Source of the DNA: Eutreptiella sp. 'Long Island Sound 2002'
Taxonomy: Eukaryota; Protista; Euglenida
Length of the DNA stretch: 64,000 bases
Assembly (NCBI GenBank): GCA_964036045.1
Contig: OZ038378.1
Location: 143,592,001-143,656,000, forward strand
Reading direction: 5' to 3'
A program made the translations under genes and the position numbers. How positions within the stretch are numbered: position 1 is the stretch's first letter; every line of letters starts with the position of its first letter. Of this stretch, positions 1 to 64,000 are shown piece by piece. The notes beneath the pieces were generated by a model. That model saw only the letters and a program-made list of their open reading frames with translations, ran no database searches and was not told the origin of the DNA.

Positions 1-1230
1 ACCCCATCACCACGAGGCCCACTTTCAAGGCTTTTTGGACTTCTCAGGGGCCAAAATGCCCCAAAATGGGCTCAAAATGGGCTCATTTCACCCTTTTGTG
101 CACCCCAAATGGTCTACGATGAGTTTTGGAAAAATGTGTTTTTGACCCATTTTTGACCCATTTTTGGTCCCAAAACAGCCCATTTTCAAGGCATTTTGGG
201 ATTTTTGGAGGACCCAAATGGGCCACCACAAGCTCAAAAACAGTCCAAAAATACTTGTTTTGGCGTCGCACATGGTCTAGGATCATTTTTGCGGAAAGTC
301 ATATTTTTACCCCTTTCGGACCCTGTTGACCCATTTGGGTACCCACCTGTTTGGGCTTGGGCTTGCAGCTTGCCGCAGCCTAGTGGGCCTAGTTATTGGG
401 GTCTAGGCGTCCGTTTGGGCAATTTTGAGGGTTGGAAACCACAAAACGTGGGGGGTTGCGGGTGGAGTAGGTGCCCTCGGAATCGCATTTTGAGCCATGT
501 AGCCAAAGATATGGCCTATTCTTGGTTTGTGGCTGTCGGCAGTTGGAGCTTCTGGGGGCCTTTTTGGGCCGCTTCCGCGGCATATCATGGAGTCAGAGGG
601 CCGCAAAGAGCTCGTTGACACGGGGAAGTCAAGCGGCACGTGGAGTGTACCCACCGTTTCCCTTCGTTTGGCCGTTTTGAATGTGTTCCAGGGCATTTTT
701 GGCCCAAAAATGGCTGTTTTTGGCCCTAAACTGCAGTTTCTGAAACTGAGGTCCGCCACTTGCGAATCCCGTTCCCGGCCGCCTGCGTTGAGTTTCTTGC
801 TCAAACTTTGTGTGATTGTACTTCACACCCATAGGTATCATCCACCAAAATTTCAGCCGAATGTGAAGCACCACAACGGAGTTCTGATTTTTACCCATTT
901 CGCGCGTGCTGCTGCTTGCTGCTTGCTGCTGCTGCTTGCTGCTGCTGCTGCTAAACCTGGTAGGTCCACCCTAGACACTAAAAAGGGTTATAAAACCAAG
1001 ACTGGTTCCACCAGCTCGGTGACCATAACCCAAACCCCCCCCCCCCCCCCTCACCCCTGGCTGGACACCCCCCTGACCCCCGGCCAGACACCCCCCCGAC
1101 CCCTGTCTTGACCCCCCCCCGACCCCCGGCTTGACCCCCCCCCCCCAACTGCCCCCCCCCACCCTTTCCAAGTTTTGACAGATAGCTGGGGGGGGTGTCG
1201 CATTAGGACCGGTTGTAGTCGCCCCCCCGG

Positions 1231-1410
1231 GCGCTGTCCAAATTCTGATAGCGCTGTCCAAATTCTGATTGCGCTGTCCAAATTCTGATAGCGCTGTCCA
1301 AATTCTGATAGCGCTGTCCAAATTCTGATTGCGCTGTCCAAATTCTGATAGTGCTGTCCAAATTCTGATAGCGCTGTCCAAATTCTGACAGCGCTGTCCA
1401 AATTCTGACA
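1231..1410. repeat. Tandem minisatellite, 9 x 20 bp (GCGCTGTCCAAATTCTGATA)
   Basis: Direct reading: near-identical head-to-tail units with no spacers. Confidence 0.95.
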
Positions 1411-3387
1411 GCCATCACTGCGTTCTATGCGGACCTACCGCCATTCCTCACAGGGTTGATTCTGCATGTGTGCTACATGTTGCCCCTACGAATGGCACAT
1501 CCTACACACGCACGCCCGTGCAACAGCTAGCACCCCCTTGATGTACAGGGAACCGTCACTTCGTGACCGACATTGGTGGGGAGATTACAAGGGGCGGGTA
1601 AGGTACATGATGCTTCTGACCCACCTTGAGGCTTGTACTTGGGGAATCCTATAGAAGAGCAGCGACATATCACAACAAAAGAAACATGCACAACCTTGGC
1701 AGTCCACGGCCATGGTCCATGGTCCATGGTGCATGTGAATGGAACACCACAGCCCTCCTTTTGGGCATCGCACAAGTATCCTTTGACACGGGTCCCAGCG
1801 GTCCGTGGCAGCCGTCGGAATGCCCCCCCCCCCCCCATCATGGTGGAGGACACCCCCGCGACCCACAAAAACTGCACCACCATGGCAATCACTAGTTAGC
1901 ACCATCACGCCGCAAAACACGTTGTGTGTCGTGCAAATTTTGATGAAGTTTCATGGATTGAGAGCCATATCCACATACAACGGCAATGGCCGTCCAAGGG
2001 AAGGAATGGGATGCAAATTTTAAGCGGGCAAATAGTTTCAACCGGCTTACCAATGAACACTATTGCGCAGCCTTACTTGCAATCTTCAAATTCCTGTAGC
2101 CAAGAAACTCCGGTGTATGCCAAAGATGGCTTTCCAAAAGCGAACACCGAACCGCTTAGTATAGGAACATCAAATCAACACCAAATCATTGAACACCGCG
2201 AATGGTAAAGGTCCCCAAATGAACTACAAACCCGGGGAGCTACCGTTGGATGTTCACTAGACGTGGTGATGGGCTCATCGGACTCATCAGATCTCTTTGC
2301 TTTCGGCGCCGCTTTGTGACCTCTGGTCGCCTTCGGTGCTCTTGCCTACTTCGGTGCTCCCGCCGCCCTTGGTGGGTGTAGGAGTTCCAAACTTTTCCGT
2401 GCCTTCTTGCTTAGACGAGAAGCTAGGGAGAGACATAGAGGGTGTGTGTGTGTGTGTGTGTGCATAGGAATGCATCACTTTCTTACGACATGCACACAAG
2501 TTGAACACAGAGACGTTCAATTGAACACAATTGGATAAATTGAACGTGAGCAACTGTTTTGATGATTTGGCCTTCAGTTAAACAAAACTTGGTGCCTTTG
2601 GGTTGCTGTGACACTCGGGGTTCGGTAACCGCTTTCCCGACTGCTTGGAAGGTTTCAAGTGATTGTGCTCCTTGGAAGACTTTGATGGCAACATGTCAGT
2701 ACCATCGGAAGTAGCGGTCAACAAACATTGTGCATCCTTCCATGATTGCCACCAAGTAGATTTCCCGAGTGGCCCCTTTTTCCATGTATCAACGGACAGT
2801 TCCTTCTCTTTGATAGGTTGCGAGAGGGAAGCAAGGATACGAAGGCCCCAAGCTGGCTTTGTGAGTGTCGTTCAGCCTCACCCAAGTCCAATTGCACCTG
2901 TGCATGTGCGGGATGCTCCAAAATGATCTGCACACCTCGGGGACTAACTTACACGTTTGAAACCACCCCATGTGGAACGGAGCCGTCCCGCAAACACTGC
3001 ACTACGATGATTCTCAGCAGGGCTCCCGGCATGTGTGGCCAACGTGGGGGCGGTTGTCCCATGCACTGGTTTCATAAGGGCACCACGGGTCATTGTGAAT
3101 CCAATGACCTTTCCCGGGTATTGGTGGACGCATTCCTCTTTGTACCATTTGCGTGGGGCACAGTCAAAAATGAAGTAGGCTAGACTGCGAGGCCTGTTGG
3201 CCCCATTTGGAACAAACTGTCCAAAGCTGCAAAATGCCCAAGCTTGGAAAAGAAGAACCCAAGCAGCGGCGCTAGGGGCTCTGCTTTCTTCACGTGTCCT
3301 ATTTGCAATTATTCCGACTGCATGTAGCTCACTGTGCTTGCGACTAGGGTGTGGAGATTGATGCCTCTGAAACCAGCATCTTGGTTG

Positions 3388-3583
3388 CCACCACCACCAC
3401 CACCACCACCACCACCGCCACCACCACAATTTACCCCGCCGCCGCCACCACCACCACCACCACCACCACATTTTACCCTGCCACCACGACCACCACCATT
3501 TAGCCCGCCACCACCACCATTACCACAATTTACCCCGCCGCCACCACCACCACCACCACCACAACTTACCCCGCTACCACCAC
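3388..3583. repeat. (CCA)n microsatellite with interspersed CAATTTACCCCGCCG variants
   Basis: Direct reading; it accounts for the poly-Pro and poly-Trp ORFs in the track. Confidence 0.9.
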
Positions 3584-5033
3584 CCGAGGGGTGTCAATGG
3601 CACCCCATGGATAGCGCGAACGCCATCATCCACGGAGCTACAGATTTTGTCTCGTCCCATCCGCGACCAAAACCTCACCGCCGAGCCACACTCTAGGAAG
3701 ATCTTTCTACCAATCCTCCCTCCACGGCAGCTCTACGAGCATGATCTAACCACAAGGCAAAAACAAATATGAGACAGGCCTAGCGTCACCTGCGTCGATT
3801 TTGGATGGCAGCTATCAGGGGCACATCCACTTTCTTTGGTGCAATGAAAGCATGCTTCATCACGCTGTGTGGGGTTGCCAACCCGCAACCCTACCCAGAG
3901 TTATTACGTGATCATCTGCCACATTTTGCCGGCGATTCCCCATGGCAACCGGAAGCGTCTGCCTCAAACATTGTGGGCTAGCCGTGGGATCTCAGTTGAT
4001 CCCCCGTCGTGGTATGGTTTCACCAACGCGCTCAAGCAGTCCAAGGGGAAGGCGCTACAATGGCATTTGTACATTGCAGTACGTCATGTCGGGAGAGTGG
4101 TTCTATTCAGCCTGCATGGCTCCAAGCGCACATCGCCATCTATACAAGTCTAGTGTCCGTAGTGGAGCACGTGCGCAGCTACCAACCCATTAGTGTCTCC
4201 ACTAGAATGTATGCCATTATTGCGCGACTCTTGCTTCATGTCCTACGAGACCCATCCAATGTATCATGTGCCGGAGTGGCCCACATTCCAAGAGTGGTCT
4301 TGAGTACTCTTCGAACTTCTGGAGTCAGCCAAAAAAAAGTGCGGAATTTTTCTTGATTTCCCGTCCTCTTCTCTCCTTCTCCCTTTTGTGCACACATACT
4401 CATTGCATTGGATTCTTTTGTGAAGACTGCTTTCCTATACTTCGTTTGATTTGATTGGAACTTATCAAGGAATTGGACTTGGATTCCGTGTGCTCGGTTA
4501 AGTGTTGCATGATACAGAATTTCATCATTCGAGAAGATTTTCGTGTATTGATTTGCATTATCTTGTTGCTTCTGCCGGCAAGGATCTATGAATTTTCTTT
4601 AGGCTTCAATTTTCATCTTCTGGAATGGATCAAAACTTAACGCTTGAGATAATTTTGGGAACTGCACGGCATAACTGCACGGCATCACCACAAATGACAA
4701 GACACTCCTGGTGGGGAAAGATAACGAGCTATGCATCCTGCAGTATGAAGACTGGAAAATCAGTGACATTGGCTGCCTCCAGGGCAATAATGTAAGCAGG
4801 AAGGTTTGTGTTGTAGTGGGACATAAGATCCTGACGTGCAACTCAATGGTGTGCACTTGCTGTGCTAGTAAAATCTACGTTTGGTTTCCAATCATACATA
4901 CAATGTAACGGCACACTTGCATGGCTTATCCTTTTGGAATTGTCTGTTTTATGTGCGTGCCTTCATGATCATTATGCCAAAATTGTCTGTCCAGCTCATG
5001 TCACAGCCTTCCACTACACTTGTAGGTTCTCTC

Positions 5034-6038
5034 ATGCCGTCAAATGGCCTTCTGCGGCCACGGCTTTCCATGTGTCAAGGAAATCATATCCCACGATCCT
5101 GTGCATCTCGTGCGAGGCTCAGCACCCTCCCGCCCGCTCGCCGAAAAAGGTTTAGCACCGAGTTGTCTTGGAGTTTGACCGACGATTTGTCTGCCTTGCG
5201 ACAACACAGCGGCCTGGTCCATACCGTCAATGTACCCTTTGCGCCAAACACACAAAAGGCTGCCGTTCTCAGCGCCGTAGGTCGCTTAATGGAATTTGAC
5301 GTCAAAGTTGTACCTCACCTCCCTGCCCGCCACCTGGGCCCAGAGCCATGTTCAATCACGGAGTATGCCACCTTCGTGCAGTCGCTCTACCACTTGGGTG
5401 TGCGAGACCTCCTCCTTGTGGGCGGCGATGTACCTTCTCCGTTGACCACCTTCGCCAGCTGCCTGGAACTTCTGCAATCGCCGGTGTTCGAAGGATGTGC
5501 CTTCACAAGCGTTGGTTTTGGTGGCCATCCGGACGGCAACCCTTACGACCACGACTATGTGGCGTCCCTTCAGGCAAAACTTGCATTTGTGCGCGAGCAC
5601 CCCATCTCGAGCTTGAGTCCAGGCACAGCGCAGCAGTGGCCCGAGACGTTCTGTCTGACACAGGTGTGCTTCAATGCCGCCAGGCTGAGGGCGTTCATCT
5701 CATTCATGCAGCGTCGGAACGAAGGCGTGAAGGTCGTGGCGGGTTTGCCTGGGCCAGTGGACGGTGCTGGGCTCTTGCAGTATGCTGAGTTGTGTGGAGT
5801 CAAGACATCTCTGGAGCTTCTGCGTCGTCATGGCTGGTCTCTGGGCCGGGGGCTAGCGACAAGACTTGTTGAAGTGGTGCATGACCCAGCGGTGAGGAGT
5901 CGCGGGGAGGGCGGCCTGTGGTACAGCCCCAAACCAGTCGTGAACCAGCTGTTTGCCGAAGGCATCGACCACTTCCACTTCTACTCTTTTGCCGGGCTTG
6001 AACCAACGTTAGAATGGTTGCAGACAATGGCAGATTGA
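5034..6038 (+). CDS. metF: Methylenetetrahydrofolate reductase, short bacterial MetF-type FAD TIM barrel, intronless, with a probable N-terminal transit peptide
   Basis: Ordered MTHFR motifs FSTELS (catalytic E), PHLPARHL, LLLVGGD, GGHPDGNP, LQAKL, LTQVCFN, GLPGP, LLQYAELCGV. The ORF is open from 4881. ATG 5034 follows a pyrimidine-rich ...CACTTGTAG and is my preferred start (inference). Confidence 0.85.
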   Translation: MPSNGLLRPRLSMCQGNHIPRSCASRARLSTLPPARRKRFSTELSWSLTDDLSALRQHSGLVHTVNVPFAPNTQKAAVLSAVGRLMEFDVKVVPHLPARHLGPEPCSITEYATFVQSLYHLGVRDLLLVGGDVPSPLTTFASCLELLQSPVFEGCAFTSVGFGGHPDGNPYDHDYVASLQAKLAFVREHPISSLSPGTAQQWPETFCLTQVCFNAARLRAFISFMQRRNEGVKVVAGLPGPVDGAGLLQYAELCGVKTSLELLRRHGWSLGRGLATRLVEVVHDPAVRSRGEGGLWYSPKPVVNQLFAEGIDHFHFYSFAGLEPTLEWLQTMAD

Positions 6039-6109
6039 GGCGTGCCTTGGCGCAGGGGCAGGGGATGAGCAGCAGTTCTAATGTGGGCAGGGGATGAGCG
6101 CCAGTTCTA

Positions 6110-6560
6110 AGGTAGGGGTAGGGGATGGGGTACCCCAGTTTGACCCAGAATTTCAAACCCAACCTTTCCTACGGTTTTAACCACGCCGATTACACCCAAA
6201 TCAATTTCCGGTCCAAAATGGAAATATTTTTGCATGTCACGCCGCATGTGTGCCAGGGCAACATCAGTGCTGGTCAGCCCAGCCCAGGGCCATTCCATCC
6301 AAATATGGGTACGTCACCGGGGGTACCCCAGTTTGACCCAGAATTTCAAACCCAACCTTTCCTATGTTTTTCACCACGCCGATTACACCCAAATCAATTT
6401 CCGGTCAAAATGGAAACTTTTTTTGTGCCCTGCGCCACGCCCGGGCAGGGGCAAGATGAGTTCTGGTCAGCCCAGCCCAGGGCCATTGCAGCCAAATATG
6501 GGTATGTCAGCGGGTGTGCCCCAGTTTGACCCAGAATTTCAAACCCATCTTTTCCTACCT
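6110..6560. repeat. Three imperfect tandem copies of a unit of about 193 bp
   Basis: CCCCAGTTTGACCCAGAATTTCAAACCCA recurs at 6133, 6326 and 6519. Confidence 0.85.
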
Positions 6561-7429
6561 TTTTCACCATATCGATTCCACCCACCGAGCGGCAGTTCTA
6601 AGGTGGGGCCACGGCGGGTGCATCCGAACCCTACGGATGCCGTCTTCGGCGATTAGATTCGATACAAGGCCAAATGTCTAGCTTTAGGAACCTCCACACT
6701 GCGCACTGATGCCGCGGCTGCCCATAAGATGGCGGCGCACACATGGAGCCAACCGCAGACATACCACACTTGCGCATGGGTTGCTACTAGCATACACCTT
6801 GGCACACATTGTCCAGGCAGCAAAGTACCTGGTTGCACAGTGGTTTGCGTACCAGAGGGGTGCCCTTGATGCCGCGGCAACGGCCGCGCATGTGCGTGCG
6901 GCACAGTTGACTGCATCACACGCGAACATGCATCGCCTCCTACGGCAGGTCATTGCGTGGCTATTCCCATTGGAAGCACACTATGTACGCCATGGGCGCC
7001 AATTGGAACGATTTTCCATCGTGTGCTGCCTCTGGCAAGCGGAATGTGCCAACTCTGAGACACATGAGTCGCCTCCGAAGCGACGGTGCTGGAAACGTGC
7101 TGGTGTCTTGGGTGGTCGACCATCTTGTCCATGCCTACCGATGTAAAGAGCCGATGCACGGACATCACGCCCGTAACATTATTGTGGTTGTAGTTGGTTA
7201 GTGACACAGAGGACATGCCAAGCCCCACCCGCATCCCTCAACGTCCCCATACTCACAGGTTTTGCACGCCACATCATGCAGCACCCAAGCGATGATACTT
7301 CGCTGGGTGACACTCACCTAGGAGGTCCCGCATTTCTTGGCGCACACCACATAGGCGAAACCCCGCGGCCGTGTAATGACGTCATGGACGAGCTTGCACG
7401 GGTTCCCCTAGACTCTTGCACCCCACCCA

Positions 7430-7860
7430 GTACGCCCCCACGGACCGCCGACTTCAGTGATGTCGCCCATCTCCTTCACCAGGCCAGCCCTTGCAATGGG
7501 AGTTCAGTCGATACACTCATGCCTAAACGTTGCCGTTGCATCGGTCTCACCAACACGTGGCCTCATCACGGATGACGACTTAGTGGTTGCCACCAATGTC
7601 CCCAGTCACTCCGCCAGTCACATTGTAGCGAACTATCTTCGATGACTTCGAGCCGGCCTTCCTCATTGTCAAGTATTTGGCCACGCCCGAACTCAATGCC
7701 ACCCTTATGTCAGAACTTTTCTCCGCTTTGGAGCCGGTGGTCATGGCCACATGCCCGAAGTACCATACATGTCAGAATCATGATCCTTGAGCGATGCCCA
7801 TCAGCTTGCCTGCCACTATCCATTGGATGCCCCCCGATGACGCACGTTTCTCCCCATGAC
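7430..7860 (+). pseudogene. Possible highly decayed LINE RT N-terminal fragment
   Basis: Frameshifted pieces DFSDVAHLLHQASPCNGSSVDTLMP, WPHARSTI and MPISL loosely resemble the KAPGxDG / W..A.V / RPISL motifs. Weak. Confidence 0.25.
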
Positions 7861-9802
7861 ATAATTTTGCTTCTACCACAGATGATGCTAATAGGTGCCA
7901 TATGGCATGGTGGTCACCTACTGCGCTAGAGAGCGTCTCTGGTATACACAGCTCTGGGTTGTCGCCTTTTGCCCTGCCTTCTAGGGATCCCCTGTTGCCC
8001 ACTTTCCAATAACTGGCCTGAGTGCTCTTTCATTTCTGGATTCAGCCAAAAAAAGTTTCGATACCTCCCCCCTTGGCTTTGTGTTGTTTGCCACGTGCAT
8101 TGTTGGGTATGTTTTCGAGTTGCCCCCCCCCCCCCCAAAAAAAATTGAGACGTGTTGAATTGAGTAAGTCTGGCATGAGGTCAAGATCATGCTGGTTATT
8201 TCAAAACCTGTCATCATGGCCCCAACACATATGTAGATACACTTCCAATTACATACGTTCCACATGCCAGTGTTTGCACCTAAGATCTTGAAAATTGCAC
8301 GACATTGTAGAGAAGTGTACTCCACACACCGCACTCCACAAACCATGACTGAATTTCAGTAATGTAGCGTGATCTAAGATCTTCATTTTGCCCCAGGAGC
8401 ATGATCTCAGATCTTAGTTTTGCAGAGAAGTGCACTCCGCACTCCACAAACCGTGACTGAATTTCATTGCTACAACGTGACGTAAGATCTTAGCTTTGCC
8501 CTAAGGGGGGAGGGGTAAGGTATTTCAGAGTGTCTAATTAGAGACAGTCGCACAGACACCCACTCATACTATACAGCCAATGTTTATCTTAAGGGCCAGT
8601 CCCCATCTTCATTTTGCTATCTATTTGCACCCAAGTAAAGGCTGCTGGCTAGCGCATTTGGCGCATCTTGCCCCGTTGCAGGATCACAACCCTTGCCACC
8701 CCGAGTACATTTAATTCCGGCATTTTTTGTTGAGAGCTTCATGTGTTTGTCTGTTTCTGAGGATAGGGACACAGTGTGGGTTGGGGGCACAGGTGTACAG
8801 GGCGTGCATACATGCAAAATGTGCCGCCCCAAGGACACTCAGAAGTGCCCATGTTTGGACACTGAACGGCACCCAAGACATGTAACGGAAGAAGGGACAG
8901 GGGACCCCACACAGTATAGAGTGGGTACTGAAGGCATATGCATGTTTGTGGTCAACTGTCGTGGCACCCAAGAAAGAACAAAATGAAAAAATAGGACATC
9001 CGGCCCAAAGAGGTGATGAATTGCCACCTAGAGAGCGCCAGAGGGCAAGTAGCCAATCTCTTGTCCGCGCTGCAACAGCTAGATGCCATGCAAGTGCAGG
9101 TGAAACATTTGATATTTCAAAGACTTGCATGGTCTTGCACTTTATTTGCCTCATCTTGTGGATATGTGTGGTTGCAACTGAATGGGCCACTGTGTGACAC
9201 TCTCTGTATGCATTTTGTTGCCTGTAGGCTGCTGCTTCTGGGCTATATCCTTTTGGGGGCTTTTTCCTACTTCTTGTGTTTGAAAGTCCTTGAAAGTCCT
9301 ACCCGGTACCCTTCCTCAAATGTGAACATGCTGACCCTGTCAGTGTCTGTGAGCTCTGGAGTTGGACTAGGTATGATTCTTGACTCTCACCCACTCTTTT
9401 CCTCTCCAAATGTAGGAAGGGGTGGCAGTAATTATCTACAGTTAATGTCTGGTTTGCCTTCTGGTGTGGTGGTCGCCTGCTGCACTAGAGAGCCCTCTGG
9501 TATACGCATATGACCTCTATGTCTATGCATTGTGCCCCGCCTTGCAGGGATCCACTGTATCATATGTATGAGTCGCCCATATTTCCAAGAACTGTCTTGA
9601 GTGCTCTGCGAACTTCTGGAGTCAGTCAAAAAAATGTGGAGGAAGGGGTGGCAGTCATTGTGCAGAGGCTTTGGGAGGCCCCGCCATTTGGACCATGGGT
9701 TAGGGGTCACATGGAACACCCCCTCACTCCCTCTCTCCTCCAGAGTCCAGTCCTATGCCTGCAGACTGAAGGGGGCCTCCCCCAAAGTCCAGTAAAGCCC
9801 CT

Positions 9803-12703
9803 ATGCCCATAGACCGCCGGATGGGCGACTGTGGCCCCTGGTTTGCATGCACCACCGGATTCGTTGCCGTCGCTCTGGGGGTATGCTCATCACTCCTACC
9901 CACAGTTCTTGTGGACTCGGGTATTGGGATGCTGCACCTTGTGGGCACAGAGTTGGGGGCACCGTCCGGCACTGTGCATGGGGGGCATCATGGGCCGCAG
10001 CAGCACCTGCGTACCCCATGGGGGCCGAGCGGCAGCAGTGCCATGGCACGGGGCACTGGCACGGCGCTCAAAGCCACACCCTCGCAGCACAGGAACGGAG
10101 GACCGAACAGAGGGGCCCGCACGTGGAGACCCCGCAACGACGGCGAGGGCCGCAGCGTGCAACGGCGTGCCATGAGCTCCGGGTACCATCGCCCGCGACA
10201 GCGACTGCCTGAAGAGCAGATTGTCAGGCGGGCGGTGCAGGCGTTGTGGGAACGAGGCCGCAGTGGGCGGGCAGTGGCCACGACGCTGGAGGGCCTTGCG
10301 GAGGAGTGCAGGCGGGGGGCTCCGGGGGACAGAGCGCAGCTGCAGCGCGAGATGGCGGACCTCTGCGAGTGGGTGCAACAGAGTGTCGGCGGCCACTGGC
10401 CTGCCGATCTGTGCCGCACCGCCCGGGCGTTTGCGAAGCTGAGTGCGGGCAGCCGACCGGTGCAGAGGTATTTGAATGGGCCGGGGCGTGGGATGCTGCA
10501 CACCATCAGCCAGCGGGTCCTGGAGCCGGAGGTGCTGCGTGCTTTCAATGGGCGGCAGGCAGTGCAGCTTCTGCACGCGTACAGTAAGATGCAAGTGTAC
10601 GACGAAGCGTTGGTGCAGGGGGTCGGGCAGCGGATGCTCCGCCCGGACATCATGAGCCAGTTCAATTGGCAGTCCACGTCGATGACCCTGTGGGGGCTGG
10701 CGAAGGTGCGGGGCTCGCACGCGCCGCTGCTGGAGGCGCTCTCGTCACGCATAGTGGCTGGTGATCTCGTGGGGCGGCCCTCGCCGCAAAGTCTTGCGAA
10801 CATTGCGTGGGCCTTCGCCACCATGGGCCTTGCCGACCGGCGGGTGATGGCGGCCCTCGCGGATGAGATCCTGCGGGAGGGCGCGCTGGCGGAGTTCGAC
10901 GGGCAGGCGATCTCGACCACCGTGTGGGCCTTCGCCTCCCTCGAGATCCTGGACCCGGACCTGATGGCCGCCGTCGCCGCGCAGATCACGCGGGCCGGGG
11001 CGCTGGGCGGGTTCCGCTGCCAGACGGTCGCGAACACGGCCTGGGCCTTCGCCACGTTGGGCGTGAAGCCGCCGGGCCTCCTGCCGGCCCTCGGGGCCCG
11101 CCTGCAGCAGCTCCTGCGCGTTGAGGGGCTGGCCGCGTGCAAAGCGCAGGAGCTGGCGAACACGGCGTGGGCCTTCGCGACGCTGGACGAGCACCACCCC
11201 GCGATGGCCGGCATCGCGGCGGCCGCCCTGCGGGAGGGCGCCCTGGGGGCGTTCAGCCCGCAGAACGTCGCCAACACCGTCTGGGCGTTCGCCACTTTGG
11301 GGCTCCGGCGGGCCGACCTGATGGACGCCATCGCGGCCCGGGTCCTGCAGGAGGGGGCCCTGGACGAGTTCTCGGCGCAGGCGGTGGCCAACACCGCGTG
11401 GGCGTTCGCGGCGCTCGACGTGCGCCACGCCGAGCTCATGCCCGCGATCGCCGCCCGGGTCCGTCGGGATGGGGCCCTGGGCGAGTTCAGTGAGCAGGCC
11501 ATTGCGAACGTCGCGTGGGCGTTCGCGGCCCTGGGTTTCCATGACCCGGAGATGATGGACGCGATCGCGGCGCGGGTCATGCAGCCGGGCGTGCTGGCCC
11601 AGTTTGCCCCGCAGGGCATCTCCAACACGGCCTGGGCCTTTGCCACCCTCGGGGAGAACAACACCGACCTGTTCGCCGCGATCGCGCGGCACGTCGTGCA
11701 CGAAGGCGCGTTGAGCTCGTGGCAGGCGCAGAGCGTCGCGAACACGCTGTGGGCGTATGCCACGCTGCGCATCAACGTCCCCGACCTGATGGCCGCGCTG
11801 GCGGAGCGCTTCATGCAGGAAGATGTGCTGTCCACCTGGAACCCGCAGCATCTGTCCAACACGGCCTGGGCATTCGCCACGCTCGGCGTGCTCAATGCCG
11901 ATTTGATGGCTGCCGTCGCACGGCGGATACTGCAGGATGGCGTGCTGGATGAGTTCAATCCGCAGAATGTTGCCATCACCGTGTGGGCGTTTGCGACTTT
12001 AGACGTTTATGATGAGGACCTGATGGCAATCATCGCATCCCGGGTCCTGAAGGCGGGTTATTTGGTCGACTTCAATTCATGGAACCTCGCGAACACTGTA
12101 TGGGCGTTTGCGACGCTTGGTGTGCGGAATTCCGAGTTGATGACTGCTGTTGCGGCACTGATCGCGGCACGGATTACCCAGGGTGGTGCCGTCCATCTGG
12201 TGGCCACGTCCATCACAATTTGGTCATTTGCAACGTTGGGAGAATATCATCCTGACTTGATGGCAACGTTTGCATCCAGGATTCTGAAGGACGGTGCTGT
12301 GGCCGAGTTCCCTGCACAGAACGTCGCCCTCACGGTGTGGGCATTTGCCACCCTGGGCGTTTATGATGCTGACATGATGGCTGCCTTTGCCTCCCACATT
12401 CGGAAACCTGGTGTGCTGGATGAGTTTAATCCACAGAATCTCGCCAATACGGCGTGGGCCTTCGCAACCCTGGGCGCGCAAGATAGTGATCTCATGGCCG
12501 CCGTTGCAGCACGCTTCGATCAAAACCTGCAAAGCCGATGGAACGTGACAAGTTTCGCTGGTCAAGAGGCAGCCAACTTAGCCTGGGGCCTCGTGGTCTC
12601 GAATGCGTTGCTGGACAAGCCCATCGCTCAGCTCCTTGCGTTGGCAGTGGCCTTAGACGGTAGCCGGCCCCTGGCTGTACAACAGATTGGTCAGCTCCAT
12701 CAG
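9803..12703 (+). CDS. Exon 1 of an OPR/FASTK-like helical-repeat RNA-binding protein with a RAP domain
   Basis: 16 clear repeats, mostly 39 aa (consensus FxPQxxANTAWAFATLG..dLMxAxAxRxLxxGxL), plus about 3 degenerate ones. The hydrophobic N-terminus (WFACTTGFVAVALGVCSSLLPTVLV) is signal-like. The exon ends ...QLHQ at CAG|GT (12704). Start is ATG 9803 or 9821. Confidence 0.85.
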
Positions 12704-14117
12704 GTGGACTTCCATTCTCATGCCTGGGCACGACTGCGATTGTGCTGTTTTCCAAGATCGCCAAAATGTCTCTTTTTCGTTTTGTAAAGGGTCTGGCGGG
12801 CTTTTGTGCGTCTCATCCACCAACATTGTTCGCTTAGCACTGGGATGTTGCTGAGGGACAGGAGCTTCAAAGGAATCTGGCCGCTGATTAGTTGACTAAG
12901 AGGCGCGCCTCCACTTTGAGCCGTTGGAAGGCACCAGTTTTGGGGAAATTACTTGTTTTTTTTATTTTTTTAGAAAGGAGACACTTACTGAGGCAAATGA
13001 CATTTGCCCCCCGGTGTCAAGGTTCCTGCAAACTCGGCACAGCAGGCAAGTGAGCTGCACAAGGACCCCCAAATTGTATTCATTGACCGAAATGCTGCTG
13101 CAACGCGCGACGGAATGTGTTGATTGCTGCTGCCCCTCGGTCCTGCATTGTGATTGCAGAGATAATGGCTGACATCCCTGTCAAGCGTTGTTGACTCCCG
13201 GGGTCCGTGAAATGGCCTATTTTCAAGGGTTTCGGGACTTTGGTGGGCCAAAACGAGTCAACGCTGGCGTAAGACGGGCCAGATATCAAACGTTCGTTGC
13301 GGCTCTGGCCCGGAAGGAACGTTAGAAGAAGCCACGCGTGACCCATGTTGAGCCACTGGGCCAATGCCCCCCGTGTTCATGCCCCACCCTCGTGTAGCGG
13401 TGCAACTCGACCAGACGATGGATGTGTTGATGGCTCAACGTGACAATCCCGACGAAAGATGTGCCATGAACTACTACCCCCCTTTGCGCATGCACAGCCT
13501 TGTCTAAACACGGGGTGGGCGTTGAACCGCCGGTTTGAGGAAATTATGCGACCGCTGTTTTGTGGTCCAGAATGGAGGATTGGGTGTTTGTAGAGCGTTT
13601 GTACAGGGAAAGAGGGGCTCAGTCATGTCTGTGATGGTGCATTCTGTTCATGACAACATCGTACCACACATTACAACCCCATGCTGCTTGTTCTGAGGTG
13701 ATTTTCAGTCATGGCTAACAATGTTATTCCCGGTCTGGCTGTCACATGTGTCACGCGCATGCACGGCCTTGTCTAAGCACGGGGTGGGCGTTGAACCGCC
13801 GTTTTGACCTGACTTCTGGGACCGCGGCCGTGCTTGCGCAAGGGGGGGGGGTATGATTGTGGTTCATGCTGTGCATTTGAAAACCCCATTTGCATTGCGC
13901 TGTTCACACAACCGGACTGCACGACATCACACCCCCACCACCGTTGCGAGGCCTTGATGGCATCTGGCTGCAATGCTTCCACCGCAGGTCACGCCCTTGG
14001 GGATCCCCATTCGCTGTGGCTGGAGTTTGAGGTCTCGGTTTTAGCACCAGCCTCTGCAGGAGACAAGGGCACATGCATACCTCCCCTGGTCCCCGTGCCT
14101 TGCCCCCCGCCCCCCCC

Positions 14118-14376
14118 CCCCCCTGTGCCCTTGTTTGTCACGTACATTGCCCCTCTCCCAAACGGGCCAAGAAACATTTGATAGCCGCGGACTGCGGTGA
14201 GCTCAAGGCAACATTCGGCCCTCGTTTGAGGTGTACTGCAAAGCAGAAGGTCAAACATTGAACTGAATTTTGTGGTGATGACCATATGCCTGTGACACGG
14301 GCGCATAGATGAGCTCTGTATCCGATACACACACAGAGAGAGGGGCGATGTACATGACAAACAAGGGCACAGGGGC
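14118..14376. mobile_element. MITE-like element of about 260 bp in the RAP-gene intron
   Basis: Inverted repeats of about 38 bp (CCCCTGTGCCCTTGTTTGTCAcGTACATtGCCCCTCTC / reverse complement) with 2 mismatches. Confidence 0.6.
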
Positions 14377-14672
14377 CACAAAGCAACGGCACATCCCCTC
14401 AACTCTGCCACGGAAGGAAAGACGTCGAGGGCTGCTCTACGGCTCCTCCATTGGCACTCTGCAGTGTGTTTGGTGCTGTTGTTGGCATTCTGTCCGGAAG
14501 CTCCACGTGCAGTGCCCCCCCCCCCCCCCTCTCTCCTTTAGCCTAGGCCCAAGGGTCATGTTACTCGCTCAGGGACGCCAGGGTACCTGAGGGAGGAGGA
14601 AGGGGGGCGGGTCCCCTTCGTACTGCTCACACTGAGTACCCTATGCTCTTCATCCACACGCCGTAAACGCAG

Positions 14673-15134
14673 GTCCTGCTGCACGTGCGACTGCACGCCC
14701 GGGAGCTGCCCCTCAGCAACAAGCTGCTGCCACACATCCGCCCTCTCGTGGAGCGCTGTGCCCAGTCGTTCGCCGAGAACTCACGGCGGGTCTCCCCTTC
14801 GCAGCTGCAGCGCTCCGTGGCCGCGGGGCTGCAGCGGCTCGGGGTCGCATTCCGTGAGGAGGTGGTGCTGGAGGACGCCGGGGGATACAGCGTGGACATG
14901 CTGCTGCCGGAGGCGCGGGTGGCGATCGAGGTGGATGGTCCCTCGCACTTTGTGAAGGGCGCCGACGGCCTTTTGCCGTCGGGGCCTACGCTGCTGAAGC
15001 GCCGGCAGCTGGAGGCCTTTGGGTACCGCGTTGTGTCGGTGCCGTTTTGGGAGTGGGGGGCACTTCGGTCTGAGGGCGATGAAGCGGCGTATCTGCAGCA
15101 GCGGGGCTTTGGGAATGGCGAGAGTTTGGGATAG
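14673..15134 (+). CDS. Exon 2 (RAP domain) of the same gene
   Basis: AG acceptor at 14671-72. The phase-0 join gives QLHQ|VLLH. RAP motifs YSVDML, IEVDGPSHF, GPTLLKRRQL, GYRVVSVPFWEW; TAG at 15132-34. The intron 12704-14672 is GT-AG. Confidence 0.9.
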   Translation, partial: VLLHVRLHARELPLSNKLLPHIRPLVERCAQSFAENSRRVSPSQLQRSVAAGLQRLGVAFREEVVLEDAGGYSVDMLLPEARVAIEVDGPSHFVKGADGLLPSGPTLLKRRQLEAFGYRVVSVPFWEWGALRSEGDEAAYLQQRGFGNGESLG

Positions 15135-15299
15135 CCCACGGCGCACCTTGTGGGCTGGGGATGTGCCATGGAGCACGGGAGCGGTGGCACGTTGCAAGGG
15201 GTGTCCAATGTGTGTGAGCTGTCATACACAGGAGGTTTTTTAGGGGACAAGTTCAATTTTTTTTAGTTGAAAAACCTGGTCTTGGCCTGGTAGCATTTT

Positions 15300-15656
15300 G
15301 TCTCCAACCGCCGTCGGTTACCCTCCAACCGCCATCAGTTATTGTCCAACCGCCGTCCGTTACTCTCCAACCGCCGTCAGTTACCGTCCAACCGCCGTCG
15401 CTTACTCTCCAACCGCCGTCGGTTACTCTCCAACCGCCGTCAGTTACCCTCCAACCGCCGTCGCTTACTCTCCAACCGCCGTCGGTTACTCTCCAACCGC
15501 CGTCAGTTACCCTCCATCCGCGGTCAGTTGCCCTCCAGCCGCCGTCGGTTACTCTCCATCCGCCGTCAGCTACCCTCCAGCCGCCGTCGGTTGCACTCCA
15601 ACCGCCGTCGGTTGCACTCCAACCGCCGTCGGTTGCACTCTAACCGCCGTCGGTAA
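15300..15656. repeat. 21-bp minisatellite (CTCCAACCGCCGTCGGTTACT-like), about 17 copies
   Basis: Direct reading. Related units occur at about 53622-53686, so this is a dispersed family. Confidence 0.9.
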
Positions 15657-17066
15657 ACCCTTTAGTGCCATCGGTTGGAGCTGTGCAGAGTTTGCTGACC
15701 ACCAGACACACCAGCTTTTTCTTCTTTGAATTAAAAGACCCCCTGGTCATACCTTTCCAAGTTTGCTTTCTAACGGCTACGGCTGTAGTGTCCGCACGGC
15801 GATTGGCGCTGAACCGACGGCGGCTGCCGCTCATCCGACGTGCCTCCTGGCGAACGCCTTTGTTTTTTTTTCCGGACTTTGGGGATGTTTGCCTCGCATC
15901 CATTTGAATGTCCAGAACCCGAGACGACAGGCCCCCCCTGGGGCCCGACCCCTGCTTCTCCGCACGCCGTGCCAACCCGCCCCCCCACCCCCGAGTCGGC
16001 GAGGGGCCCAACGAGTCGGTGAAATTTGGCGAAGTTGCCAGAAAAAAAACAAAATTGTGGGTGCAGCACTGATTTGAGGAGTGCCATGCAAAATGGAATG
16101 ATAACTACACGGCGAACCCCGCAGAATCGGCTTTATGCAAAATGGCATGATACCTGCACAGCCCACGCCGCGTCCTGGGCCTTGGTTTGTGCCGACCTCG
16201 ACAAGTGTGACCCCGCCCTCCACGTCGGGTAACACACGTCGCCGACTTGTTGGCCGACTCGTTGGCCGCCGGGTTTGCCGACTCGGGGGGAGGGGGGGGG
16301 GGGCGTCCCCCCTCATTGAGCGGGTCCGGCCCAAACCGCGCCAAAATGGGAACAACCGTACAATTATGTCAGAAGAAGTGGCCTCCGCCAGACCCGGAGG
16401 ATGTCCCCTGTCCTGTCCGGGGGGGGGGGGGGGGCTGACTGAGACGGGGCACAGGGTGTTCCTTGACCACGGTGTTGGGCTCACGCAGGAGCAAGGGCGG
16501 CGGTGCCCCCCCCCCCCTCGTGGAAGGGGGGCAGGTATGAAACATGGCCACGAGGATTTGACAGCCCGTCACAAGGGGGGAAGCGGATGTTCATGGGGAG
16601 GCGCGGTGTTTGGATGGGAGGGCCTGTGGACGCGGACGCAAACACCCCGTTTCTATGCCATTGAATGCGGTTTATGGGCCGCACACAAAAACGGGGTATC
16701 GGCCCTGCGGCCCAGGGGAGCACATTTTGGACTCCATTTGGAGAGAGGGGCAATCCCCTCGGGCCGATGATAATGCCTGTCTTTACCAAGTTTGCAGAAA
16801 GGGGACCGCATGGGTATGTCCCACATGTGTGACTGTACTTGTACCATTGATGTCTTCGAGTGCTTTCCTGATAAGGTTGTGTTCTTCAACATTGCCCTTA
16901 AATGTCTCAGCGCATTGAGCCCATGAGCTACACGAGTCCATTGAGCCCACATTCAAAGACATTCTAGACATTCAAGTTGGGCTGCTCCACGACGTTTGTT
17001 ACTCAGCTGTTGGCCCTTGCATGTGGTGGTTTGAGTGGTCGGTGCTTCTTGGGGTCGGTTTTGGTA

Positions 17067-17170
17067 CCCCCCCCCCCCCCGTGTCCAACGAACACTGTGT
17101 CCAACGAACACTACCCGTTCGAACCGTATTTTTTGTGTACATAATTATTCGTTGGACACGGGCGGGGGGG
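17067..17170. mobile_element. 104-bp MITE with poly-C/poly-G-capped TIRs, flanked by TA
   Basis: TA-C14-GTGTCCAACGAA ... TTCGTTGGACAC-GGGCG7-TA. Relatives occur at about 45168-45362 and about 42403. Confidence 0.75.
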
Positions 17171-19713
17171 TACACTATCCCTGTGCTTGTGCTGTGTGCA
17201 AACGCCCCCGATGCAATCGTGTCCTTAATCTTAAAGCTGCAAAAGGATTTTGCAAGATTGCAGGGAAATAGAGTGACACAATGACAACAACTCTGACGGT
17301 GACACAATGACAGCATGTTTCACTCGAAGCAGTCAGACACCCCCTTCATAAACGCGCAGAACACCTACCTACCAATCACCATTAAAGCATGTTTCATGTT
17401 GAAGGCAAATGCCAAACACAACGAGGATTGATGGTTCAAAAGAAAAAGAAAACGTACCAAGCGGTTCCCCTCAGCCTGGATCATTCAGGTGCCGGTATGG
17501 TGCATCCTTGCCTCCCCCCAGCTCCTGCACACAGCACTCTGTGAACAAGACCCAGAACACTTGCATGCACACGCGATGCGCGAATGTCAGCGAGTGTGAA
17601 TGACGAAAGGCAAATCAGCAGCACATTGCCAATGGCATGGCCATGCACATAGCTCCCTCACATGCACACGGGGTTGTGATCATTCATGATGCCGACGTCC
17701 GTTTTCATGTGGGTGCCCGTCTGTGTGTGTCGGTTTGCGTTTTGGGTTGCGTCCGTTTGCGTCTGTTTTCGTTGCCGGGTGCGTCCGCTTGCTCCCATTT
17801 TAAAGTCTGGGGGATGCAGTTTTGTGTCGTTATGGGTGTGTTTGCCTTGTCGTTGTTGCTGAAATAATTGTCGGTGACAAAGAGTGTCCTGGACTGACAT
17901 GATACCCCCGCTGATGGTTGAGCGGATAGTAGGAAATGTAAACAGCAGGTGGTTTACATTTCCGGGAACCAGTAGTCCGTTTTCTTCGTCCTCTTCGTCA
18001 TGGACCACATCCTCAAAGGTAATATGGCGACTGACGACATTCTTTTTCCAGTGGTTTTGAAGCACCGTGTATCGGCAGCGTCGTGATGGTGAGCTCTTCA
18101 ATCCTTGGTGGTCCACAAGTGTGCAATGTACATTGTAGGTGTCTCCGGGTACGTTGTACACTGCTGCAGCTGTTAGCCATATTGCGAATCATGGTTTGTT
18201 TGAGTGGAAGGCCGAGGACAAATGTACACACTTGGGAGCGTGTGCCAGCTGCAGACCCAACCGGGGAAACTCCTCATGTGATGAGCTGCTTAGTCGTGGT
18301 ACAAGGATGAAGCAGTGGCTGCTTGTACAAGAGGTTCCATGCAGCCTCCTGAAAATGAAGCTTCTTCGTCCACATCTGCTGTGCAACAATCTACGGCAGA
18401 TTCAGCTCAGTAACACCCACGAAAACTCCTTCCCAGCCATCAACACAAACACCGACATCTAGTGGCACAGCATCATCATCGCCCAAAAAACTCCCCTGCA
18501 TCGCAAGCAAGACCATAAAGACAGAAGATTTGATGGCACAATGATTTGTGGTATTCAGCGGGCAGGCGTCTGTGTGCATCTGTTGGCATCCGTGTTGGGT
18601 GTCCGTTTGCATCTGTTTTAAATTGTGGGGGAGTGTGCTAGCTGGCTAGCATCATGTATGGTTGTAATGTTAACGCTTTCCTTCACACATTGATGCTGAC
18701 ACTTTTTGCACAGTATGCCTTTCGGGTGTGGTCACTTGGGCTGATGAAAGCAGAAGCCCAGTCACCACACCTGCCTGTACCTTATTTGTGCTGCTCTCTC
18801 TGCACATTTCGCAGTCTGCACTCTGCAGTCCTGCGCACGCTGCACTTTGCACGCTGCGCACTGTACACTCTGCACTCCGATCCCGCAACAAAGGACGGCG
18901 CCTTCACGTCCGCCCCCCCCCCCCTCCGAGCCATCCAGATGCCACCAGGAATGAACAACAACCACGCAGATGCCCCCCCCCCCCATAACCATCCACATGC
19001 AACCAGAAATTGAAGGCAACCATCCAGTTGCCACCATGAACCAGCAACAAGCACCCAGACGCCACTTGTAATTTACAGGACCCATGCCCAAGAACACTTG
19101 TATGGGCTACAACACCCCTGAAAAGGCAGCACGCAGGAAACTTCCCATGCGATTACACTTTCTGATGGCACCCCATGTGGACTTTCACCGATGTACACCT
19201 TCAATACCCCTGTTGCATCACACCATTCAGCGTGTTGGTAAGATTGTTGGATCTTGTACTTCCAGGTGGGAAATGTTCAAAAAATGATCAGGTCACCCAT
19301 TTTGTTCCAAGCCCCCCCCCCCCCCCACCGGACAATGGACAATGAACAATGAAGTGAGAGTGGTGACGATGACCATATGCCTGTGTCACGGGGGTGTATG
19401 CGAGTCCTGTATCCGTTGCTCGTGGCCCCGGACAATGGACATGGAGCTGTCGCTTTTGTCGGTTTTCATGAGAGCTGTGGTGAAACATTGTATCCCTAAG
19501 TGCAAGGTTTATGTCTGACCGGCCCCGATGGGAGGGGGTTGCGCTGACCCAGACGACAGCCCATGCAACATTCGTTAGCCGTAGTGTACGGCGAACTCAA
19601 GGCAACATTCGGCACTGCTCTGGTTTGCGCTGCAGTGCAGCAAGTCAAAACAGTGGACTGAGATTCATAGCTATGACCCTCCTTTGTTGCCGTCCCACAG
19701 ACCGTTTTCTCAG

Positions 19714-20530
19714 GGCTGCGCATTTCCTTGTGGCCGACATGCTGCAGCAAACGGGCCGCGTCAACGGAGCCCACGAGCACCGGTTCCTGGAGCAGTGGTA
19801 CAGCATGGAGCTGCGGAACTCCTACAAGGGCACGGCGCAGGGGGAGGGGGATTCGGCCATGCGGATCATCGCGGGCGAGCCCAAGCCTTGCCACCTCCCC
19901 AAACTTCCGGAGACCCCGGGCTCCGGCCCCCCGAGCGAAGTGCCGGAGAGCTCCGTGTGCAGCCGGCAGACCAGCCACTGCAGCAGCGCCCGGCGCCGCC
20001 GGAAGCACCGCCGGCACCGCCGGCACGCGGACGGCGACCCCGCGGGCTCCGAGGTGGCCACGCAGGTGACCGCCGTCCATTTCGACGACCAAGCAGAGGT
20101 GATCGGGCTGCAGCAGCTGCGACACGACGACCAAGACTCGCAGCTCACCAAGACCAACTACTACTACATCAAGGAGCGCAGCCCGCGCAAGGACCCCAAA
20201 GCCCCGAAGCCGCCCTCGAGCGTCGGCGCGCCAGAGCGGCAGCGCGTCCCGAGGCCGTCGAACGCCCGGAACGTGGGGACGCAGGACCTGCCGTTCGCGC
20301 TCCCGCCCGCCAAGGGCACCAGCCCGCGGGTCAAGCACCCCTTCACGGCATCGTACACGATGACCCACAACGGCGAGCGGGTGGCCGTGTATGACATGTG
20401 GGACAAGGAATCCACCGTCGTCAAGGCCATGAGGCGCCGCCACGCGGAGAGCCCCGAGTGGCTGGGAGCGCACCTGACGATCCGGACCAACCTGAGGAAG
20501 GACCACCGGGGGGAGCCCATGTTCTCATAG
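19714..20530 (+). CDS. Probable terminal exon of an unidentified protein
   Basis: Strong GC3-rich codon usage from about 19740 to TAG 20528-30, a pyrimidine-rich TTTTCTCAG acceptor at 19713, and a basic RRRRKHRRHRRH stretch. No family recognised and no upstream exons found. Confidence 0.65.
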
Positions 20531-22593
20531 CCCCGTGTGGTCGTGCGGCGGAGGGGGACGGGTGGTCCTGGTCGCCGACCCAGTCCCACAACGATGGGGT
20601 GGTGGCGGCTGTTGTGGGGGTTCTATACCCAATGTACCCAATATACCCCAAGCGGGCCCCTAAGATGCTAGGGGTTATGGAGCCCCTTTTGATTTTTGTC
20701 TCCACTTCGGGGTCCCTCTCCACATGGCAGAGGGTCATGTGGGCGATTTGCCCACATGCGGGTCCCACTAAGGTCTCACATTACGGCGCCACTCTTGACT
20801 TGGTACGGGGGGGGGGGCGAAAAATTTAGTAGCTGAAGAAACCTGTCTGGAAAAATTTAGTACGCCCAATTCTGGCGCAATTTTCCCCATCACTTTTAAC
20901 GATTGTGGCGCAATTTTTCCCATACTTTTTTTTGGTCATCAAGTTCAAAATTTGTACCCTGTGCTGGGGAGTTACGACCAGGGTCAGTGGCTGGGCGCAA
21001 TCAGTAATTTGGATGCCACTTGCAGTGCGGGGAACTGTGTGGACCTCAGCAAACTAGACCCTCATCACACCTTTTCCTCAAGTGGTGTCCCCCTCAGTAA
21101 GGAGAGCCGACCTTAGGCCTTGCACTTCACCATGGAAAAGTGTGGCGCAATTTTTCCCACCACTTTTAACGATTGTGGCGGAATTTTTCCCACACTAAAT
21201 CCCCCCCCCCTGTACCCAATTTGCAGTGGCTTGTCGACAAGGACCCTGCCCCATGTCTGGAGTGCCGGCCCAGTGCAGGCACGCACTCAAACTTCAACTG
21301 AGCCTGTTAAGGGGTGTTTCATGGGCTTCCTTTACAATGTTCCGTCTGGGATTCACACCGGGTGTCCTTTCAGGGTGTGCTTCACGGGTCTCCTGGGGGG
21401 CACCTCAAAGGGCTCTGATTGGGGGGTCCTTCACATACCGCCTTTGAGGGGGTCCTTTGAGGGTCAGTCAGGGTCCTTCACACTACCTCTCCAATGAGGG
21501 CTGGCCTTGAAGGCACAGCATGTCCGCTGCAGGAGGTACCCCCGCCCCCTTTTTCCAAAGCAACACTGCGTGGGCCATTTGCTGGACAATTTGTGGCGGC
21601 GCCTCTGGCGCCGTATCTGTGACACCGAATTGAGAGCGTCCCCGGAGTGAGTCCGGAGGGTGATGCCCATCGTCGGTCTATGGCTAAGCGACGCACGCGG
21701 TGAGGCCACTCGCACTGAGTTGGATGCCAGAGTGACGCACTGTCGGAACGGCAGGTGACGCCCATCGTCGGTCTATGGCCCAGCAACACTCAGGCGCCCT
21801 CCGGACAGAAAGGGCAGTCCAATGTCGGTGCCTCATGGGGCCCTGCCGGACGAATGAGACGCCTGTGCCGCGTGAGACGCGCCGTGAAGGACCGTTGAGG
21901 CCAGAGCGATGCGGGAGGGGGACGCCCCTCGGCGAATCCGTGGCCCACGCCACGACCAATGCCCCAGCAGCGCCGGGCGGTGGTGCCGTCGATGTTCGCA
22001 CCGCGGATTGCGGCGGTGCGTCTTTCAATGGGTCCCACCGTGTGCCACGTGCGCTGTGTGACGCCTGGGCTCTGAGCTGCGTGATGGTCATGGTTTGTGT
22101 CAAGGAGGTGTCGAGGTGGGGCATGAGGGCCTGTGCGGCGTAGTTTGCCCCTTGGCTTTCAGAATCGTACCCCATGGCGGTCCGCATGTCCCCTGCGCAG
22201 TGTAGCGCGTAGGCAACGCCTGTGCCCAAGGAACGTCAGGCGGGGGGGTCCGTCCATTTCCGGTCGTTTACCGGTGCTTGGACAAGTGGGGGGGGGTATA
22301 GGGGGGGAGGGCCCATCACCTTTTCCAATCTTATGAACTCAGAAACCAGGTCGAATGTACAGGTCCAGTGGGTAAAGGTTAGCGTCGGCCACTGGCGTAC
22401 CGCTGCGCATCCACTGCTTTGCATCTCTGTGGCCCACCCACAGGCATCTTCGCGTCTCATGTTCTGTGACAGAAAGGTACCGATGGTCTTACAGGCCACT
22501 GACGAGCCCATTTTCTTTCTGCGCTTTTGTGCTGTTTGCCGCCAGTGCACACGTGACATAGCCCAGAGTTCCTTCGGGGGGTATAGTATTGCA

Positions 22594-23775
22594 TCACCCG
22601 TTCTCTGTGGCGCGGGCCTTTGTGTGCGACGGATGCGAGTGCCCACGGACCTTCGTGTGCGACGGATGTGAGTGCCCACGGGCCTTTGTGTGCGACGGAT
22701 GTGAGTGCCCACGGGCCTTTGTGTGCGACGGATGCGAGTGCCCACGGACCTTCGTGTGCGACGGATGTGAGTGCCCACGGGCCTTTGTGTGCGACGGATG
22801 TGAGTGCCCACGGGCCTTTGTGTGCGACGGATGTGAGTGTCCACGGGCCTTCGTGTGCGACGGATGTGAGTGCCCACGGGCCTTCGTGTGCGACGGATGC
22901 GAGTGCCCACGGGCCTTCGTGTGCGACGGATGCGAGTGCCCACGGACCTTCGTGTGCGACGGATGTGAGTGCCCACGGGCCTTTGTGTGCGACGGATGTG
23001 AGTGCCCACGGGCCTTTGTGTGCGACGGATGTGAGTGCCCACGGGCCTTTGTGTGCGACGGATGTGAGTGCCCACGGGCCTTCGTGTGCGACGGATGTGA
23101 GTGCCCACGGGCCTTCGTGTGCGACGGATGCGAGTGCCCACGGGCCTTCGTGTGCGACGGATGCGAGTGCCCACGGGCCTTCGTGTGCGACGGATGCGAG
23201 TGCCCACGGACCTTCGTGTGCGACGGATGTGAGTGTCCACGGGCCTTCGTGTGTGACGGATGTGAGTGCCCACGGGCCTTTGTGTGCGACGGATGTGAGT
23301 GTCCACGGGCCTTCGTGTGCGACGGATGCGAGTGCCCACGGGCCTTCGTGTGCGACGGATGCGAGTGCCCACGGGCCTTCGTGTGCGACGGATGCGAGTG
23401 CCCACGGGCCTTCGTGTGCGACGGATGTGAGTGCCCACGGGCCTTCGTGTGCGACGGATGCGAGTGCCCACGGGCCTTCGTGTGTGACGGATGTGAGTGC
23501 CCACGGGCCTTCGTGTGCGACGGATGTGAGTGCCCACGGGCCTTCGTGTGCGACGGATGCAAGTGCCCACGGGCCTTCGTGTGCGACGGATGCGAGTGCC
23601 CACGGGCCTTCGTGTGTGACGGATGTGAGTGCCCACGGGCCTTCGTGTGCGACGGATGCGAGTGCCCACGGGCCTTCGTGTGCGACGGATGTGAGTGCCC
23701 ACGGGCCTTTGTGTGCGACGGATGCGAGTGCCCAAGGGCCTTTGTGTGCGACGGATGCGAGTGCCCAAGGGCCAT
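22594..23775 (-). CDS. Candidate His/Ser-rich repeat protein (35 x GHSHPSHTKAR), 393 aa
   Basis: ATG at 23775-73 directly precedes the first unit and TGA at 22596-94 follows the last. Most unit variants are synonymous in this frame. It could equally be a non-coding satellite. Confidence 0.3.
   Translation of the reverse strand: MALGHSHPSHTKALGHSHPSHTKARGHSHPSHTKARGHSHPSHTKARGHSHPSHTKARGHSHPSHTKARGHLHPSHTKARGHSHPSHTKARGHSHPSHTKARGHSHPSHTKARGHSHPSHTKARGHSHPSHTKARGHSHPSHTKARGHSHPSHTKARGHSHPSHTKARGHSHPSHTKARGHSHPSHTKVRGHSHPSHTKARGHSHPSHTKARGHSHPSHTKARGHSHPSHTKARGHSHPSHTKARGHSHPSHTKARGHSHPSHTKARGHSHPSHTKVRGHSHPSHTKARGHSHPSHTKARGHSHPSHTKARGHSHPSHTKARGHSHPSHTKARGHSHPSHTKVRGHSHPSHTKARGHSHPSHTKARGHSHPSHTKVRGHSHPSHTKARATENG
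22612..23771. repeat. 33-bp minisatellite, about 35 copies (GTGTGCGACGGATGyGAGTGCCCACGGrCCTTy)
   Basis: Direct reading. Open in four of six frames: FVCDGCECPRA and CATDVSAHGPS on +, GHSHPSHTKAR and THIRRTRRPVG on -. Confidence 0.95.
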
Positions 23776-24202
23776 TGCCGGGTCATGTCGCTCGCTCGCT
23801 CGCTCACCCCGGGGCACGCCGCGTGTGCAGGCCCCCGCCTCGGCCAGACCACAGCGGGCGTTGTCTGCACCCGACGGAGTTTGGGGCCCATGCCTTTAGA
23901 CTAATTCAAACCCAAAGGGAGGGGGGGAGGGGGGCTCCCCCAAACCCCCTCCCCCCCTCCCGTCCAGACCAAAGGGGCCATAGCGGGAAATGTACCGTCG
24001 GGAAAATCTGGTCGGGCCATTTTTGGTACACAAACGTTTGGGTCCCAGACCCCCTCCCTCCCTCCCCCTCCCCCCACTCAAAAGCCGCCCTGGGCCCACG
24101 TTGGGGCCGGACTGGGAAGGGCCATGGGGGGTCCTGCCGCCCACCGCCCACGCGGCGGTGGCACAACGGCGGTGCGGGACTGCCCGCGGGCCCGCCCATC
24201 GC

Positions 24203-25440
24203 ATGACTGCCACGGGCCTCAGGCGACCCTCCGCCGCGGCCGTGGGGCCCTCAGACCCGAGGGCTGGCGCTCGGGGCGTGGCCTCGCCGCCGACGCCGTC
24301 CGCCCCGGCGGTCCGGCGCGGCGCGGCGCCGTCGCGGCGCTCACCGCCTCAGTGCCGGGCCACGCGGTCGCCGCAGTCGTTGTTCGGGCGGTTCGAATCG
24401 GCGGTGCACTCCCTCCGGGGGGACACCGCGCACAACCCGCGCCGGGGCCATCCTCGTCCCCCCCCCCCCCCCCTGCCCGCCCCCTCAGCGCGTCCCCGGG
24501 CGGTGCTGGACTCAATTTACAGACGGTGATCCCCTGCCGCCCGCAACGGAGGGTGGGAGCCCGGCGCTCGCCGTCGCTAAGACTTGCCAACGCCGCCCGC
24601 CAATACCTCGCCGACCTCAGCCCCTTCAACCGGTCCACCGGGTTTGACAGGCCGGGAGGTCTCGTCTTTTTGTTCGTCCACCCATTGCCCTACATCACCG
24701 CAATGCCAAGAGCGGACGGATCCCCTTGGTCACACTCCGCACAGAAAGGGACGACGTCACGTCGGGAATGCCGCTGTTCCCATGGTCTGCCACACCGCGT
24801 GGGGTGTCCGGGCGCGCATGCGACACGGAAGTGACATCCAATTCCAGCCCTTCCTCACTCTTCCCCCACGTCGGGGCGCTGTTCCCCCGACCCGATTCGG
24901 GCCCCAATGGGTTAGACCCATTCAGTAGCAGAGGGGGTCCTTAGGTAACCTGATTTTGTTTTGCTCAGGACCGCCCCTAAGGACCGCCACCACCCGCCAA
25001 CCGCCACCAACCGCCAACCACCAACCACCAACCCCCACCAACCCCCACCAACCACCAATCACCAACCACCAACCGCCACCAACCGCCAACTGCCAATCGC
25101 CGCCAACCGCCAACCGCCAACCGCCAACCGCCAATCGCTACCGGTTGAATATATGAGCTACCCGCGGTCTTTTTGCAAAGCTGCAGTTCTGGAACACTTT
25201 GTTTTTCCCCCCCTTAAGGACCGCCCTGTTCAGTAAAGCGCCGTTCAAACGGTCGGCACGTCTGCGGCTCCTGGGGCGCCCGTGGGGCGTGCCAGTGCGA
25301 GGGGCCGGGCGTGCGGCCGTCACCCGTCGCCACACGGCGAACGCAAGGCGCCCTCCCACACCGCGTCCGGTTCTCGGGGAGACGGCCAGTGTGCACATCG
25401 TGGTGAAGCAATTCCTCACCCAGCCACAGCCGGTCCTGTC
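24203..25440 (+). other. Possible scattered exons of an unidentified gene (about 24203-24450, 24560-24657, 25375-25435)
   Basis: Short GC3-rich protein-like stretches (SLFGRFESAVHSLRGD; ANAARQYLADLSPFNRSTGFDR; GETASVHIVVKQFLTQ) lie between repeats. Splicing not resolved. Confidence 0.3.
24993..25135. repeat. CCAACCG/CCACCAACCG heptamer-type array
   Basis: Direct reading; a second array with similar flanks lies at about 52812-53010. Confidence 0.85.
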
Positions 25441-26067
25441 GTATTCTGACCCCACTCCCCGGCTCTCACTGCCCTCACCATCGCCTCCTCTCCAAAGCAG
25501 TCGTCCTGGCCGGCGTGGCTTGACTCCGGAACCCCCGTCCCCATCCCTCACCCCCATCTCTCCTCTGTATGTTCTTGCCGGGGGTGCGTCCGGCCAGCCC
25601 CCCCAACTTTCATGTTAAATGGATGTTGTTTCATGTGTGCCCCAATGCCCCTCCCCCTCCGTGTGCTATTTTGGTTGCATGCTTCTCCCTCCGCCCCGTT
25701 GCGCTTCACCCTTCTGCAGGACAATCAGGCACTCCATCCAGTGGCACTTATGGTTCAACCCTTGGCTGCACGGGGCACACATGGCATGCACAGGATAGTG
25801 CTGATGACGATCCCTTGATGCATCGGGAATTATTCATAGCCCCTTTTGATTCATAACGAGTGTTTGCGATATGGGGGACATGGGTAGTGCTGTGACGAGT
25901 TCACTTACGATTTGACGTGCTCACCTGCAATTTGATTGCTGTGAACTTGTGTATTTGAACCCCAAATGCCGGAAACTTGGGCAAACTACAAATGCGGTGT
26001 GAGAGTCATCACTAGGACTTGCCTGCCAGCTGCCGACGCCCAGGCAATACTACTATTTTCAGCCCCA

Positions 26068-26166
26068 CAGACACACACACAGGCACACACACGCACGCAC
26101 GCACGCAGGCACGCACGCACACACACACACACACACACACGCACGCGCACGCACGCACGCACGCAC
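26068..26166. repeat. (CA)n/(CACG)n compound microsatellite
   Basis: Direct reading. The reverse-orientation equivalent is at about 52165-52290 and (GT)n runs are at about 50958-51075. Confidence 0.9.
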
Positions 26167-26829
26167 GTTCGCTAACATACATGACATCTACAGCTCTGTC
26201 CGCACTGCAGCCATGTTCTCTTTCACTATCCTTGGGGCTTTTCCTCCCTCAGCGCATGACAGCAAGACTATGTACAGCCGAAGCATCCCTACCTCCCCAA
26301 TCCCACGCATGCCATGCCGCATCCCAACCCCTAGGGGAGGGGCTGTGTGCTCTGAAGTTGTTTGAAACGGGACGGGGCACAACCAGCACTGTAGCTGCTT
26401 CGCTTCTCCTTCAACCAGAGATACACCCGCTCCACAGGGCATCTGCTCTGGCGCAGGTCGGCGGCTAGTCAGAGCGTGGTGATGCAGATCGCCGGCATCG
26501 CTTATAAGCGTGATGGCAAGTCGATGGTGCATGACTGTGCGTCTGTCCATCGCCTCTCCCTGCCATCTGTTTGCTCACCACCCCCCCAGTGGTAGTACGG
26601 TTCCCTGGGGGGTGGCGGCAGACTGTCACTTGGCAACCGTCCCCAGGGGGCTGGGGGGGACCGTCTTCCCTGTGGAGGGGTGTGAAGGACAAGTGGGGGG
26701 AGGGGAGGGTAAAGTGCTCGGGCGCTCTCCGAACTCCAGCGTAACCGTGATCCCTACCTGTCCCTCGCAGCATCCCTTCCCGCTCGCGGGGTCACAGACA
26801 CCCTAGCGCCTAGGACACTGCGTTCCGAC

Positions 26830-26895
26830 CCCACCGGGATTCGAACCAAGCACCTCTAGTTCAGGCGTCACGTGCATGACCGCTGAACTATGACC
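26830..26895 (-). mobile_element. tRNA-derived SINE-like head
   Basis: The reverse strand has A-box-like TAGTTCAGCGG and B-box GGTTCGAATCC, but the acceptor and anticodon stems do not pair. Confidence 0.5.
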
Positions 26896-29555
26896 TGTGT
26901 TGGGGGAGGGGAGGGTGCAGCTCACACACACACACACACAGGCCGCTAGTCGCAGGCCTGCCAGCGAGGCCCCTGGACAAAGAACTCATGGTTTCGCTGA
27001 TGATGGGTAGGCGGTAGGAATGTTGAACCTCGCAGTTTGAGCTTTGATTGAATTATTTGGGCATCGCGCCCAGGCTGGTACAGGCCTCAGGCCTGCAGGC
27101 AGTGCTGCGCACACGGTCTGAGAGGGCGCTTCTGCCGCGGTGCGGGCGCCGTGCAACCGTTGGGTCTTTCTGGGGCCCCTCCGGTGATAATTGCCCCCAC
27201 CAAGAGGCCTCCAGGGAAAAACACACACTACCCAGAAGCCTTTGGGATGTATTGGCAACCAGAAAGAAACTTCCTCAGAAGACGGGTGGTGTGCATGTAA
27301 CTGAGGTTTTCTGGGGTTGTATGGGCTGTTTGGGTGGGGGGTACATCTTGGGATGGTGCACCGGTGTTTGACCACCAAATGGCTGCCACGGTGCGGGCGC
27401 GGCGCAACAACACCACTGAGCCCTGAAATGCAGGAGACCCACAGCTGCTGTGGCAGCCAGAACGGATATCAACCGAGCCCCCTTCCGCTGGAGGCCCTCG
27501 TCAAGGAGAGGCTTAGGCGCTCGATCTAGTGCTCCCTGTCTCTTTGGGGCCCCCTAACAGCTTGTGCCCGGGGACCCTGATCTGCTGGGGGCCTGCACCC
27601 ACCGGCCTCTGGAGATGAATGGAGCGCCTGACATGCACATGCCCCTGACCACGCTGACCCAGGCCGGCGTCCCTCCGACATATGATACCCCCCCTCTCCA
27701 CACACATGCACAGCAAGCCTGTCCACCTGGGCACTGTATGGGTGCGGAGGGGGTTGTTGCTCTTCTGCGATTGTGGCATCATCCCACTTCCCAATGAACT
27801 GGCGGTAGTGCGCAGGGCAAACACGCCCCCAATGTGTGCCATTGCCGCCCCATCACCGTGTCTATATGATCTGACCACTTACATAACCCCCAGGCCAAAC
27901 TCTCTGATGCCGTCCCTCCGGTGCCGCTGGAAGGTGCGTTTCATGTGCTTATCTTGCGGACCCGATACAGAGGCAGAAGGGACGCAGAGGCAGCCCCAGG
28001 GTTGCCCATGACACGCCAGCCCCACTGAGAGGTGGGGTTAGGGTTGGGCATGCGGGTTCCCGGACCCTCCACCCTCCTGTTCCGAGTGGGACTCTGGGTG
28101 TCATCCGACAGCATCGCAGTGGGTGCTCGGCACGGGCGTCATTCGGACAGCAGTGGAGACTGCGTGGGGCCGCCGCACAGCACTTCGAGGCCTGCGGCGC
28201 TGCGTTCACACCCAGAGTCACCCACAACACCGCCCGCTCACTGCCATCAGCCCCCGCCCGGACTGTCCTCTTCTGTTGCTTTCATCTTAACCAAGTGACC
28301 CGCTGCTGCTTGCCACGGAGTGCATTCCCCGACGCCGACAGCCTTTGTGTATGATGTATGGCAAGAGAAACCCACAGACCCGCAGCATTGAATTTGCATG
28401 GGTATGAACCCCGCATACGCCTGACACAGGGGATGCACGAGGGATGCCCCTTCTCGCCAGTCTTGTTCCTTTAGTGCCGCGGTGCTTTGCTTGTGGAAAC
28501 TTTGTTCGGGGGCGCATAAGCGAACCGGGACGTGGCTGCGGTGGACAAAGCGATACGGGCCACAAACCCCACCTTTGTTTTTTTTGCGCCCTCCACGGGC
28601 GACATAAATTTGCTGCACACATTTGCGTGGCCGAAGTTCTTCGTTTTTGTGGATCACGTGGCCCTGGTGGCACCCACTCGGCACGAACCCCCCCCCCCCC
28701 CATTGTTTTTCCCCGGGGGGGGGGGTCCGGGGGGGCCGTCACTTGGCCCAAAAAGCACAGCAATTTGAACATTGACATTACCCCCAATGCAACGGGGGAC
28801 TGGTCGTGGGGTGGGATGGGGTGAGACCTGAAACCATTTTTTTCTGGGGGGGGGGGGGGGGCGGGGGCGAGAGGTTGGTTCCAGACCTGCCACTAGCGTC
28901 TGCCAGCCCAGACATGATCAGATGGAGCAGGGTCCTACTGAGCCACATGCTGGACGCGGCACGTTCCTACTGAGTTCAGGTGGTGCGGGGGGCGGGTATT
29001 ACTGAGTCGCCGTTGATACGGGGCCAATTGTTACCCCCCCCCCCCCCCTTGTATAAGCCACGCCCTTGTCCAAGCTACAGTAGGTGTAGGGACCGTGATA
29101 ATTGTGTACGTAATTTGATTACGTACAAAATGTAGTGTGGCCATATAAGACATGGGTGTGTCGTCACATTTGCCAATTTCAGCACATGTGGCCCCCTGCT
29201 GGTGCACCAGGAATTTTTTTTTTTTGGTCTGATGCATCCCATAGGTCCTAAATTGCCAAGTTCAGCACATGTGGCCTACGCACGTGTGTGTCAGCAGTTG
29301 TATGTGTTCCGCGCAAGCCACCCCCTTGTCCAAGCTACAGTAGGTGTAGGGACCGTAATAATTGTGTACATTGGCGTAGCTTATATAAGGTGTTTTTGTT
29401 GCCCCTGCATGTGGTGACACTGCCACTGAGACTCTAAGACCCAGAATCTTACCGAAAGCAACAACTCTTGAATTACACAGGGCCCAGTGCCCTCGCTTCG
29501 CGCTCACACAGGCCTCTGGCCTCGCTGATACTGCCCTTGAGCGGGGCCATACAAC

Positions 29556-31577
29556 ATGTCGCCCATCGCGCTAGACGACAAAGCGCTACGAGGGCTGCGC
29601 GACATCATCCGCCAGGAGGTCCAGGCGGCCATGGGAGCGACCTCACGACAACAGTCCAGCGCAGCGGCTGGAGAGCGAAACACATCAACATCTGCAAAGA
29701 GCACCAGCAAAGGTGCCAGCCGATCACAAAACCCCACCCAATCCCAGGGGGCAACGGGATCCAAGGCCAGATCACAGTCCCCAGCCCGCCAGTCAACCAC
29801 TGGTGCAGGGAGCAAAACGGTACGAGAAGATCCCAAAGACAAGGAAATTCGGGAGCTCAAAGACATGATCAAAGAGCTCACTGCCACGATCAAGGAGCTT
29901 CGGGCCTCCATTCGACATCCCAAGAAGACTTCAGACAACGAAGATGCAGCGGAGCCAACCCAGCTGGCTCAACGGCCACGCACGTATGCGGACGCAGCGG
30001 CCAAGGGGAAATCCTCCTCAGTGCAAGTCACAGGAAAGCAGCCAGTCCAGTGCCTACACGGTAGTCAAAACGCGATCTGCTGTCAAAGTACTTGGCAAAC
30101 CAAAAGATGTGGGTGTGCCAGTGCAGCCAACGCATGGAGTAGCTGCGGAGGAGGCACGAAACTGGCAAGCCTCTGCCCTACTACCATTGCAACTCTGGAA
30201 AGAAGCCGAGAACAAACAACTTGGCCTTCCGGTGCTGAATCCCAACAAACCACCAGCCGAATGGAAAGTCTCAGAGAGACCAGGCACCTTCCAAAGGGTG
30301 CTCATGCTAGGGGGCACAGCAGACTCATGTGCGGAACTCGCAGACATGGCCTTCACGTCCCACCCTCAGGTAGAACACATGGCTGCCATCGTCAACGTGC
30401 CAAATACAGCCGGAGTCAAAAAGGCAACTGTCGCGGACGCACTACGACGCATGAGACTCTCGCGCGCCGATCTAGATGTTCAGGGCTGCTCGCTAACCCT
30501 GGCAACCCGAATCACGCGAGCCGAGTGGGTCCACTCCGAGGGTCCGCCCAGGCCCATAGCGGATCAGCAGCTATGGATGCAGTGGGAAAGGACCACAATG
30601 GAGCAAGACGACGAATCGGACCATCAGAATCAGACACGGCGGAGCATGCCCCAGTGGTGCCCTCGGAGAGGGAAAGTGGCTTCCACAAGATATCCTTGCA
30701 GATAGACCCTCTTATGTGCTCGGACTCCGAGCTACCTCCGAACAGAACCAAAGGCTCTGCGCAACGCTGGGTGAGGCAGCAAACGATGGAGTACTTGAAA
30801 ACGTGCATGCAAGAAATGACACAGGCTCCGCCAATGTCGATTTTCCGTCGAGCAGAACATTACTCAGTCACGATGGAGCTACCACTGGAAGCAGCCAAAA
30901 GGGTGCTCATTGGGTCGGGCAAGCTACAAGGCATCGAGGCAAGGCCATGGATGTCGAAAGGATCCCCTGGACCTGGACTGGAAGCACGCATTCTCTGGCT
31001 GAAAACACCCAACATGAAGAGCTCCAGCAGCATATGGGAGATCCTTCACTCCCAATACTGGTTTGCTGGTGTACTGACAGGAGACACTGTCGGCAGGTGG
31101 GGAATCCGAATATGGGGAACAGAAGAACCAAGCGAGCAGCAAAGGACAGGTATTGCAAACCTGCTTGGAGCAGAGGCCCCCTCCAAACGGACACGCATAC
31201 GGGTGTACGGATACCCGGCTGGTTTCGGCTATGGTACCACGTGGGCTCAAGAGGAGGCCGCACGTGTTTTTCCCTCAGGCAGGGTCCAAGTCCTTTCCTG
31301 CCAACACCTCGTCAACACGTCCATAACCAAGCCGGTCTTCGACATTACCGTAACAGGGGTGCCAACGGAATGGCAGGCGCACAAGCTGGAGTCCACCGAC
31401 ACCAGAGCAAACCCACGAATTTGGAGGCGGTGCGTATCGCACAAACTCCGACCAACGGCGGAAACAGTTGGACGCCAAGAGAGGCTACGTCTGGCCACAC
31501 GGGCGGGCGACGACCCAGAGACTACCTCTTTGCAAGACGTCGTGGAGGACAACCACGACATGGAGTTAGGACAATAA
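29556..31577 (+). CDS. Retrotransposon ORF1 (coiled coil, RTYADAAAKG, RRM-like C-terminal part)
   Basis: Coiled coil KDKEIRELKDMIKELTATIKELRASI, an ORF1-type YA motif, and RIRVYGYP / DITVTGVP strands. The segment at about 30040-30650 looks more protein-like in the overlapping frame 29944-30705, which implies compensating frame changes. Confidence 0.7.
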   Translation: MSPIALDDKALRGLRDIIRQEVQAAMGATSRQQSSAAAGERNTSTSAKSTSKGASRSQNPTQSQGATGSKARSQSPARQSTTGAGSKTVREDPKDKEIRELKDMIKELTATIKELRASIRHPKKTSDNEDAAEPTQLAQRPRTYADAAAKGKSSSVQVTGKQPVQCLHGSQNAICCQSTWQTKRCGCASAANAWSSCGGGTKLASLCPTTIATLERSREQTTWPSGAESQQTTSRMESLRETRHLPKGAHARGHSRLMCGTRRHGLHVPPSGRTHGCHRQRAKYSRSQKGNCRGRTTTHETLARRSRCSGLLANPGNPNHASRVGPLRGSAQAHSGSAAMDAVGKDHNGARRRIGPSESDTAEHAPVVPSERESGFHKISLQIDPLMCSDSELPPNRTKGSAQRWVRQQTMEYLKTCMQEMTQAPPMSIFRRAEHYSVTMELPLEAAKRVLIGSGKLQGIEARPWMSKGSPGPGLEARILWLKTPNMKSSSSIWEILHSQYWFAGVLTGDTVGRWGIRIWGTEEPSEQQRTGIANLLGAEAPSKRTRIRVYGYPAGFGYGTTWAQEEAARVFPSGRVQVLSCQHLVNTSITKPVFDITVTGVPTEWQAHKLESTDTRANPRIWRRCVSHKLRPTAETVGRQERLRLATRAGDDPETTSLQDVVEDNHDMELGQ

Positions 31578-31918
31578 AGCTGACCGCCCGGGTAGTGGCA
31601 TTGCTGCACCCAAGGACATGCACGAGCCGGTACAAACAGCCGCCGTGCTACGCGAGCCGGACACGTCCGCCGCGCAAGAAGTCTTCAGGATTCCTCTTGT
31701 GCATGCTGTGCCTTCTGCCATGGTGCTCTAACCATAAACAATTTCGCCGTACGCCAACCTTGAGCGCACGCAAGTGCCCCCCCACTGAGCTGACGAGAGA
31801 GGATGCAATGATAACCGCTCGGGCACGCAGCCCTGAAATGATGCTCCCCCTACCAGGGCTCTCACCACCCAGGACATGCAACTGCCGCATGGACTGCCTA
31901 TCCCTGATGACAGGTACT

Positions 31919-32815
31919 ATGTTCTCTTCCATGGGACGGTCGCACAAAAGGCGAAGGTCGGACTCCGGCAGCGAAGAAGGTGAACGCCAACATCAAAGGC
32001 GGCAGCAGCCGCAACAGCATAACCACATTAATGTCCACGTCCACCAGCCCCAACAGCGGCACCCAGATCGATCGAAACGCCGCAGTGCACACCGAGAACG
32101 ATGCAGGATTCAAGGCGAGACCAGACGGATGGAAAGCGCGCTGCGAGAGCTCGACGCCCAACAGGCAACTGAAATGAAAGCAGCCCGGGAGGAGCAGCAG
32201 TCGGCCGCGCGGTACACTGACAGGGCCCCTCTGATTCCGTTCCAGGCCAACCCGCCGAGACACAGGCCGCGGACACCAGGCTACGAGCAGGTGATGGCCC
32301 GCCCCCCTCTCCCCAGCTATGAGGAGGTAGTGGGGATGGCAGCAGACGAGGACGAAGCAGAGCATGGCCCCAGCAGACCTGGACTCGCCAACCCGTACTC
32401 CCTGCAGCAGCTGAGGAACATCTCGACAGCGGTGCAGATGCAACCGGAACGACCCACGGTGATCACCGACGTCCTGTACAAGACAGGCTCATACATAGCC
32501 TTGGCGCTGGAGCCCCATCTTGCGCTGCATCACCGCGATGACCGGGTCAACGACTGGGCCACGGATGTCGGACACCAGCTGGGCTTCAACGACGTGCCAG
32601 AGCCCGACACGGTCAAGCAAGGGACCCATGCGGCGCCACGAAACTGGAGGCTACGGCTGCGGGGAAAGAAGCCCCAGACTCACGTTCGGCATCAGCTCCA
32701 ACGCCAAATATGGAGTGTCCCAATACGCTTGGGCCTCGGGTGCGGAGTGGCTGATCAGCCGCATTCAAGCCCAAACAACAGCAGTGAGGCCGCAGTCACC
32801 ACCACCGGAGGATGA
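31919..32815 (+). CDS. Extra retrotransposon ORF (ORF-X): basic/Gln-His-rich N-terminus, short coiled coil, PY-like motifs
   Basis: ATG 31919/31931; MGRSHKRRRSDS..., RRMESALRELDAQQATEMKAAREEQQ, PGYEQ, PPLPSYEE. It lies inside the TSD-bounded element. Confidence 0.55.
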   Translation: MFSSMGRSHKRRRSDSGSEEGERQHQRRQQPQQHNHINVHVHQPQQRHPDRSKRRSAHRERCRIQGETRRMESALRELDAQQATEMKAAREEQQSAARYTDRAPLIPFQANPPRHRPRTPGYEQVMARPPLPSYEEVVGMAADEDEAEHGPSRPGLANPYSLQQLRNISTAVQMQPERPTVITDVLYKTGSYIALALEPHLALHHRDDRVNDWATDVGHQLGFNDVPEPDTVKQGTHAAPRNWRLRLRGKKPQTHVRHQLQRQIWSVPIRLGLGCGVADQPHSSPNNSSEAAVTTTGG

Positions 32816-35800
32816 CGATGCCCAGCCGCCGGCATACGCACCACGCCAAGAGTTTGTGGACCAGGTATGTGCTGACTATGCTTGGCAGGTGTCTGAACGT
32901 GCGGTCTCCTCAGCAAGTGCTGATACATGCAGATGCAGTATCCCCCTGCTCACACCAACTTGCCTTCTCTCTTCTAGTGGCTCGACCCAGAATGGAAGCT
33001 ACAGCGAGGCTACCGATACGGCAGATGACCGTGACCTGCAAATCTGTCAAGGCGCACCATCCCTGCTGCCCATGCACACTCTCAACCCTACCAGTGACCA
33101 GCAGGCCAGCAGAGCTGAGACGGAGAGCTCCGCTAGCCTCCCAGCTAAGCCGTACGCGAGACGGGAACGCCCGCCGCGTCTCAGTGCCGAGAGGCGGTCT
33201 GTGATGGCGAGCGCCGCCAGACTATTATGGACGAGTCGGGTAGGCCCGCCGCCCTTAGCAGTGGTGCCTGAAACACACCGCAATGCCAGTATTCACTGTC
33301 ACCGTTACCCCAGGACTTCTCTTCCTGAACCCCTTAGCCCGCCTAACCGCCTGGCCTACATTGTTCCTTTTAGCCTCCTGCTCCCGGATCAGCCAGATCA
33401 GAATCCCACCCTAACGCAGTCGGCCCACGAATTGGTACAGCCGGTGCCACCTGACCAGTGGGCCGCGCTGCATGTGCGCGCACACACACGCGCACCCACA
33501 CACCCACACTGGAAACGCGACCAGATCCTGCGTTGTGGTGACGTGCACCCCAATCCAGGACCCACCTCTCTAGCACTCATCAACGTGACGGCCCTGCGAG
33601 CACACCACCATGAAGTGTTGGGTTTGCAAGAGGACATCGTAGCACTCACGGAAACACGACTCACGCAAGGGGCCCAGAATGCAATGGCCTTCATGGTGAG
33701 ACAGAAGGGGTGGCAACCCTTTTGGGGAGCCCCCCTACTGTCCAAGACAGGCGGCATCTGGGGAGCCGCCCCAGGAGGGGCGGCCCTTCTGGTACGGGAA
33801 AAGTGGCCGGCAAAGCAAGCCCAGCGGGACCCGGGATGCACACTAAGTGAGGAAATGTGGAATTCAGGCAGGTGGCTGCACGTCATTGTGACCCCAGCGG
33901 ATGGCAAACGTCCCCTGAACGTGATTGTGGTGTACGGGATCCCAGGAGACCACAAGCTAAACGACAAGCTATGGGAAGCAGTACTGACCCAAGTTGCAAA
34001 GCTGGGGAACTCCCCCTTTCTGATAGCCACGGATGCCAATGTCCAACTAGATCACTACCGCTGCATGCCCAACCTCATGATGACGGAGCTGCTGTCGGGG
34101 CGCATTGTGGATGTCGACCTCTTGCATGCACGGACAACGGGACAAGACTGCCAGTGCTCGTACCACAATGGCTCAATCAAACAGAAACCAACCAGAATTG
34201 ATGGTATTCTAGCAGATGCCAAGACGGCCAGTGCCATCATGAAAGTCTCACCAACCGAAAGATGTCCCGTGCCTGGACACAAGCCGGTCACCTTCACCTT
34301 CAACTTCAAGCAGTCTGCCCAGAGGGTTCTGAAGTTTGTGCGGTTACCACCCATGATACCAGCCCATCTGCAGAAAAGCAAGCGTGACCAAATAGTGAAG
34401 GACGTCACAGAACCGTACGTGGCGATATGGGAGAAAGTCCTTGACAATGAGGCGTCCACGGCGGATCAACTGTGGGACCTCTGGACTTGGCTGGCTGAAG
34501 AAACCATGCTGGTCCTGACCATGGCACCGCCGCCGGCGGTCCGGACTGGAATATGCCAGTTACCACTGGCTCCCCAAGAGTTGCCGAGAGGACGGGGAAC
34601 CAAGAAGATGCTCAAGACAGTGGAGCTCACGCCGAAACGCATGACGTCGTCAGGTCTCCCGTGCACTGCACCAACCAAGGAGATGTCCGCCCTGCTGAGC
34701 GCCCTTGTGCCGGTGATGAAGTGGGCGGCAAGCAGGGAACAAGCCGCGGTCCCTGCTATGGGCCCCATACCGCGAGAGGTCCTCAGCAATTGGAAGGCAA
34801 TACGCAGGAGGGCCCACCGCATTCTTCAACTCATCTCCAAAGGGCAATGTGTTGCTGAGCACCAAGAATTACTGCGCACGGTGATGGAGGCTCCAGAAAA
34901 TGCGCCCATGACCATTACAGACCTGGTCCGGCTCAACGATAAGATTAAAATGCTGAGCAGGCGGCAACTAGCTCAAGAAGAGAAGAAGAGGCACCAAGAT
35001 TGGAGAGAATGGATTGAGGAGACCTGGACCACGTCGCCGGGGAAGGTGTACCAATGGATCAAGGAGGACAAGTACACGCCCGCTGTCCTGATCCAGAAAG
35101 ATGACGGCACCCTGACTGGCAATGTGCCCGAAATGGACCTCGTGATACATCAGAAATGGGACCCCATAATGAGGCAGCATGCGGATCCGACGCTGCCAGA
35201 GCCAGACACTGAGCCCTTCTGGCGCAGGTTTGGCAAGTATGTGGAGCATCACCGGATGGAATGCCAGCCCATCACCGCGGAGCGCCTCTGCCGCCAGTTC
35301 AAGGACATGAAACGCAGCCGGGCCACAGGGCTAGACGGCTGGACTGTCGTAGACATGCGGAACATGCCATGGCCGCTACTGCACATGCTGGCTCAGCTGT
35401 TGAACTGGGTTGAATCCCATGGTGTATGGCCTGAGCAACTTGCCACAGGGTACATTCAGCTGATCCCCAAAGGCGAGGGCAGTGAGCCACTACAGCTCAG
35501 GCCGCTGTCGGTGCTGTCCGCAATTTATGGCGCCTGGTCCGGTATCCGCCTCCGTGACTGCCTCGTCTGGCAAGAGAAGTGGGTGCACCGAAATGCATTT
35601 GCCTTCAGGCCGCAGAGGAGCGCCCTGGACGCAGCCACCCTACTAGCCGCCCTCATTGAGCGAGCACACCTACTGAGGCAGGCATTATCTGGCGCTGGCA
35701 CTGACTACGTGAAGTGTTTTGATTTGATACCACAGCAAATCTGTTTCCGGATGGCACGAGAGTTCGGCCTGGACCCCAAACCGCAGGCGGCATTGGAGGC

Positions 35801-37073
35801 CATGTATCAACAATTACACAGGGCGTTCAAAATAAATGGGGCATTGGGCTCCTTCTTTCACGCCACGAACGGCGTGCTGCAAGGGTGCGCCATGAGCGTA
35901 CTCATGATCAACATGCTCACCACAGTCTGGATGCGCGCCGTGGACGAGCTGGAAGGAGCCATCTCAGTGACGGTGCGCAGCCTGCCGCCCATACCGCCCA
36001 AGCTGGAAGAGCCCAAGGAGCTGAGGTACAGACGTAAACCCTCCCAGCCCACCACGGTGTCACGCCATCGGCCACCACCGGCCCCAGGCAGGTGTGTCAT
36101 GAAGACCTTCGGCTCGGGGATTGACCAATTTGAATATTGGGAACACTTCAACCCTTGCACATGTGGCCATGGACCCCCACCTCAGCAACCGCAGCCGCCA
36201 CATCCCTCCTCCGCACCCATGCCCGCATGCGATGGACTGGCGGAAGAGGAGATGGCAGCATCGGAGGAGTCCCCACCCCCCAGCCCAGCAAAGCTGAGGG
36301 GTGCTCAACCCCAGCCACAAGAGGCGGGCACGATCCATGTCGGGTCCATGGGCTATGCAGATGACACGTACCCGCTGCGATCCGAGGGCCAATACATGGC
36401 GCCGGTGATGAAGCTCACTGATGAGTGGCTGGCTCTTACCTTGCAAAAAGTGAACCCCAAGAAGTCATTGTCCATACAAGTACGACAATCCAAGGAAATT
36501 GCGCGCAAACACACGGTTCTCCAGGGGATCTCACTCCCCCTCCAAGCTGAATTTCGCTCGCTGGGGGTGGGTATTCGTACCAGCCTGACCAGAGGGACGG
36601 GCCCGCTCCTGAAAAAGAGGATATCCAAGGGGAAACACCTGCTATCCAGAGTGAGGGGTGCACAAGGGGGCTTCAGCCGGCGAACACACATCATTGCCAC
36701 TCTGGTACAAGCCGCAGCCCTATGGGGTACCCCGGGGGCGGAGGTGTCCCGGAGGGATCTACAGAGCTTGGAGACGGCAGTGCTCCACAGTCTGTGGGGC
36801 ACCTCGAGGCCTGGTAGGGCGAAGGAGGTCATCTTCGTGCTGCTAGTACAGGGACACCGAGTGTCTCCTCTCATGAAAATCACGTATGACAGGATGTGTT
36901 GGCTCCTCGCGGTGGCACGCACGCCAGGCCGTGCTACAAGGTGGTGTGCTTACCAAGTGCTCCTCCCTAGTCCCACTGGGAGCCCCCACAGTGGTGGGTG
37001 TGTCTGCGAGACCGTATTTCACACGGCGCCCGGACATGCTAAAACTCCTACAAAACCTGCAAGAGTACTGTGA
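32520..37073 (+). CDS. Retrotransposon pol ORF: 2A-like peptide, AP endonuclease, reverse transcriptase
   Basis: APE: INVTAL, LTETRL, GGAALLV, VVYG, ATDANV, TRIDGIL, PGHKPV. RT: ATGLDGW, LIPKG, LRPLSVL, AFRPQRS, DYVKCFD, LQGCAMS, GYADDT, KVNPKKS, SLGV. The true start is uncertain. Confidence 0.93.
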   Translation: MRCITAMTGSTTGPRMSDTSWASTTCQSPTRSSKGPMRRHETGGYGCGERSPRLTFGISSNAKYGVSQYAWASGAEWLISRIQAQTTAVRPQSPPPEDDDAQPPAYAPRQEFVDQVCADYAWQVSERAVSSASADTCRCSIPLLTPTCLLSSSGSTQNGSYSEATDTADDRDLQICQGAPSLLPMHTLNPTSDQQASRAETESSASLPAKPYARRERPPRLSAERRSVMASAARLLWTSRVGPPPLAVVPETHRNASIHCHRYPRTSLPEPLSPPNRLAYIVPFSLLLPDQPDQNPTLTQSAHELVQPVPPDQWAALHVRAHTRAPTHPHWKRDQILRCGDVHPNPGPTSLALINVTALRAHHHEVLGLQEDIVALTETRLTQGAQNAMAFMVRQKGWQPFWGAPLLSKTGGIWGAAPGGAALLVREKWPAKQAQRDPGCTLSEEMWNSGRWLHVIVTPADGKRPLNVIVVYGIPGDHKLNDKLWEAVLTQVAKLGNSPFLIATDANVQLDHYRCMPNLMMTELLSGRIVDVDLLHARTTGQDCQCSYHNGSIKQKPTRIDGILADAKTASAIMKVSPTERCPVPGHKPVTFTFNFKQSAQRVLKFVRLPPMIPAHLQKSKRDQIVKDVTEPYVAIWEKVLDNEASTADQLWDLWTWLAEETMLVLTMAPPPAVRTGICQLPLAPQELPRGRGTKKMLKTVELTPKRMTSSGLPCTAPTKEMSALLSALVPVMKWAASREQAAVPAMGPIPREVLSNWKAIRRRAHRILQLISKGQCVAEHQELLRTVMEAPENAPMTITDLVRLNDKIKMLSRRQLAQEEKKRHQDWREWIEETWTTSPGKVYQWIKEDKYTPAVLIQKDDGTLTGNVPEMDLVIHQKWDPIMRQHADPTLPEPDTEPFWRRFGKYVEHHRMECQPITAERLCRQFKDMKRSRATGLDGWTVVDMRNMPWPLLHMLAQLLNWVESHGVWPEQLATGYIQLIPKGEGSEPLQLRPLSVLSAIYGAWSGIRLRDCLVWQEKWVHRNAFAFRPQRSALDAATLLAALIERAHLLRQALSGAGTDYVKCFDLIPQQICFRMAREFGLDPKPQAALEAMYQQLHRAFKINGALGSFFHATNGVLQGCAMSVLMINMLTTVWMRAVDELEGAISVTVRSLPPIPPKLEEPKELRYRRKPSQPTTVSRHRPPPAPGRCVMKTFGSGIDQFEYWEHFNPCTCGHGPPPQQPQPPHPSSAPMPACDGLAEEEMAASEESPPPSPAKLRGAQPQPQEAGTIHVGSMGYADDTYPLRSEGQYMAPVMKLTDEWLALTLQKVNPKKSLSIQVRQSKEIARKHTVLQGISLPLQAEFRSLGVGIRTSLTRGTGPLLKKRISKGKHLLSRVRGAQGGFSRRTHIIATLVQAAALWGTPGAEVSRRDLQSLETAVLHSLWGTSRPGRAKEVIFVLLVQGHRVSPLMKITYDRMCWLLAVARTPGRATRWCAYQVLLPSPTGSPHSGGCVCETVFHTAPGHAKTPTKPARVL
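33516..33563 (+). other. 2A-like (StopGo) peptide RDQILRCGDVHPNPGP immediately upstream of APE
   Basis: Matches DxExNPGP except E->H. This position before APE is where 2A-like sequences are known in non-LTR elements such as L1Tc. Confidence 0.75.
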
Positions 37074-38886
37074 GCTGCGCTGGACGGCTGTGCTACAGGC
37101 ACCGCCCCCCTCACCGGACACCAGGCGGAGGAATGCCCAGCGGGCCAAGGAACGGCAAGAGGCGAAGGAGTCCAGCCCCAGCATCAGGGAGCGCATTCCC
37201 AAGCTCAAATACACATCGTCGCTGCTGCCTGCTATGCACACCCCCAGGCATCTCACTGGCAGAGGAGGAGGTAAGAAGAGTGCCACTCTGTTTGCGGCTG
37301 ACTACTTCCCAGCACACCGCCACCCTAGGGCTCCCCCCACGCGGCCCTACCGGCTGCTCCGACCTGCCAAGCAGGCGGCCCCGCCTCAACCTGATGTGGC
37401 TGCAGTGGGCTCGAGTCACCAGGCGGCCCTGCCGGCGGGGCGAGCGGCAGCGCCCAGCGATCTGTCTCAGCGAGTAGATGCGCTAACGCCCCCAGATGCG
37501 CCTCTAGGTTGGGCCCCGCCGTCGTCGTCACCTCCAGTGCAGGTGGAGTACACCTCGGAGGAAGGGCCCTCTACCCCGGAGGTCTTCTCCTCGTCGTCCT
37601 CATGGGAATCTGAGCCCAACAACAACGGGGGGCACTATCGACGAGCAGCGATGGGGCCCAGGTGCGGCCCCGCACGGTCCCCACTGCCACACGCAGTGCC
37701 CCGCACGCGCGCTCCCAGGGCCCGATCCGTTCACCGGTCAGGGAACCCGGCGCCGAGGAAGACACGGCGTAGGGTGCCTCCCGCGCGGGCGCCCCGAGGG
37801 ATCAAAAGGCGGCAGTCCATCACGGAAGGGCGGGGGAGCCCACGACGCAAGCGACCCCAACTGCAGCAAGGGGATGAGCAGTCACATACGGCCCTGGAGG
37901 CCCCAGGCCGTCACAGGGGCCCAGCTGGAGCTCCCCTCCCCATGTCCAGGCACACGCTCTCATACCTACAGCTCACAGGAGCTATCACTCGGGCGTCACG
38001 CATAGTGGTGGTGAGCACCCCAGAGGGGCAGCGCACCCCACTACCGACACGGAGCCCGGTGCAGCCTCCAAACGAAAGGGGACGCGACATTCCCCCGGGA
38101 ATAGCACGGATGCTACAGCAGATCAGAGTGCCTCACGCCAGGCCACAACCGCTGCCGCCCCAAAGGGAAACACGGCCCAGCGCGCGGACTTCACGCGCCG
38201 CCGTCCTGCCCACCGGCCCTCGGATGGGGTTCGATAGCATTTGCACCCCGTCTCCGCGGGTGCTGAGTAGGCCAGGGCAATTCTCGCCATCTCCGGCATG
38301 GTCACCGGCGGTGACTTCCAGTTGGCACTCAGTGCGGCACATGTCCCCAGAACATTGGTCGCCCGCGTGCACACCAGGGGGGGGGTCTAACCGACAGCAG
38401 GATCCACCTCACCTGCCCCCCATCCCGCTGGCGCCCCTATTTGAGAGCGCCATGTCTACCCCGCGAAGGAACAGCACTCAGAGTGCGTCTGATGAGGACG
38501 TGCAACAATATGCAGTCCAGTATTCTGCCCCCCCCGAACTGCCCCCCACCCTGCTGGCGCCACTTTTTGAGAGCGTGATGTCTGCCCCACGAGTGGGCAG
38601 CACTCATCGGGAGTGCGATGAGGACATGGGTCAGTACGAAGTCCAGTACTCTACCCCACCCTCCGGGGGGGAATGGCCCCCTAACCCCTTTACCTTTCCC
38701 TCTCCACGCGGAGCACAGCGGCTCTGCACGGAATTGCCTGGCATGGCCCGACAGGGCCAGGGGTGGGTTCGTGATCCCCATGCACGACACTCCACCATGC
38801 TGTACAGCATGCAGGAGGGTGACCTGTCTTCCAACAGCGCGGATGGGCTCATGAAGCATGGACGGGCCTCACGTGAGGTGACCTAA
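36886..38886 (+). CDS. Frame-shifted continuation of pol: about 600 aa Pro/Ser/Arg-rich tail with a 42-aa duplication
   Basis: Open frame overlapping the end of the RT ORF. A 126-bp direct repeat at 38404/38530 encodes PP.LPP..LAPLFES.MS.PR..ST...DED..QY.VQYS. Confidence 0.55.
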   Translation: MTGCVGSSRWHARQAVLQGGVLTKCSSLVPLGAPTVVGVSARPYFTRRPDMLKLLQNLQEYCELRWTAVLQAPPPSPDTRRRNAQRAKERQEAKESSPSIRERIPKLKYTSSLLPAMHTPRHLTGRGGGKKSATLFAADYFPAHRHPRAPPTRPYRLLRPAKQAAPPQPDVAAVGSSHQAALPAGRAAAPSDLSQRVDALTPPDAPLGWAPPSSSPPVQVEYTSEEGPSTPEVFSSSSSWESEPNNNGGHYRRAAMGPRCGPARSPLPHAVPRTRAPRARSVHRSGNPAPRKTRRRVPPARAPRGIKRRQSITEGRGSPRRKRPQLQQGDEQSHTALEAPGRHRGPAGAPLPMSRHTLSYLQLTGAITRASRIVVVSTPEGQRTPLPTRSPVQPPNERGRDIPPGIARMLQQIRVPHARPQPLPPQRETRPSARTSRAAVLPTGPRMGFDSICTPSPRVLSRPGQFSPSPAWSPAVTSSWHSVRHMSPEHWSPACTPGGGSNRQQDPPHLPPIPLAPLFESAMSTPRRNSTQSASDEDVQQYAVQYSAPPELPPTLLAPLFESVMSAPRVGSTHRECDEDMGQYEVQYSTPPSGGEWPPNPFTFPSPRGAQRLCTELPGMARQGQGWVRDPHARHSTMLYSMQEGDLSSNSADGLMKHGRASREVT

Positions 38887-39228
38887 AGGCCGGAGGGAGG
38901 AGCCTCTTGTCATACAGGGCGGCAGCTCTCCAGGCACCCGCGCGACTTGCCCCTTGGGTGAGTCTGGGAGCTGGAATGGGTAGAAGCCCCATGGACTATT
39001 GCTCCTTAATATGATTTCCTTCCTTGGCGTAGCTTATATAAGGGGGGGGGGGGTACTGAAAACCAGTTGCCCTGCCGGACGCTAGGGGCATGCCCGGTTC
39101 GTTCTAAAGGGCTTGCAGTGCGGTATGGCGAGATCCTGCCGTCATCAGGGCCGTCGCCAGCGCCCAGCTGCTGCCCGTGGGAGACGCAGGGACACAAAGG
39201 AGGTGTACGGGGATGCAGGGTCGTCAAG

Positions 39229-40826
39229 GGGGGCGTACCGTGCGCTGTGCACGCGCTGTGCACGCGCTGTGCGAAAAGTTGGCTGTTCTCCACCACTGGG
39301 AGTTCGGTAAGTTCAGAAGATTGAAAGGACGTCATTGAATGGCTGCTGCAGTGGACGGGGCTATAGGGGGCAGAATTTAGGTCCCTGGGACCCATGGCAA
39401 GCATCAGATGTTTGAATTTTTGAGTTTTGAATTGATTGTGCATGATTCCGCAGGTGGGTGGTTTTCAGGGTTGTTACCTGGATAATCACCGTAACAATTG
39501 GCGCTGTGCGCGCGCTGTGCGAAAACGCCCCCCCAAGCTACAGTACGCGTAGGGACCGTAATAATTGTGTACATTGGCGTAGCTTATACAAGGGGGGGGG
39601 GGTAGAGCAATGAAGAGGAAGAACGCTATTACAGAGCCACGGCTGAGAAAAATCCACGGAGACACAAAAGCTGCGGTTCATCGCTTGCGTAGAGAGGGCG
39701 GTGAAGCATCAGATACTCGGCTCACGTCCAAGCCCGTGGCACCGGCATACAACCATCGCTTGAATCTCAAGACAGTGCAGGTCAATGCGTGCCACTTCAT
39801 CATCTGCTATGCACACAGCCCCTCCGTTTGAGCAGGCACCCATTGTCTGCGCTTGAACTGCTACCGTTGTCCATATGGAGAGGGAGAGAGACGTAGAAGG
39901 GGGGGGGGGGGGGTGATCGTGAGGCCACTGGGGGACTATCCGCACCATGTGCACTGTGGCAAGGCTCGGAAGTAAACCCGCCATCCCTACCAATCTGCGG
40001 AATGGTCTGTTCTGTCCTGGTCCGCATCCTCCGGCAAGTTCCCATACATATCACAAGTGTTGTGTGTTGTGCGGACGATCTGCTGTTCTAAATTCCAGTC
40101 CCACCAGTACAGGCACAGCCCCTCCTACACCACATTCGCTGTGCCATCCATCAATGTGGATGCCATTTTGGGCGCCAAATGAACTTGCACAAACCTGCCT
40201 TCCTCCTCAAAGGTTTCCCAAGCCTCGCCAGACCAGCTCACTGTCGCCTTGGTCCAGGCGCCATGCACAGAAAATCACCTCGCAGAAAGATTGAGGGCAG
40301 GCATGAGCATTTCAAACACAACAATACCCCTATCCCCCCCAATATTTTATAAAACCCAAAATACCCCACACACGCAACACCTGCACTGCAGATCATCCTT
40401 ACACAAGTCACCCCACGGGCCAAAAAGATGAAACCCAATATCTATGAACATGATTTCCACACACCCATTGCTCCAAGAATGCTCGATTTCTCATTTTTCA
40501 CCACACTGGGGGCGTACCGTGCGCTGTGCGCGCGCTGTGCGAAAAGTTGGCTGTTCTCCACCACCGGGAGTTCGGTAAGTTCAGAAGATTGAAAGGACGT
40601 CATTGAATGGCTGCTGCAGTGGACGGGGCTATAGGGGGCAGAATTTAGGTCCCTGGGACCCATGGCAAGCATCAGATGTTTGAATTTTTGAGTTTTGAAT
40701 TGATTGTGCATGATTCCGCAGGTGGGTGGTTTTCAGGGTTGTTACCTGGATAATCACCGTAACAATTGGCGCTGTGCCCGCGCTGTGCCCGTGCTGTGCG
40801 CGCGCTGTGCGAAAACGCCCCCCAAG
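39229..40826. repeat. Two near-identical copies of an interspersed repeat of about 310 bp (39229-39536 and 40508-40826)
   Basis: Direct comparison. The second copy is flanked by a 35-bp direct repeat (40473-40507 / 40822-40856, 2 mismatches). Confidence 0.85.
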
Positions 40827-42840
40827 AATGCTCGATTTCTCATTTTCCGCCACACTGTCTCCCGACTCGGGTATGGTTCCCCATGGAACATCACACGCCC
40901 TGTGGCAGGAACTGGGCCAGACAGCTGATGCCAGACAGCCCTCTGACCAGTGCCGGCAGCTCCTGCAGCTGCTCCACGGACTGCTTGTGTGACGCCCACA
41001 GCACAACCTCTGTCCACAGCTGAACTCGATCTCCCCCCCCCCCCCCCCACAACCTTCAATGCCTGCCGAGAAGCACAAGCCAAGCCGTAGGATTACCGAC
41101 GGTGTATCTGAGCTCACACATATACTACACACACAAAATAGACTAGGACCTCAGTGACTGTATGGCCGAATGAGTGCTGGTTTTACCAACAGAAATTCAG
41201 TAGGACAGTGGTACAGCATGCAGACAGTGAGTGTGTTTTAGGGCCGTCAACACCCGCATCACGCCGGCAACAGAATCAGAAAGGCTATGCGCCCACCAGG
41301 TACCGTATAAGCTATCCGACTGATGTCCATAGTGAAATGCCGCCCGTACATAGCAATTTTCAATGACATTTGAACCGTTGCAGTGGAATCATGATGGCGT
41401 CCAATATTTTACTTTTGGCCTGCCCAACCCCCTGACTAGGTGCCCCATTTTTTGAGCAGGGGGTGGGGGGGTGGGGGGACATTTTTTTGACCTTGGATTT
41501 CGGATTCTTTGGACATTGAACATATGTGGGGCTTGCTTGGGCCATGTGGCAGGGAAATTGAACTAATCAAAATGGATTTTTAGATCCGTTCACCCCCCCC
41601 CCCCCCAATGGTCAAAAGTAGCATCCAAATGGGAAGAAAAAGTGTCGCATAGCACTGGAAGGGGTATCCCAAATTCCAGACCGAGCGGCCTCGGGTGTCA
41701 TCGGCCCTGGATCTCAGGGAATGCCATGCACGCAGTGTGAACGCAGTGCAAAGTTTTGTACATTGGTCACTACCCGAATCCTAGTTTTGGTACTTTTGCG
41801 GAGGTTTGTTGTTCCATAATAGGGTTTTTTAAGCTTCTTATGCATTCGGTAGCCCTTCTTGATTGGATTATGCTTTGGCTTTCAAAAAAAACTAATTGGA
41901 TGGTGCTCTTTGTGGTGCTCTACTTTGACTGTGTGGTTTATGTGGCCTTGGTTTCCGTCATAAAATCATTTTGGAACCTTAAAACCTGCAGTGGTTTTCT
42001 GATTGGAACTACTCACCAACTTGCATTGGAGCTCCACATCTTTGTAGTTGCATGCCATCGCGTAGTTGTACTCTACAACGCTAATTGAGATGTTCATAGG
42101 TTCCCAAGCACAGTCTTGAGTACTCTTTGAACTTCTGGAGTCAGTCAAAAAAAAATAATTGAGATGTTCATAGGTACATCAAAGTACGCCGACCCGGAAT
42201 GCTTTTGTACCGACTTTGAGTGCATCCTGTGAGGTGAGGGACTGGTACCACAACTATGAAACCTGGGGCCTTCCTAGGTGTTGAGGTGGTCAGCAATTGA
42301 GCTTTCCGAAATGTGTCTGCTTGCACTGCGGCTACTCATTGCAAACCCAGGGCTGGATGGGTCCCAGGCTTGGGGGTTTGCAGGAGGGTCTCTTTGAGGA
42401 ACCCCCCGTGTCCAACTAAGACCTTGCCCAGCGAACACTTCCGTTCGAACTTGTGTTTGCGAGCGGTGCGAGCAAATAAAAGTTTTCGAACAGTATGTAT
42501 CTAGTTGTATTGTATTTCAGTTGCAATTTGTTGCCGGGCCACCCTGGTCCAACAGGCCAGCCCGGACACAGACGAGACTGTACGGCGATTGCTGAAAACT
42601 GTAATTCTGGGGACCTAATTAATTGGGACCCGGTGTGTGATGGTGCGTTTGATCAGGCTCTCCTGTGCCATGCCCCCGTTGCCGTCCCTTGCATCAGATC
42701 TTCTGCATGTCCATCGCAGTCAACACGGCGGGCAGCAGTGCAGCGTACAGGCCCACCACTGGCCCCTGCAGGAGTCTTTCCCCGGGACACACAGCAATCG
42801 CCAGCCCTTAACTACCCGCGGCACCTCAGAGCCTCTGAAC

Positions 42841-43074
42841 ATGGTCTCCCCCCAAATCATTTGGCCCCTGGTGCGCCTCGATGGCTCCGGTCGCATGTGC
42901 ATCGAGCTCTCCGTCGTTGCCGCTGCCGCCTTTGCGGCCGGCATGGCCCTGTGGGGCATCGCCCAGCACCTGCGGTGTTTTGTCTGGCCAGAAATGCAGA
43001 AGTACTACGTTCGGATCCTCGCGTTCATCCCCATAAGTTGCCTGGCCTGCACCCTGTCATTTCTGTACCCGCAG
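42841..43074 (+). CDS. OST-alpha/TMEM184 family transporter, exon 1
   Basis: TM helix, then QHL....PEMQKYYVRILAFIPI...LSFLYPQ, the family N-terminal motif. Donor CAG|GT at 43075, phase 0. Confidence 0.8.
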
Positions 43075-45907
43075 GTGTCTGTGCCAACTGCAACGGAATG
43101 CTGCGTGGGTGGCTGCACCTTTGGAAATGCAGGGAGGGGCATGGGGGTGCAGGGAGGTGCAGGGAGGTCAAGGAGTGCAGCCTGTCCGCATTCCAGACGC
43201 ATGTGGAGACAGGGCCGCTGACCACCCCGGCGCCACATAGGGACGTGATAGGCCACGGCTGTCCTGATGAGACAGCGTGTGCGTCCCGTGCCCCAATGTC
43301 AGTGCGGAGATACGGGCACGAGGGCTTTTGCAGGCGTCATCATTGGGGCCCCGATGGCCGCGCCAAGTGCCATACCCAAGCGGTCGTCCGCTAGCGGGGG
43401 CGGGGCCTTCTGCCGCCCGCCGCCCGCGCGAGGTCCTGTGCACCCTGGTGCGCCTGGCGCCTCCCCGGGCGAAGGGCGTAGAGACCCCCCCCAAGGGCCA
43501 CCAGCCGTTTTATTGATCCTGGTTGTTCTTTAGAGTCGGCAGAAAGGACAAGCACCCGCAGAGCTAACCGCAAAAAACGCCTCACTGTACTTTACATAGT
43601 GGAGCACCCCAACCAAGAAGGGGACACGTGCATTGATTGGACTTCGCAGTACTGCTGGACTAATGGCTGGAATTGTCTATGGCGGGGACATTCAGTCTAT
43701 CGGAACCGACCATTGATCCCCCCCCAGCCGTGTCCCAGGCACCGTGCAGGCGGCAGCCGCGTCCGGCGCCCCGAGATCCTGCCGTCATCAGGGCCGTAGC
43801 CAGCGCCCAGCTGCTGCCCGTGGGAGACGCAGGGACACAAAGGAGGTGTACAGGGATGCAGGGTCGTCAAGGAGGTGCAGGGAGGGTGATGGGGGTGCAG
43901 GGCAGGGCTTCGCTTGAAGGGGAGGGGGGGCGATCGGGGCAATTCCAGAGCGGTTGCAGAGCGGTCACAGGGGATGTGAAAGCGGTTGGGGGTTGGGCGG
44001 TTACTGGCGGTTGGAAATGCGGTTGGGGCTCTGGTGTTGGGGTGTGGGAATGTGAATCAGGGCCGGAGTGTTGGGGGGGCAACCCCCCCCCCTTTCAAGC
44101 GATGCCCTGGTGCAGGGAGGTGATCGAGGTACAGGTGGTTGGTGTTTGGTGTGGAGGCGCCCAGCCTTTGCCAATGGGACCCTTGTCGGCACGTCCTCCC
44201 GGGGTAGAGTGCAAGGAAGCAGTGCAGCCCTCTGGCCCAGTTGGCGACGAAATGAGCGCTGGTTCCTGGTTGCGGGGCTGGGGTGAGGGCAGGGGGGCTG
44301 CCTGCACTCCGTGCACCTCCTTGACTTGGCGGCCCAAAAATTGCTTTGCGGGGGGGGGGATGGCATGGGCGCCCGGCGAAGGAGAGGGGGGGGGGGTGTT
44401 CCAGAAATGGGCATCCGTGCCGGGCCCTTTGTTTTGTGTAAGGACGGATGTTGCCACCAAAGGCGCCGGAACACAAATTTTGGCCCGGAAAATTTTTTTC
44501 ACGAAAAAATTTTCCCCCACATATGTGTAGTCAAAATGATCAGCGCGACGTGGGGATCATTTTGAGCCATGTATGTTGGGGTCGCCCCCCCCCCCCCCCC
44601 CGGCACGGCAGGTAGGGCAGCGCCAGCCCAAACCCCCCTCCGGGCACGGCAACCAAGGAGGGGGAGTGGGGGCGGTTGGGCAAATGGGCTTCCGTGCCAT
44701 CCCCCCTCTGCAAAGCAATTTTCTTCCCGCCCTGCCTGCACTCTTGCACCTCCTTGACTTCCCACAGTCTCCCTAACCCTCCCTACACCTCCCTCACCTC
44801 GTTGTCAAGGATGTGTAAGGAGGGGTGGGGAGATGCATGGAGGCCAAGGAGGTGCAGGGGCGGGGGGTGTAGGGGGTTGCAGGGACACGGTGTAGGAGGT
44901 GCAGGGAGTGGTAGGGAGATCAAAGAGGTGCGGCAAGGGTTACGGACATGTAGGGAGGTTAAGGAGGTGCGGCGTGGACAGGGAGGTGCGGGGGGGTCAA
45001 GGTTTTGGAAGGTTTTCTTTACTTTCTTTATTTTTCGATCATTGGGTTCGCTTCTTCCTGGTGTTGCCTTCACATCAAAGGTGTGGCTGGCACCGGGCAG
45101 CGTACTCTGTAGTGTCGTCAGGAGAAGACATTGTCCTCTCTCGTTGTGATGGGTGGGACTAAAGATGCCCCCCCCCCCGTGTTCAACGAACGCCTTGTCC
45201 CACGAACACTTCTGTTCAGACCGTATTGTTTTGGTACCTGAATTAATTGGGAACCAAATTGGGTTAATTGATTAATTCGGTAAAGAACGGCGTGTCCAAC
45301 GCACACTCCTGTTCGGACCGCTTTTTTTTTGGATTTTATTGTTCGCTGGACATGGGGGGGGGGATTGTGATACGATGTGATACTATGTTCACTGCAAGCA
45401 ACAAAAACAAGAGGTCATGAGGTCCAGTTGCAGGGAGGGGTAGGGAGACGTTGGGAGGCCGGGGGGCGTGCAGGATGGGGGTAGGGAGATGCAAGGAGGT
45501 CAAGGACGTGCAGGAAGGGGATGGGGAAGGGAGGTGTAGGGAGGTGAAGGGGCAGGGAGTGGTATGGCGATGCCGGGCAGTTCAGGAGGTGCACGGAGGT
45601 GCACAGAGGTCAAGGAGGTGGAGGGAGGGGGTGGGAGGGGTACGGAGGTGCGGGGTGCTCAAGGAGGTGCAGGGAAGAGTGGAGAGATGCAGCGATGTCA
45701 ACGAGGGGCAGGCAGGGGTAGGGGGGGGGGTGAGGAGGTGCAGGGAGGCCAAGAAGGTACAGGGAGGGGGGGGGGCGGGGAGATGCAGAGAGGTCAAGGA
45801 GGTGCAAGGAGGGGTAGGGGCATGCGGGGACGCCAAGGGGGCGCACCGTGCCCTGTGCGTGCGCTGTGCGAAAAGTCGGCTGTTTTCCACCACCGGTAGC
45901 CCCGGCT

Positions 45908-46295
45908 CCCAGGGTTCTGAATCCTGCATCCTACAGCCCCTGCTGGTACACCAGTGCTTGCCACGGGTCCCAGGATCCTGAATCCTGCACCCTACAGCCC
46001 CTGCTGGTACACCAGTGCCTGCCACGGGTCCCAGGGTTCTGAATCCTGCATCCTACAGCCCCTGCTGGTACACCAGTGCTTGCCACGGGTCCCAGGGTCC
46101 TGAATCCTGCACCCTACAGCCCCTGCTGGTACACCAGTGCCTGCCACGGGTCCCAGGGTCCTGAATCCTGCACCCTACAGCCCCTGCTGGTACACCAGTG
46201 CCTGCCACGGGTCCCAGGGTCCTGAATCCTGCACCCTACAGCCCCTGCTGGTACACCAGTGCCTGCCACGGGTCCCAGGGTCCTGAATCCTGCAC
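45908..46295. repeat. 61-bp minisatellite, about 6.3 copies, in intron 1 of the TMEM184-like gene
   Basis: Unit CCCAGGGTCCTGAATCCTGCACCCTACAGCCCCTGCTGGTACACCAGTGCCTGCCACGGGT; no spacers. Confidence 0.92.
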
Positions 46296-46555
46296 CCCCG
46301 ATGCTGTTTTGAATGGATCATGCACGCTTCTGTAGGGGGGTGCTTTGCAGGGGTGTTCCCGGGATAAACACCGTAACGATTGGCGCTGTGCGAAAACGCC
46401 TCCCAAGGAAAGGAGGTGCAGGGAGGGGTACGGAGTTACAGACAGCAACCCCCGCCACGCCGTTGCCCGGTGCCCCCCTGACGCCCCCCCCCTCACCCCT
46501 GCCGCCGCCTTGCCTCCTCTTCCACGCCCCCTTCCGGCCCTTCCCGGCCTCCCAG

Positions 46556-46767
46556 GCCGCCAGCACCTTCGAGCTTCTGAACGCCGCCTACGAGCCCGTG
46601 GCGTTCCACTCGTTCTTCGAGATCATGGTCGTGTACCTCCGCCGGGGCGACATGGCCTCGCACCTCCACACGCCGCGGGGGCTGCGGCGGCACTTGCTTT
46701 GCATCCCCGTCCCCTGCCTGGGGACGTACGCGGACGGCATGCAGGCGCTGGAGGCGTACGAGTGGAG
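46556..46767 (+). CDS. OST-alpha/TMEM184 family transporter, exon 2
   Basis: A polypyrimidine tract plus AG at 46554-55; AASTFELLNAAYEPVAFHSFFEIMVVYL...; donor AG|GT at 46768, phase 2. Confidence 0.8.
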
Positions 46768-47510
46768 GTGCTGCCGCGCCCGCCCGCCGCGCGCCTCGGC
46801 CCTCCACCCCAAAAGCGCCGCCAGCGGCGCAGCAGCGGAGGCGGAGGCCGGGCCCTCCAAAGCGCGTGCCACGGGGGACCGGGGGGGGGGGGGAGGGGGC
46901 GCGTGGACGGCCGTGGGGCGCATGCGACGGCCCGGCGATCCACCGGAGGACCGGGGGAGGGCACCAACGGGCGATGGGTGGGGGACGGCCCTTTGGTACT
47001 GCGGTCCTGCGATGACCTGCGGCCTGAACTCTCATGTGCGGATGGCGGGGGGTGTGTCCGGCGAGGGGGTCGTCCGCTCCGGACACGCGGGCGGCGCGGC
47101 AAAGGCCCGCGGCCCCTGAGAGGCATGGCCCCGCGGTGTTTGCGGGGCAGTGACCCCCCCCCCCCCTCCCCCCCCCCGACAGCCAGCCTCAGCCCCGCGA
47201 CCGACGGCCGCTGTGGTTTGGCACAATGGGCCGCGGTGCAAAGCCCGCGGCGTCTTTGGATTCCTCTCGTTGCTTCTTCGGTTGGTCACATGAACCCCCT
47301 GCGGCGGCCGGCGGCAGTGCAGGGCCGTCGTGGTGCAGGGCGGCGGGGAAAGGACAGCGTTTGTACGCCGGGCAGGTACACTGCTGTGCGCCGCGGGTGG
47401 GGTCTGCATTCAGCACAACACCGTGCCACACTGCGCCATACCGCACTGCAAGCCCTTTAGAACGAACGGGGCATGCCCCTAGCGTCCGGCAGGGCAACTG
47501 GTTTTCAGTA

Positions 47511-48039
47511 CCCCCCCCCCCCCTTGTATAAGCAACGCCAATGTACGACCTGTGAACAAATGGTGCTGGCGCCTAACGGCACCTTCATGGACAGTATGAA
47601 CGATTTGTGCCGCGGCTGCGCCGCGAGATACTTGATGAGGGCATAGGTCTGTCGGTGGGGACCTATTGCTGGACTTTTCACCGTTCTGCAGATAAGCTAC
47701 GCCAATGTACACAATTATTACGGTCCCTACACCTACTGTAGCTTGGACAAGGGCGTGGCTTGCGCGCAACACATACAACTGCTGACACACACGTGCGCAG
47801 GCCACATGTGCTGAACTTGGCAATTCAGGACCTATGGGATGCATCAGACCGAAAAAAAAAAATTCCTGGTGCACCAGCAGGGGGCCACATGTGCTGAAAT
47901 TGGCAAATGTGACGACACACCCATGTCTTATGTGGCCACACTACATTTTGTACGTAATCAAATTACGTACACAATTATCACGGTCCCTACGCCTACTGTA
48001 GCTTGGACAAGGGCGTGGCTTATACAAGGGGGGGGGGGG
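47511..48039. mobile_element. Second (inverted) copy of the poly-C/G MITE, containing a 145-bp insertion (47547-47691)
   Basis: TA flanks at 47509-10 and 48040-41. The insert is bounded by ATAAGC(A/T)ACGCCAATGTAC at 47528-46 and 47692-710. Confidence 0.8.
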
Positions 48040-49682
48040 TAACAATTGGCCCCGTATCAACGGCGACTCAGTAATACCCGCCCCCCCCCCCCCTGCACCA
48101 CCTGAACTCAGTAGGAACGTGCTGCATCCAGCGTGTGGCTCAGTAGGACCCTGCTCCATCCGATCATGTCTGGGCTGGCAGACGCTAGTGGCAGGTCTGG
48201 AACCAACCTCCCCCCCCCCCCCCCCCCGAAAAAAAGCAATATCATTCATGGTTTCAGGTCTCACCCCATCCCACCCCACAACCAGTCCCCCGTTGCATTG
48301 GGGGTGGGATGGGGACCAATCCTCTTCATACAATGGCACTCACCGCCATTGTACACACACACATTTGCAAGCTCGACGGTGCTTTCTAGTCTCGCTGCAC
48401 GCCCGGAGCTGAGGGGCTTTTTGTTTTTTTTGCAAAAGATGAGCCCCACTTGTGTACGTTCAAAACGATCAGCGGGTCATGGGGATCGTTTTGAGGTACG
48501 CATGTTGGGGTACCCCCCCTCCCCTGGGGGACCCTGCCGGCTGACCGCCCGACCCGCCCACCCCCTGCGTTTGGGTCAATGAAGCCCCCCCCCCGCCAGT
48601 ACACCCCCCCTCCCCTCCAATGACCCTATCCAGATCGGCAGGCCTGGCCGATGGAGTGCCAGCCACAGAGCAAGGGCCAGCAGGATATGGCGCAGGTTAC
48701 CCATGCATTGTAGCATTTAGGCCAGAGGTTGTGGCTGACAACACACGGCCAACCAATGAACAACGAGCCAATGGTTGTCCATAGCATTGATTGGAACTGC
48801 CTCTATATTGCTGCATACGCATACCGGGACGTGCATGTGTGGAGCGCTTTGGTGACCTGTGTGCGGCCCTCGAGGGTGCCCAGCCTATGCCCAGCCACTG
48901 TCCCCCTGACGCCGAGTGCCAGCCTCAATGGCATTTGTAACCGTCAGTAACCGCCCCCAACCGCTGCGGCAACCTCCTCCAACCGCCTGTCCAGGGCCCC
49001 GTAAAGGAGCAACAACCAGACGGAATGTCACACAGGGGGCCACGTGGTCGCTGGTAGGCCCATGCGGCAGGGATGCATTGGAAAGGGGGGTACCACCGAC
49101 GCTCGAGAGGGACTCAGTGTAAATCCAGTGGGACTGCCTCCACATTGCTGCATACGCATACCGGGACGTGCATGTGTGGAGCGCCTTGTTGACCTGCATG
49201 CGGCCCTCAGGACACGCTATCTCTAGTCACAAAGAATTCGTTGCCTGCAGTAACCTCAAGGGCCTGTAGGTCAGGACCCGCTTGGCTGGCCGCACCAGAC
49301 CCGTTACCACTCATTAAGTTGTCCACCTTCTCCTAGTCGCAGCCCTACAAACACCAGATGACAACAGCCTGCAATACCTGAGAGTACAGTGGGCGGTCGA
49401 CCCCATGCCGAGCTTCACAAGCCAGCGGAAAAAACGTTAAAATATTGTAATTTGGCAGAACCGGCGCTGTCACTGGAGCTGTGAGAACTGCCTCCACATT
49501 GCTGCATATGCATACCAGGACGCGCATGTGTGAAGCGCTCTTTGACCTGCGTGCGGCCTCTACAACCCCTGAAATGGTTGAACACCCCTCGGGGCCGGGG
49601 CCTGGCTGGGGGCCGCCCCCCGTTGCATTCGTGCCTCGTCGTCCCGTCACCGTATGGCCCCCCCAGGCGTGCCCTGCCTCAG

Positions 49683-50346
49683 GCTGGGGCAGTTCATGCT
49701 CCTCAAGCCCGTCCTGGTCGCGGTCCACACAGTCCTGTACCACGCGCGGCCCGCCAGCCCGGCGCTGAACGCCGTCAACGCCCTGCAGACCGCGTCCATG
49801 GTCACCGCCATGACTGCCCTGCTGACGCTGGAGCGCGTCCTCCTGCACCGGCACGTGGCGCCGCTGAACGCCGGGGCCAAGTTCTGGGCCATCAAGTGCA
49901 TGGTGGCGCTGTTCCTGTTCCAGCGGCGCGCGGTCGTCGCCTTCCGCGAGAACGCCTTCTGGGCGGCGTTCCCCGGGTTCGAGGCGTACGGCGCCTTCAC
50001 CGTCGAGATGGCCATGGAGCGCTTCCTGTCCGGGGTCCTGGTGCTCGAGATCGCGTGCCTCATCCTTCCCCTCTTCTGGCACTGCTTCAGCGTGCGCCGC
50101 TGCCGCGTCCTCGCGGCGGCCGCCCGCGCCCACCGGGACGCCGCCCCCGCCGCCCCGGGGGCCGCGTGCGACAGCGAGCGGCGCGCGCTCGCCGGCAGTC
50201 CGCCGCCCAGTCCGACCGCCGGCGGCGGCCCCGCGGCGCTGATGGCGCTGGTGCCGTTTGGGGAGTGCTGCGGGTTCATCGGCGCGGCGCTGTGCCCCTG
50301 GGGCTGCCCGGGCCATCGGGGGCCGACGTGTGACGACGCGCGCTGA
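49683..50346 (+). CDS. OST-alpha/TMEM184 family transporter, exon 3
   Basis: Acceptor AG at 49681-82 restores W-R-LGQFMLLKP. Motifs KFWAIKCMVALFLFQ and VLVLEIACL; TGA at 50344-46. The three exons total 1110 nt (369 aa). Confidence 0.82.
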
Positions 50347-50792
50347 CCGCCGTGTGTGGCCGGAGGATGGGTGGGTGTGGGCTCGGCAAAGGTTTGCCAT
50401 GTTTCCGGTCGACTTGTTTGGCTGGCAAACACCATCAGAGGAACCTGAGGGAAAGGTGGCGAGGCCGGGGAAAAATGGGGGAAATGGGACTGGCAAAGAT
50501 GGGGAAACCGGCCACGATTGTCGCATTTTTCTCCCATTTTCCTCCACTTTCCTATGAATTTCAAACATTTTTTTGTACATTTCCGAAATATTCTTTGGGC
50601 AATTTCTCACAATTCCTCATTGCCCTCCCTTACCCCCCATTTATCCCCATTTCCCCCCAATTCCCCCCAATCCCCCCCCCTTTCCCACCATTTTTTCATT
50701 CCCCCCAGTTTGCCAAGCCCCTGCGGCTGGGCGGCCAAATTGGCTGTCGCTAACCCGGAGGCCTAAACGGGATGCACCCCCCCCTCCCCCCC

Positions 50793-51036
50793 ACGTGGAG
50801 CTAGCACCTGCCAAAAACATTTGTGACACCAGCCGACACCTGCCAAAAAATTTGTGACACCTGCCAACACCTGCCAAAACAATTTGTCACACCTGCTGAC
50901 ACCTGCCGAACAGTTTTTGTGGTTGTGCAATGCAATGTCGGTTGCTATGTTCGGTGATGTGTGTGTGTGTGTGTGTGTGTTGACTCCAACTGACGAGGGT
51001 TCACACTCAGCCACTATTGTTGTGCTGTGTTTCGCA

Positions 51037-51080
<44 letters not shown>

Positions 51081-52166
51081 GTGTGTCATCTGCAATGCTG
51101 TTGTCTGTTCCTGCTACTCTCTTGTGTATGTGTTAACGTGTGTCGTTGATTCCGACTTACAGCGCCACTGCTGTCAGTCGCCTGCTCGTCTGAGGGCCAG
51201 CATTTTTTGCTCCTCTGATGAGGATGCTTGAGACTTGTACCCACAGTGCCTCCCGGTGCATTTGTATCCACATTGGCTAACTGTTGGTTCTTGTTCCCTT
51301 CACTATCACTAAGTGTGTGTGTGTGTGTGTGTGTGCCACCACCGCCCCCTACAGCAGCACGCGCGGCACCGGCTCTGCCGGCAGCGGTAGGTGCGCCTCG
51401 CTACTTTTGCTACTTTTTCGAGCAACCCCCGGCCCCCGCCACAGACCGAAAAAACACACCACCGCCCCATCCGGCAGCGCGCGCGGCTTGCGGGTCTTGA
51501 AGCCCGGCAGCGGGGGGGGGGGGGGGCATTCACTGCAGCCGGGCGCCTGCAGGTCTTCTCTTCGGCAATGGGGCCACGCGCGCAGCGGGAATCGAACCGG
51601 CGCCTTCACGGCACGAGCCCGGTGACTCAACCGCTAGGATAGCATGCACCACAGCCACATGTAGGAGCACGCACGCACACCAACACAGCACAGGAAACCG
51701 AAGACCTCAGGAACTGTTGCCAGCAACCACCTTGTATGCGTGTGTGTGTGGAGCCCCGGTTACGGGACTTCCTGTTTTTCCTGCTTTGCCCTCCAATCCT
51801 CCTGCTCTGTTTCAAGGCTGTCATTGGTGAAGAGGAGTGCGGACACTTGGTAGTATTGCAACAGGGTGGCTAACCAGAAGCAAACGCTGTTGGTCTATCG
51901 TCCGGGTTCCTGGTGAGGAGGGGCAGTGGGCAGGGACAGGGGTGAACCCACCCTGAGGTAAATTTGCAGAGCCTTACGCTCGGCTTGCTGTGCAGGCGTG
52001 ACCGTGGGCTTGCCCAAGGCTGCCGTTGAGCTGCTGGCCCTGTTTCTCCTCACACAGAAAGGCGCCTAGTGCAGGCGGGACATGCTACTGTTTTTGTTCT
52101 GCTTTGCACCTGACGAGATCTAGTACATCCAGACCAGTCTTTTCTGTGCTCTGTTTGTCGCCGAAG

Positions 52167-52210
<44 letters not shown>

Positions 52211-52596
52211 TGTGCGTGCGTGCGTGCGTGCGTGCGTGTGCGTGCGTGCGTATGTGTGTGTGTGTGCGTGTGTGTGTGTGTGTCACTGTGTGCATGTGAC
52301 CATGTCTCCTGTATGTTCACCGCACCGCAAGCCCTTTAGAACGAACCGGGCATGCCACTGGTGTCCGGCAGGGAAACCGGTTCCCGGTAGGAACCGGCCC
52401 GTATCAACGGCCACTCAGTAATACCCGCCCCCCCGCACCACCGGAACTCAGTAGGAACGTGCTGCTGGTGTCCCATACACCCCTGCACATTTCTGTGTGT
52501 GTCGGTGTGCGTGTGAACCTGTGACACCTGCCGGCACCTGCCAAAAAATTGTGTGACACCTGCCGACACCTGCCCTGGCAGGTGCTAGCTCCACGT
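50793..52596. mobile_element. Putative 1.8-kb non-autonomous TIR element
   Basis: Perfect 21-bp inverted repeats ACGTGGAGCTAGCACCTGCCA (50793-813 / 52576-596), with GACACCTGCC subterminal arrays at both ends. No TSD recognised. Confidence 0.5.
51575..51645 (-). mobile_element. tRNA-derived SINE-like head
   Basis: Reverse strand TAGCGGTTGAG ... GGTTCGATTCCC; the cloverleaf is incomplete. Confidence 0.4.
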
Positions 52597-53444
52597 ATGC
52601 CCCCCCCCCCCCCTACCGCAGTCCAAGAAACATTCGATAGCTGAGTTGTCGGCAAACTCAAGGCAACATTTGGAACTGGTGAGCAATGACCGCATGCACG
52701 GGGGGGGGGGGAGGCAGGCCCGGTCCTTGTATGCGACCCCCCCCAGGGGGTCCTCAGGGAACTAGGTTTTTTTTCCTTGTTAACCGCCCGTAAGGACTGC
52801 TCCAAGGGGCCACCAACCGCCAACCGCCAACCGCCAACCGCCACCAACCGCCAGCGGCGACCCAACCGCCAACCACTGCCAACCGCCACCAACCACCAAC
52901 CGCCGTCAACCACCACCATCCGCCACCAACCGCCATCCGCCAACCGCCATTTGCCACCAACCGCCAACCGCCAATCGTTACCAACCGCCAACCACGAATT
53001 CGCCACCAACCATGGTTGAGTACGTCCCGAAGCCAACATTCACTTTGGGGTTGATTTTGCCACTCCCCATGCAAGGGAATGTTTGCCGGGTTATTGAGTC
53101 CATGCCCCCGTCTGGCGCCCGGGGCATCAAGGTCACGGGGCGCCTGCCGCGAACAAGATTCAGTCCACCTGCTTAGCGAGCGGGTACAAGGGCCGGGGCA
53201 CGCCCCTAGGGCCCATCAGGAGGTCCGAGTGACCCCGCCCCCCCCACTGACTTCCCCCAAGCCCTCCATCACCGGAAACCCCGGTCTCAGTCCCCTCTGG
53301 ACCAGGGGGAGGGCCGTTCCGCACCGCGCGCCCCGCGCGCGCGTGAACGCCAGGGGGTGCCATAAGGACGCTCACCCTTTTTTTTTAATTTTTTTTTTAC
53401 TATGGCATCCACTCTCTGATGTAGTGGAGACACCAGATCCTGAG

Positions 53445-53515
53445 GTACCTTAGTTGGTAGTTGCATTAAACTCTGAAACCAAGGGTCCCAGGTTCAATTC
53501 CCAGTGTGTGCGCTC
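53445..53515 (+). mobile_element. tRNA-derived (Gln-like) SINE head
   Basis: A-box-like TAGTTGGTAG, AACTCTGAAACC loop region, B-box GGTTCAATTCC, followed by T-runs. Confidence 0.5.
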
Positions 53516-54937
53516 TTTTTGGCTTCGCTTTTTTTGTCTTTTTTATGTCTGCATGTTACCCCCAGGACTGTGTTTGGCATCTTTTTTTTTGGTCTGTTTT
53601 ATGTCCGCATTTTACCCCCAGCGGTTACCCTCCAACTGCCATCGGTTCCCCACCAACCGCCATCGGTCACCCACCAACCGCCATCGTAGGGCGTATTGGA
53701 CACTCCGATTTTTTTTTTTAATTACGGCACCCCCTGGTGAACGCACTCAACAGGGCCGGGCGGCCGTTGGGAGGGGCCCCGGGAGGATGGCGGTGCCGGT
53801 GCAGGGCCCGGTGCCCGGGCAGTCCAGTGGAGGGCCACCGCAAGTCCCACCGGAGGCCCCGCGCGCTTTGCTGTGGCCTTTTCCTTGAAGGCACCGTCTT
53901 TGACGGGTGCGCACCCCCTCCTCCCCCAGCCTCGTGCCATTGACTTTGACAAGCACCACGCTGGGGTCTTCAACAACGGATGAGGCAGTGGACGGGGCTC
54001 TGCACGGGCTGCATGCACAGTGGGCACAGGGTGTGTCCTGTTGTGCCGCACCGGTCGATCTCTAATGGCACTGGCCTGGCAGAGGGCGGAACCTGCAAGG
54101 GGCGAAGCGCCCAATCCGCATCAAGGCCTTGAAGAAAGAGCCCACTTCATGGCAGCCGTCCTCCGCTTGTGATCTGGAGGGGGGGGGGTTCTCCACAGAG
54201 GAGGGGGTTTACCGACCAGGTGACGGGGGGGGGTTAGCCTTTTACCGGTAGCCCATGGTTTCCACGGGGGGGGGGGGGGATGGTGGGCATGTGTAATCCT
54301 ATAACGGCTTCGTGTCAACCCTTGCCGGTCGTCCGTGTGTTGTGCTGTACAACATCCTTGCAAGGCATGAAGTGGGAATACCGTATGTGCGTGTGGGCAC
54401 GGTTTTCAAGGTATTTTTGAACGTACCAAAGCCGATCTCAGCCTGCTAGCGTGCGTTGATGTGCTATTCCATGTACTCTGTTGTTGCCTACGTTGCAGAC
54501 AATGTGGGTGTGGAGGGGGAGGCTGTGGCATAAGGGATAGTGTTTGGATCCAGCTGGGGTCAATTGGGGTGCCCCCTTGCGTTGTGCAATGCTGTTTTTG
54601 TGCACGCACCGAGAAGCCAAGAGTGATGCAGCCACTGTGCCCACATGCGGCCCCCTGATGGCAGGGGTGAGGCAGCCATTTCTGACATTGTCCCCGCGCT
54701 GAACGTTGGGGACCCTGAGACAGCAAGTGCTATGTAACCACTTAGCCTCCATGCGTGCCCCTAAGACGGCAGCGGTTATGCAGCTATTTCTGATGTTCTC
54801 CCTGCACTGAGAGTTGGGGAGCCCAAGACGGCAGTTCCCTCTGTTTGCAGCAAGGCACACTCCTGAATCTTTCATGTGGCATGCAAACCACAGGGTGGCC
54901 ACTAACCTGTAGCCACCTACCGACAACACGCCCCCCC

Positions 54938-55857
54938 CCCCCCAAATGCAAGAGAGGCAATGGACTCTGCACATCAGGAGTGGTCTTTGCGTAGGGCGTT
55001 GTGGTCTGCAAGACCAGCACACTGGTGATATCGGTATCGGTACCGGTGCGAGCTGAAGGCGGGGGGCTCACACATGTTCTCATCGTTCTTGACTTTGTGG
55101 TTGCAAGTGATGTACGAGTGGTTGGGGTGTGTTGCTGGGGAGCCGGGGAGTGGGGTTCGAACCTGGGACCAGCGAAGCTGGAATCCAGGGTGCTTCCACT
55201 GAAGCACGGGGCACCTCACCAGAAATATGATCCCATAAGCACACAGCCACATGGCACACATGCATCTACTACGCCTTCTGATTTCAGAGTCTTAATGTAT
55301 GTTACCCCCCTACACTCTTTGAAACTAAACAGCGACAGACGGGGTAAGGCCGAATGAGTGCCATGCTTTGCAGCCCAGTCAGCTCGCATGTGACACAGTG
55401 AATGCAGTCCACATTTATGGACGACTGCTTTATATTGATCCAGGTTGTTCACTAGAGTCGGCAGCAAAGGACAAGCACACAAGTGACCCACGGAGCTAAC
55501 CGCAACGCCTCGCTGTATTTTACATAGTGGAGCACCCCAACCAAGAAGGGGACACGTGCATTGATTGGATTTCGCAGTACTGCTGGACTAATGGCTGGAA
55601 TTGTCTATGGCGGGGACATTCAGTCTATCAGAACCGACCATTGATCCCCCAAATGCAAGAGAGGCAATGGACTCTGCACATCAGGAGTGGTCTTTGCGTA
55701 GGGCGTTGTGGTCTGCAAGACCAGCACACTGGTGATATCGGTATCGGTACCGGTGCGAGCTGAAGGCGGGGGGCTCACACATGTTCTCATCGTTGTTGAC
55801 TTTGTGGTTGCAAGTGATGTACGAGTGGTTGGGGTGTGTTGCTGGGGAGCCGGGGAG
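54938..55857. repeat. Local direct duplication of about 210 bp (54938-55150 and 55647-55857)
   Basis: Near-identical copies. The intervening 55450-55650 segment also matches 43530-43720. Confidence 0.85.
55140..55214 (-). mobile_element. tRNA-derived SINE-like head
   Basis: Reverse strand D-arm-like GCTTCAGTGGAAGC and B-box GGTTCGAACC; the other stems are degenerate. Confidence 0.45.
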
Positions 55858-57479
55858 ACAAACTTGCACAGTTTCCTACAGTCAGTGGAGTAGCTCAAGG
55901 ATAGGAGGGTAGATCTGCACTTGGGGAAGTCCGCCCGCAGTCACGGTGGAGAGTCCACACAGAATCACTGACCCATGACATGCTATGTGTACTCTCGATG
56001 CACACTTGGTGGAACTTTGGTCACAAGAAAAAAAAAAGGGAGAGTCCACACAGAATGCTTTTCGCAAGATGAAAGTCAATGGGAGGCGCTTGGAGCGGAA
56101 CACGGTGAGCCCAAGCGAAAAATGCCACGGTTAGCATGGCCAGAAGTGTTGTTTGGGGTGCAGGAGCTAATTATAGAGCTCGTCTCACGAGGCCGAAGGT
56201 TGGTTTCCGCCAATATATCGTTGAAAAGACTTGAGCCGGACAGCAAAGATAGGGTGGGCAGATTCAGGGTCTCTGCATCTGCATCTGAGGATGAGTACGG
56301 CCCGGAACTACGTTTTTGTTGTCATGTCCCGGTCAAGCATAGGCAAACAAACAATGGGGTGGTGTTGTGGGAAGACTTGGAGACTTTGTAGGGATTTGGG
56401 TGCCCAAGCTGGCGGTGCTAACGGATTCTCGGTATTTGCAACTAGTGCGAGTGGCGGAATGCAGCATTGGCGAACCAAAGGATGGGCAACGTTCACTTGG
56501 GCCCTAAAGGCCAATCTGCCGATGTGGGAAATACTCCTGGGGTCTGCGCCTTGTGCCCTGTCTAACAGGGATCCAGTGTATCATATGCTTGAGTCGCCCA
56601 CTTTCCAGGAACTATGTTGAGTACTCGTGAACATTTCGATTCAGCCCCCCAAAGAAAGCTCTTGCATGAGATGGAGAAGCTAGGCATGGTAGTCTACTGG
56701 GAACACGCCATGGCATACGTCAATGTGCAAGGGAGTGAAGCGGCCAAGGGTGTGGTATTTGAAGGGATGTGCGCCAATCAGTTGTGGCCGAGGGCCGACA
56801 GCCCCCAGGCTAGGTGGCATGCGCGGAGGAGGGGAGGGTCGGCGGCCCTACGATGGCTAGGGTTGCCGGTCCGCTGGCTCGCCTGGTGGGGCTGCTGGCT
56901 CTGTGAGTCGGTGGCGGCGCAATGGGGCAAAGCCCCGGATGACGTCGTTGTGGACGATAACGTCGTCTTGCCTTGGCCGGGAAAAGCCGGAGGGATGGAG
57001 TGGGAGTTGAAGGTTGTCACCCTCAGGGATATCTTCCCGGGGGAGTTGCTTGCCCTCTGTGTCTTGGACACTGACGTCGGACCCGATGGCAAATTCGGTG
57101 GAGGACCGGTGCGAGGTGTTGCGGATGGATCCCCCGGAAAGACCACCGGCGTCGTCCGCAAGACCTGCAAGGCGCGGCACGGCGGCCTCCGCGGGGGCCG
57201 CTGTGTCTGGCGGCACTAACCACGAGTGCGCAACGGTCCCGGACGTCCCTCTCGCCTTCGAGGCTGGTGAGGGATGCTCGGAGCCTGAGCGTACGAGCGG
57301 TGAGCAGGGGGGGGGGGGTCATCGACGTGGATGCGGAGCCCCCCCCCCCTTCCATTAGGCGGCCTCCTCCTCCATTAGAAGACTGCGGATTGCGGCCCAC
57401 AAAACGGGTGCGGTCGCGTCCGTCTTGGGCAAGCGTAAGCCAGCAAGCCCGATGAGATCTTAGGGTTAGGCTGCCGCAG

Positions 57480-59790
57480 TAGCGATTTCTAGAAGGGTCG
57501 GAGCTGGGTCGGTGGGTGCGGGAATGCCTGCGGTCCGGTGCGCGGGATCGGTGGCTTGATGTCCTCCGTGTGTGTTTGCCAGGGGCCCGGCTAAGGCTCT
57601 TGGAGCGCCGCCTCCTCCATTTTGTGGAGTGGGGTCGTGAGGCGGCCAGGGACCTCCGGCAGCTCGATTTTTTGCATCTCGTCGCACTGGCATTGTCGTC
57701 GCTGGACCCGGAGGTGTGGGAGTCCTTGTTGCATGACTCCACGTCCCCGAAGTTGCTGATGTAGAGGATTAGGGAGGAGGTTTTGCAGCGTGGATTGGTT
57801 GTGGTGGGAAATGTTAGGATTCCGCGTGATATTTGGGATAGGCATGTGCCGAGCTCGATTGAGTCGGTGGCGAGTAACCATTTCTCTGGGGTGCCCCCCC
57901 CCCCCCCCGTCGGAGGAGGCGGTGATCATGCTGCATGCGTTGCTCGCTCAGACCTTATTGTTCCGCTTGCCGCCGGGGTCCCCGGGTCCTAATGGGGGGT
58001 GTTTGCTATCCCGAAGACTCTAGAGAAGTGCAGCCTGATCATCAATCTGATACCAATAAATAGAGCTATGCGGCGCAGGCCGGAGAAGTTGTTGCTGCCG
58101 TCGGTGGAGGTCCTGGCCCTTCTGGGGCAAGTGGCGCCACAGGACTCCTCCTTTTTTTCTGCCCTCCTTCTACGGCAGGGCGAGGTGCCTCCGCCCAGTA
58201 CGGGATGTTTTGTCCGTGCTGGGTGGAGGTGGGGACGCCGTTGTGTATGTGGGACAAAGACCCCAGTAACCGCTCTTGGTCGCTGCGCCTCCGGAAGCGT
58301 GTTGGGGTGCGTATCGTATCTCGGATGGTGAGGGTGGCGTGTTGGCATTTCGGTGTCTTCCGTTCAGGTGGAAGTATAGCCCGATATTATGCCAACGGGT
58401 GTAGGAGCGGCTGATAGAGGAGGCTAGGTTGGTGGGGGTCTTGGTTTTAATATATTGGTGGTGGGGACGGGGAGGACACGGGTGCACACGCAAGCAAGGT
58501 GTGTGGTGGACGTGTTGCGCGCAGCTGGCGCGGCTATAAGCCCCAAAAGTACTCTTGAGCCGGTAGCGCGCTTGGTGTGGCTGGGCAAGGACGTCGACTT
58601 GGGGGTGGGGGGTAGCTTGCGGACGGCGGGGAATGCATGGGAGGCGTTGTTGGCGCACTGGTTGCGCCTGTCGGTGGGCGTGTGCAGTGTGAGGAGGTTG
58701 CAGCAGTTTTTTGGGTGCGCGCAATGGATCTACACGCCTTCTTTTGGACATTGCCCGCACTTGCCGGGAGTTTGGGCCCATGTACTTTGGGGACCCCCCC
58801 AACTGTAGTTTTCTCCCCTCAAGCTCGTGCGCTCTATGTGCGTTGCTTGCGTGCTAGCGTTGCCGGGCTGGACTGTGTTGTCGCTGCCAAAGGAGGTGCA
58901 TAGAGGGCCTATGTATGTGTGTGTGGATGCAGCTTGCAATGCAGGGGTCTACTGCTTGGGGCTGTTCTTGCTTGCGTTGGGATCCTGTTCCGTCGTTCCA
59001 TCAGAGCAGCCGCCAAATCAATAGTGTGGTGAAGCAAAAGCCCTCTTATGGGGTATCAAACCGGGTTTAGGTATGCGCACTTGTTCGGGATAATGCGGCG
59101 GCACTGATCCAGTCCCTCAAGTGTAAACCGGGGATGGGCCGAAGGTATCAGCAGCAATTGCTGAAGAGCTTTAGGTACCTCTGGGCATCCTGCCCTGGCT
59201 TCACCGTGTACTGCCACTAGGTGCGAGGATCGGTCAAGGTTTTGCTTAGTGTCCGTCCTACCCCACCCCGGGGGGGGGGGGGGTCTGGCAGAATTTCAGG
59301 GTGGGTGGGTGTCCAACCCCCCCCCCCCCGGGGTGGGGTGGGACTTTGTGGGGGCCCTTGGGTCTATTGAGCCAGTGCCACTTCTTTCTTTCTTCTGTTG
59401 CAAGTTCCATGTAACATGTTTATTTATGGTGTGTTTACATGGTATTGCATATCACGTGTGCATGCCCCTCGCCCATAAAGGGGCTAGGATGCATTGTCAT
59501 TTGTGTCAAATGCGAAGGGGGCAATGGTAAAACATGATGGTTGTTCACCTCTGTGGAAAAACTTGGTCTTCTGTATTGCATGTCTCAATTGGGTATGTGG
59601 GTGGGTGGGTGGGTGGGTGGGTGTCAACCCCCCCCCCCCCCGGGGGGGGGGTGGGACATTTGTCGGTCTGTGGGTATGCCAAAATTCTGGGTGGGTGGGT
59701 CCCTGAATTAACCCCCCCCCCCCCCTAGGGTGGCTAAGCAAAACCCTGGGATCGGTTAACCCAACCGACCCCATCAGTACGTTACAAGAC
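57480..59790 (+). pseudogene. Decayed DIRS/Ngaro-like (tyrosine-recombinase class) retroelement RT-RNase H
   Basis: Ordered, frameshifted motifs FAIPKT.EKCSLIINL..IN, KDPSNRSWSLRL, CLPFRWKYSPILCQ, VLIY, KSTLEP..RLVWLGK.VD, VCVDAA, EAKALL. After removing the hAT insert, VRGSVNPTDPIS is the RNase H terminal motif. Confidence 0.7.
59235..59748. mobile_element. 514-bp non-autonomous hAT-type element
   Basis: 15-bp TIRs CA(A/G)GGTTTTGCTTAG (1 mismatch) and a perfect 8-bp TSD GGATCGGT (59227-34 / 59749-56). Confidence 0.85.
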
Positions 59791-62700
59791 CAATTTGGAG
59801 GGAATTTGGATGGCGCGGGGGATGGCGACACGTAGAGTAGGGGATTTGTGGGCATTCCCGGATGAGGAAACGGTTTTCCTCTGGACCCTAGGGGTGCCTA
59901 TGGGGCCATTTGTGCTCCCCTACGCGTGGTATGCAGGGCTTTGATCGCCGATAAATGATGATGGATGGGGCGGAGTTTCATGACATATTCTTCAATACCG
60001 CCTGGAAGAATCCTTGGGGATCATGTCCTAACCCCCCCCCCCCCCCCGCCAGGGGTCTTCCGGTGGTAGTGCTTGCGTTGGGTCCTTTCCAGGTTTCAGT
60101 GTTTTTGCTCAATTTTTGCCTGCTGTTTCCGATGCCTTGCCGCAAGAGGGGCAAGAAGAGGCGCGGCAAACGCAGACACGGCTGGTCTGCGGAGGCCGTT
60201 GCGTGATGCAAGGCCGCCCACTCGGCGGTCTTTAAGGAGCGGCTTTGCGGGGTGGTGGCGCGCCTCCCGGTGCGCCGAGTTCTGCTGGGCAACGGCTACC
60301 GCTTGCACGTCTGGTCCGCGGCCACTGAGACGGTGGGGTCCGACATTGTGGCGCGCGCGATGGTGGGCATTGCCAGGCGCCTTGGTGGGATTGCAGGCCA
60401 GCGCGTGACGGCGGGAGGGAGTGGGAAGGTAAAGGAGCCAGGGAGGCACACCTGCCGCGACGCATTGTTGGTGGCGATGGGCGGTGTGAGGGTGGTGATC
60501 ACGTACACCACCTGGAATGGAGGGCGCCCCTGTGTGGTGCCGTACCTTTGGGTCCAGGGCCTCTGGCCTCTGGTGGTGTGTGTGGCCCACCTGTTCCGCG
60601 CTTGATGATGGTGCCAGGTCCTGTCCCGTCCACCCTGTCCTCCCTCAGATTCCCTTCTGGCATTGGCGGCTGTCGAGGGGTGCCGGGTTGGGGGGAGGTT
60701 TCTATTTTGGCGATTTGGCGGTGTTTTTGCCGGGGTGCAGAGTTTGGCAGGAACAAGCCCCACGGGGATGCGGCACACTGACGAGTTGTTTGTCCGCTTT
60801 CTCGTGTTGTTGCGTGTGTGCTTCCGTTGTATTGCTAAATCTTAGCTCACCTTCTGAGCTATGGTTTAGCTTTGTTCGCTGTGTGTTTGCGTGTATGCGT
60901 GCAGTGTGCGTGCCTTTGTTTTTGCCAGAGTGCAGTTTTTTGCATTTGAGTCTGCAGCCTGCCCTTCCCAACCATGACACTATGAGCGAGTCTATTGTCC
61001 GTTTCCGGGCCCTGATGACACTTCCCCACGGGGATGCGGCTCACTAACCAGGGCAAGCCCCATGCGGGGGTACGTATACGTCAGCCACCTTCAATGACTG
61101 GGCCCAATTAGTGGGGTTAGTGCTGGGAGCAAAGATGCTGCCGTATATGCGTCCGGCGTCCGGTGTGCGGCGCCCACAGTGCCATCTGGGAACCTCTTGC
61201 ATGCCGTATACTGCTCTTATGAAGAAATTTGCGTCTCCACCACCACCTCCATGGCACCCCCGGGGCGCATTGGCTCTGCCCATAGGGTCCAAGGAGCCTT
61301 TTGTTTATGATAGATACCCAGTGGACAGATGTTCCGCGGGCCAAGTTTTCCAGTGTGGTCACCAAGGTCTTACAGGACAGTGATGAGCTTTAGCGGAACG
61401 GGTGGGTCATGGTCTTCAATGATGGATCATCCAAGAGAGTATGAGGGTGGGACCATGCAGGCTACGGGTGTTTTTACGGGGATAGACACCCGCCCAATGC
61501 CTCAGCATTCGGGTCTGAGGTGGAGCTCCAGTCGAACAATTGTGCTGAAATCAAGGCAGTGCTACATGCCCCAGAGCATAAAAAAGAAGGAAAGGTTGGC
61601 AGTGGTGATTGACTTTGAATGTGTCTTTGATGGACTTACTAAACATATTCTGTGCTGGGAACGCCAAGGGTGGAGAGCCGCCTAGGGGCCTGTGTCACAC
61701 AGAGAGGATTTTAATTCTCGAGTTAATGAGAAGGCATCAACGAACAGTGCGATTCCTCTAGGTACCGTCTCAAGTGGGGATTATTGGGAATGAGGGGGCG
61801 GATGAACTGGCGGAATGAGGCGGAATGGCTCATCCACGCGCAGCGCAAAGAGGATGGTGATGGAGTGGGCCGTGTTAGGAAGGCAAGACACTGACCTACC
61901 ATTCGTGGGCGGGTAGTGAGTGAAACGTGGGGGCACCCAGCGAGGACACTGCAAAGGGCGAGTGTGCCGCCACCGAACAACCGTCGGTTTTCGATGGCAG
62001 CCAACACGAGAAGCGAGTGGAGGCACAAACCGGAGGGGGATGAATATGAGATTTTTCTGGCTAACCTATTAGGACAACAGACGGGGGGGGGGGGGGGGTA
62101 AGCGTGCCATGAGGTGACCGACTCAGGAGATCCGGACTGTCCCTGCTCTCTATTTAGGCGCTTCGCTTGGGCACTATCCACAAAATCACAAGTGTGCCTT
62201 TGACTTTAAATCGCTTTCTCTTACTCTTTGCCTGAGGGCAGCGAACCTTGCGTTGTGAACTGATTTGTGTGGGGCCGGATCCTATGAGTTGGGGTACCCG
62301 GTTAGCCAAGTATTTGTCTATATGCCAGCAACAGGACGAGACAGATGTGGACTAGAGGGAGGTGGAGCATGAAACACCATGGTTCTTCAAGCTACACCCA
62401 CAGCGAGTAACCCCCGACCCGTCACTTGAGAAGAAGAACTTGCGGCAGCAGTGCCTGTATAAGCCTCCAAAGCACAAGACAAGCGTCAAATCACACACAC
62501 CAACGCAACACACCCACCGCAAGGTGCAAGGATTGGTTGCCGAGCCCTTGACTTACGCAACAAAAGCAGAAGCCGTATGGTTGCTGAGCACCTTGTCGCT
62601 AGGGGATGAATAAATGTGTCGCAAGCTGCGACCGTCCCTTGGACACGTGCCGCAACGTCTACCTCTCCCCGCCCACGTGAGTGACGAAGTTTCATAGTTC

Positions 62701-64000
62701 CTGGAGACGAGGAGATGCCTCGCAAACACACTCCTATGAGACCGTCACTACCAAGGATGTGTCCACCGCAACTTCCTCAAACTCATGAAGTGCCACACAC
62801 GCACGTACACCACCTACAACAACCAAAAACGTCACATACTGAACACACTGATCAAAGGCCCTCTGGCAAAACGTTTCACACTGTGGCGGGCACGACGGAA
62901 AAGGCTGCTTCACTGCCACAAGTCGCAGGTTGAAGAGCACACCGGACTGATGGAGATGATGTATAACCATACAATAATACATACGGCTAGAGCATACATG
63001 GCTGTGCCAGCAAGGGTGGTATCAGCAAGAAAGACCAGGTCCATTGGGAGTACAAGCAGGACTTGTACAAATATTTCACAGACAAGCTCAACAGTCAACA
63101 GAGTGAAACACCCCAGGCCCCCGACCCGATGACTGTCCCAATAGCAAACAGCGCTCGCTGCTAAGTTTTTCCGAAGAACCCAACCACGTCAGCACTTTGA
63201 GTGTTTTCGCTGTATCAATACCTAGCAGGTCTTACCTCTCCTTTTTGCGCCTTTCTCTCGCACTCATGTTCCAGAATCTCCCAGACAGGTATTGCTGACA
63301 CGGCGTGGCAATCATATCTTGCTCCATTTGCATGGTTGTTGATATAGCCTGTGTCCTGCAGGGGATGGCCAAGGTTTCGGTCCTTCGATTTCATGCATCA
63401 CATGTGTGTGTGTGTGTGTGTGTGTGTGTCATCAACAGCAAGAGAAATATTGTAGATACATGGAGGCCATGTGTATATGGGCCGCCAGGTGGAATCATCA
63501 TCCACATCCTGCCGAATGGCAGGTCGCGGGTCTCTGGGAGATGTTCTACTTTGGCACGCCTACAGCACACTGTGCAGCTTTGTACCTTAGTGTTCATAGC
63601 TATGCCTCATACTCACAAACGGTCGCAAAGTGAGTGATGATTGTGCCCCAGACATCTTGACCCCAACATTCATAGCTCACATTGATCAGCATGCTGGAGT
63701 CCCCCCATCACCACAGTGCCAAACCCCCTCAGACCCCCCAAGAAAGTGGCTCCCGCACCCCTTGTCTTTATGCCGTGTAGAAACAACCGGAATCCCTCAA
63801 TACCAACTCAGCACCAGGTTTTGGGGGCTTTCAAGTTGGCATTTGTTCAGTTGTTCAAAGGCCCCATCGCTCTGATCATACATGGGGGGGGGGTCAGTTG
63901 TATCCAGTGCTCACACCCAATTCGGGTGTGAGACAGGGATGCCCCTTATCACCAACCCTGTCTTTGATGTTGATCTCGCCAATTGTGAGGAAACAACAGC

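Follow-up and report, generated by a model that had tools for sequence, protein, structure and literature searches.

How ORF2 is translated from the bicistronic RNA of LINEs is a long-standing question. In L1 elements the two ORFs are separated by a short spacer, and in SART1-type elements a UAAUG motif couples the translation of ORF1 and ORF2. LINEs with a 2A peptide ahead of the APE endonuclease have been published before, in the form of L1Tc/Ingi and of metazoan elements (PMC3708506, PMC3894237); the C-terminal motif of these peptides is D(V/I)ExNPG↓P (PMC3894237). L1Tc has its 2A close to the N-terminus of a single ORF, which also encodes an RNase H and C2H2 fingers; the element starts with a Pr77/HDV-like ribozyme and ends in a poly-A tail (PMC5814959). 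In the metazoan 2A LINEs the peptide likewise stands before the APE in ORF2, where it was proposed to control the output of ORF2p, and it is tied to the loss of ORF1 and to an N-terminal position (Odon et al., 2013; Luke et al., 2013; PMC3708506, PMC3894237).

The LINE family described here, one copy of which lies in the analysed window (64,000 nucleotides of contig OZ038378.1 of Eutreptiella sp. 'Long Island Sound 2002'), shares with L1Tc/ingi the euglenozoan host and the TSD-flanked, APE-type organization with an in-frame 2A right upstream of the APE, followed by the RT (PMC5814959, PMC3894237). In contrast to these elements it has a separate, constrained ORF1, its 2A is located about 1370 codons into ORF2, its finger is of the CCHC and not of the C2H2 type, and no RNase H, Rfam ribozyme or poly-A was found; homology searches retrieved no trypanosome protein. 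As the family keeps ORF1 and a long leader before the 2A, it also contradicts the published tie between 2A and ORF1 loss (PMC3894237). Two ORFs, a coiled-coil-like N-terminal part of ORF1 and an ORF2 with the order APE, RT and CX2CX8HX4C are reminiscent of L1; among solved structures the RT matches human L1 ORF2p best, and beyond Euglenozoa its nearest named proteins are plant L1-like RTs. Unlike L1, the family has no poly-A or A-rich 3' end, and it carries an additional 2A, a leader of ~660 aa, an RT insert of ~125 aa, a post-CCHC domain of ~300 aa and a tail of ~500 aa. Moreover, the frame of its ORF2 extends over the entire ORF1, and herein lies the unusual trait of the intact family: the frame of the enzyme is kept stop-free back through the whole ORF1.

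In the window, the copy is bracketed by identical 20-mers (Table 1). Both carry a T; the repeat concerned has two further ends in the window (39574-39593 on the forward and 47522-47541 on the reverse strand), which show a C at this place. The empty site could be reconstructed from an uninterrupted paralogue at 39561-39602. The copy entered the end of a MITE-like repeat by target-primed reverse transcription. The length of its TSD is given as 18-20 bp because the element may already include the two G at 29389-29390; GG also precedes TGTTTTTG in other copies, yet outside their TSD. The initial annotation had recognized a real non-LTR retrotransposon with an identical TSD and a variant letter common to both TSD copies; the TSD length was refined here. 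It had further called the element young and full-length. Since the TSD is perfect, private substitutions amount to 0.69% and none of them is a nonsense substitution, the insertion is considered fairly recent, which agrees with the first term. The second does not hold: 1073 bp that are present in all ten other copies compared are missing, which leaves a defective derivative produced by deletion. We estimate a probability of about 0.8 that the stretch 29391-39023 represents one copy, dead and inserted fairly recently, of an APE-type LINE which is abundant in the host genome.

Table 1. Features of the LINE copy and its flanks (positions in the window).
Feature	Position	Strand	Basis or remark
Left target-site duplication (last two G possibly element)	29371..29390		identical to 39024-39043
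Defective LINE copy, 9633 bp	29391..39023	+	100% self match; other copies 93-98% identical full-length, gaps aside
Upstream ORF, three codons (ATG TGG TGA), 5' UTR	29409..29417	+	ATG at element position 19 in 7/7 copies listed
ORF1, 673 aa here, frame chimera, coiled-coil-like N-terminal segment	29556..31577	+	no Pfam match
2-bp deletion, private; ORF1 out of frame from here	30023..30025	+	not in 10 other copies; other-run contigs have AA
1-bp deletion, private; ORF1 back in frame	30625..30627	+	comparison with 10 copies and other-run contigs
'ORF-X', the ORF2 leader from ORF1 stop to 2A	31578..33521	+	single open frame in C14, C8, C4, C12b
2-bp deletion, private, parting 'ORF-X' from 'ORF2'	32675..32677	+	comparison with 10 copies and other-run contigs
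2A/StopGo-like peptide QILRCGDVHPNPGP	33522..33563	+	identical in 11/11 copies
APE (EEP-fold) endonuclease, PGH at 34269-34277	33564..34330	+	Pfam Exo_endo_phos, E 2.9e-4 in window copy
Reverse transcriptase, C-terminal end cut by deletion	35460..36929	+	RVT_1 1.4e-9; L1 ORF2p 1.1e-7
Family-specific RT insert, ~125 aa	~35940-36320	+	comparison with relatives
Junction of private 1073-bp deletion, frame shifted	36926..36930	+	copy comparison
Residual end of conserved post-CCHC domain	36930..37387	+	dN/dS 0.10-0.15 to element position ~9090
Low-complexity Pro/Ser/Arg-rich ORF2 tail incl. stop codon	37388..38886	+	nine other copies reach element 3' end
3' UTR, ends TTCC	38887..39023	+	no poly-A, no tandem repeat
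Right target-site duplication	39024..39043		identical to left 20-mer

Comparison with the ten other copies revealed four frame-breaking deletions of 2, 1, 2 and 1073 bp which are private to the window copy; the bases missing at the three small ones were additionally found in contigs of other sequencing runs. The change of frame between 'ORF-X' and 'ORF2' coincides with the second 2-bp deletion (~32676) and that between 'ORF2' and the tail with the 1073-bp deletion (~36926), which takes the end of the RT thumb, the CCHC knuckle (as seen in an intact copy) and most of the conserved C-domain. ORF1 is affected as well. Its residues 1-157 and 358-673 are 96-97% identical to the ORF1 of the family, while residues 156-357 are read in the other frame, to which they are 89% identical; a constrained ORF1 does exist in the family, as annotated, but its reading in the window mixes two frames. 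It was initially assumed that the copy is a complete and intact LINE which represents a clade not yet described, has four separately translated ORFs and truly lacks a zinc finger. All four frames of the window are indeed open and mutually overlapping, and the TSD is perfect, but every frame change falls on a private deletion, four other copies have all parts in a single frame, and the CCHC, invariant in this group of LINEs, is located precisely in the deleted piece. This assumption is therefore very improbable. Private deletions broke an element of two ORFs, so that the four-ORF layout and the lack of a zinc finger are artefacts of damage and not of design.

Intact family members measure ~10.72 kb, and at least 1413 first-look candidate copies were found in the genome. 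The elements have no terminal repeats, and all nine full copies examined whose 5' end is not truncated are flanked by a TSD of their own, 16-19 bp long in eight cases and 12 bp in the copy C12, which is headed by a spliced leader. 5'-truncated copies begin at element positions 96, 415, 497, 670, 1607 and 2651. The family uses the host spliced leader, which was found at the head of two copies and is that of a Euglena. Contigs with family sequence are also present in metatranscriptome libraries, though these may include DNA. The intact organization, deduced from natural copies without a consensus, comprises ORF1 (674 aa) and a second ORF of ~3516 codons in the -1 frame; open ORF2 frames of 3516, 3528, 3447 and 3350 aa occur in four copies. 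ORF2 encodes, in this order, the leader ('ORF-X'), the 2A, the APE, the RT with its insert, the CCHC, the conserved C-domain and the low-complexity tail. 'ORF-X' is no separate ORF in the intact copies, and its other two frames contain 21-23 stops each.

Leader, RT insert and tail are found in all of the 11 copies compared and are not private to the copy in the window. For the family, dN/dS amounts to 0.10-0.14 in ORF1, 0.06-0.12 in the APE, 0.06-0.17 in the RT, 0.15-0.36 in the insert, 0.56-0.60 in 'ORF-X' (with patches of 0.21) and 0.33-0.49 in the tail, and 'ORF-X', insert and tail evolve under purifying selection. A composite or nested element, in which 'ORF-X' or the tail would be foreign DNA (another repeat or a 3' transduction) inside the TSD, might be suspected from the first genome search, in which other copies matched positions 1-7538 only, and from the lack of Pfam or other database matches for both segments. 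The break at 7538, however, reflects the deletion in the window copy itself; of the ten other copies, nine run through the tail to the identical 3' end, each of the nine full copies has its own TSD, and both segments are open in the ORF2 frame only, with dN/dS below 1. Such a composite is hardly credible. The family rather adds large lineage-specific parts, namely leader, RT-palm insert and tail, to the LINE enzyme.

Most of the enzymatic features named in the initial annotation were recovered in this analysis, that is, the 2A-like peptide, the APE with PGH in place of SDH directly after it, the RT with a large internal insertion, the disordered tail (~500 aa, a family feature), and the absence of RNase H and poly-A. 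The 2A-like motif reads GDVHPNPGP, with H where the consensus has E. Pfam family PF03372 is matched by 21 of 21 aligned members, the APE profile matches exonuclease III (3.4e-11) and the L1 EN (3.8e-7), and the catalytic columns N, E, D, N, D and H are conserved. The RT also matches R2 (1.9e-5). Its QG and YADD motifs are separated by 158 aa, compared to 29-41 aa in 24 relatives. In intact copies the CCHC finger gives a weak zf-RVT match (7.9e-6). The following domain is predicted with a confident model to be mostly helical. Foldseek against the PDB returned nothing at E <= 2 for this domain, and VIA-align gave Z <= 6.4, the first 100 residues alone being weakly similar to the R2 linker. Neither Pfam RNase_H nor RVT_3 is matched in the family, although three to four relatives give such a Pfam hit, and the predicted post-CCHC fold shows no RNase H match. 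For ORF1, no hit was obtained with Pfam or Atlas, and a word-based search gave proteins of the same family only. The element ends in TTCC in all copies, and neither the 3' UTR (z -0.96) nor the 5' UTR (z -1.05) folds above shuffles. An Rfam search of 29300-29800 at E <= 10 yielded only a chance snoRNA match; a divergent 5' ribozyme could have escaped it.

No stop interrupts the -1 frame, which is that of ORF2, between element position 48 and the end of ORF1. Shuffles of codon order or among synonymous codons predict 16.5-18 stops over ORF1 and never gave fewer than 6 in 2000 trials; the observed number is 0, and the depletion holds for every third of ORF1 on its own (P <= 0.004). The frame is stop-free because T-ending codons are specifically avoided before AA, AG and GA codons: 0 of 162 such codons in ORF1 are preceded by a T-ending codon, while T before GC, GG or GT is common (Fisher P 1.4e-9). 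In 55 of 75 scored copies the searched part of the overlap holds no stop, and the avoidance is kept across subfamilies differing by 5-7%. With clear statistics, these codon patterns show selection for an ORF2 frame which is open across all of ORF1.

The first AUG of the -1 frame is only reached at element positions 324-942, depending on the copy. All 11 copies share two CUG codons, at positions 135 and 141. ORF1 contains neither an X_XXY_YYZ heptamer in which Y is A or U nor a homopolymer run of at least six; the sole early X_XXY_YYZ site is A_AAC_CCC at position 339, which is of a non-canonical slippery type and is not followed by RNA that folds above shuffles (z -0.44). We tentatively suggest a hitherto undescribed route to ORF2, which may be correct but is by no means the assured solution. 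The ORF1 protein would coat the RNA, and ribosomes would take up the ORF2 frame at the 5' end or not far from it, as a first guess by non-AUG initiation close to the cap, at a conserved CUG just upstream of the ORF1 AUG, or, as a second guess, by early or distributed low-level -1 slips anywhere in ORF1. They would then read the ORF1 region in a second frame, and a skip at the putative 2A would release the APE-RT from a leader of ~1370 aa. As the skip would free the enzyme from it, the sequence of the leader would hardly matter, and selection would keep the 2 kb overlap stop-free with its amino acids unconserved.

Alternatively, ORF2 might be made only by UAAUG termination-reinitiation, or from a separate trans-spliced message that begins close to the stop of ORF1; the overlap without stops would in that case play no part in translation and be a relic or by-product. 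Coupling of the SART1 type is familiar from LINEs and would need no open overlap; of 17 loci, 6 carry TAATG where ORF1 stops (the variant of one subfamily, its ATG lying in the ORF2 frame) and a further one TGATG, and the two copies headed by a spliced leader show that trans-splicing is used. The majority of the loci (10 of 17), however, carry TAAAG without the motif, including a copy with both ORFs intact, and the 2 kb overlap would be left unexplained, although its stop avoidance is specific, strong in each third and conserved between subfamilies. We consider this alternative unlikely and favour early entry into the ORF2 frame with subsequent 2A release.

The family appears to belong to a group of euglenid and diplonemid LINEs, including other Euglena families, whose APE-RT is 25-49% identical to the present one. 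For this group no description was found in the literature searched, and a first outline is given here. The members share the PxH in place of SDH, the invariant CCHC and the post-CCHC domain, and many of them have a similar 2A motif directly before the APE. The combination of features regarded as unknown in the initial annotation is in part common to the group (2A-APE, PxH), as is the CCHC, while leader, insert and open overlap do set the family apart: the 2A of the relatives is mostly located 6-100 residues from the N-terminus instead of ~1370 codons in, and none of 24 aligned relatives has the RT insert. In the sister Euglena family (L044, from an ENA assembly) ORF1 is directly followed by the APE, with no ORF-X, 2A or open overlap; the ORF1 of that family has 21 and 19 stops in its alternative frames. 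Diplonemid relatives were detected in four species: Flectonema neradi, Rhynchopus euleeides, Diplonema japonicum and Eupelagonema oceanica (transcripts).

The LINE at 29391-39023 is a real insertion, as had been stated in the initial annotation. The 20-mer TTGGCGTAGCTTATATAAGG is located at 29371-29390 and again at 39024-39043, occurrences for which the chance expectation is none, and both copies carry a T where two other MITE-like repeat ends, 39574-39593 (+) and 47522-47541 (-), carry a C. An uninterrupted paralogue at 39561-39602, in which the left flank joins directly the G-run 3' of the right target site duplication (TSD), enabled the reconstruction of the empty site, and together with the identical 20-mers it therefore established the insertion. 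In other copies GG precedes the element outside their TSD; the two G at 29389-29390 may be element bases, giving a TSD of 18-20 bp. The copy ends in TTCC and has no A-run, so that the described lack of a poly-A tail was confirmed. Another copy of the MITE-like repeat (39574-47541) is apparently split as well, close to the same position, by roughly 8 kb of different sequence.

The window copy was compared with ten other copies, which were pieced together from fetched segments and aligned without a consensus. Besides the private deletions listed in the table, it carries one private in-frame gap of 6 bp; it has a second 6-bp gap in common with four of the other copies. The letters missing at the three small deletions are present in contigs from other public runs. 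The frame change from "ORF-X" (the leader part of ORF2 between the ORF1 stop and the 2A-like peptide) to "ORF2" lies at the 32676 deletion and that from "ORF2" to "tail" at the 1073-bp deletion; the multi-ORF architecture formerly assigned to the element thus results from private damage. The "ORF1" of this copy is open only because it switches, from the first deletion to the second, into the other frame that is open in the family: identity to the family ORF1 is 96-97% for residues 1-157 and 358-673, while residues 156-357 match the translation of the -1 frame, i.e., the ORF2 frame read across ORF1, to 89%. The lost kilobase contains a CPYC...H....C motif with a weak zf-RVT match (7.9e-6), that is, the CCHC finger which had been reported as missing, and also most of the conserved C-terminal domain. 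Nonsense substitutions were not detected in the window copy, private substitutions amount to 0.69% and the nearest relative shows 97.8% identity, so the copy is fairly young, yet neither intact nor, as previously assumed, full-length.

A DNA search of the 2.28-Gb assembly yielded at least 1413 first-look candidates. All scored genomic copies are 93-98% identical and several are 5'-truncated; the full copies examined each have their own TSD of 16-19 bp, or 12 bp in the C12 copy headed by a spliced leader (SL). Full copies comprise 10.71-10.74 kb, and 11.01 kb in a subfamily that holds an additional 285 bp in frame. These 95 codons, inside ORF-X at element position ~2389, resemble nothing else in the element. 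In four copies the second frame extends over 3516, 3528, 3447 and 3350 aa, respectively, and one of them has an intact ORF1 as well. The dN/dS values, calculated between subfamilies, and the 12-23 stops in each of the other two frames of ORF-X and tail (two copies with the giant frame fully open) indicate that ORF-X, the RT insert and the tail belong to the coding sequence of the family as a whole rather than to the window copy alone. In the 5' UTR a uORF of three codons (ATG TGG TGA, 29409-29417) lies in the ORF1 frame, its ATG being present in 7 of the 7 copies listed.

Features of the LINE family, the window copy and related elements (dN/dS between subfamilies)
Feature	Position	Description	dN/dS
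ORF1	element 166-2187	674 aa	0.10-0.14
Second frame (ORF2)	element 48 to ~10595	open	
Part 1		713 codons overlapping 5' UTR and ORF1	
Part 2		leader, ~660 aa (ORF-X)	0.56-0.60; patches 0.21, one stretch ~1
Part 3		QILRCGDVHPNPGP (2A-like), identical in 11/11 copies	
Part 4		APE	0.06-0.12
Part 5		linker	
Part 6		RT	0.06-0.17
RT insert			0.15-0.36
Post-RT part			0.09-0.17
Part 7		CCHC	
Part 8	L034:3927-4830 (intact copy, other DNA piece); window remainder 36930-37387	conserved post-CCHC domain, ~300 aa; most deleted in window	
Part 9		low-complexity tail, ~500 aa	0.33-0.49
Private deletion, 2 bp	window ~30024	vs ten other copies	
Private deletion, 1 bp	window ~30626	vs ten other copies	
Private deletion, 2 bp	window ~32676	vs ten other copies	
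Private deletion, 1073 bp	window ~36926	vs ten other copies	
Copies with 285-bp extra	G000:C8:49378272; G000:C12:12224206	giant frame open over 3447-3528 codons in both	
SL-headed copies	G000:C12:257423-257452 (-); G000:C19:20573234-20573263 (-); L036:1500-1545	complete 26-nt Euglena spliced leader + GGTGTTTTTG	
L044 LINE	L044:7165-13552	ORF1 separated from APE by two in-frame stops within 12 codons	

In intact copies the ORF2 (-1) frame runs through all 674 codons of ORF1 without a stop, while 16.5-18 stops are expected from codon-order and synonymous-codon shuffles (minimum 6 in 2000 shuffles); the +1 frame holds 17-23. The depletion is significant in every third of ORF1 separately (P <= 0.004), including the region upstream of the frame's first AUG (position 873 or ~940 in most copies). 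The openness arises because codons starting with AA, AG or GA never succeed T-ending ORF1 codons: after the 71 T-ending codons, 32 next codons start with G (GC, GG or GT), nine with AC or AT and none with AA, AG or GA, which start 24% of all ORF1 codons (Fisher 1.4e-9 for avoidance after T). The searched part of the overlap is stop-free in 55 of 75 scored genomic copies, similar to ORF1 itself (42/66). Amino acid identity in the -1 frame is 85-88%, compared with 95-97% for ORF1 on identical DNA, and dN/dS exceeds 1, as expected where ORF1 dominates the constraint. ORF1 of the sister Euglena family L044, in contrast, has 21 and 19 stops in its two alternative frames, about as many as expected. 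From the shuffles, the codon-pair and thirds tests and the contrast with L044 we conclude that the ORF2 frame is held open by selection, beginning close to the 5' end.

Neither a canonical slippery heptamer nor a homopolymer was found in ORF1. A_AAC_CCC at element position 339, which we take to be a non-canonical type of slip site, is kept in 10 of 11 copies; the RNA downstream of it folds no better than shuffles. Just 5' of the ORF1 AUG, 9-11 of the 11 copies retain CUG codons at 126, 135 and 141. The ORF1 stop reads UAAUG in 6 of 17 loci and UAAAG in ten, among them the copy with both ORFs intact. In our preferred model ribosomes would enter the ORF2 frame at the 5' end or close to it, either initiating at a non-AUG codon or slipping early, and would traverse the overlap and ORF-X, whereupon the StopGo-like 2A peptide would release APE-RT. 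Such a route would explain a leader which needs only openness.

The endonuclease domain (APE) of the window copy gave a sub-threshold Pfam match (2.9e-4). PF03372 is matched by all 21 aligned relatives, and a profile of these relatives finds exonuclease III (3.4e-11), APE1 and the L1 endonuclease (3.8e-7). The APE residues N, E, D, N, D and H are conserved among aligned relatives. Throughout the group the final motif has the form PxH or one like it, with H alone retained, so the PGH noted in place of SDH is present but no peculiarity of this element. The RT matches RVT_1 and human L1 ORF2p. Its large internal insertion was verified: QG and YADD are separated by 158 residues, compared with 41 in the closest relative and 29-34 in 23 others, and the insert is absent in L044. 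The CCHC is invariant in 25 aligned sequences. RNase H was not found in the family, as described before; three to four relatives have one further downstream. The post-CCHC domain is conserved in the group, mainly helical and modelled with a pLDDT of ~90; a search of solved structures gave no convincing match. It spans ~300 aa across euglenid and diplonemid LINEs, with the motifs W..L.W and ELA.DFE.

Two family copies start with ACTTTCTGAGTGTCTATTTTTTTTCG (a single mismatch in one), directly followed by GGTGTTTTTG; ACTTTCTGAGTGTCTATTTTTTTTCG is reported in papers for Euglena gracilis and E. longa, which identifies the host as a Euglena. The 12-bp TSD of the C12 copy encloses the leader, so the RNA that was reverse-transcribed had been trans-spliced. 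The leader is absent in all nine other copies with a read 5' junction. When the whole genome was searched for the SL-element junction, the matches were limited to the C12 and C19 copies plus one doubtful third match.

A HMMER search against 1.8 billion representatives yielded 6234 proteins at E <= 0.001. The top matches bearing names are all diplonemid transcripts (Flectonema neradi, Rhynchopus euleeides, Diplonema japonicum, Eupelagonema oceanica); further Euglena families show 45-49% identity. Many relatives carry a 2A-like motif directly upstream of APE, mostly within 100 residues of the N-terminus, in agreement with the position published for metazoan LINEs and L1Tc/Ingi, elements in which 2A accompanies ORF1 loss (PMC3708506, PMC3894237, PMC5814959). 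L044, taken from an ENA assembly, is 29% (ORF1) and ~40% (ORF2) identical to the present family and differs from it by a canonical layout, with APE within ~12 codons of ORF1 and neither ORF-X, 2A nor RT insert. The family is a LINE variant, and its copy in the window had previously been misread as intact. In P0041 (1991 aa, ENA), a distant protein relative, APE is preceded by an OTU cysteine protease domain and the CCHC is followed by an RNase H; add-ons at both ends thus vary within this LINE group.

Follow-up and report, generated by a model that had tools for sequence, protein, structure and literature searches.

Two copies of a small transposon, 18 kb apart, in Eutreptiella sp. 'Long Island Sound 2002' (Euglenida) are interrupted at almost the same place by two retroelements, only one of which belongs to a family that is specific for that place. 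The stretch that we analysed, called the window below, comprises 64,000 nt (GCA_964036045.1, contig OZ038378.1, positions 143,592,001-143,656,000, forward strand). In the explanation that we favour with good confidence, two paralogous ~375-bp MITE copies lie in an inverted duplication and were later hit, one by the stump of a site-specific LINE and the other, by coincidence, by an unrelated LINE of 9.6 kb (Table 1).

A genome search gave at least 3,756 candidate copies of the MITE family, the best of them 93-98% identical, and its exact terminal words occur 3,320 times genome-wide. Copies measure ~350-375 bp, their termini consist of a C-run plus TTGTATAAGCTACGCC and its inverse, and 17 of 23 parsed copies have TA on both ends. 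With its TA duplication, terminal inverted repeats (TIRs), small size, high copy number and lack of an ORF, the element is of the Tc1/mariner type (Stowaway-like). Both window copies lie in a ~700-bp inverted duplication, 28780-29390 plus 39044-39130 against 48305-47434, with 97.7% identical arms. Since they have a common TA duplication and common outer flanks, they are paralogs of one MITE insertion. The arms might be the ends of a large transposon, but no duplicated target was seen where the inverted duplication borders on its surroundings. The LINE and the 145-bp insert arrived after the inverted duplication and independently of each other; the independence claimed in the first-pass annotation for the two insertions stands. 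The MITE copies that carry them are not independent insertions.

The window contains five target sites (29049, 29373/39026, 39576, 47524 and 48012), of which two are occupied, and not the three that had been counted before. Exact copies of TTGGCGTAGCTTATATAAGG bracket the LINE, which agrees with the reported 20-bp duplication in the right TIR. Variants of this sequence occur with one mismatch at 39574-39593, in the TIR fragment (39535-39602) that was correctly described as empty, and with two mismatches at 47522-47541(-); by chance, no copy would be expected in the window. The 145-bp insert is bracketed by 19-nt direct repeats that are identical at 18 of 19 positions. Counted along the repeat, with the last two C of the C-run as positions 1 and 2, the duplication of the LINE spans positions 1-20 and that of the 145-bp insert positions 7-25, which bears out the 14-nt overlap noted earlier. 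Relative to the MITE terminal repeat the two elements are in opposite orientation, so the inferred first-strand nicks are on different strands, 14 nt apart.

Table 1 Features of the two interrupted MITE copies and their surroundings (window positions).
Feature	Position	Strand	Remarks
Outer flank, arm A of inverted duplication	28780-29033	+	Aligns to 48305-48040 on the opposite strand; ends in left TA duplication 29032-29033
MITE copy 1, left terminus (C-run, then TTGTATAAGCCACGCC) to LINE insertion point	29034-29390	+	
Left copy of LINE 20-bp target duplication	29371-29390	+	Exact match
Full-length 9,633-bp LINE, non-site-specific family	29391-39023	+	ORFs, RVT_1, 3' flanks, unique junction
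Right copy of LINE 20-bp target duplication	39024-39043	+	Exact match
MITE copy 1, last 10 nt (G-run)	39044-39053		Right TA duplication 39054-39055
Inner flank, arm A of inverted duplication	39056-39130	+	Aligns to 47508-47434 on the opposite strand
Isolated MITE right-end fragment, G-run plus TA	39535-39604	+	Uninterrupted, target site empty
Inner flank, arm B	47434-47510	-	Ends in TA duplication 47509-47510
MITE copy 2, right terminus, outer piece	47511-47546	-	C-run 47511-47523, TTGT 47524-47527
5' copy of 19-bp duplication	47528-47546		Within MITE copy 2; layout as in the 5' junctions of 20 other copies
145-bp insert, 5'-truncated copy of site-specific LINE	47547-47691	+	3' UTR only, end CTGCAG
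3' copy of 19-bp duplication	47692-47710	+	Begins at invariant ATAAGC
MITE copy 2, remainder	47692-48039	-	98% complementary; left terminus empty; then TA duplication 48040-48041
Outer flank, arm B of inverted duplication	48042-48305	-	

Kojima 2015 calls a non-LTR retrotransposon target-specific if the same sequence flanks more than 20% of its copies (PMC4494074), and the family of the 145-bp insert belongs to this class. It has at least 1,260 candidate matches genome-wide, the best 86-96% identical. Its exact 3' end word, TTCCACCGYTCTGCAG, occurs 245 times in the genome and is followed by ATAAGC in 229 cases (93%), a figure that overstates the number of events because some of the junction copies stem from a common event: the same MITE with the same 247-nt insert, at 94% identity, is present in L033 and in L036, with different outer flanks. 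The word CTGCAG+ATAAGCTACGCC was found 208 times, its reversed control not at all. In all 30 sampled copies the 3' flank begins with ATAAGC or a close variant, and the site is TTGT/ATAAGCTACGCC (the slash marks the nick). One copy, L043, lies in a different repeat at TGG/ATAAGCACATCC, and its flank matches the usual target for only 6-8 nt past the nick. Inserts are spread over different MITE subfamilies with different outer flanks. Their 5' truncation points vary, with 19 different insert lengths among 20 copies of 113-1,296 nt, and the duplications of 9-23 nt (mode 16) start with ATAAGC in every one of the 20. A C-run plus TTGT, or a near variant of it, precedes 17 of these copies; the remaining three are tandem insertions, preceded by the 3' end of another copy. 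The family thus bears all the hallmarks of target-primed reverse transcription: 5' ends truncated at various points, duplicated target sites and a constant 3' end.

The family also discriminates between the two ends of the MITE, left-type ..CGCCCTTG and right-type ..CGCCAATG, which differ only from position +13. Junction words numbered 4 against 898 unoccupied-type words in the ..AATG context and 204 against 2,422 in other contexts, a preference for the left over the right type with an odds ratio of 19 (p=6e-22). Given this strong preference, the 145-bp copy in the window is a rare right-end hit. The bias could also stem from annealing of read-through RNA and not from endonuclease recognition.

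Longer copies of the family run upstream into an ORF with RNase H (PF00075, E=1.8e-25) and a reverse transcriptase (RT). Between the RT and the stop codon, ~1,000 aa comprise a zinc-knuckle-like stretch, the RNase H and an acidic tail, and yielded no Pfam nuclease match, including none to a restriction-like endonuclease; a CCHC motif with a PD-(D/E)xK endonuclease C-terminal to the RT, as in the R2, NeSL, Utopia and Dualen type, thus appears to be absent. The RT piece (L091:1126-1581:-) found its best solved-structure match in residues 503-639 of human L1 ORF2p, so the family carries a LINE-type RT. In a representative library the piece has 49 relatives at E<=1e-10; among six long hits scanned, all contained RVT_1 and two an APE-like domain. 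The nearest full-length relative (P0010, 1,502 aa) has the order APE-RT-RNase H, with Exo_endo_phos at residues 55-278. It is collinear with the C-terminal ORF of the site-specific family (E=7e-29) and only 38% identical in the RT piece, and its own RT matches L1 ORF2p (2e-25) much better than R2 (6e-13). A 77%-identical fragment (P0001) is located on a 1.15-Mb ENA contig. In the best-scoring copies the frame that holds the RT match is open for at most 998 aa and no fully open ORF2 was seen, so the family may be inactive today. In the L048 copy, within the 7-kb stretch L091, an interruption or truncation lies immediately upstream of the RT. The 3' UTR gave a single compensatory pair in a covariation analysis, too little to claim a structure.

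Taken together, the 145-bp insert is what remains, after heavy 5' truncation, of an L1-like LINE with an RT, a zinc-knuckle-like region, an RNase H, a possibly structured 3' UTR and no poly(A). The family uses target-primed reverse transcription to integrate at a single phosphodiester in the MITE end, (C)n-TTGT/ATAAGCTACGCC. The cDNA-priming strand would be nicked opposite T/A, and a cut in the other strand 9-23 nt (mode 16) further in would yield duplications that always begin at ATAAGC. If the relative P0010, from which the APE of the family is read, is a valid guide, a sequence-specific APE would make the first nick. The 9.6-kb LINE, from a different family, would have landed on the other strand 14 nt away by coincidence.

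The 9.6-kb LINE has an RVT_1 domain (E=1.4e-9), a weak APE-like match (Exo_endo_phos, E=0.002, below the Pfam cut-off) and no poly(A). A close relationship between the two LINE families was considered and rejected, as their RT pieces are ~20% identical (E=0.26). Only one of 30 sampled LINE copies lies in the repeat, and this is the window's own. The 29 others have 28 distinct, unrelated 3' flanks, and the word that spans the junction of LINE and repeat occurs once in the genome, also when two mismatches are allowed. Copies of this young family do not share one target; at the nick they favour T, and only weakly. In the flank comparison that the first-pass annotation had proposed, its idea that retroelements target the MITE end is strongly upheld by the 145-bp family (93% of 245 end words, 30/30 sampled copies) and refuted by the LINE. 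We consider it highly unlikely that the two share a hotspot, whether because both target the repeat or because a fragile or pre-nicked site attracts retroelements generally. Two different elements do lie within 14 nt of each other at two of the five window sites, and chance expectation for such LINE insertions is below one genome-wide (about 0.06-0.5). Nevertheless, the scattered flanks and the unique junction speak against a hotspot, as do the opposite orientation of the LINE, the position of both inferred nicks where the specialist family does not cut, and an exact 20-bp duplication typical of endonuclease-dependent insertion. The earlier argument that two of three copies were hit is no evidence of a shared hotspot, because a specialist made one of the hits and a non-specific LINE the other, whose arrival here is most likely a coincidence. 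From a single case, a mild attraction of this LINE to the AT-rich patch in a genome of 58% GC keeps some probability.

Junctions could also have become abundant by hitchhiking, if amplified MITEs carried one old insert along without repeated targeted insertion. The pair L033/L036 described above fits this, junctions are found as close pairs, and an occupied MITE could in principle move, as the duplication rebuilds its outer terminus. Still, the 19 insert lengths among 20 copies and duplications of 9-23 nt largely rule hitchhiking out, and inserts are distributed over both end types, several MITE subfamilies and the different repeat of L043, which leaves it hardly any probability. Annealing of read-through transcripts to the target has been proposed for R1 and R2. 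Applied here, the endonuclease would be loose and precision would come from target sequence in read-through transcripts that anneals to the nicked MITE end. This agrees with an element that lacks poly(A) and stops exactly at its target. Most donors reside in left-type ends, so that their read-through RNA would favour left-type targets, in line with the 19-fold bias, and specificity can gain from transcription of element and target together (PMC4494074). On the other hand, use of the exact phosphodiester in 93% of copies still requires a specific nuclease or DNA-binding module, and the short match in the L043 flank is likewise at odds with this model; we regard it as improbable. Insertion by a site-specific LINE remains our preferred reading, and it can be extended, tentatively and with more doubt than belief, to a two-tier partnership. 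With the nick ~4 nt inside the C-run and the whole outer terminus restored by the 16-nt duplication, an occupied MITE would stay mobile and spread LINE fragments together with fresh targets; the LINE would represent an L1-like lineage that evolved independently of those in animals and reads 22 bp or more of the MITE end.

In the literature consulted, site-specific LINEs that target transposons are described from the Tx1 clade, which is called an animal group (PMC4494074). The target of Tx1L in Xenopus laevis is Tx1D, a non-autonomous transposon of the piggyBac type (Christensen et al. 2000, as summarised in PMC4494074). The euglenid family resembles Tx1L in lifestyle: LINE copies occupy a single sequence within a dispersed DNA transposon, and composite elements result. 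Tx1L specificity is attributed there to an APE-type endonuclease, whereas the APE of the euglenid family is deduced from a relative only. The two differ in host, a euglenid and not an animal, in the target, which is the extreme terminus of a TA-flanked MITE as opposed to an internal repeat of a piggyBac derivative, and in the RNase H of the euglenid family. Crocodilian Tx1-Mar LINEs and SINEU-3 insert into Mariner-N4_AMi, and Tx1-9_AMi into Harbinger elements; ~90% of Tx1-Mar copies are at the target, tandem insertions sandwich the target duplication and truncated copies show independent insertion (PMC4494074). The euglenid family shares with Tx1-Mar a non-autonomous target of the Tc1/mariner type, the ~90% of copies in the target and the tandem insertions. 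Tx1-Mar uses two internal regions (~240 and ~830) of a ~1-kb element, in contrast to the single phosphodiester used here; as this lies in the terminal inverted repeat, the duplication regenerates the outer end of the MITE. Tx1-Mar has a partner in SINEU-3, whereas no partner SINE was identified for the euglenid family. R1-clade LINEs and those with a restriction-like endonuclease (R1, R2, Utopia, Keno) target multicopy RNA genes (PMC4640811). Precise 3' junctions, variable 5' ends, tandem reinsertion and the logic of a multicopy safe haven are common to these and the euglenid family, although the latter targets another transposon and not a host gene, and has an RNase H and no restriction-like endonuclease in its C-terminal region. 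No site-specific LINE from Euglena was found in the literature searched.

For annotators of this 2.3-Gb genome, the family accounts for a composite repeat that recurs there, a MITE end joined to a LINE tail, and the window illustrates that neighbouring insertions in one repeat need not have a common cause. The euglenid example has junctions in the hundreds, is precise to the nucleotide and discriminates measurably, 19-fold, between the two ends. It also supplies a natural endonuclease or module for target recognition that has a long recognition site and is open to ordinary biochemistry. A dispersed, dispensable repeat would serve the LINE as a safe haven, a strategy that arose or persisted far from animals. 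Should the partnership be real, the MITE would spread the targets of the LINE and the LINE would not kill the MITE.

Two insertions in the window interrupt two copies of one MITE terminal repeat at nearly the same point. A window word search places the exact 20-mer TTGGCGTAGCTTATATAAGG on both sides of a 9,633-bp LINE (the 9.6-kb LINE), with 0 such occurrences expected by chance, while a 145-bp insert lies between 19-nt direct repeats. The 20-bp and 19-bp duplications occupy the same terminal repeat, in different MITE copies, and have 14 nt in common, confirming the coordinates, duplications and overlap reported in the first-pass annotation. That annotation counted two of three repeat copies as hit; two are indeed occupied and one is uninterrupted, but a terminal-word scan found five sites in the window.

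Positions of insertions and repeats in the window
Feature	Position	Details
9,633-bp element	29391-39023	bracketed by both copies of TTGGCGTAGCTTATATAAGG
Copies of TTGGCGTAGCTTATATAAGG	29371-29390 and 39024-39043	exact 20-mer
145-bp insert	47547-47691	19-nt direct repeats at 47528-47546 and 47692-47710, one base different
Uninterrupted terminal-repeat copy	39535-39602	
Inverted duplication	28780-29390 plus 39044-39130, against 48305-47434	97.7% identical
61-bp tandem array	45827-46375	
G-rich repeats	43100-45870	39-nt type
GGAC(C)TATTGCT	38993-39003 and 47659-47670	20-21 nt from the element 3' ends

The 145-bp insert, with at least 1,260 candidate matches in the genome, belongs to a true site-specific LINE family, hereafter the specialist. 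Each of 30 sampled loci shows CTGCAG at the end of the element (its last or first base is missing in two copies), and the flank opens with ATAAGC or a close variant of it. The insertion lies in a left-type MITE end (..CGCCCTTG or near variant) at 25 of these loci, in right-type ends at three and in related repeats at two. Genome-wide, ATAAGC comes next after 229 of the 245 exact 3' ends TTCCACCGYTCTGCAG, and the junction of CTGCAG with ATAAGCTACGCC occurs 208 times, the reversed control 0 times. The copies lack varying lengths of their 5' part, with many distinct truncation points. In 20 copies, 113-1,296 nt long, the insert is flanked by target duplications of 9-23 nt (mode 16), a range that includes the 19 nt in the window; each duplication begins with ATAAGC. 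The duplication follows a C-run plus TTGT (or near variant) in 17 of them; the remaining three stand in tandem, behind the 3' end of another copy and the duplication. Such a pattern characterises target-primed reverse transcription in which the first nick is fixed and the second cut looser. At two sampled loci of the genome assembly the specialist sits in other sequences, C-run-TGG|ATAAGCACATCC in a different repeat end (L043, chromosome C7:92.72 Mb) and ATAT(A)12GCACCGCC (L037, C2:18.81 Mb), so the invariant core of the target may amount to hardly more than ATAAGC in a C-run context.

The two MITE ends are not used equally. The right-type context ..CGCCAATG has only four exact junctions genome-wide, including that of the window, against 898 unoccupied-type words, compared with 204 junctions and 2,422 such words for all other contexts (odds ratio 19, p=6e-22). 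Discrimination by the specialist thus extends at least to positions +13 to +16, the usual location of the second cut.

These junctions could have multiplied by hitchhiking, with MITE copies amplified together with an old insert. Loci L033 (C1:146.35 Mb) and L036 (C2:26.13 Mb) have in common one MITE together with its 247-nt insert (94% identity), so some junctions are copies of copies. However, the 20 duplication-bearing copies have 19 different insert lengths, their duplications vary in length and the inserts occur in several MITE subfamilies, which rules out hitchhiking as the main cause. The outer flanks of L033 and L036 differ, and each has a different second LINE copy upstream, in tandem at the regenerated site, suggesting that occupied MITEs can still be copied or moved. 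Insertion restores the outer terminus through the duplication, so a MITE that carries an insert may stay movable, and its regenerated site may be open to further insertion.

From the TA on both sides (17 of 23 parsed copies) and its termini, which consist of 10-16 consecutive C and then TTGTATAAGCTACGCC, inverted at the opposite end, the target repeat is a Tc1/mariner-type, Stowaway-like MITE. It is about 375 bp long; the 2.28-Gb genome yields at least 3,756 candidate copies, of which the best are 93-98% identical. Copies 1 and 2 in the window have their TA and outer flanks in common and lie within an inverted duplication of about 700 bp; they are therefore paralogues of one MITE insertion. 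As neither arm has an insert at the site filled in the other, both insertions postdate the duplication. The arms enclose about 8.3 kb of repeat-rich DNA, including the tandem array and the G-rich repeats, and no target duplication is visible at the outer edges (28780 and 48305 sides). At a right MITE end elsewhere (L007, C12:22.02 Mb), the short sequence GCTTATACAAGGGG occurs twice in direct succession within the terminal repeat, which may be a trace of an insertion that was aborted or has since been lost.

The 9.6-kb LINE has no site specificity. For the 200 nt at its 3' end, the genome contains at least 1,041 candidate matches (best 96-100% identical), yet the terminal repeat follows the 3' end in only one of 30 sampled copies, that of the window itself. 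Among the other 29 copies, 28 different flanking sequences occur, with no more than a slight bias towards T as the first nucleotide, and the junction word of 3' end and repeat occurs once genome-wide even when up to two mismatches are permitted. With about 1,000-3,000 LINE copies and 3,000-10,000 target ends, 0.06-0.5 chance hits are expected genome-wide, and coincidence is the economical reading. The earlier proposal that retroelements target the transposon end is thus half correct, holding for the family of the 145-bp insert but not for the 9.6-kb LINE: one is a specialist, the other a bystander. The bystander encodes an RT, with a sub-threshold APE-like match. It is oriented opposite to the 145-bp insert, and its priming nick would fall 14 nt away from that of the specialist, on the opposite strand. 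The RTs of the two are only about 20% identical; GGAC(C)TATTGCT, common to both near the 3' end, may be a shared 3' recognition motif or chance.

Longer specialist copies contain, upstream of the 3' end, an ORF with RNase H (PF00075, E=1.8e-25); a zinc-knuckle-like stretch comes before this ORF, which stops about 170 nt short of the 3' end. Extending one copy by 7 kb reached a piece of RT whose best solved-structure match is human L1 ORF2p 503-639; no restriction-like endonuclease was found C-terminal to the RT. A search of protein representatives returned fragments with 77% and 67% identity, located on ENA contigs of megabase size, as well as a full-length relative of 1,502 aa, P0010, whose identity over the RT piece is 38%. 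This protein comprises APE (55-278), RT (574-800) and RNase H (1321-1462), is collinear with the C-terminal ORF of the specialist (E=7e-29), and its RT matches L1 ORF2p far better than R2. Judged from this relative, the specialist would be an APE-type, L1-like element. Between family copies, protein identity is about 80%, and open frames around the RT match reach 998 aa, with no fully open ORF2 among the copies read. The last 145 nt (alignment A1), corresponding to the window insert, are highly conserved and contain the putative hairpins GGCGCC-N4-GGCGCC and CGCGGC-N3-GCCGCG as well as a long terminal one in which a single CG/GC pair is compensatory (13:7). At locus L091 (C8:42.71 Mb; 1-5400 on the element strand), ORFs of another retroelement, including a different RT-like ORF of 442 aa, lie upstream of a truncated or interrupted LINE copy.

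A 24-nt word that we take to be the Euglena gracilis spliced leader occurs 5,458 times genome-wide (at most one mismatch; reversed control 0), spread over the chromosomes, which marks the genome as that of a euglenid. It points to massive spread of SL-RNA genes or of retroposed SL-capped RNAs.

None of the papers covered by our literature search describes elements of this type in Euglena. The main target-specific LINEs belong to the early-branched, Tx1 and R1 lineages, and a safe-haven rationale has been stated for them (Kojima and Jurka 2015, PMC4640811). Xenopus Tx1 inserts in Tx1D, a piggyBac derivative, and Tx1-9_AMi in Harbinger elements; crocodilian Tx1-Mar and SINEU-3 insert in Mariner-N4_AMi, the target flanking 90% of copies and tandem copies sandwiching a duplication, and the Tx1 clade is described as an animal group (Kojima 2015, PMC4494074). 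Transposon-targeting site-specific LINEs are thus already known, and the present case is in a euglenid.
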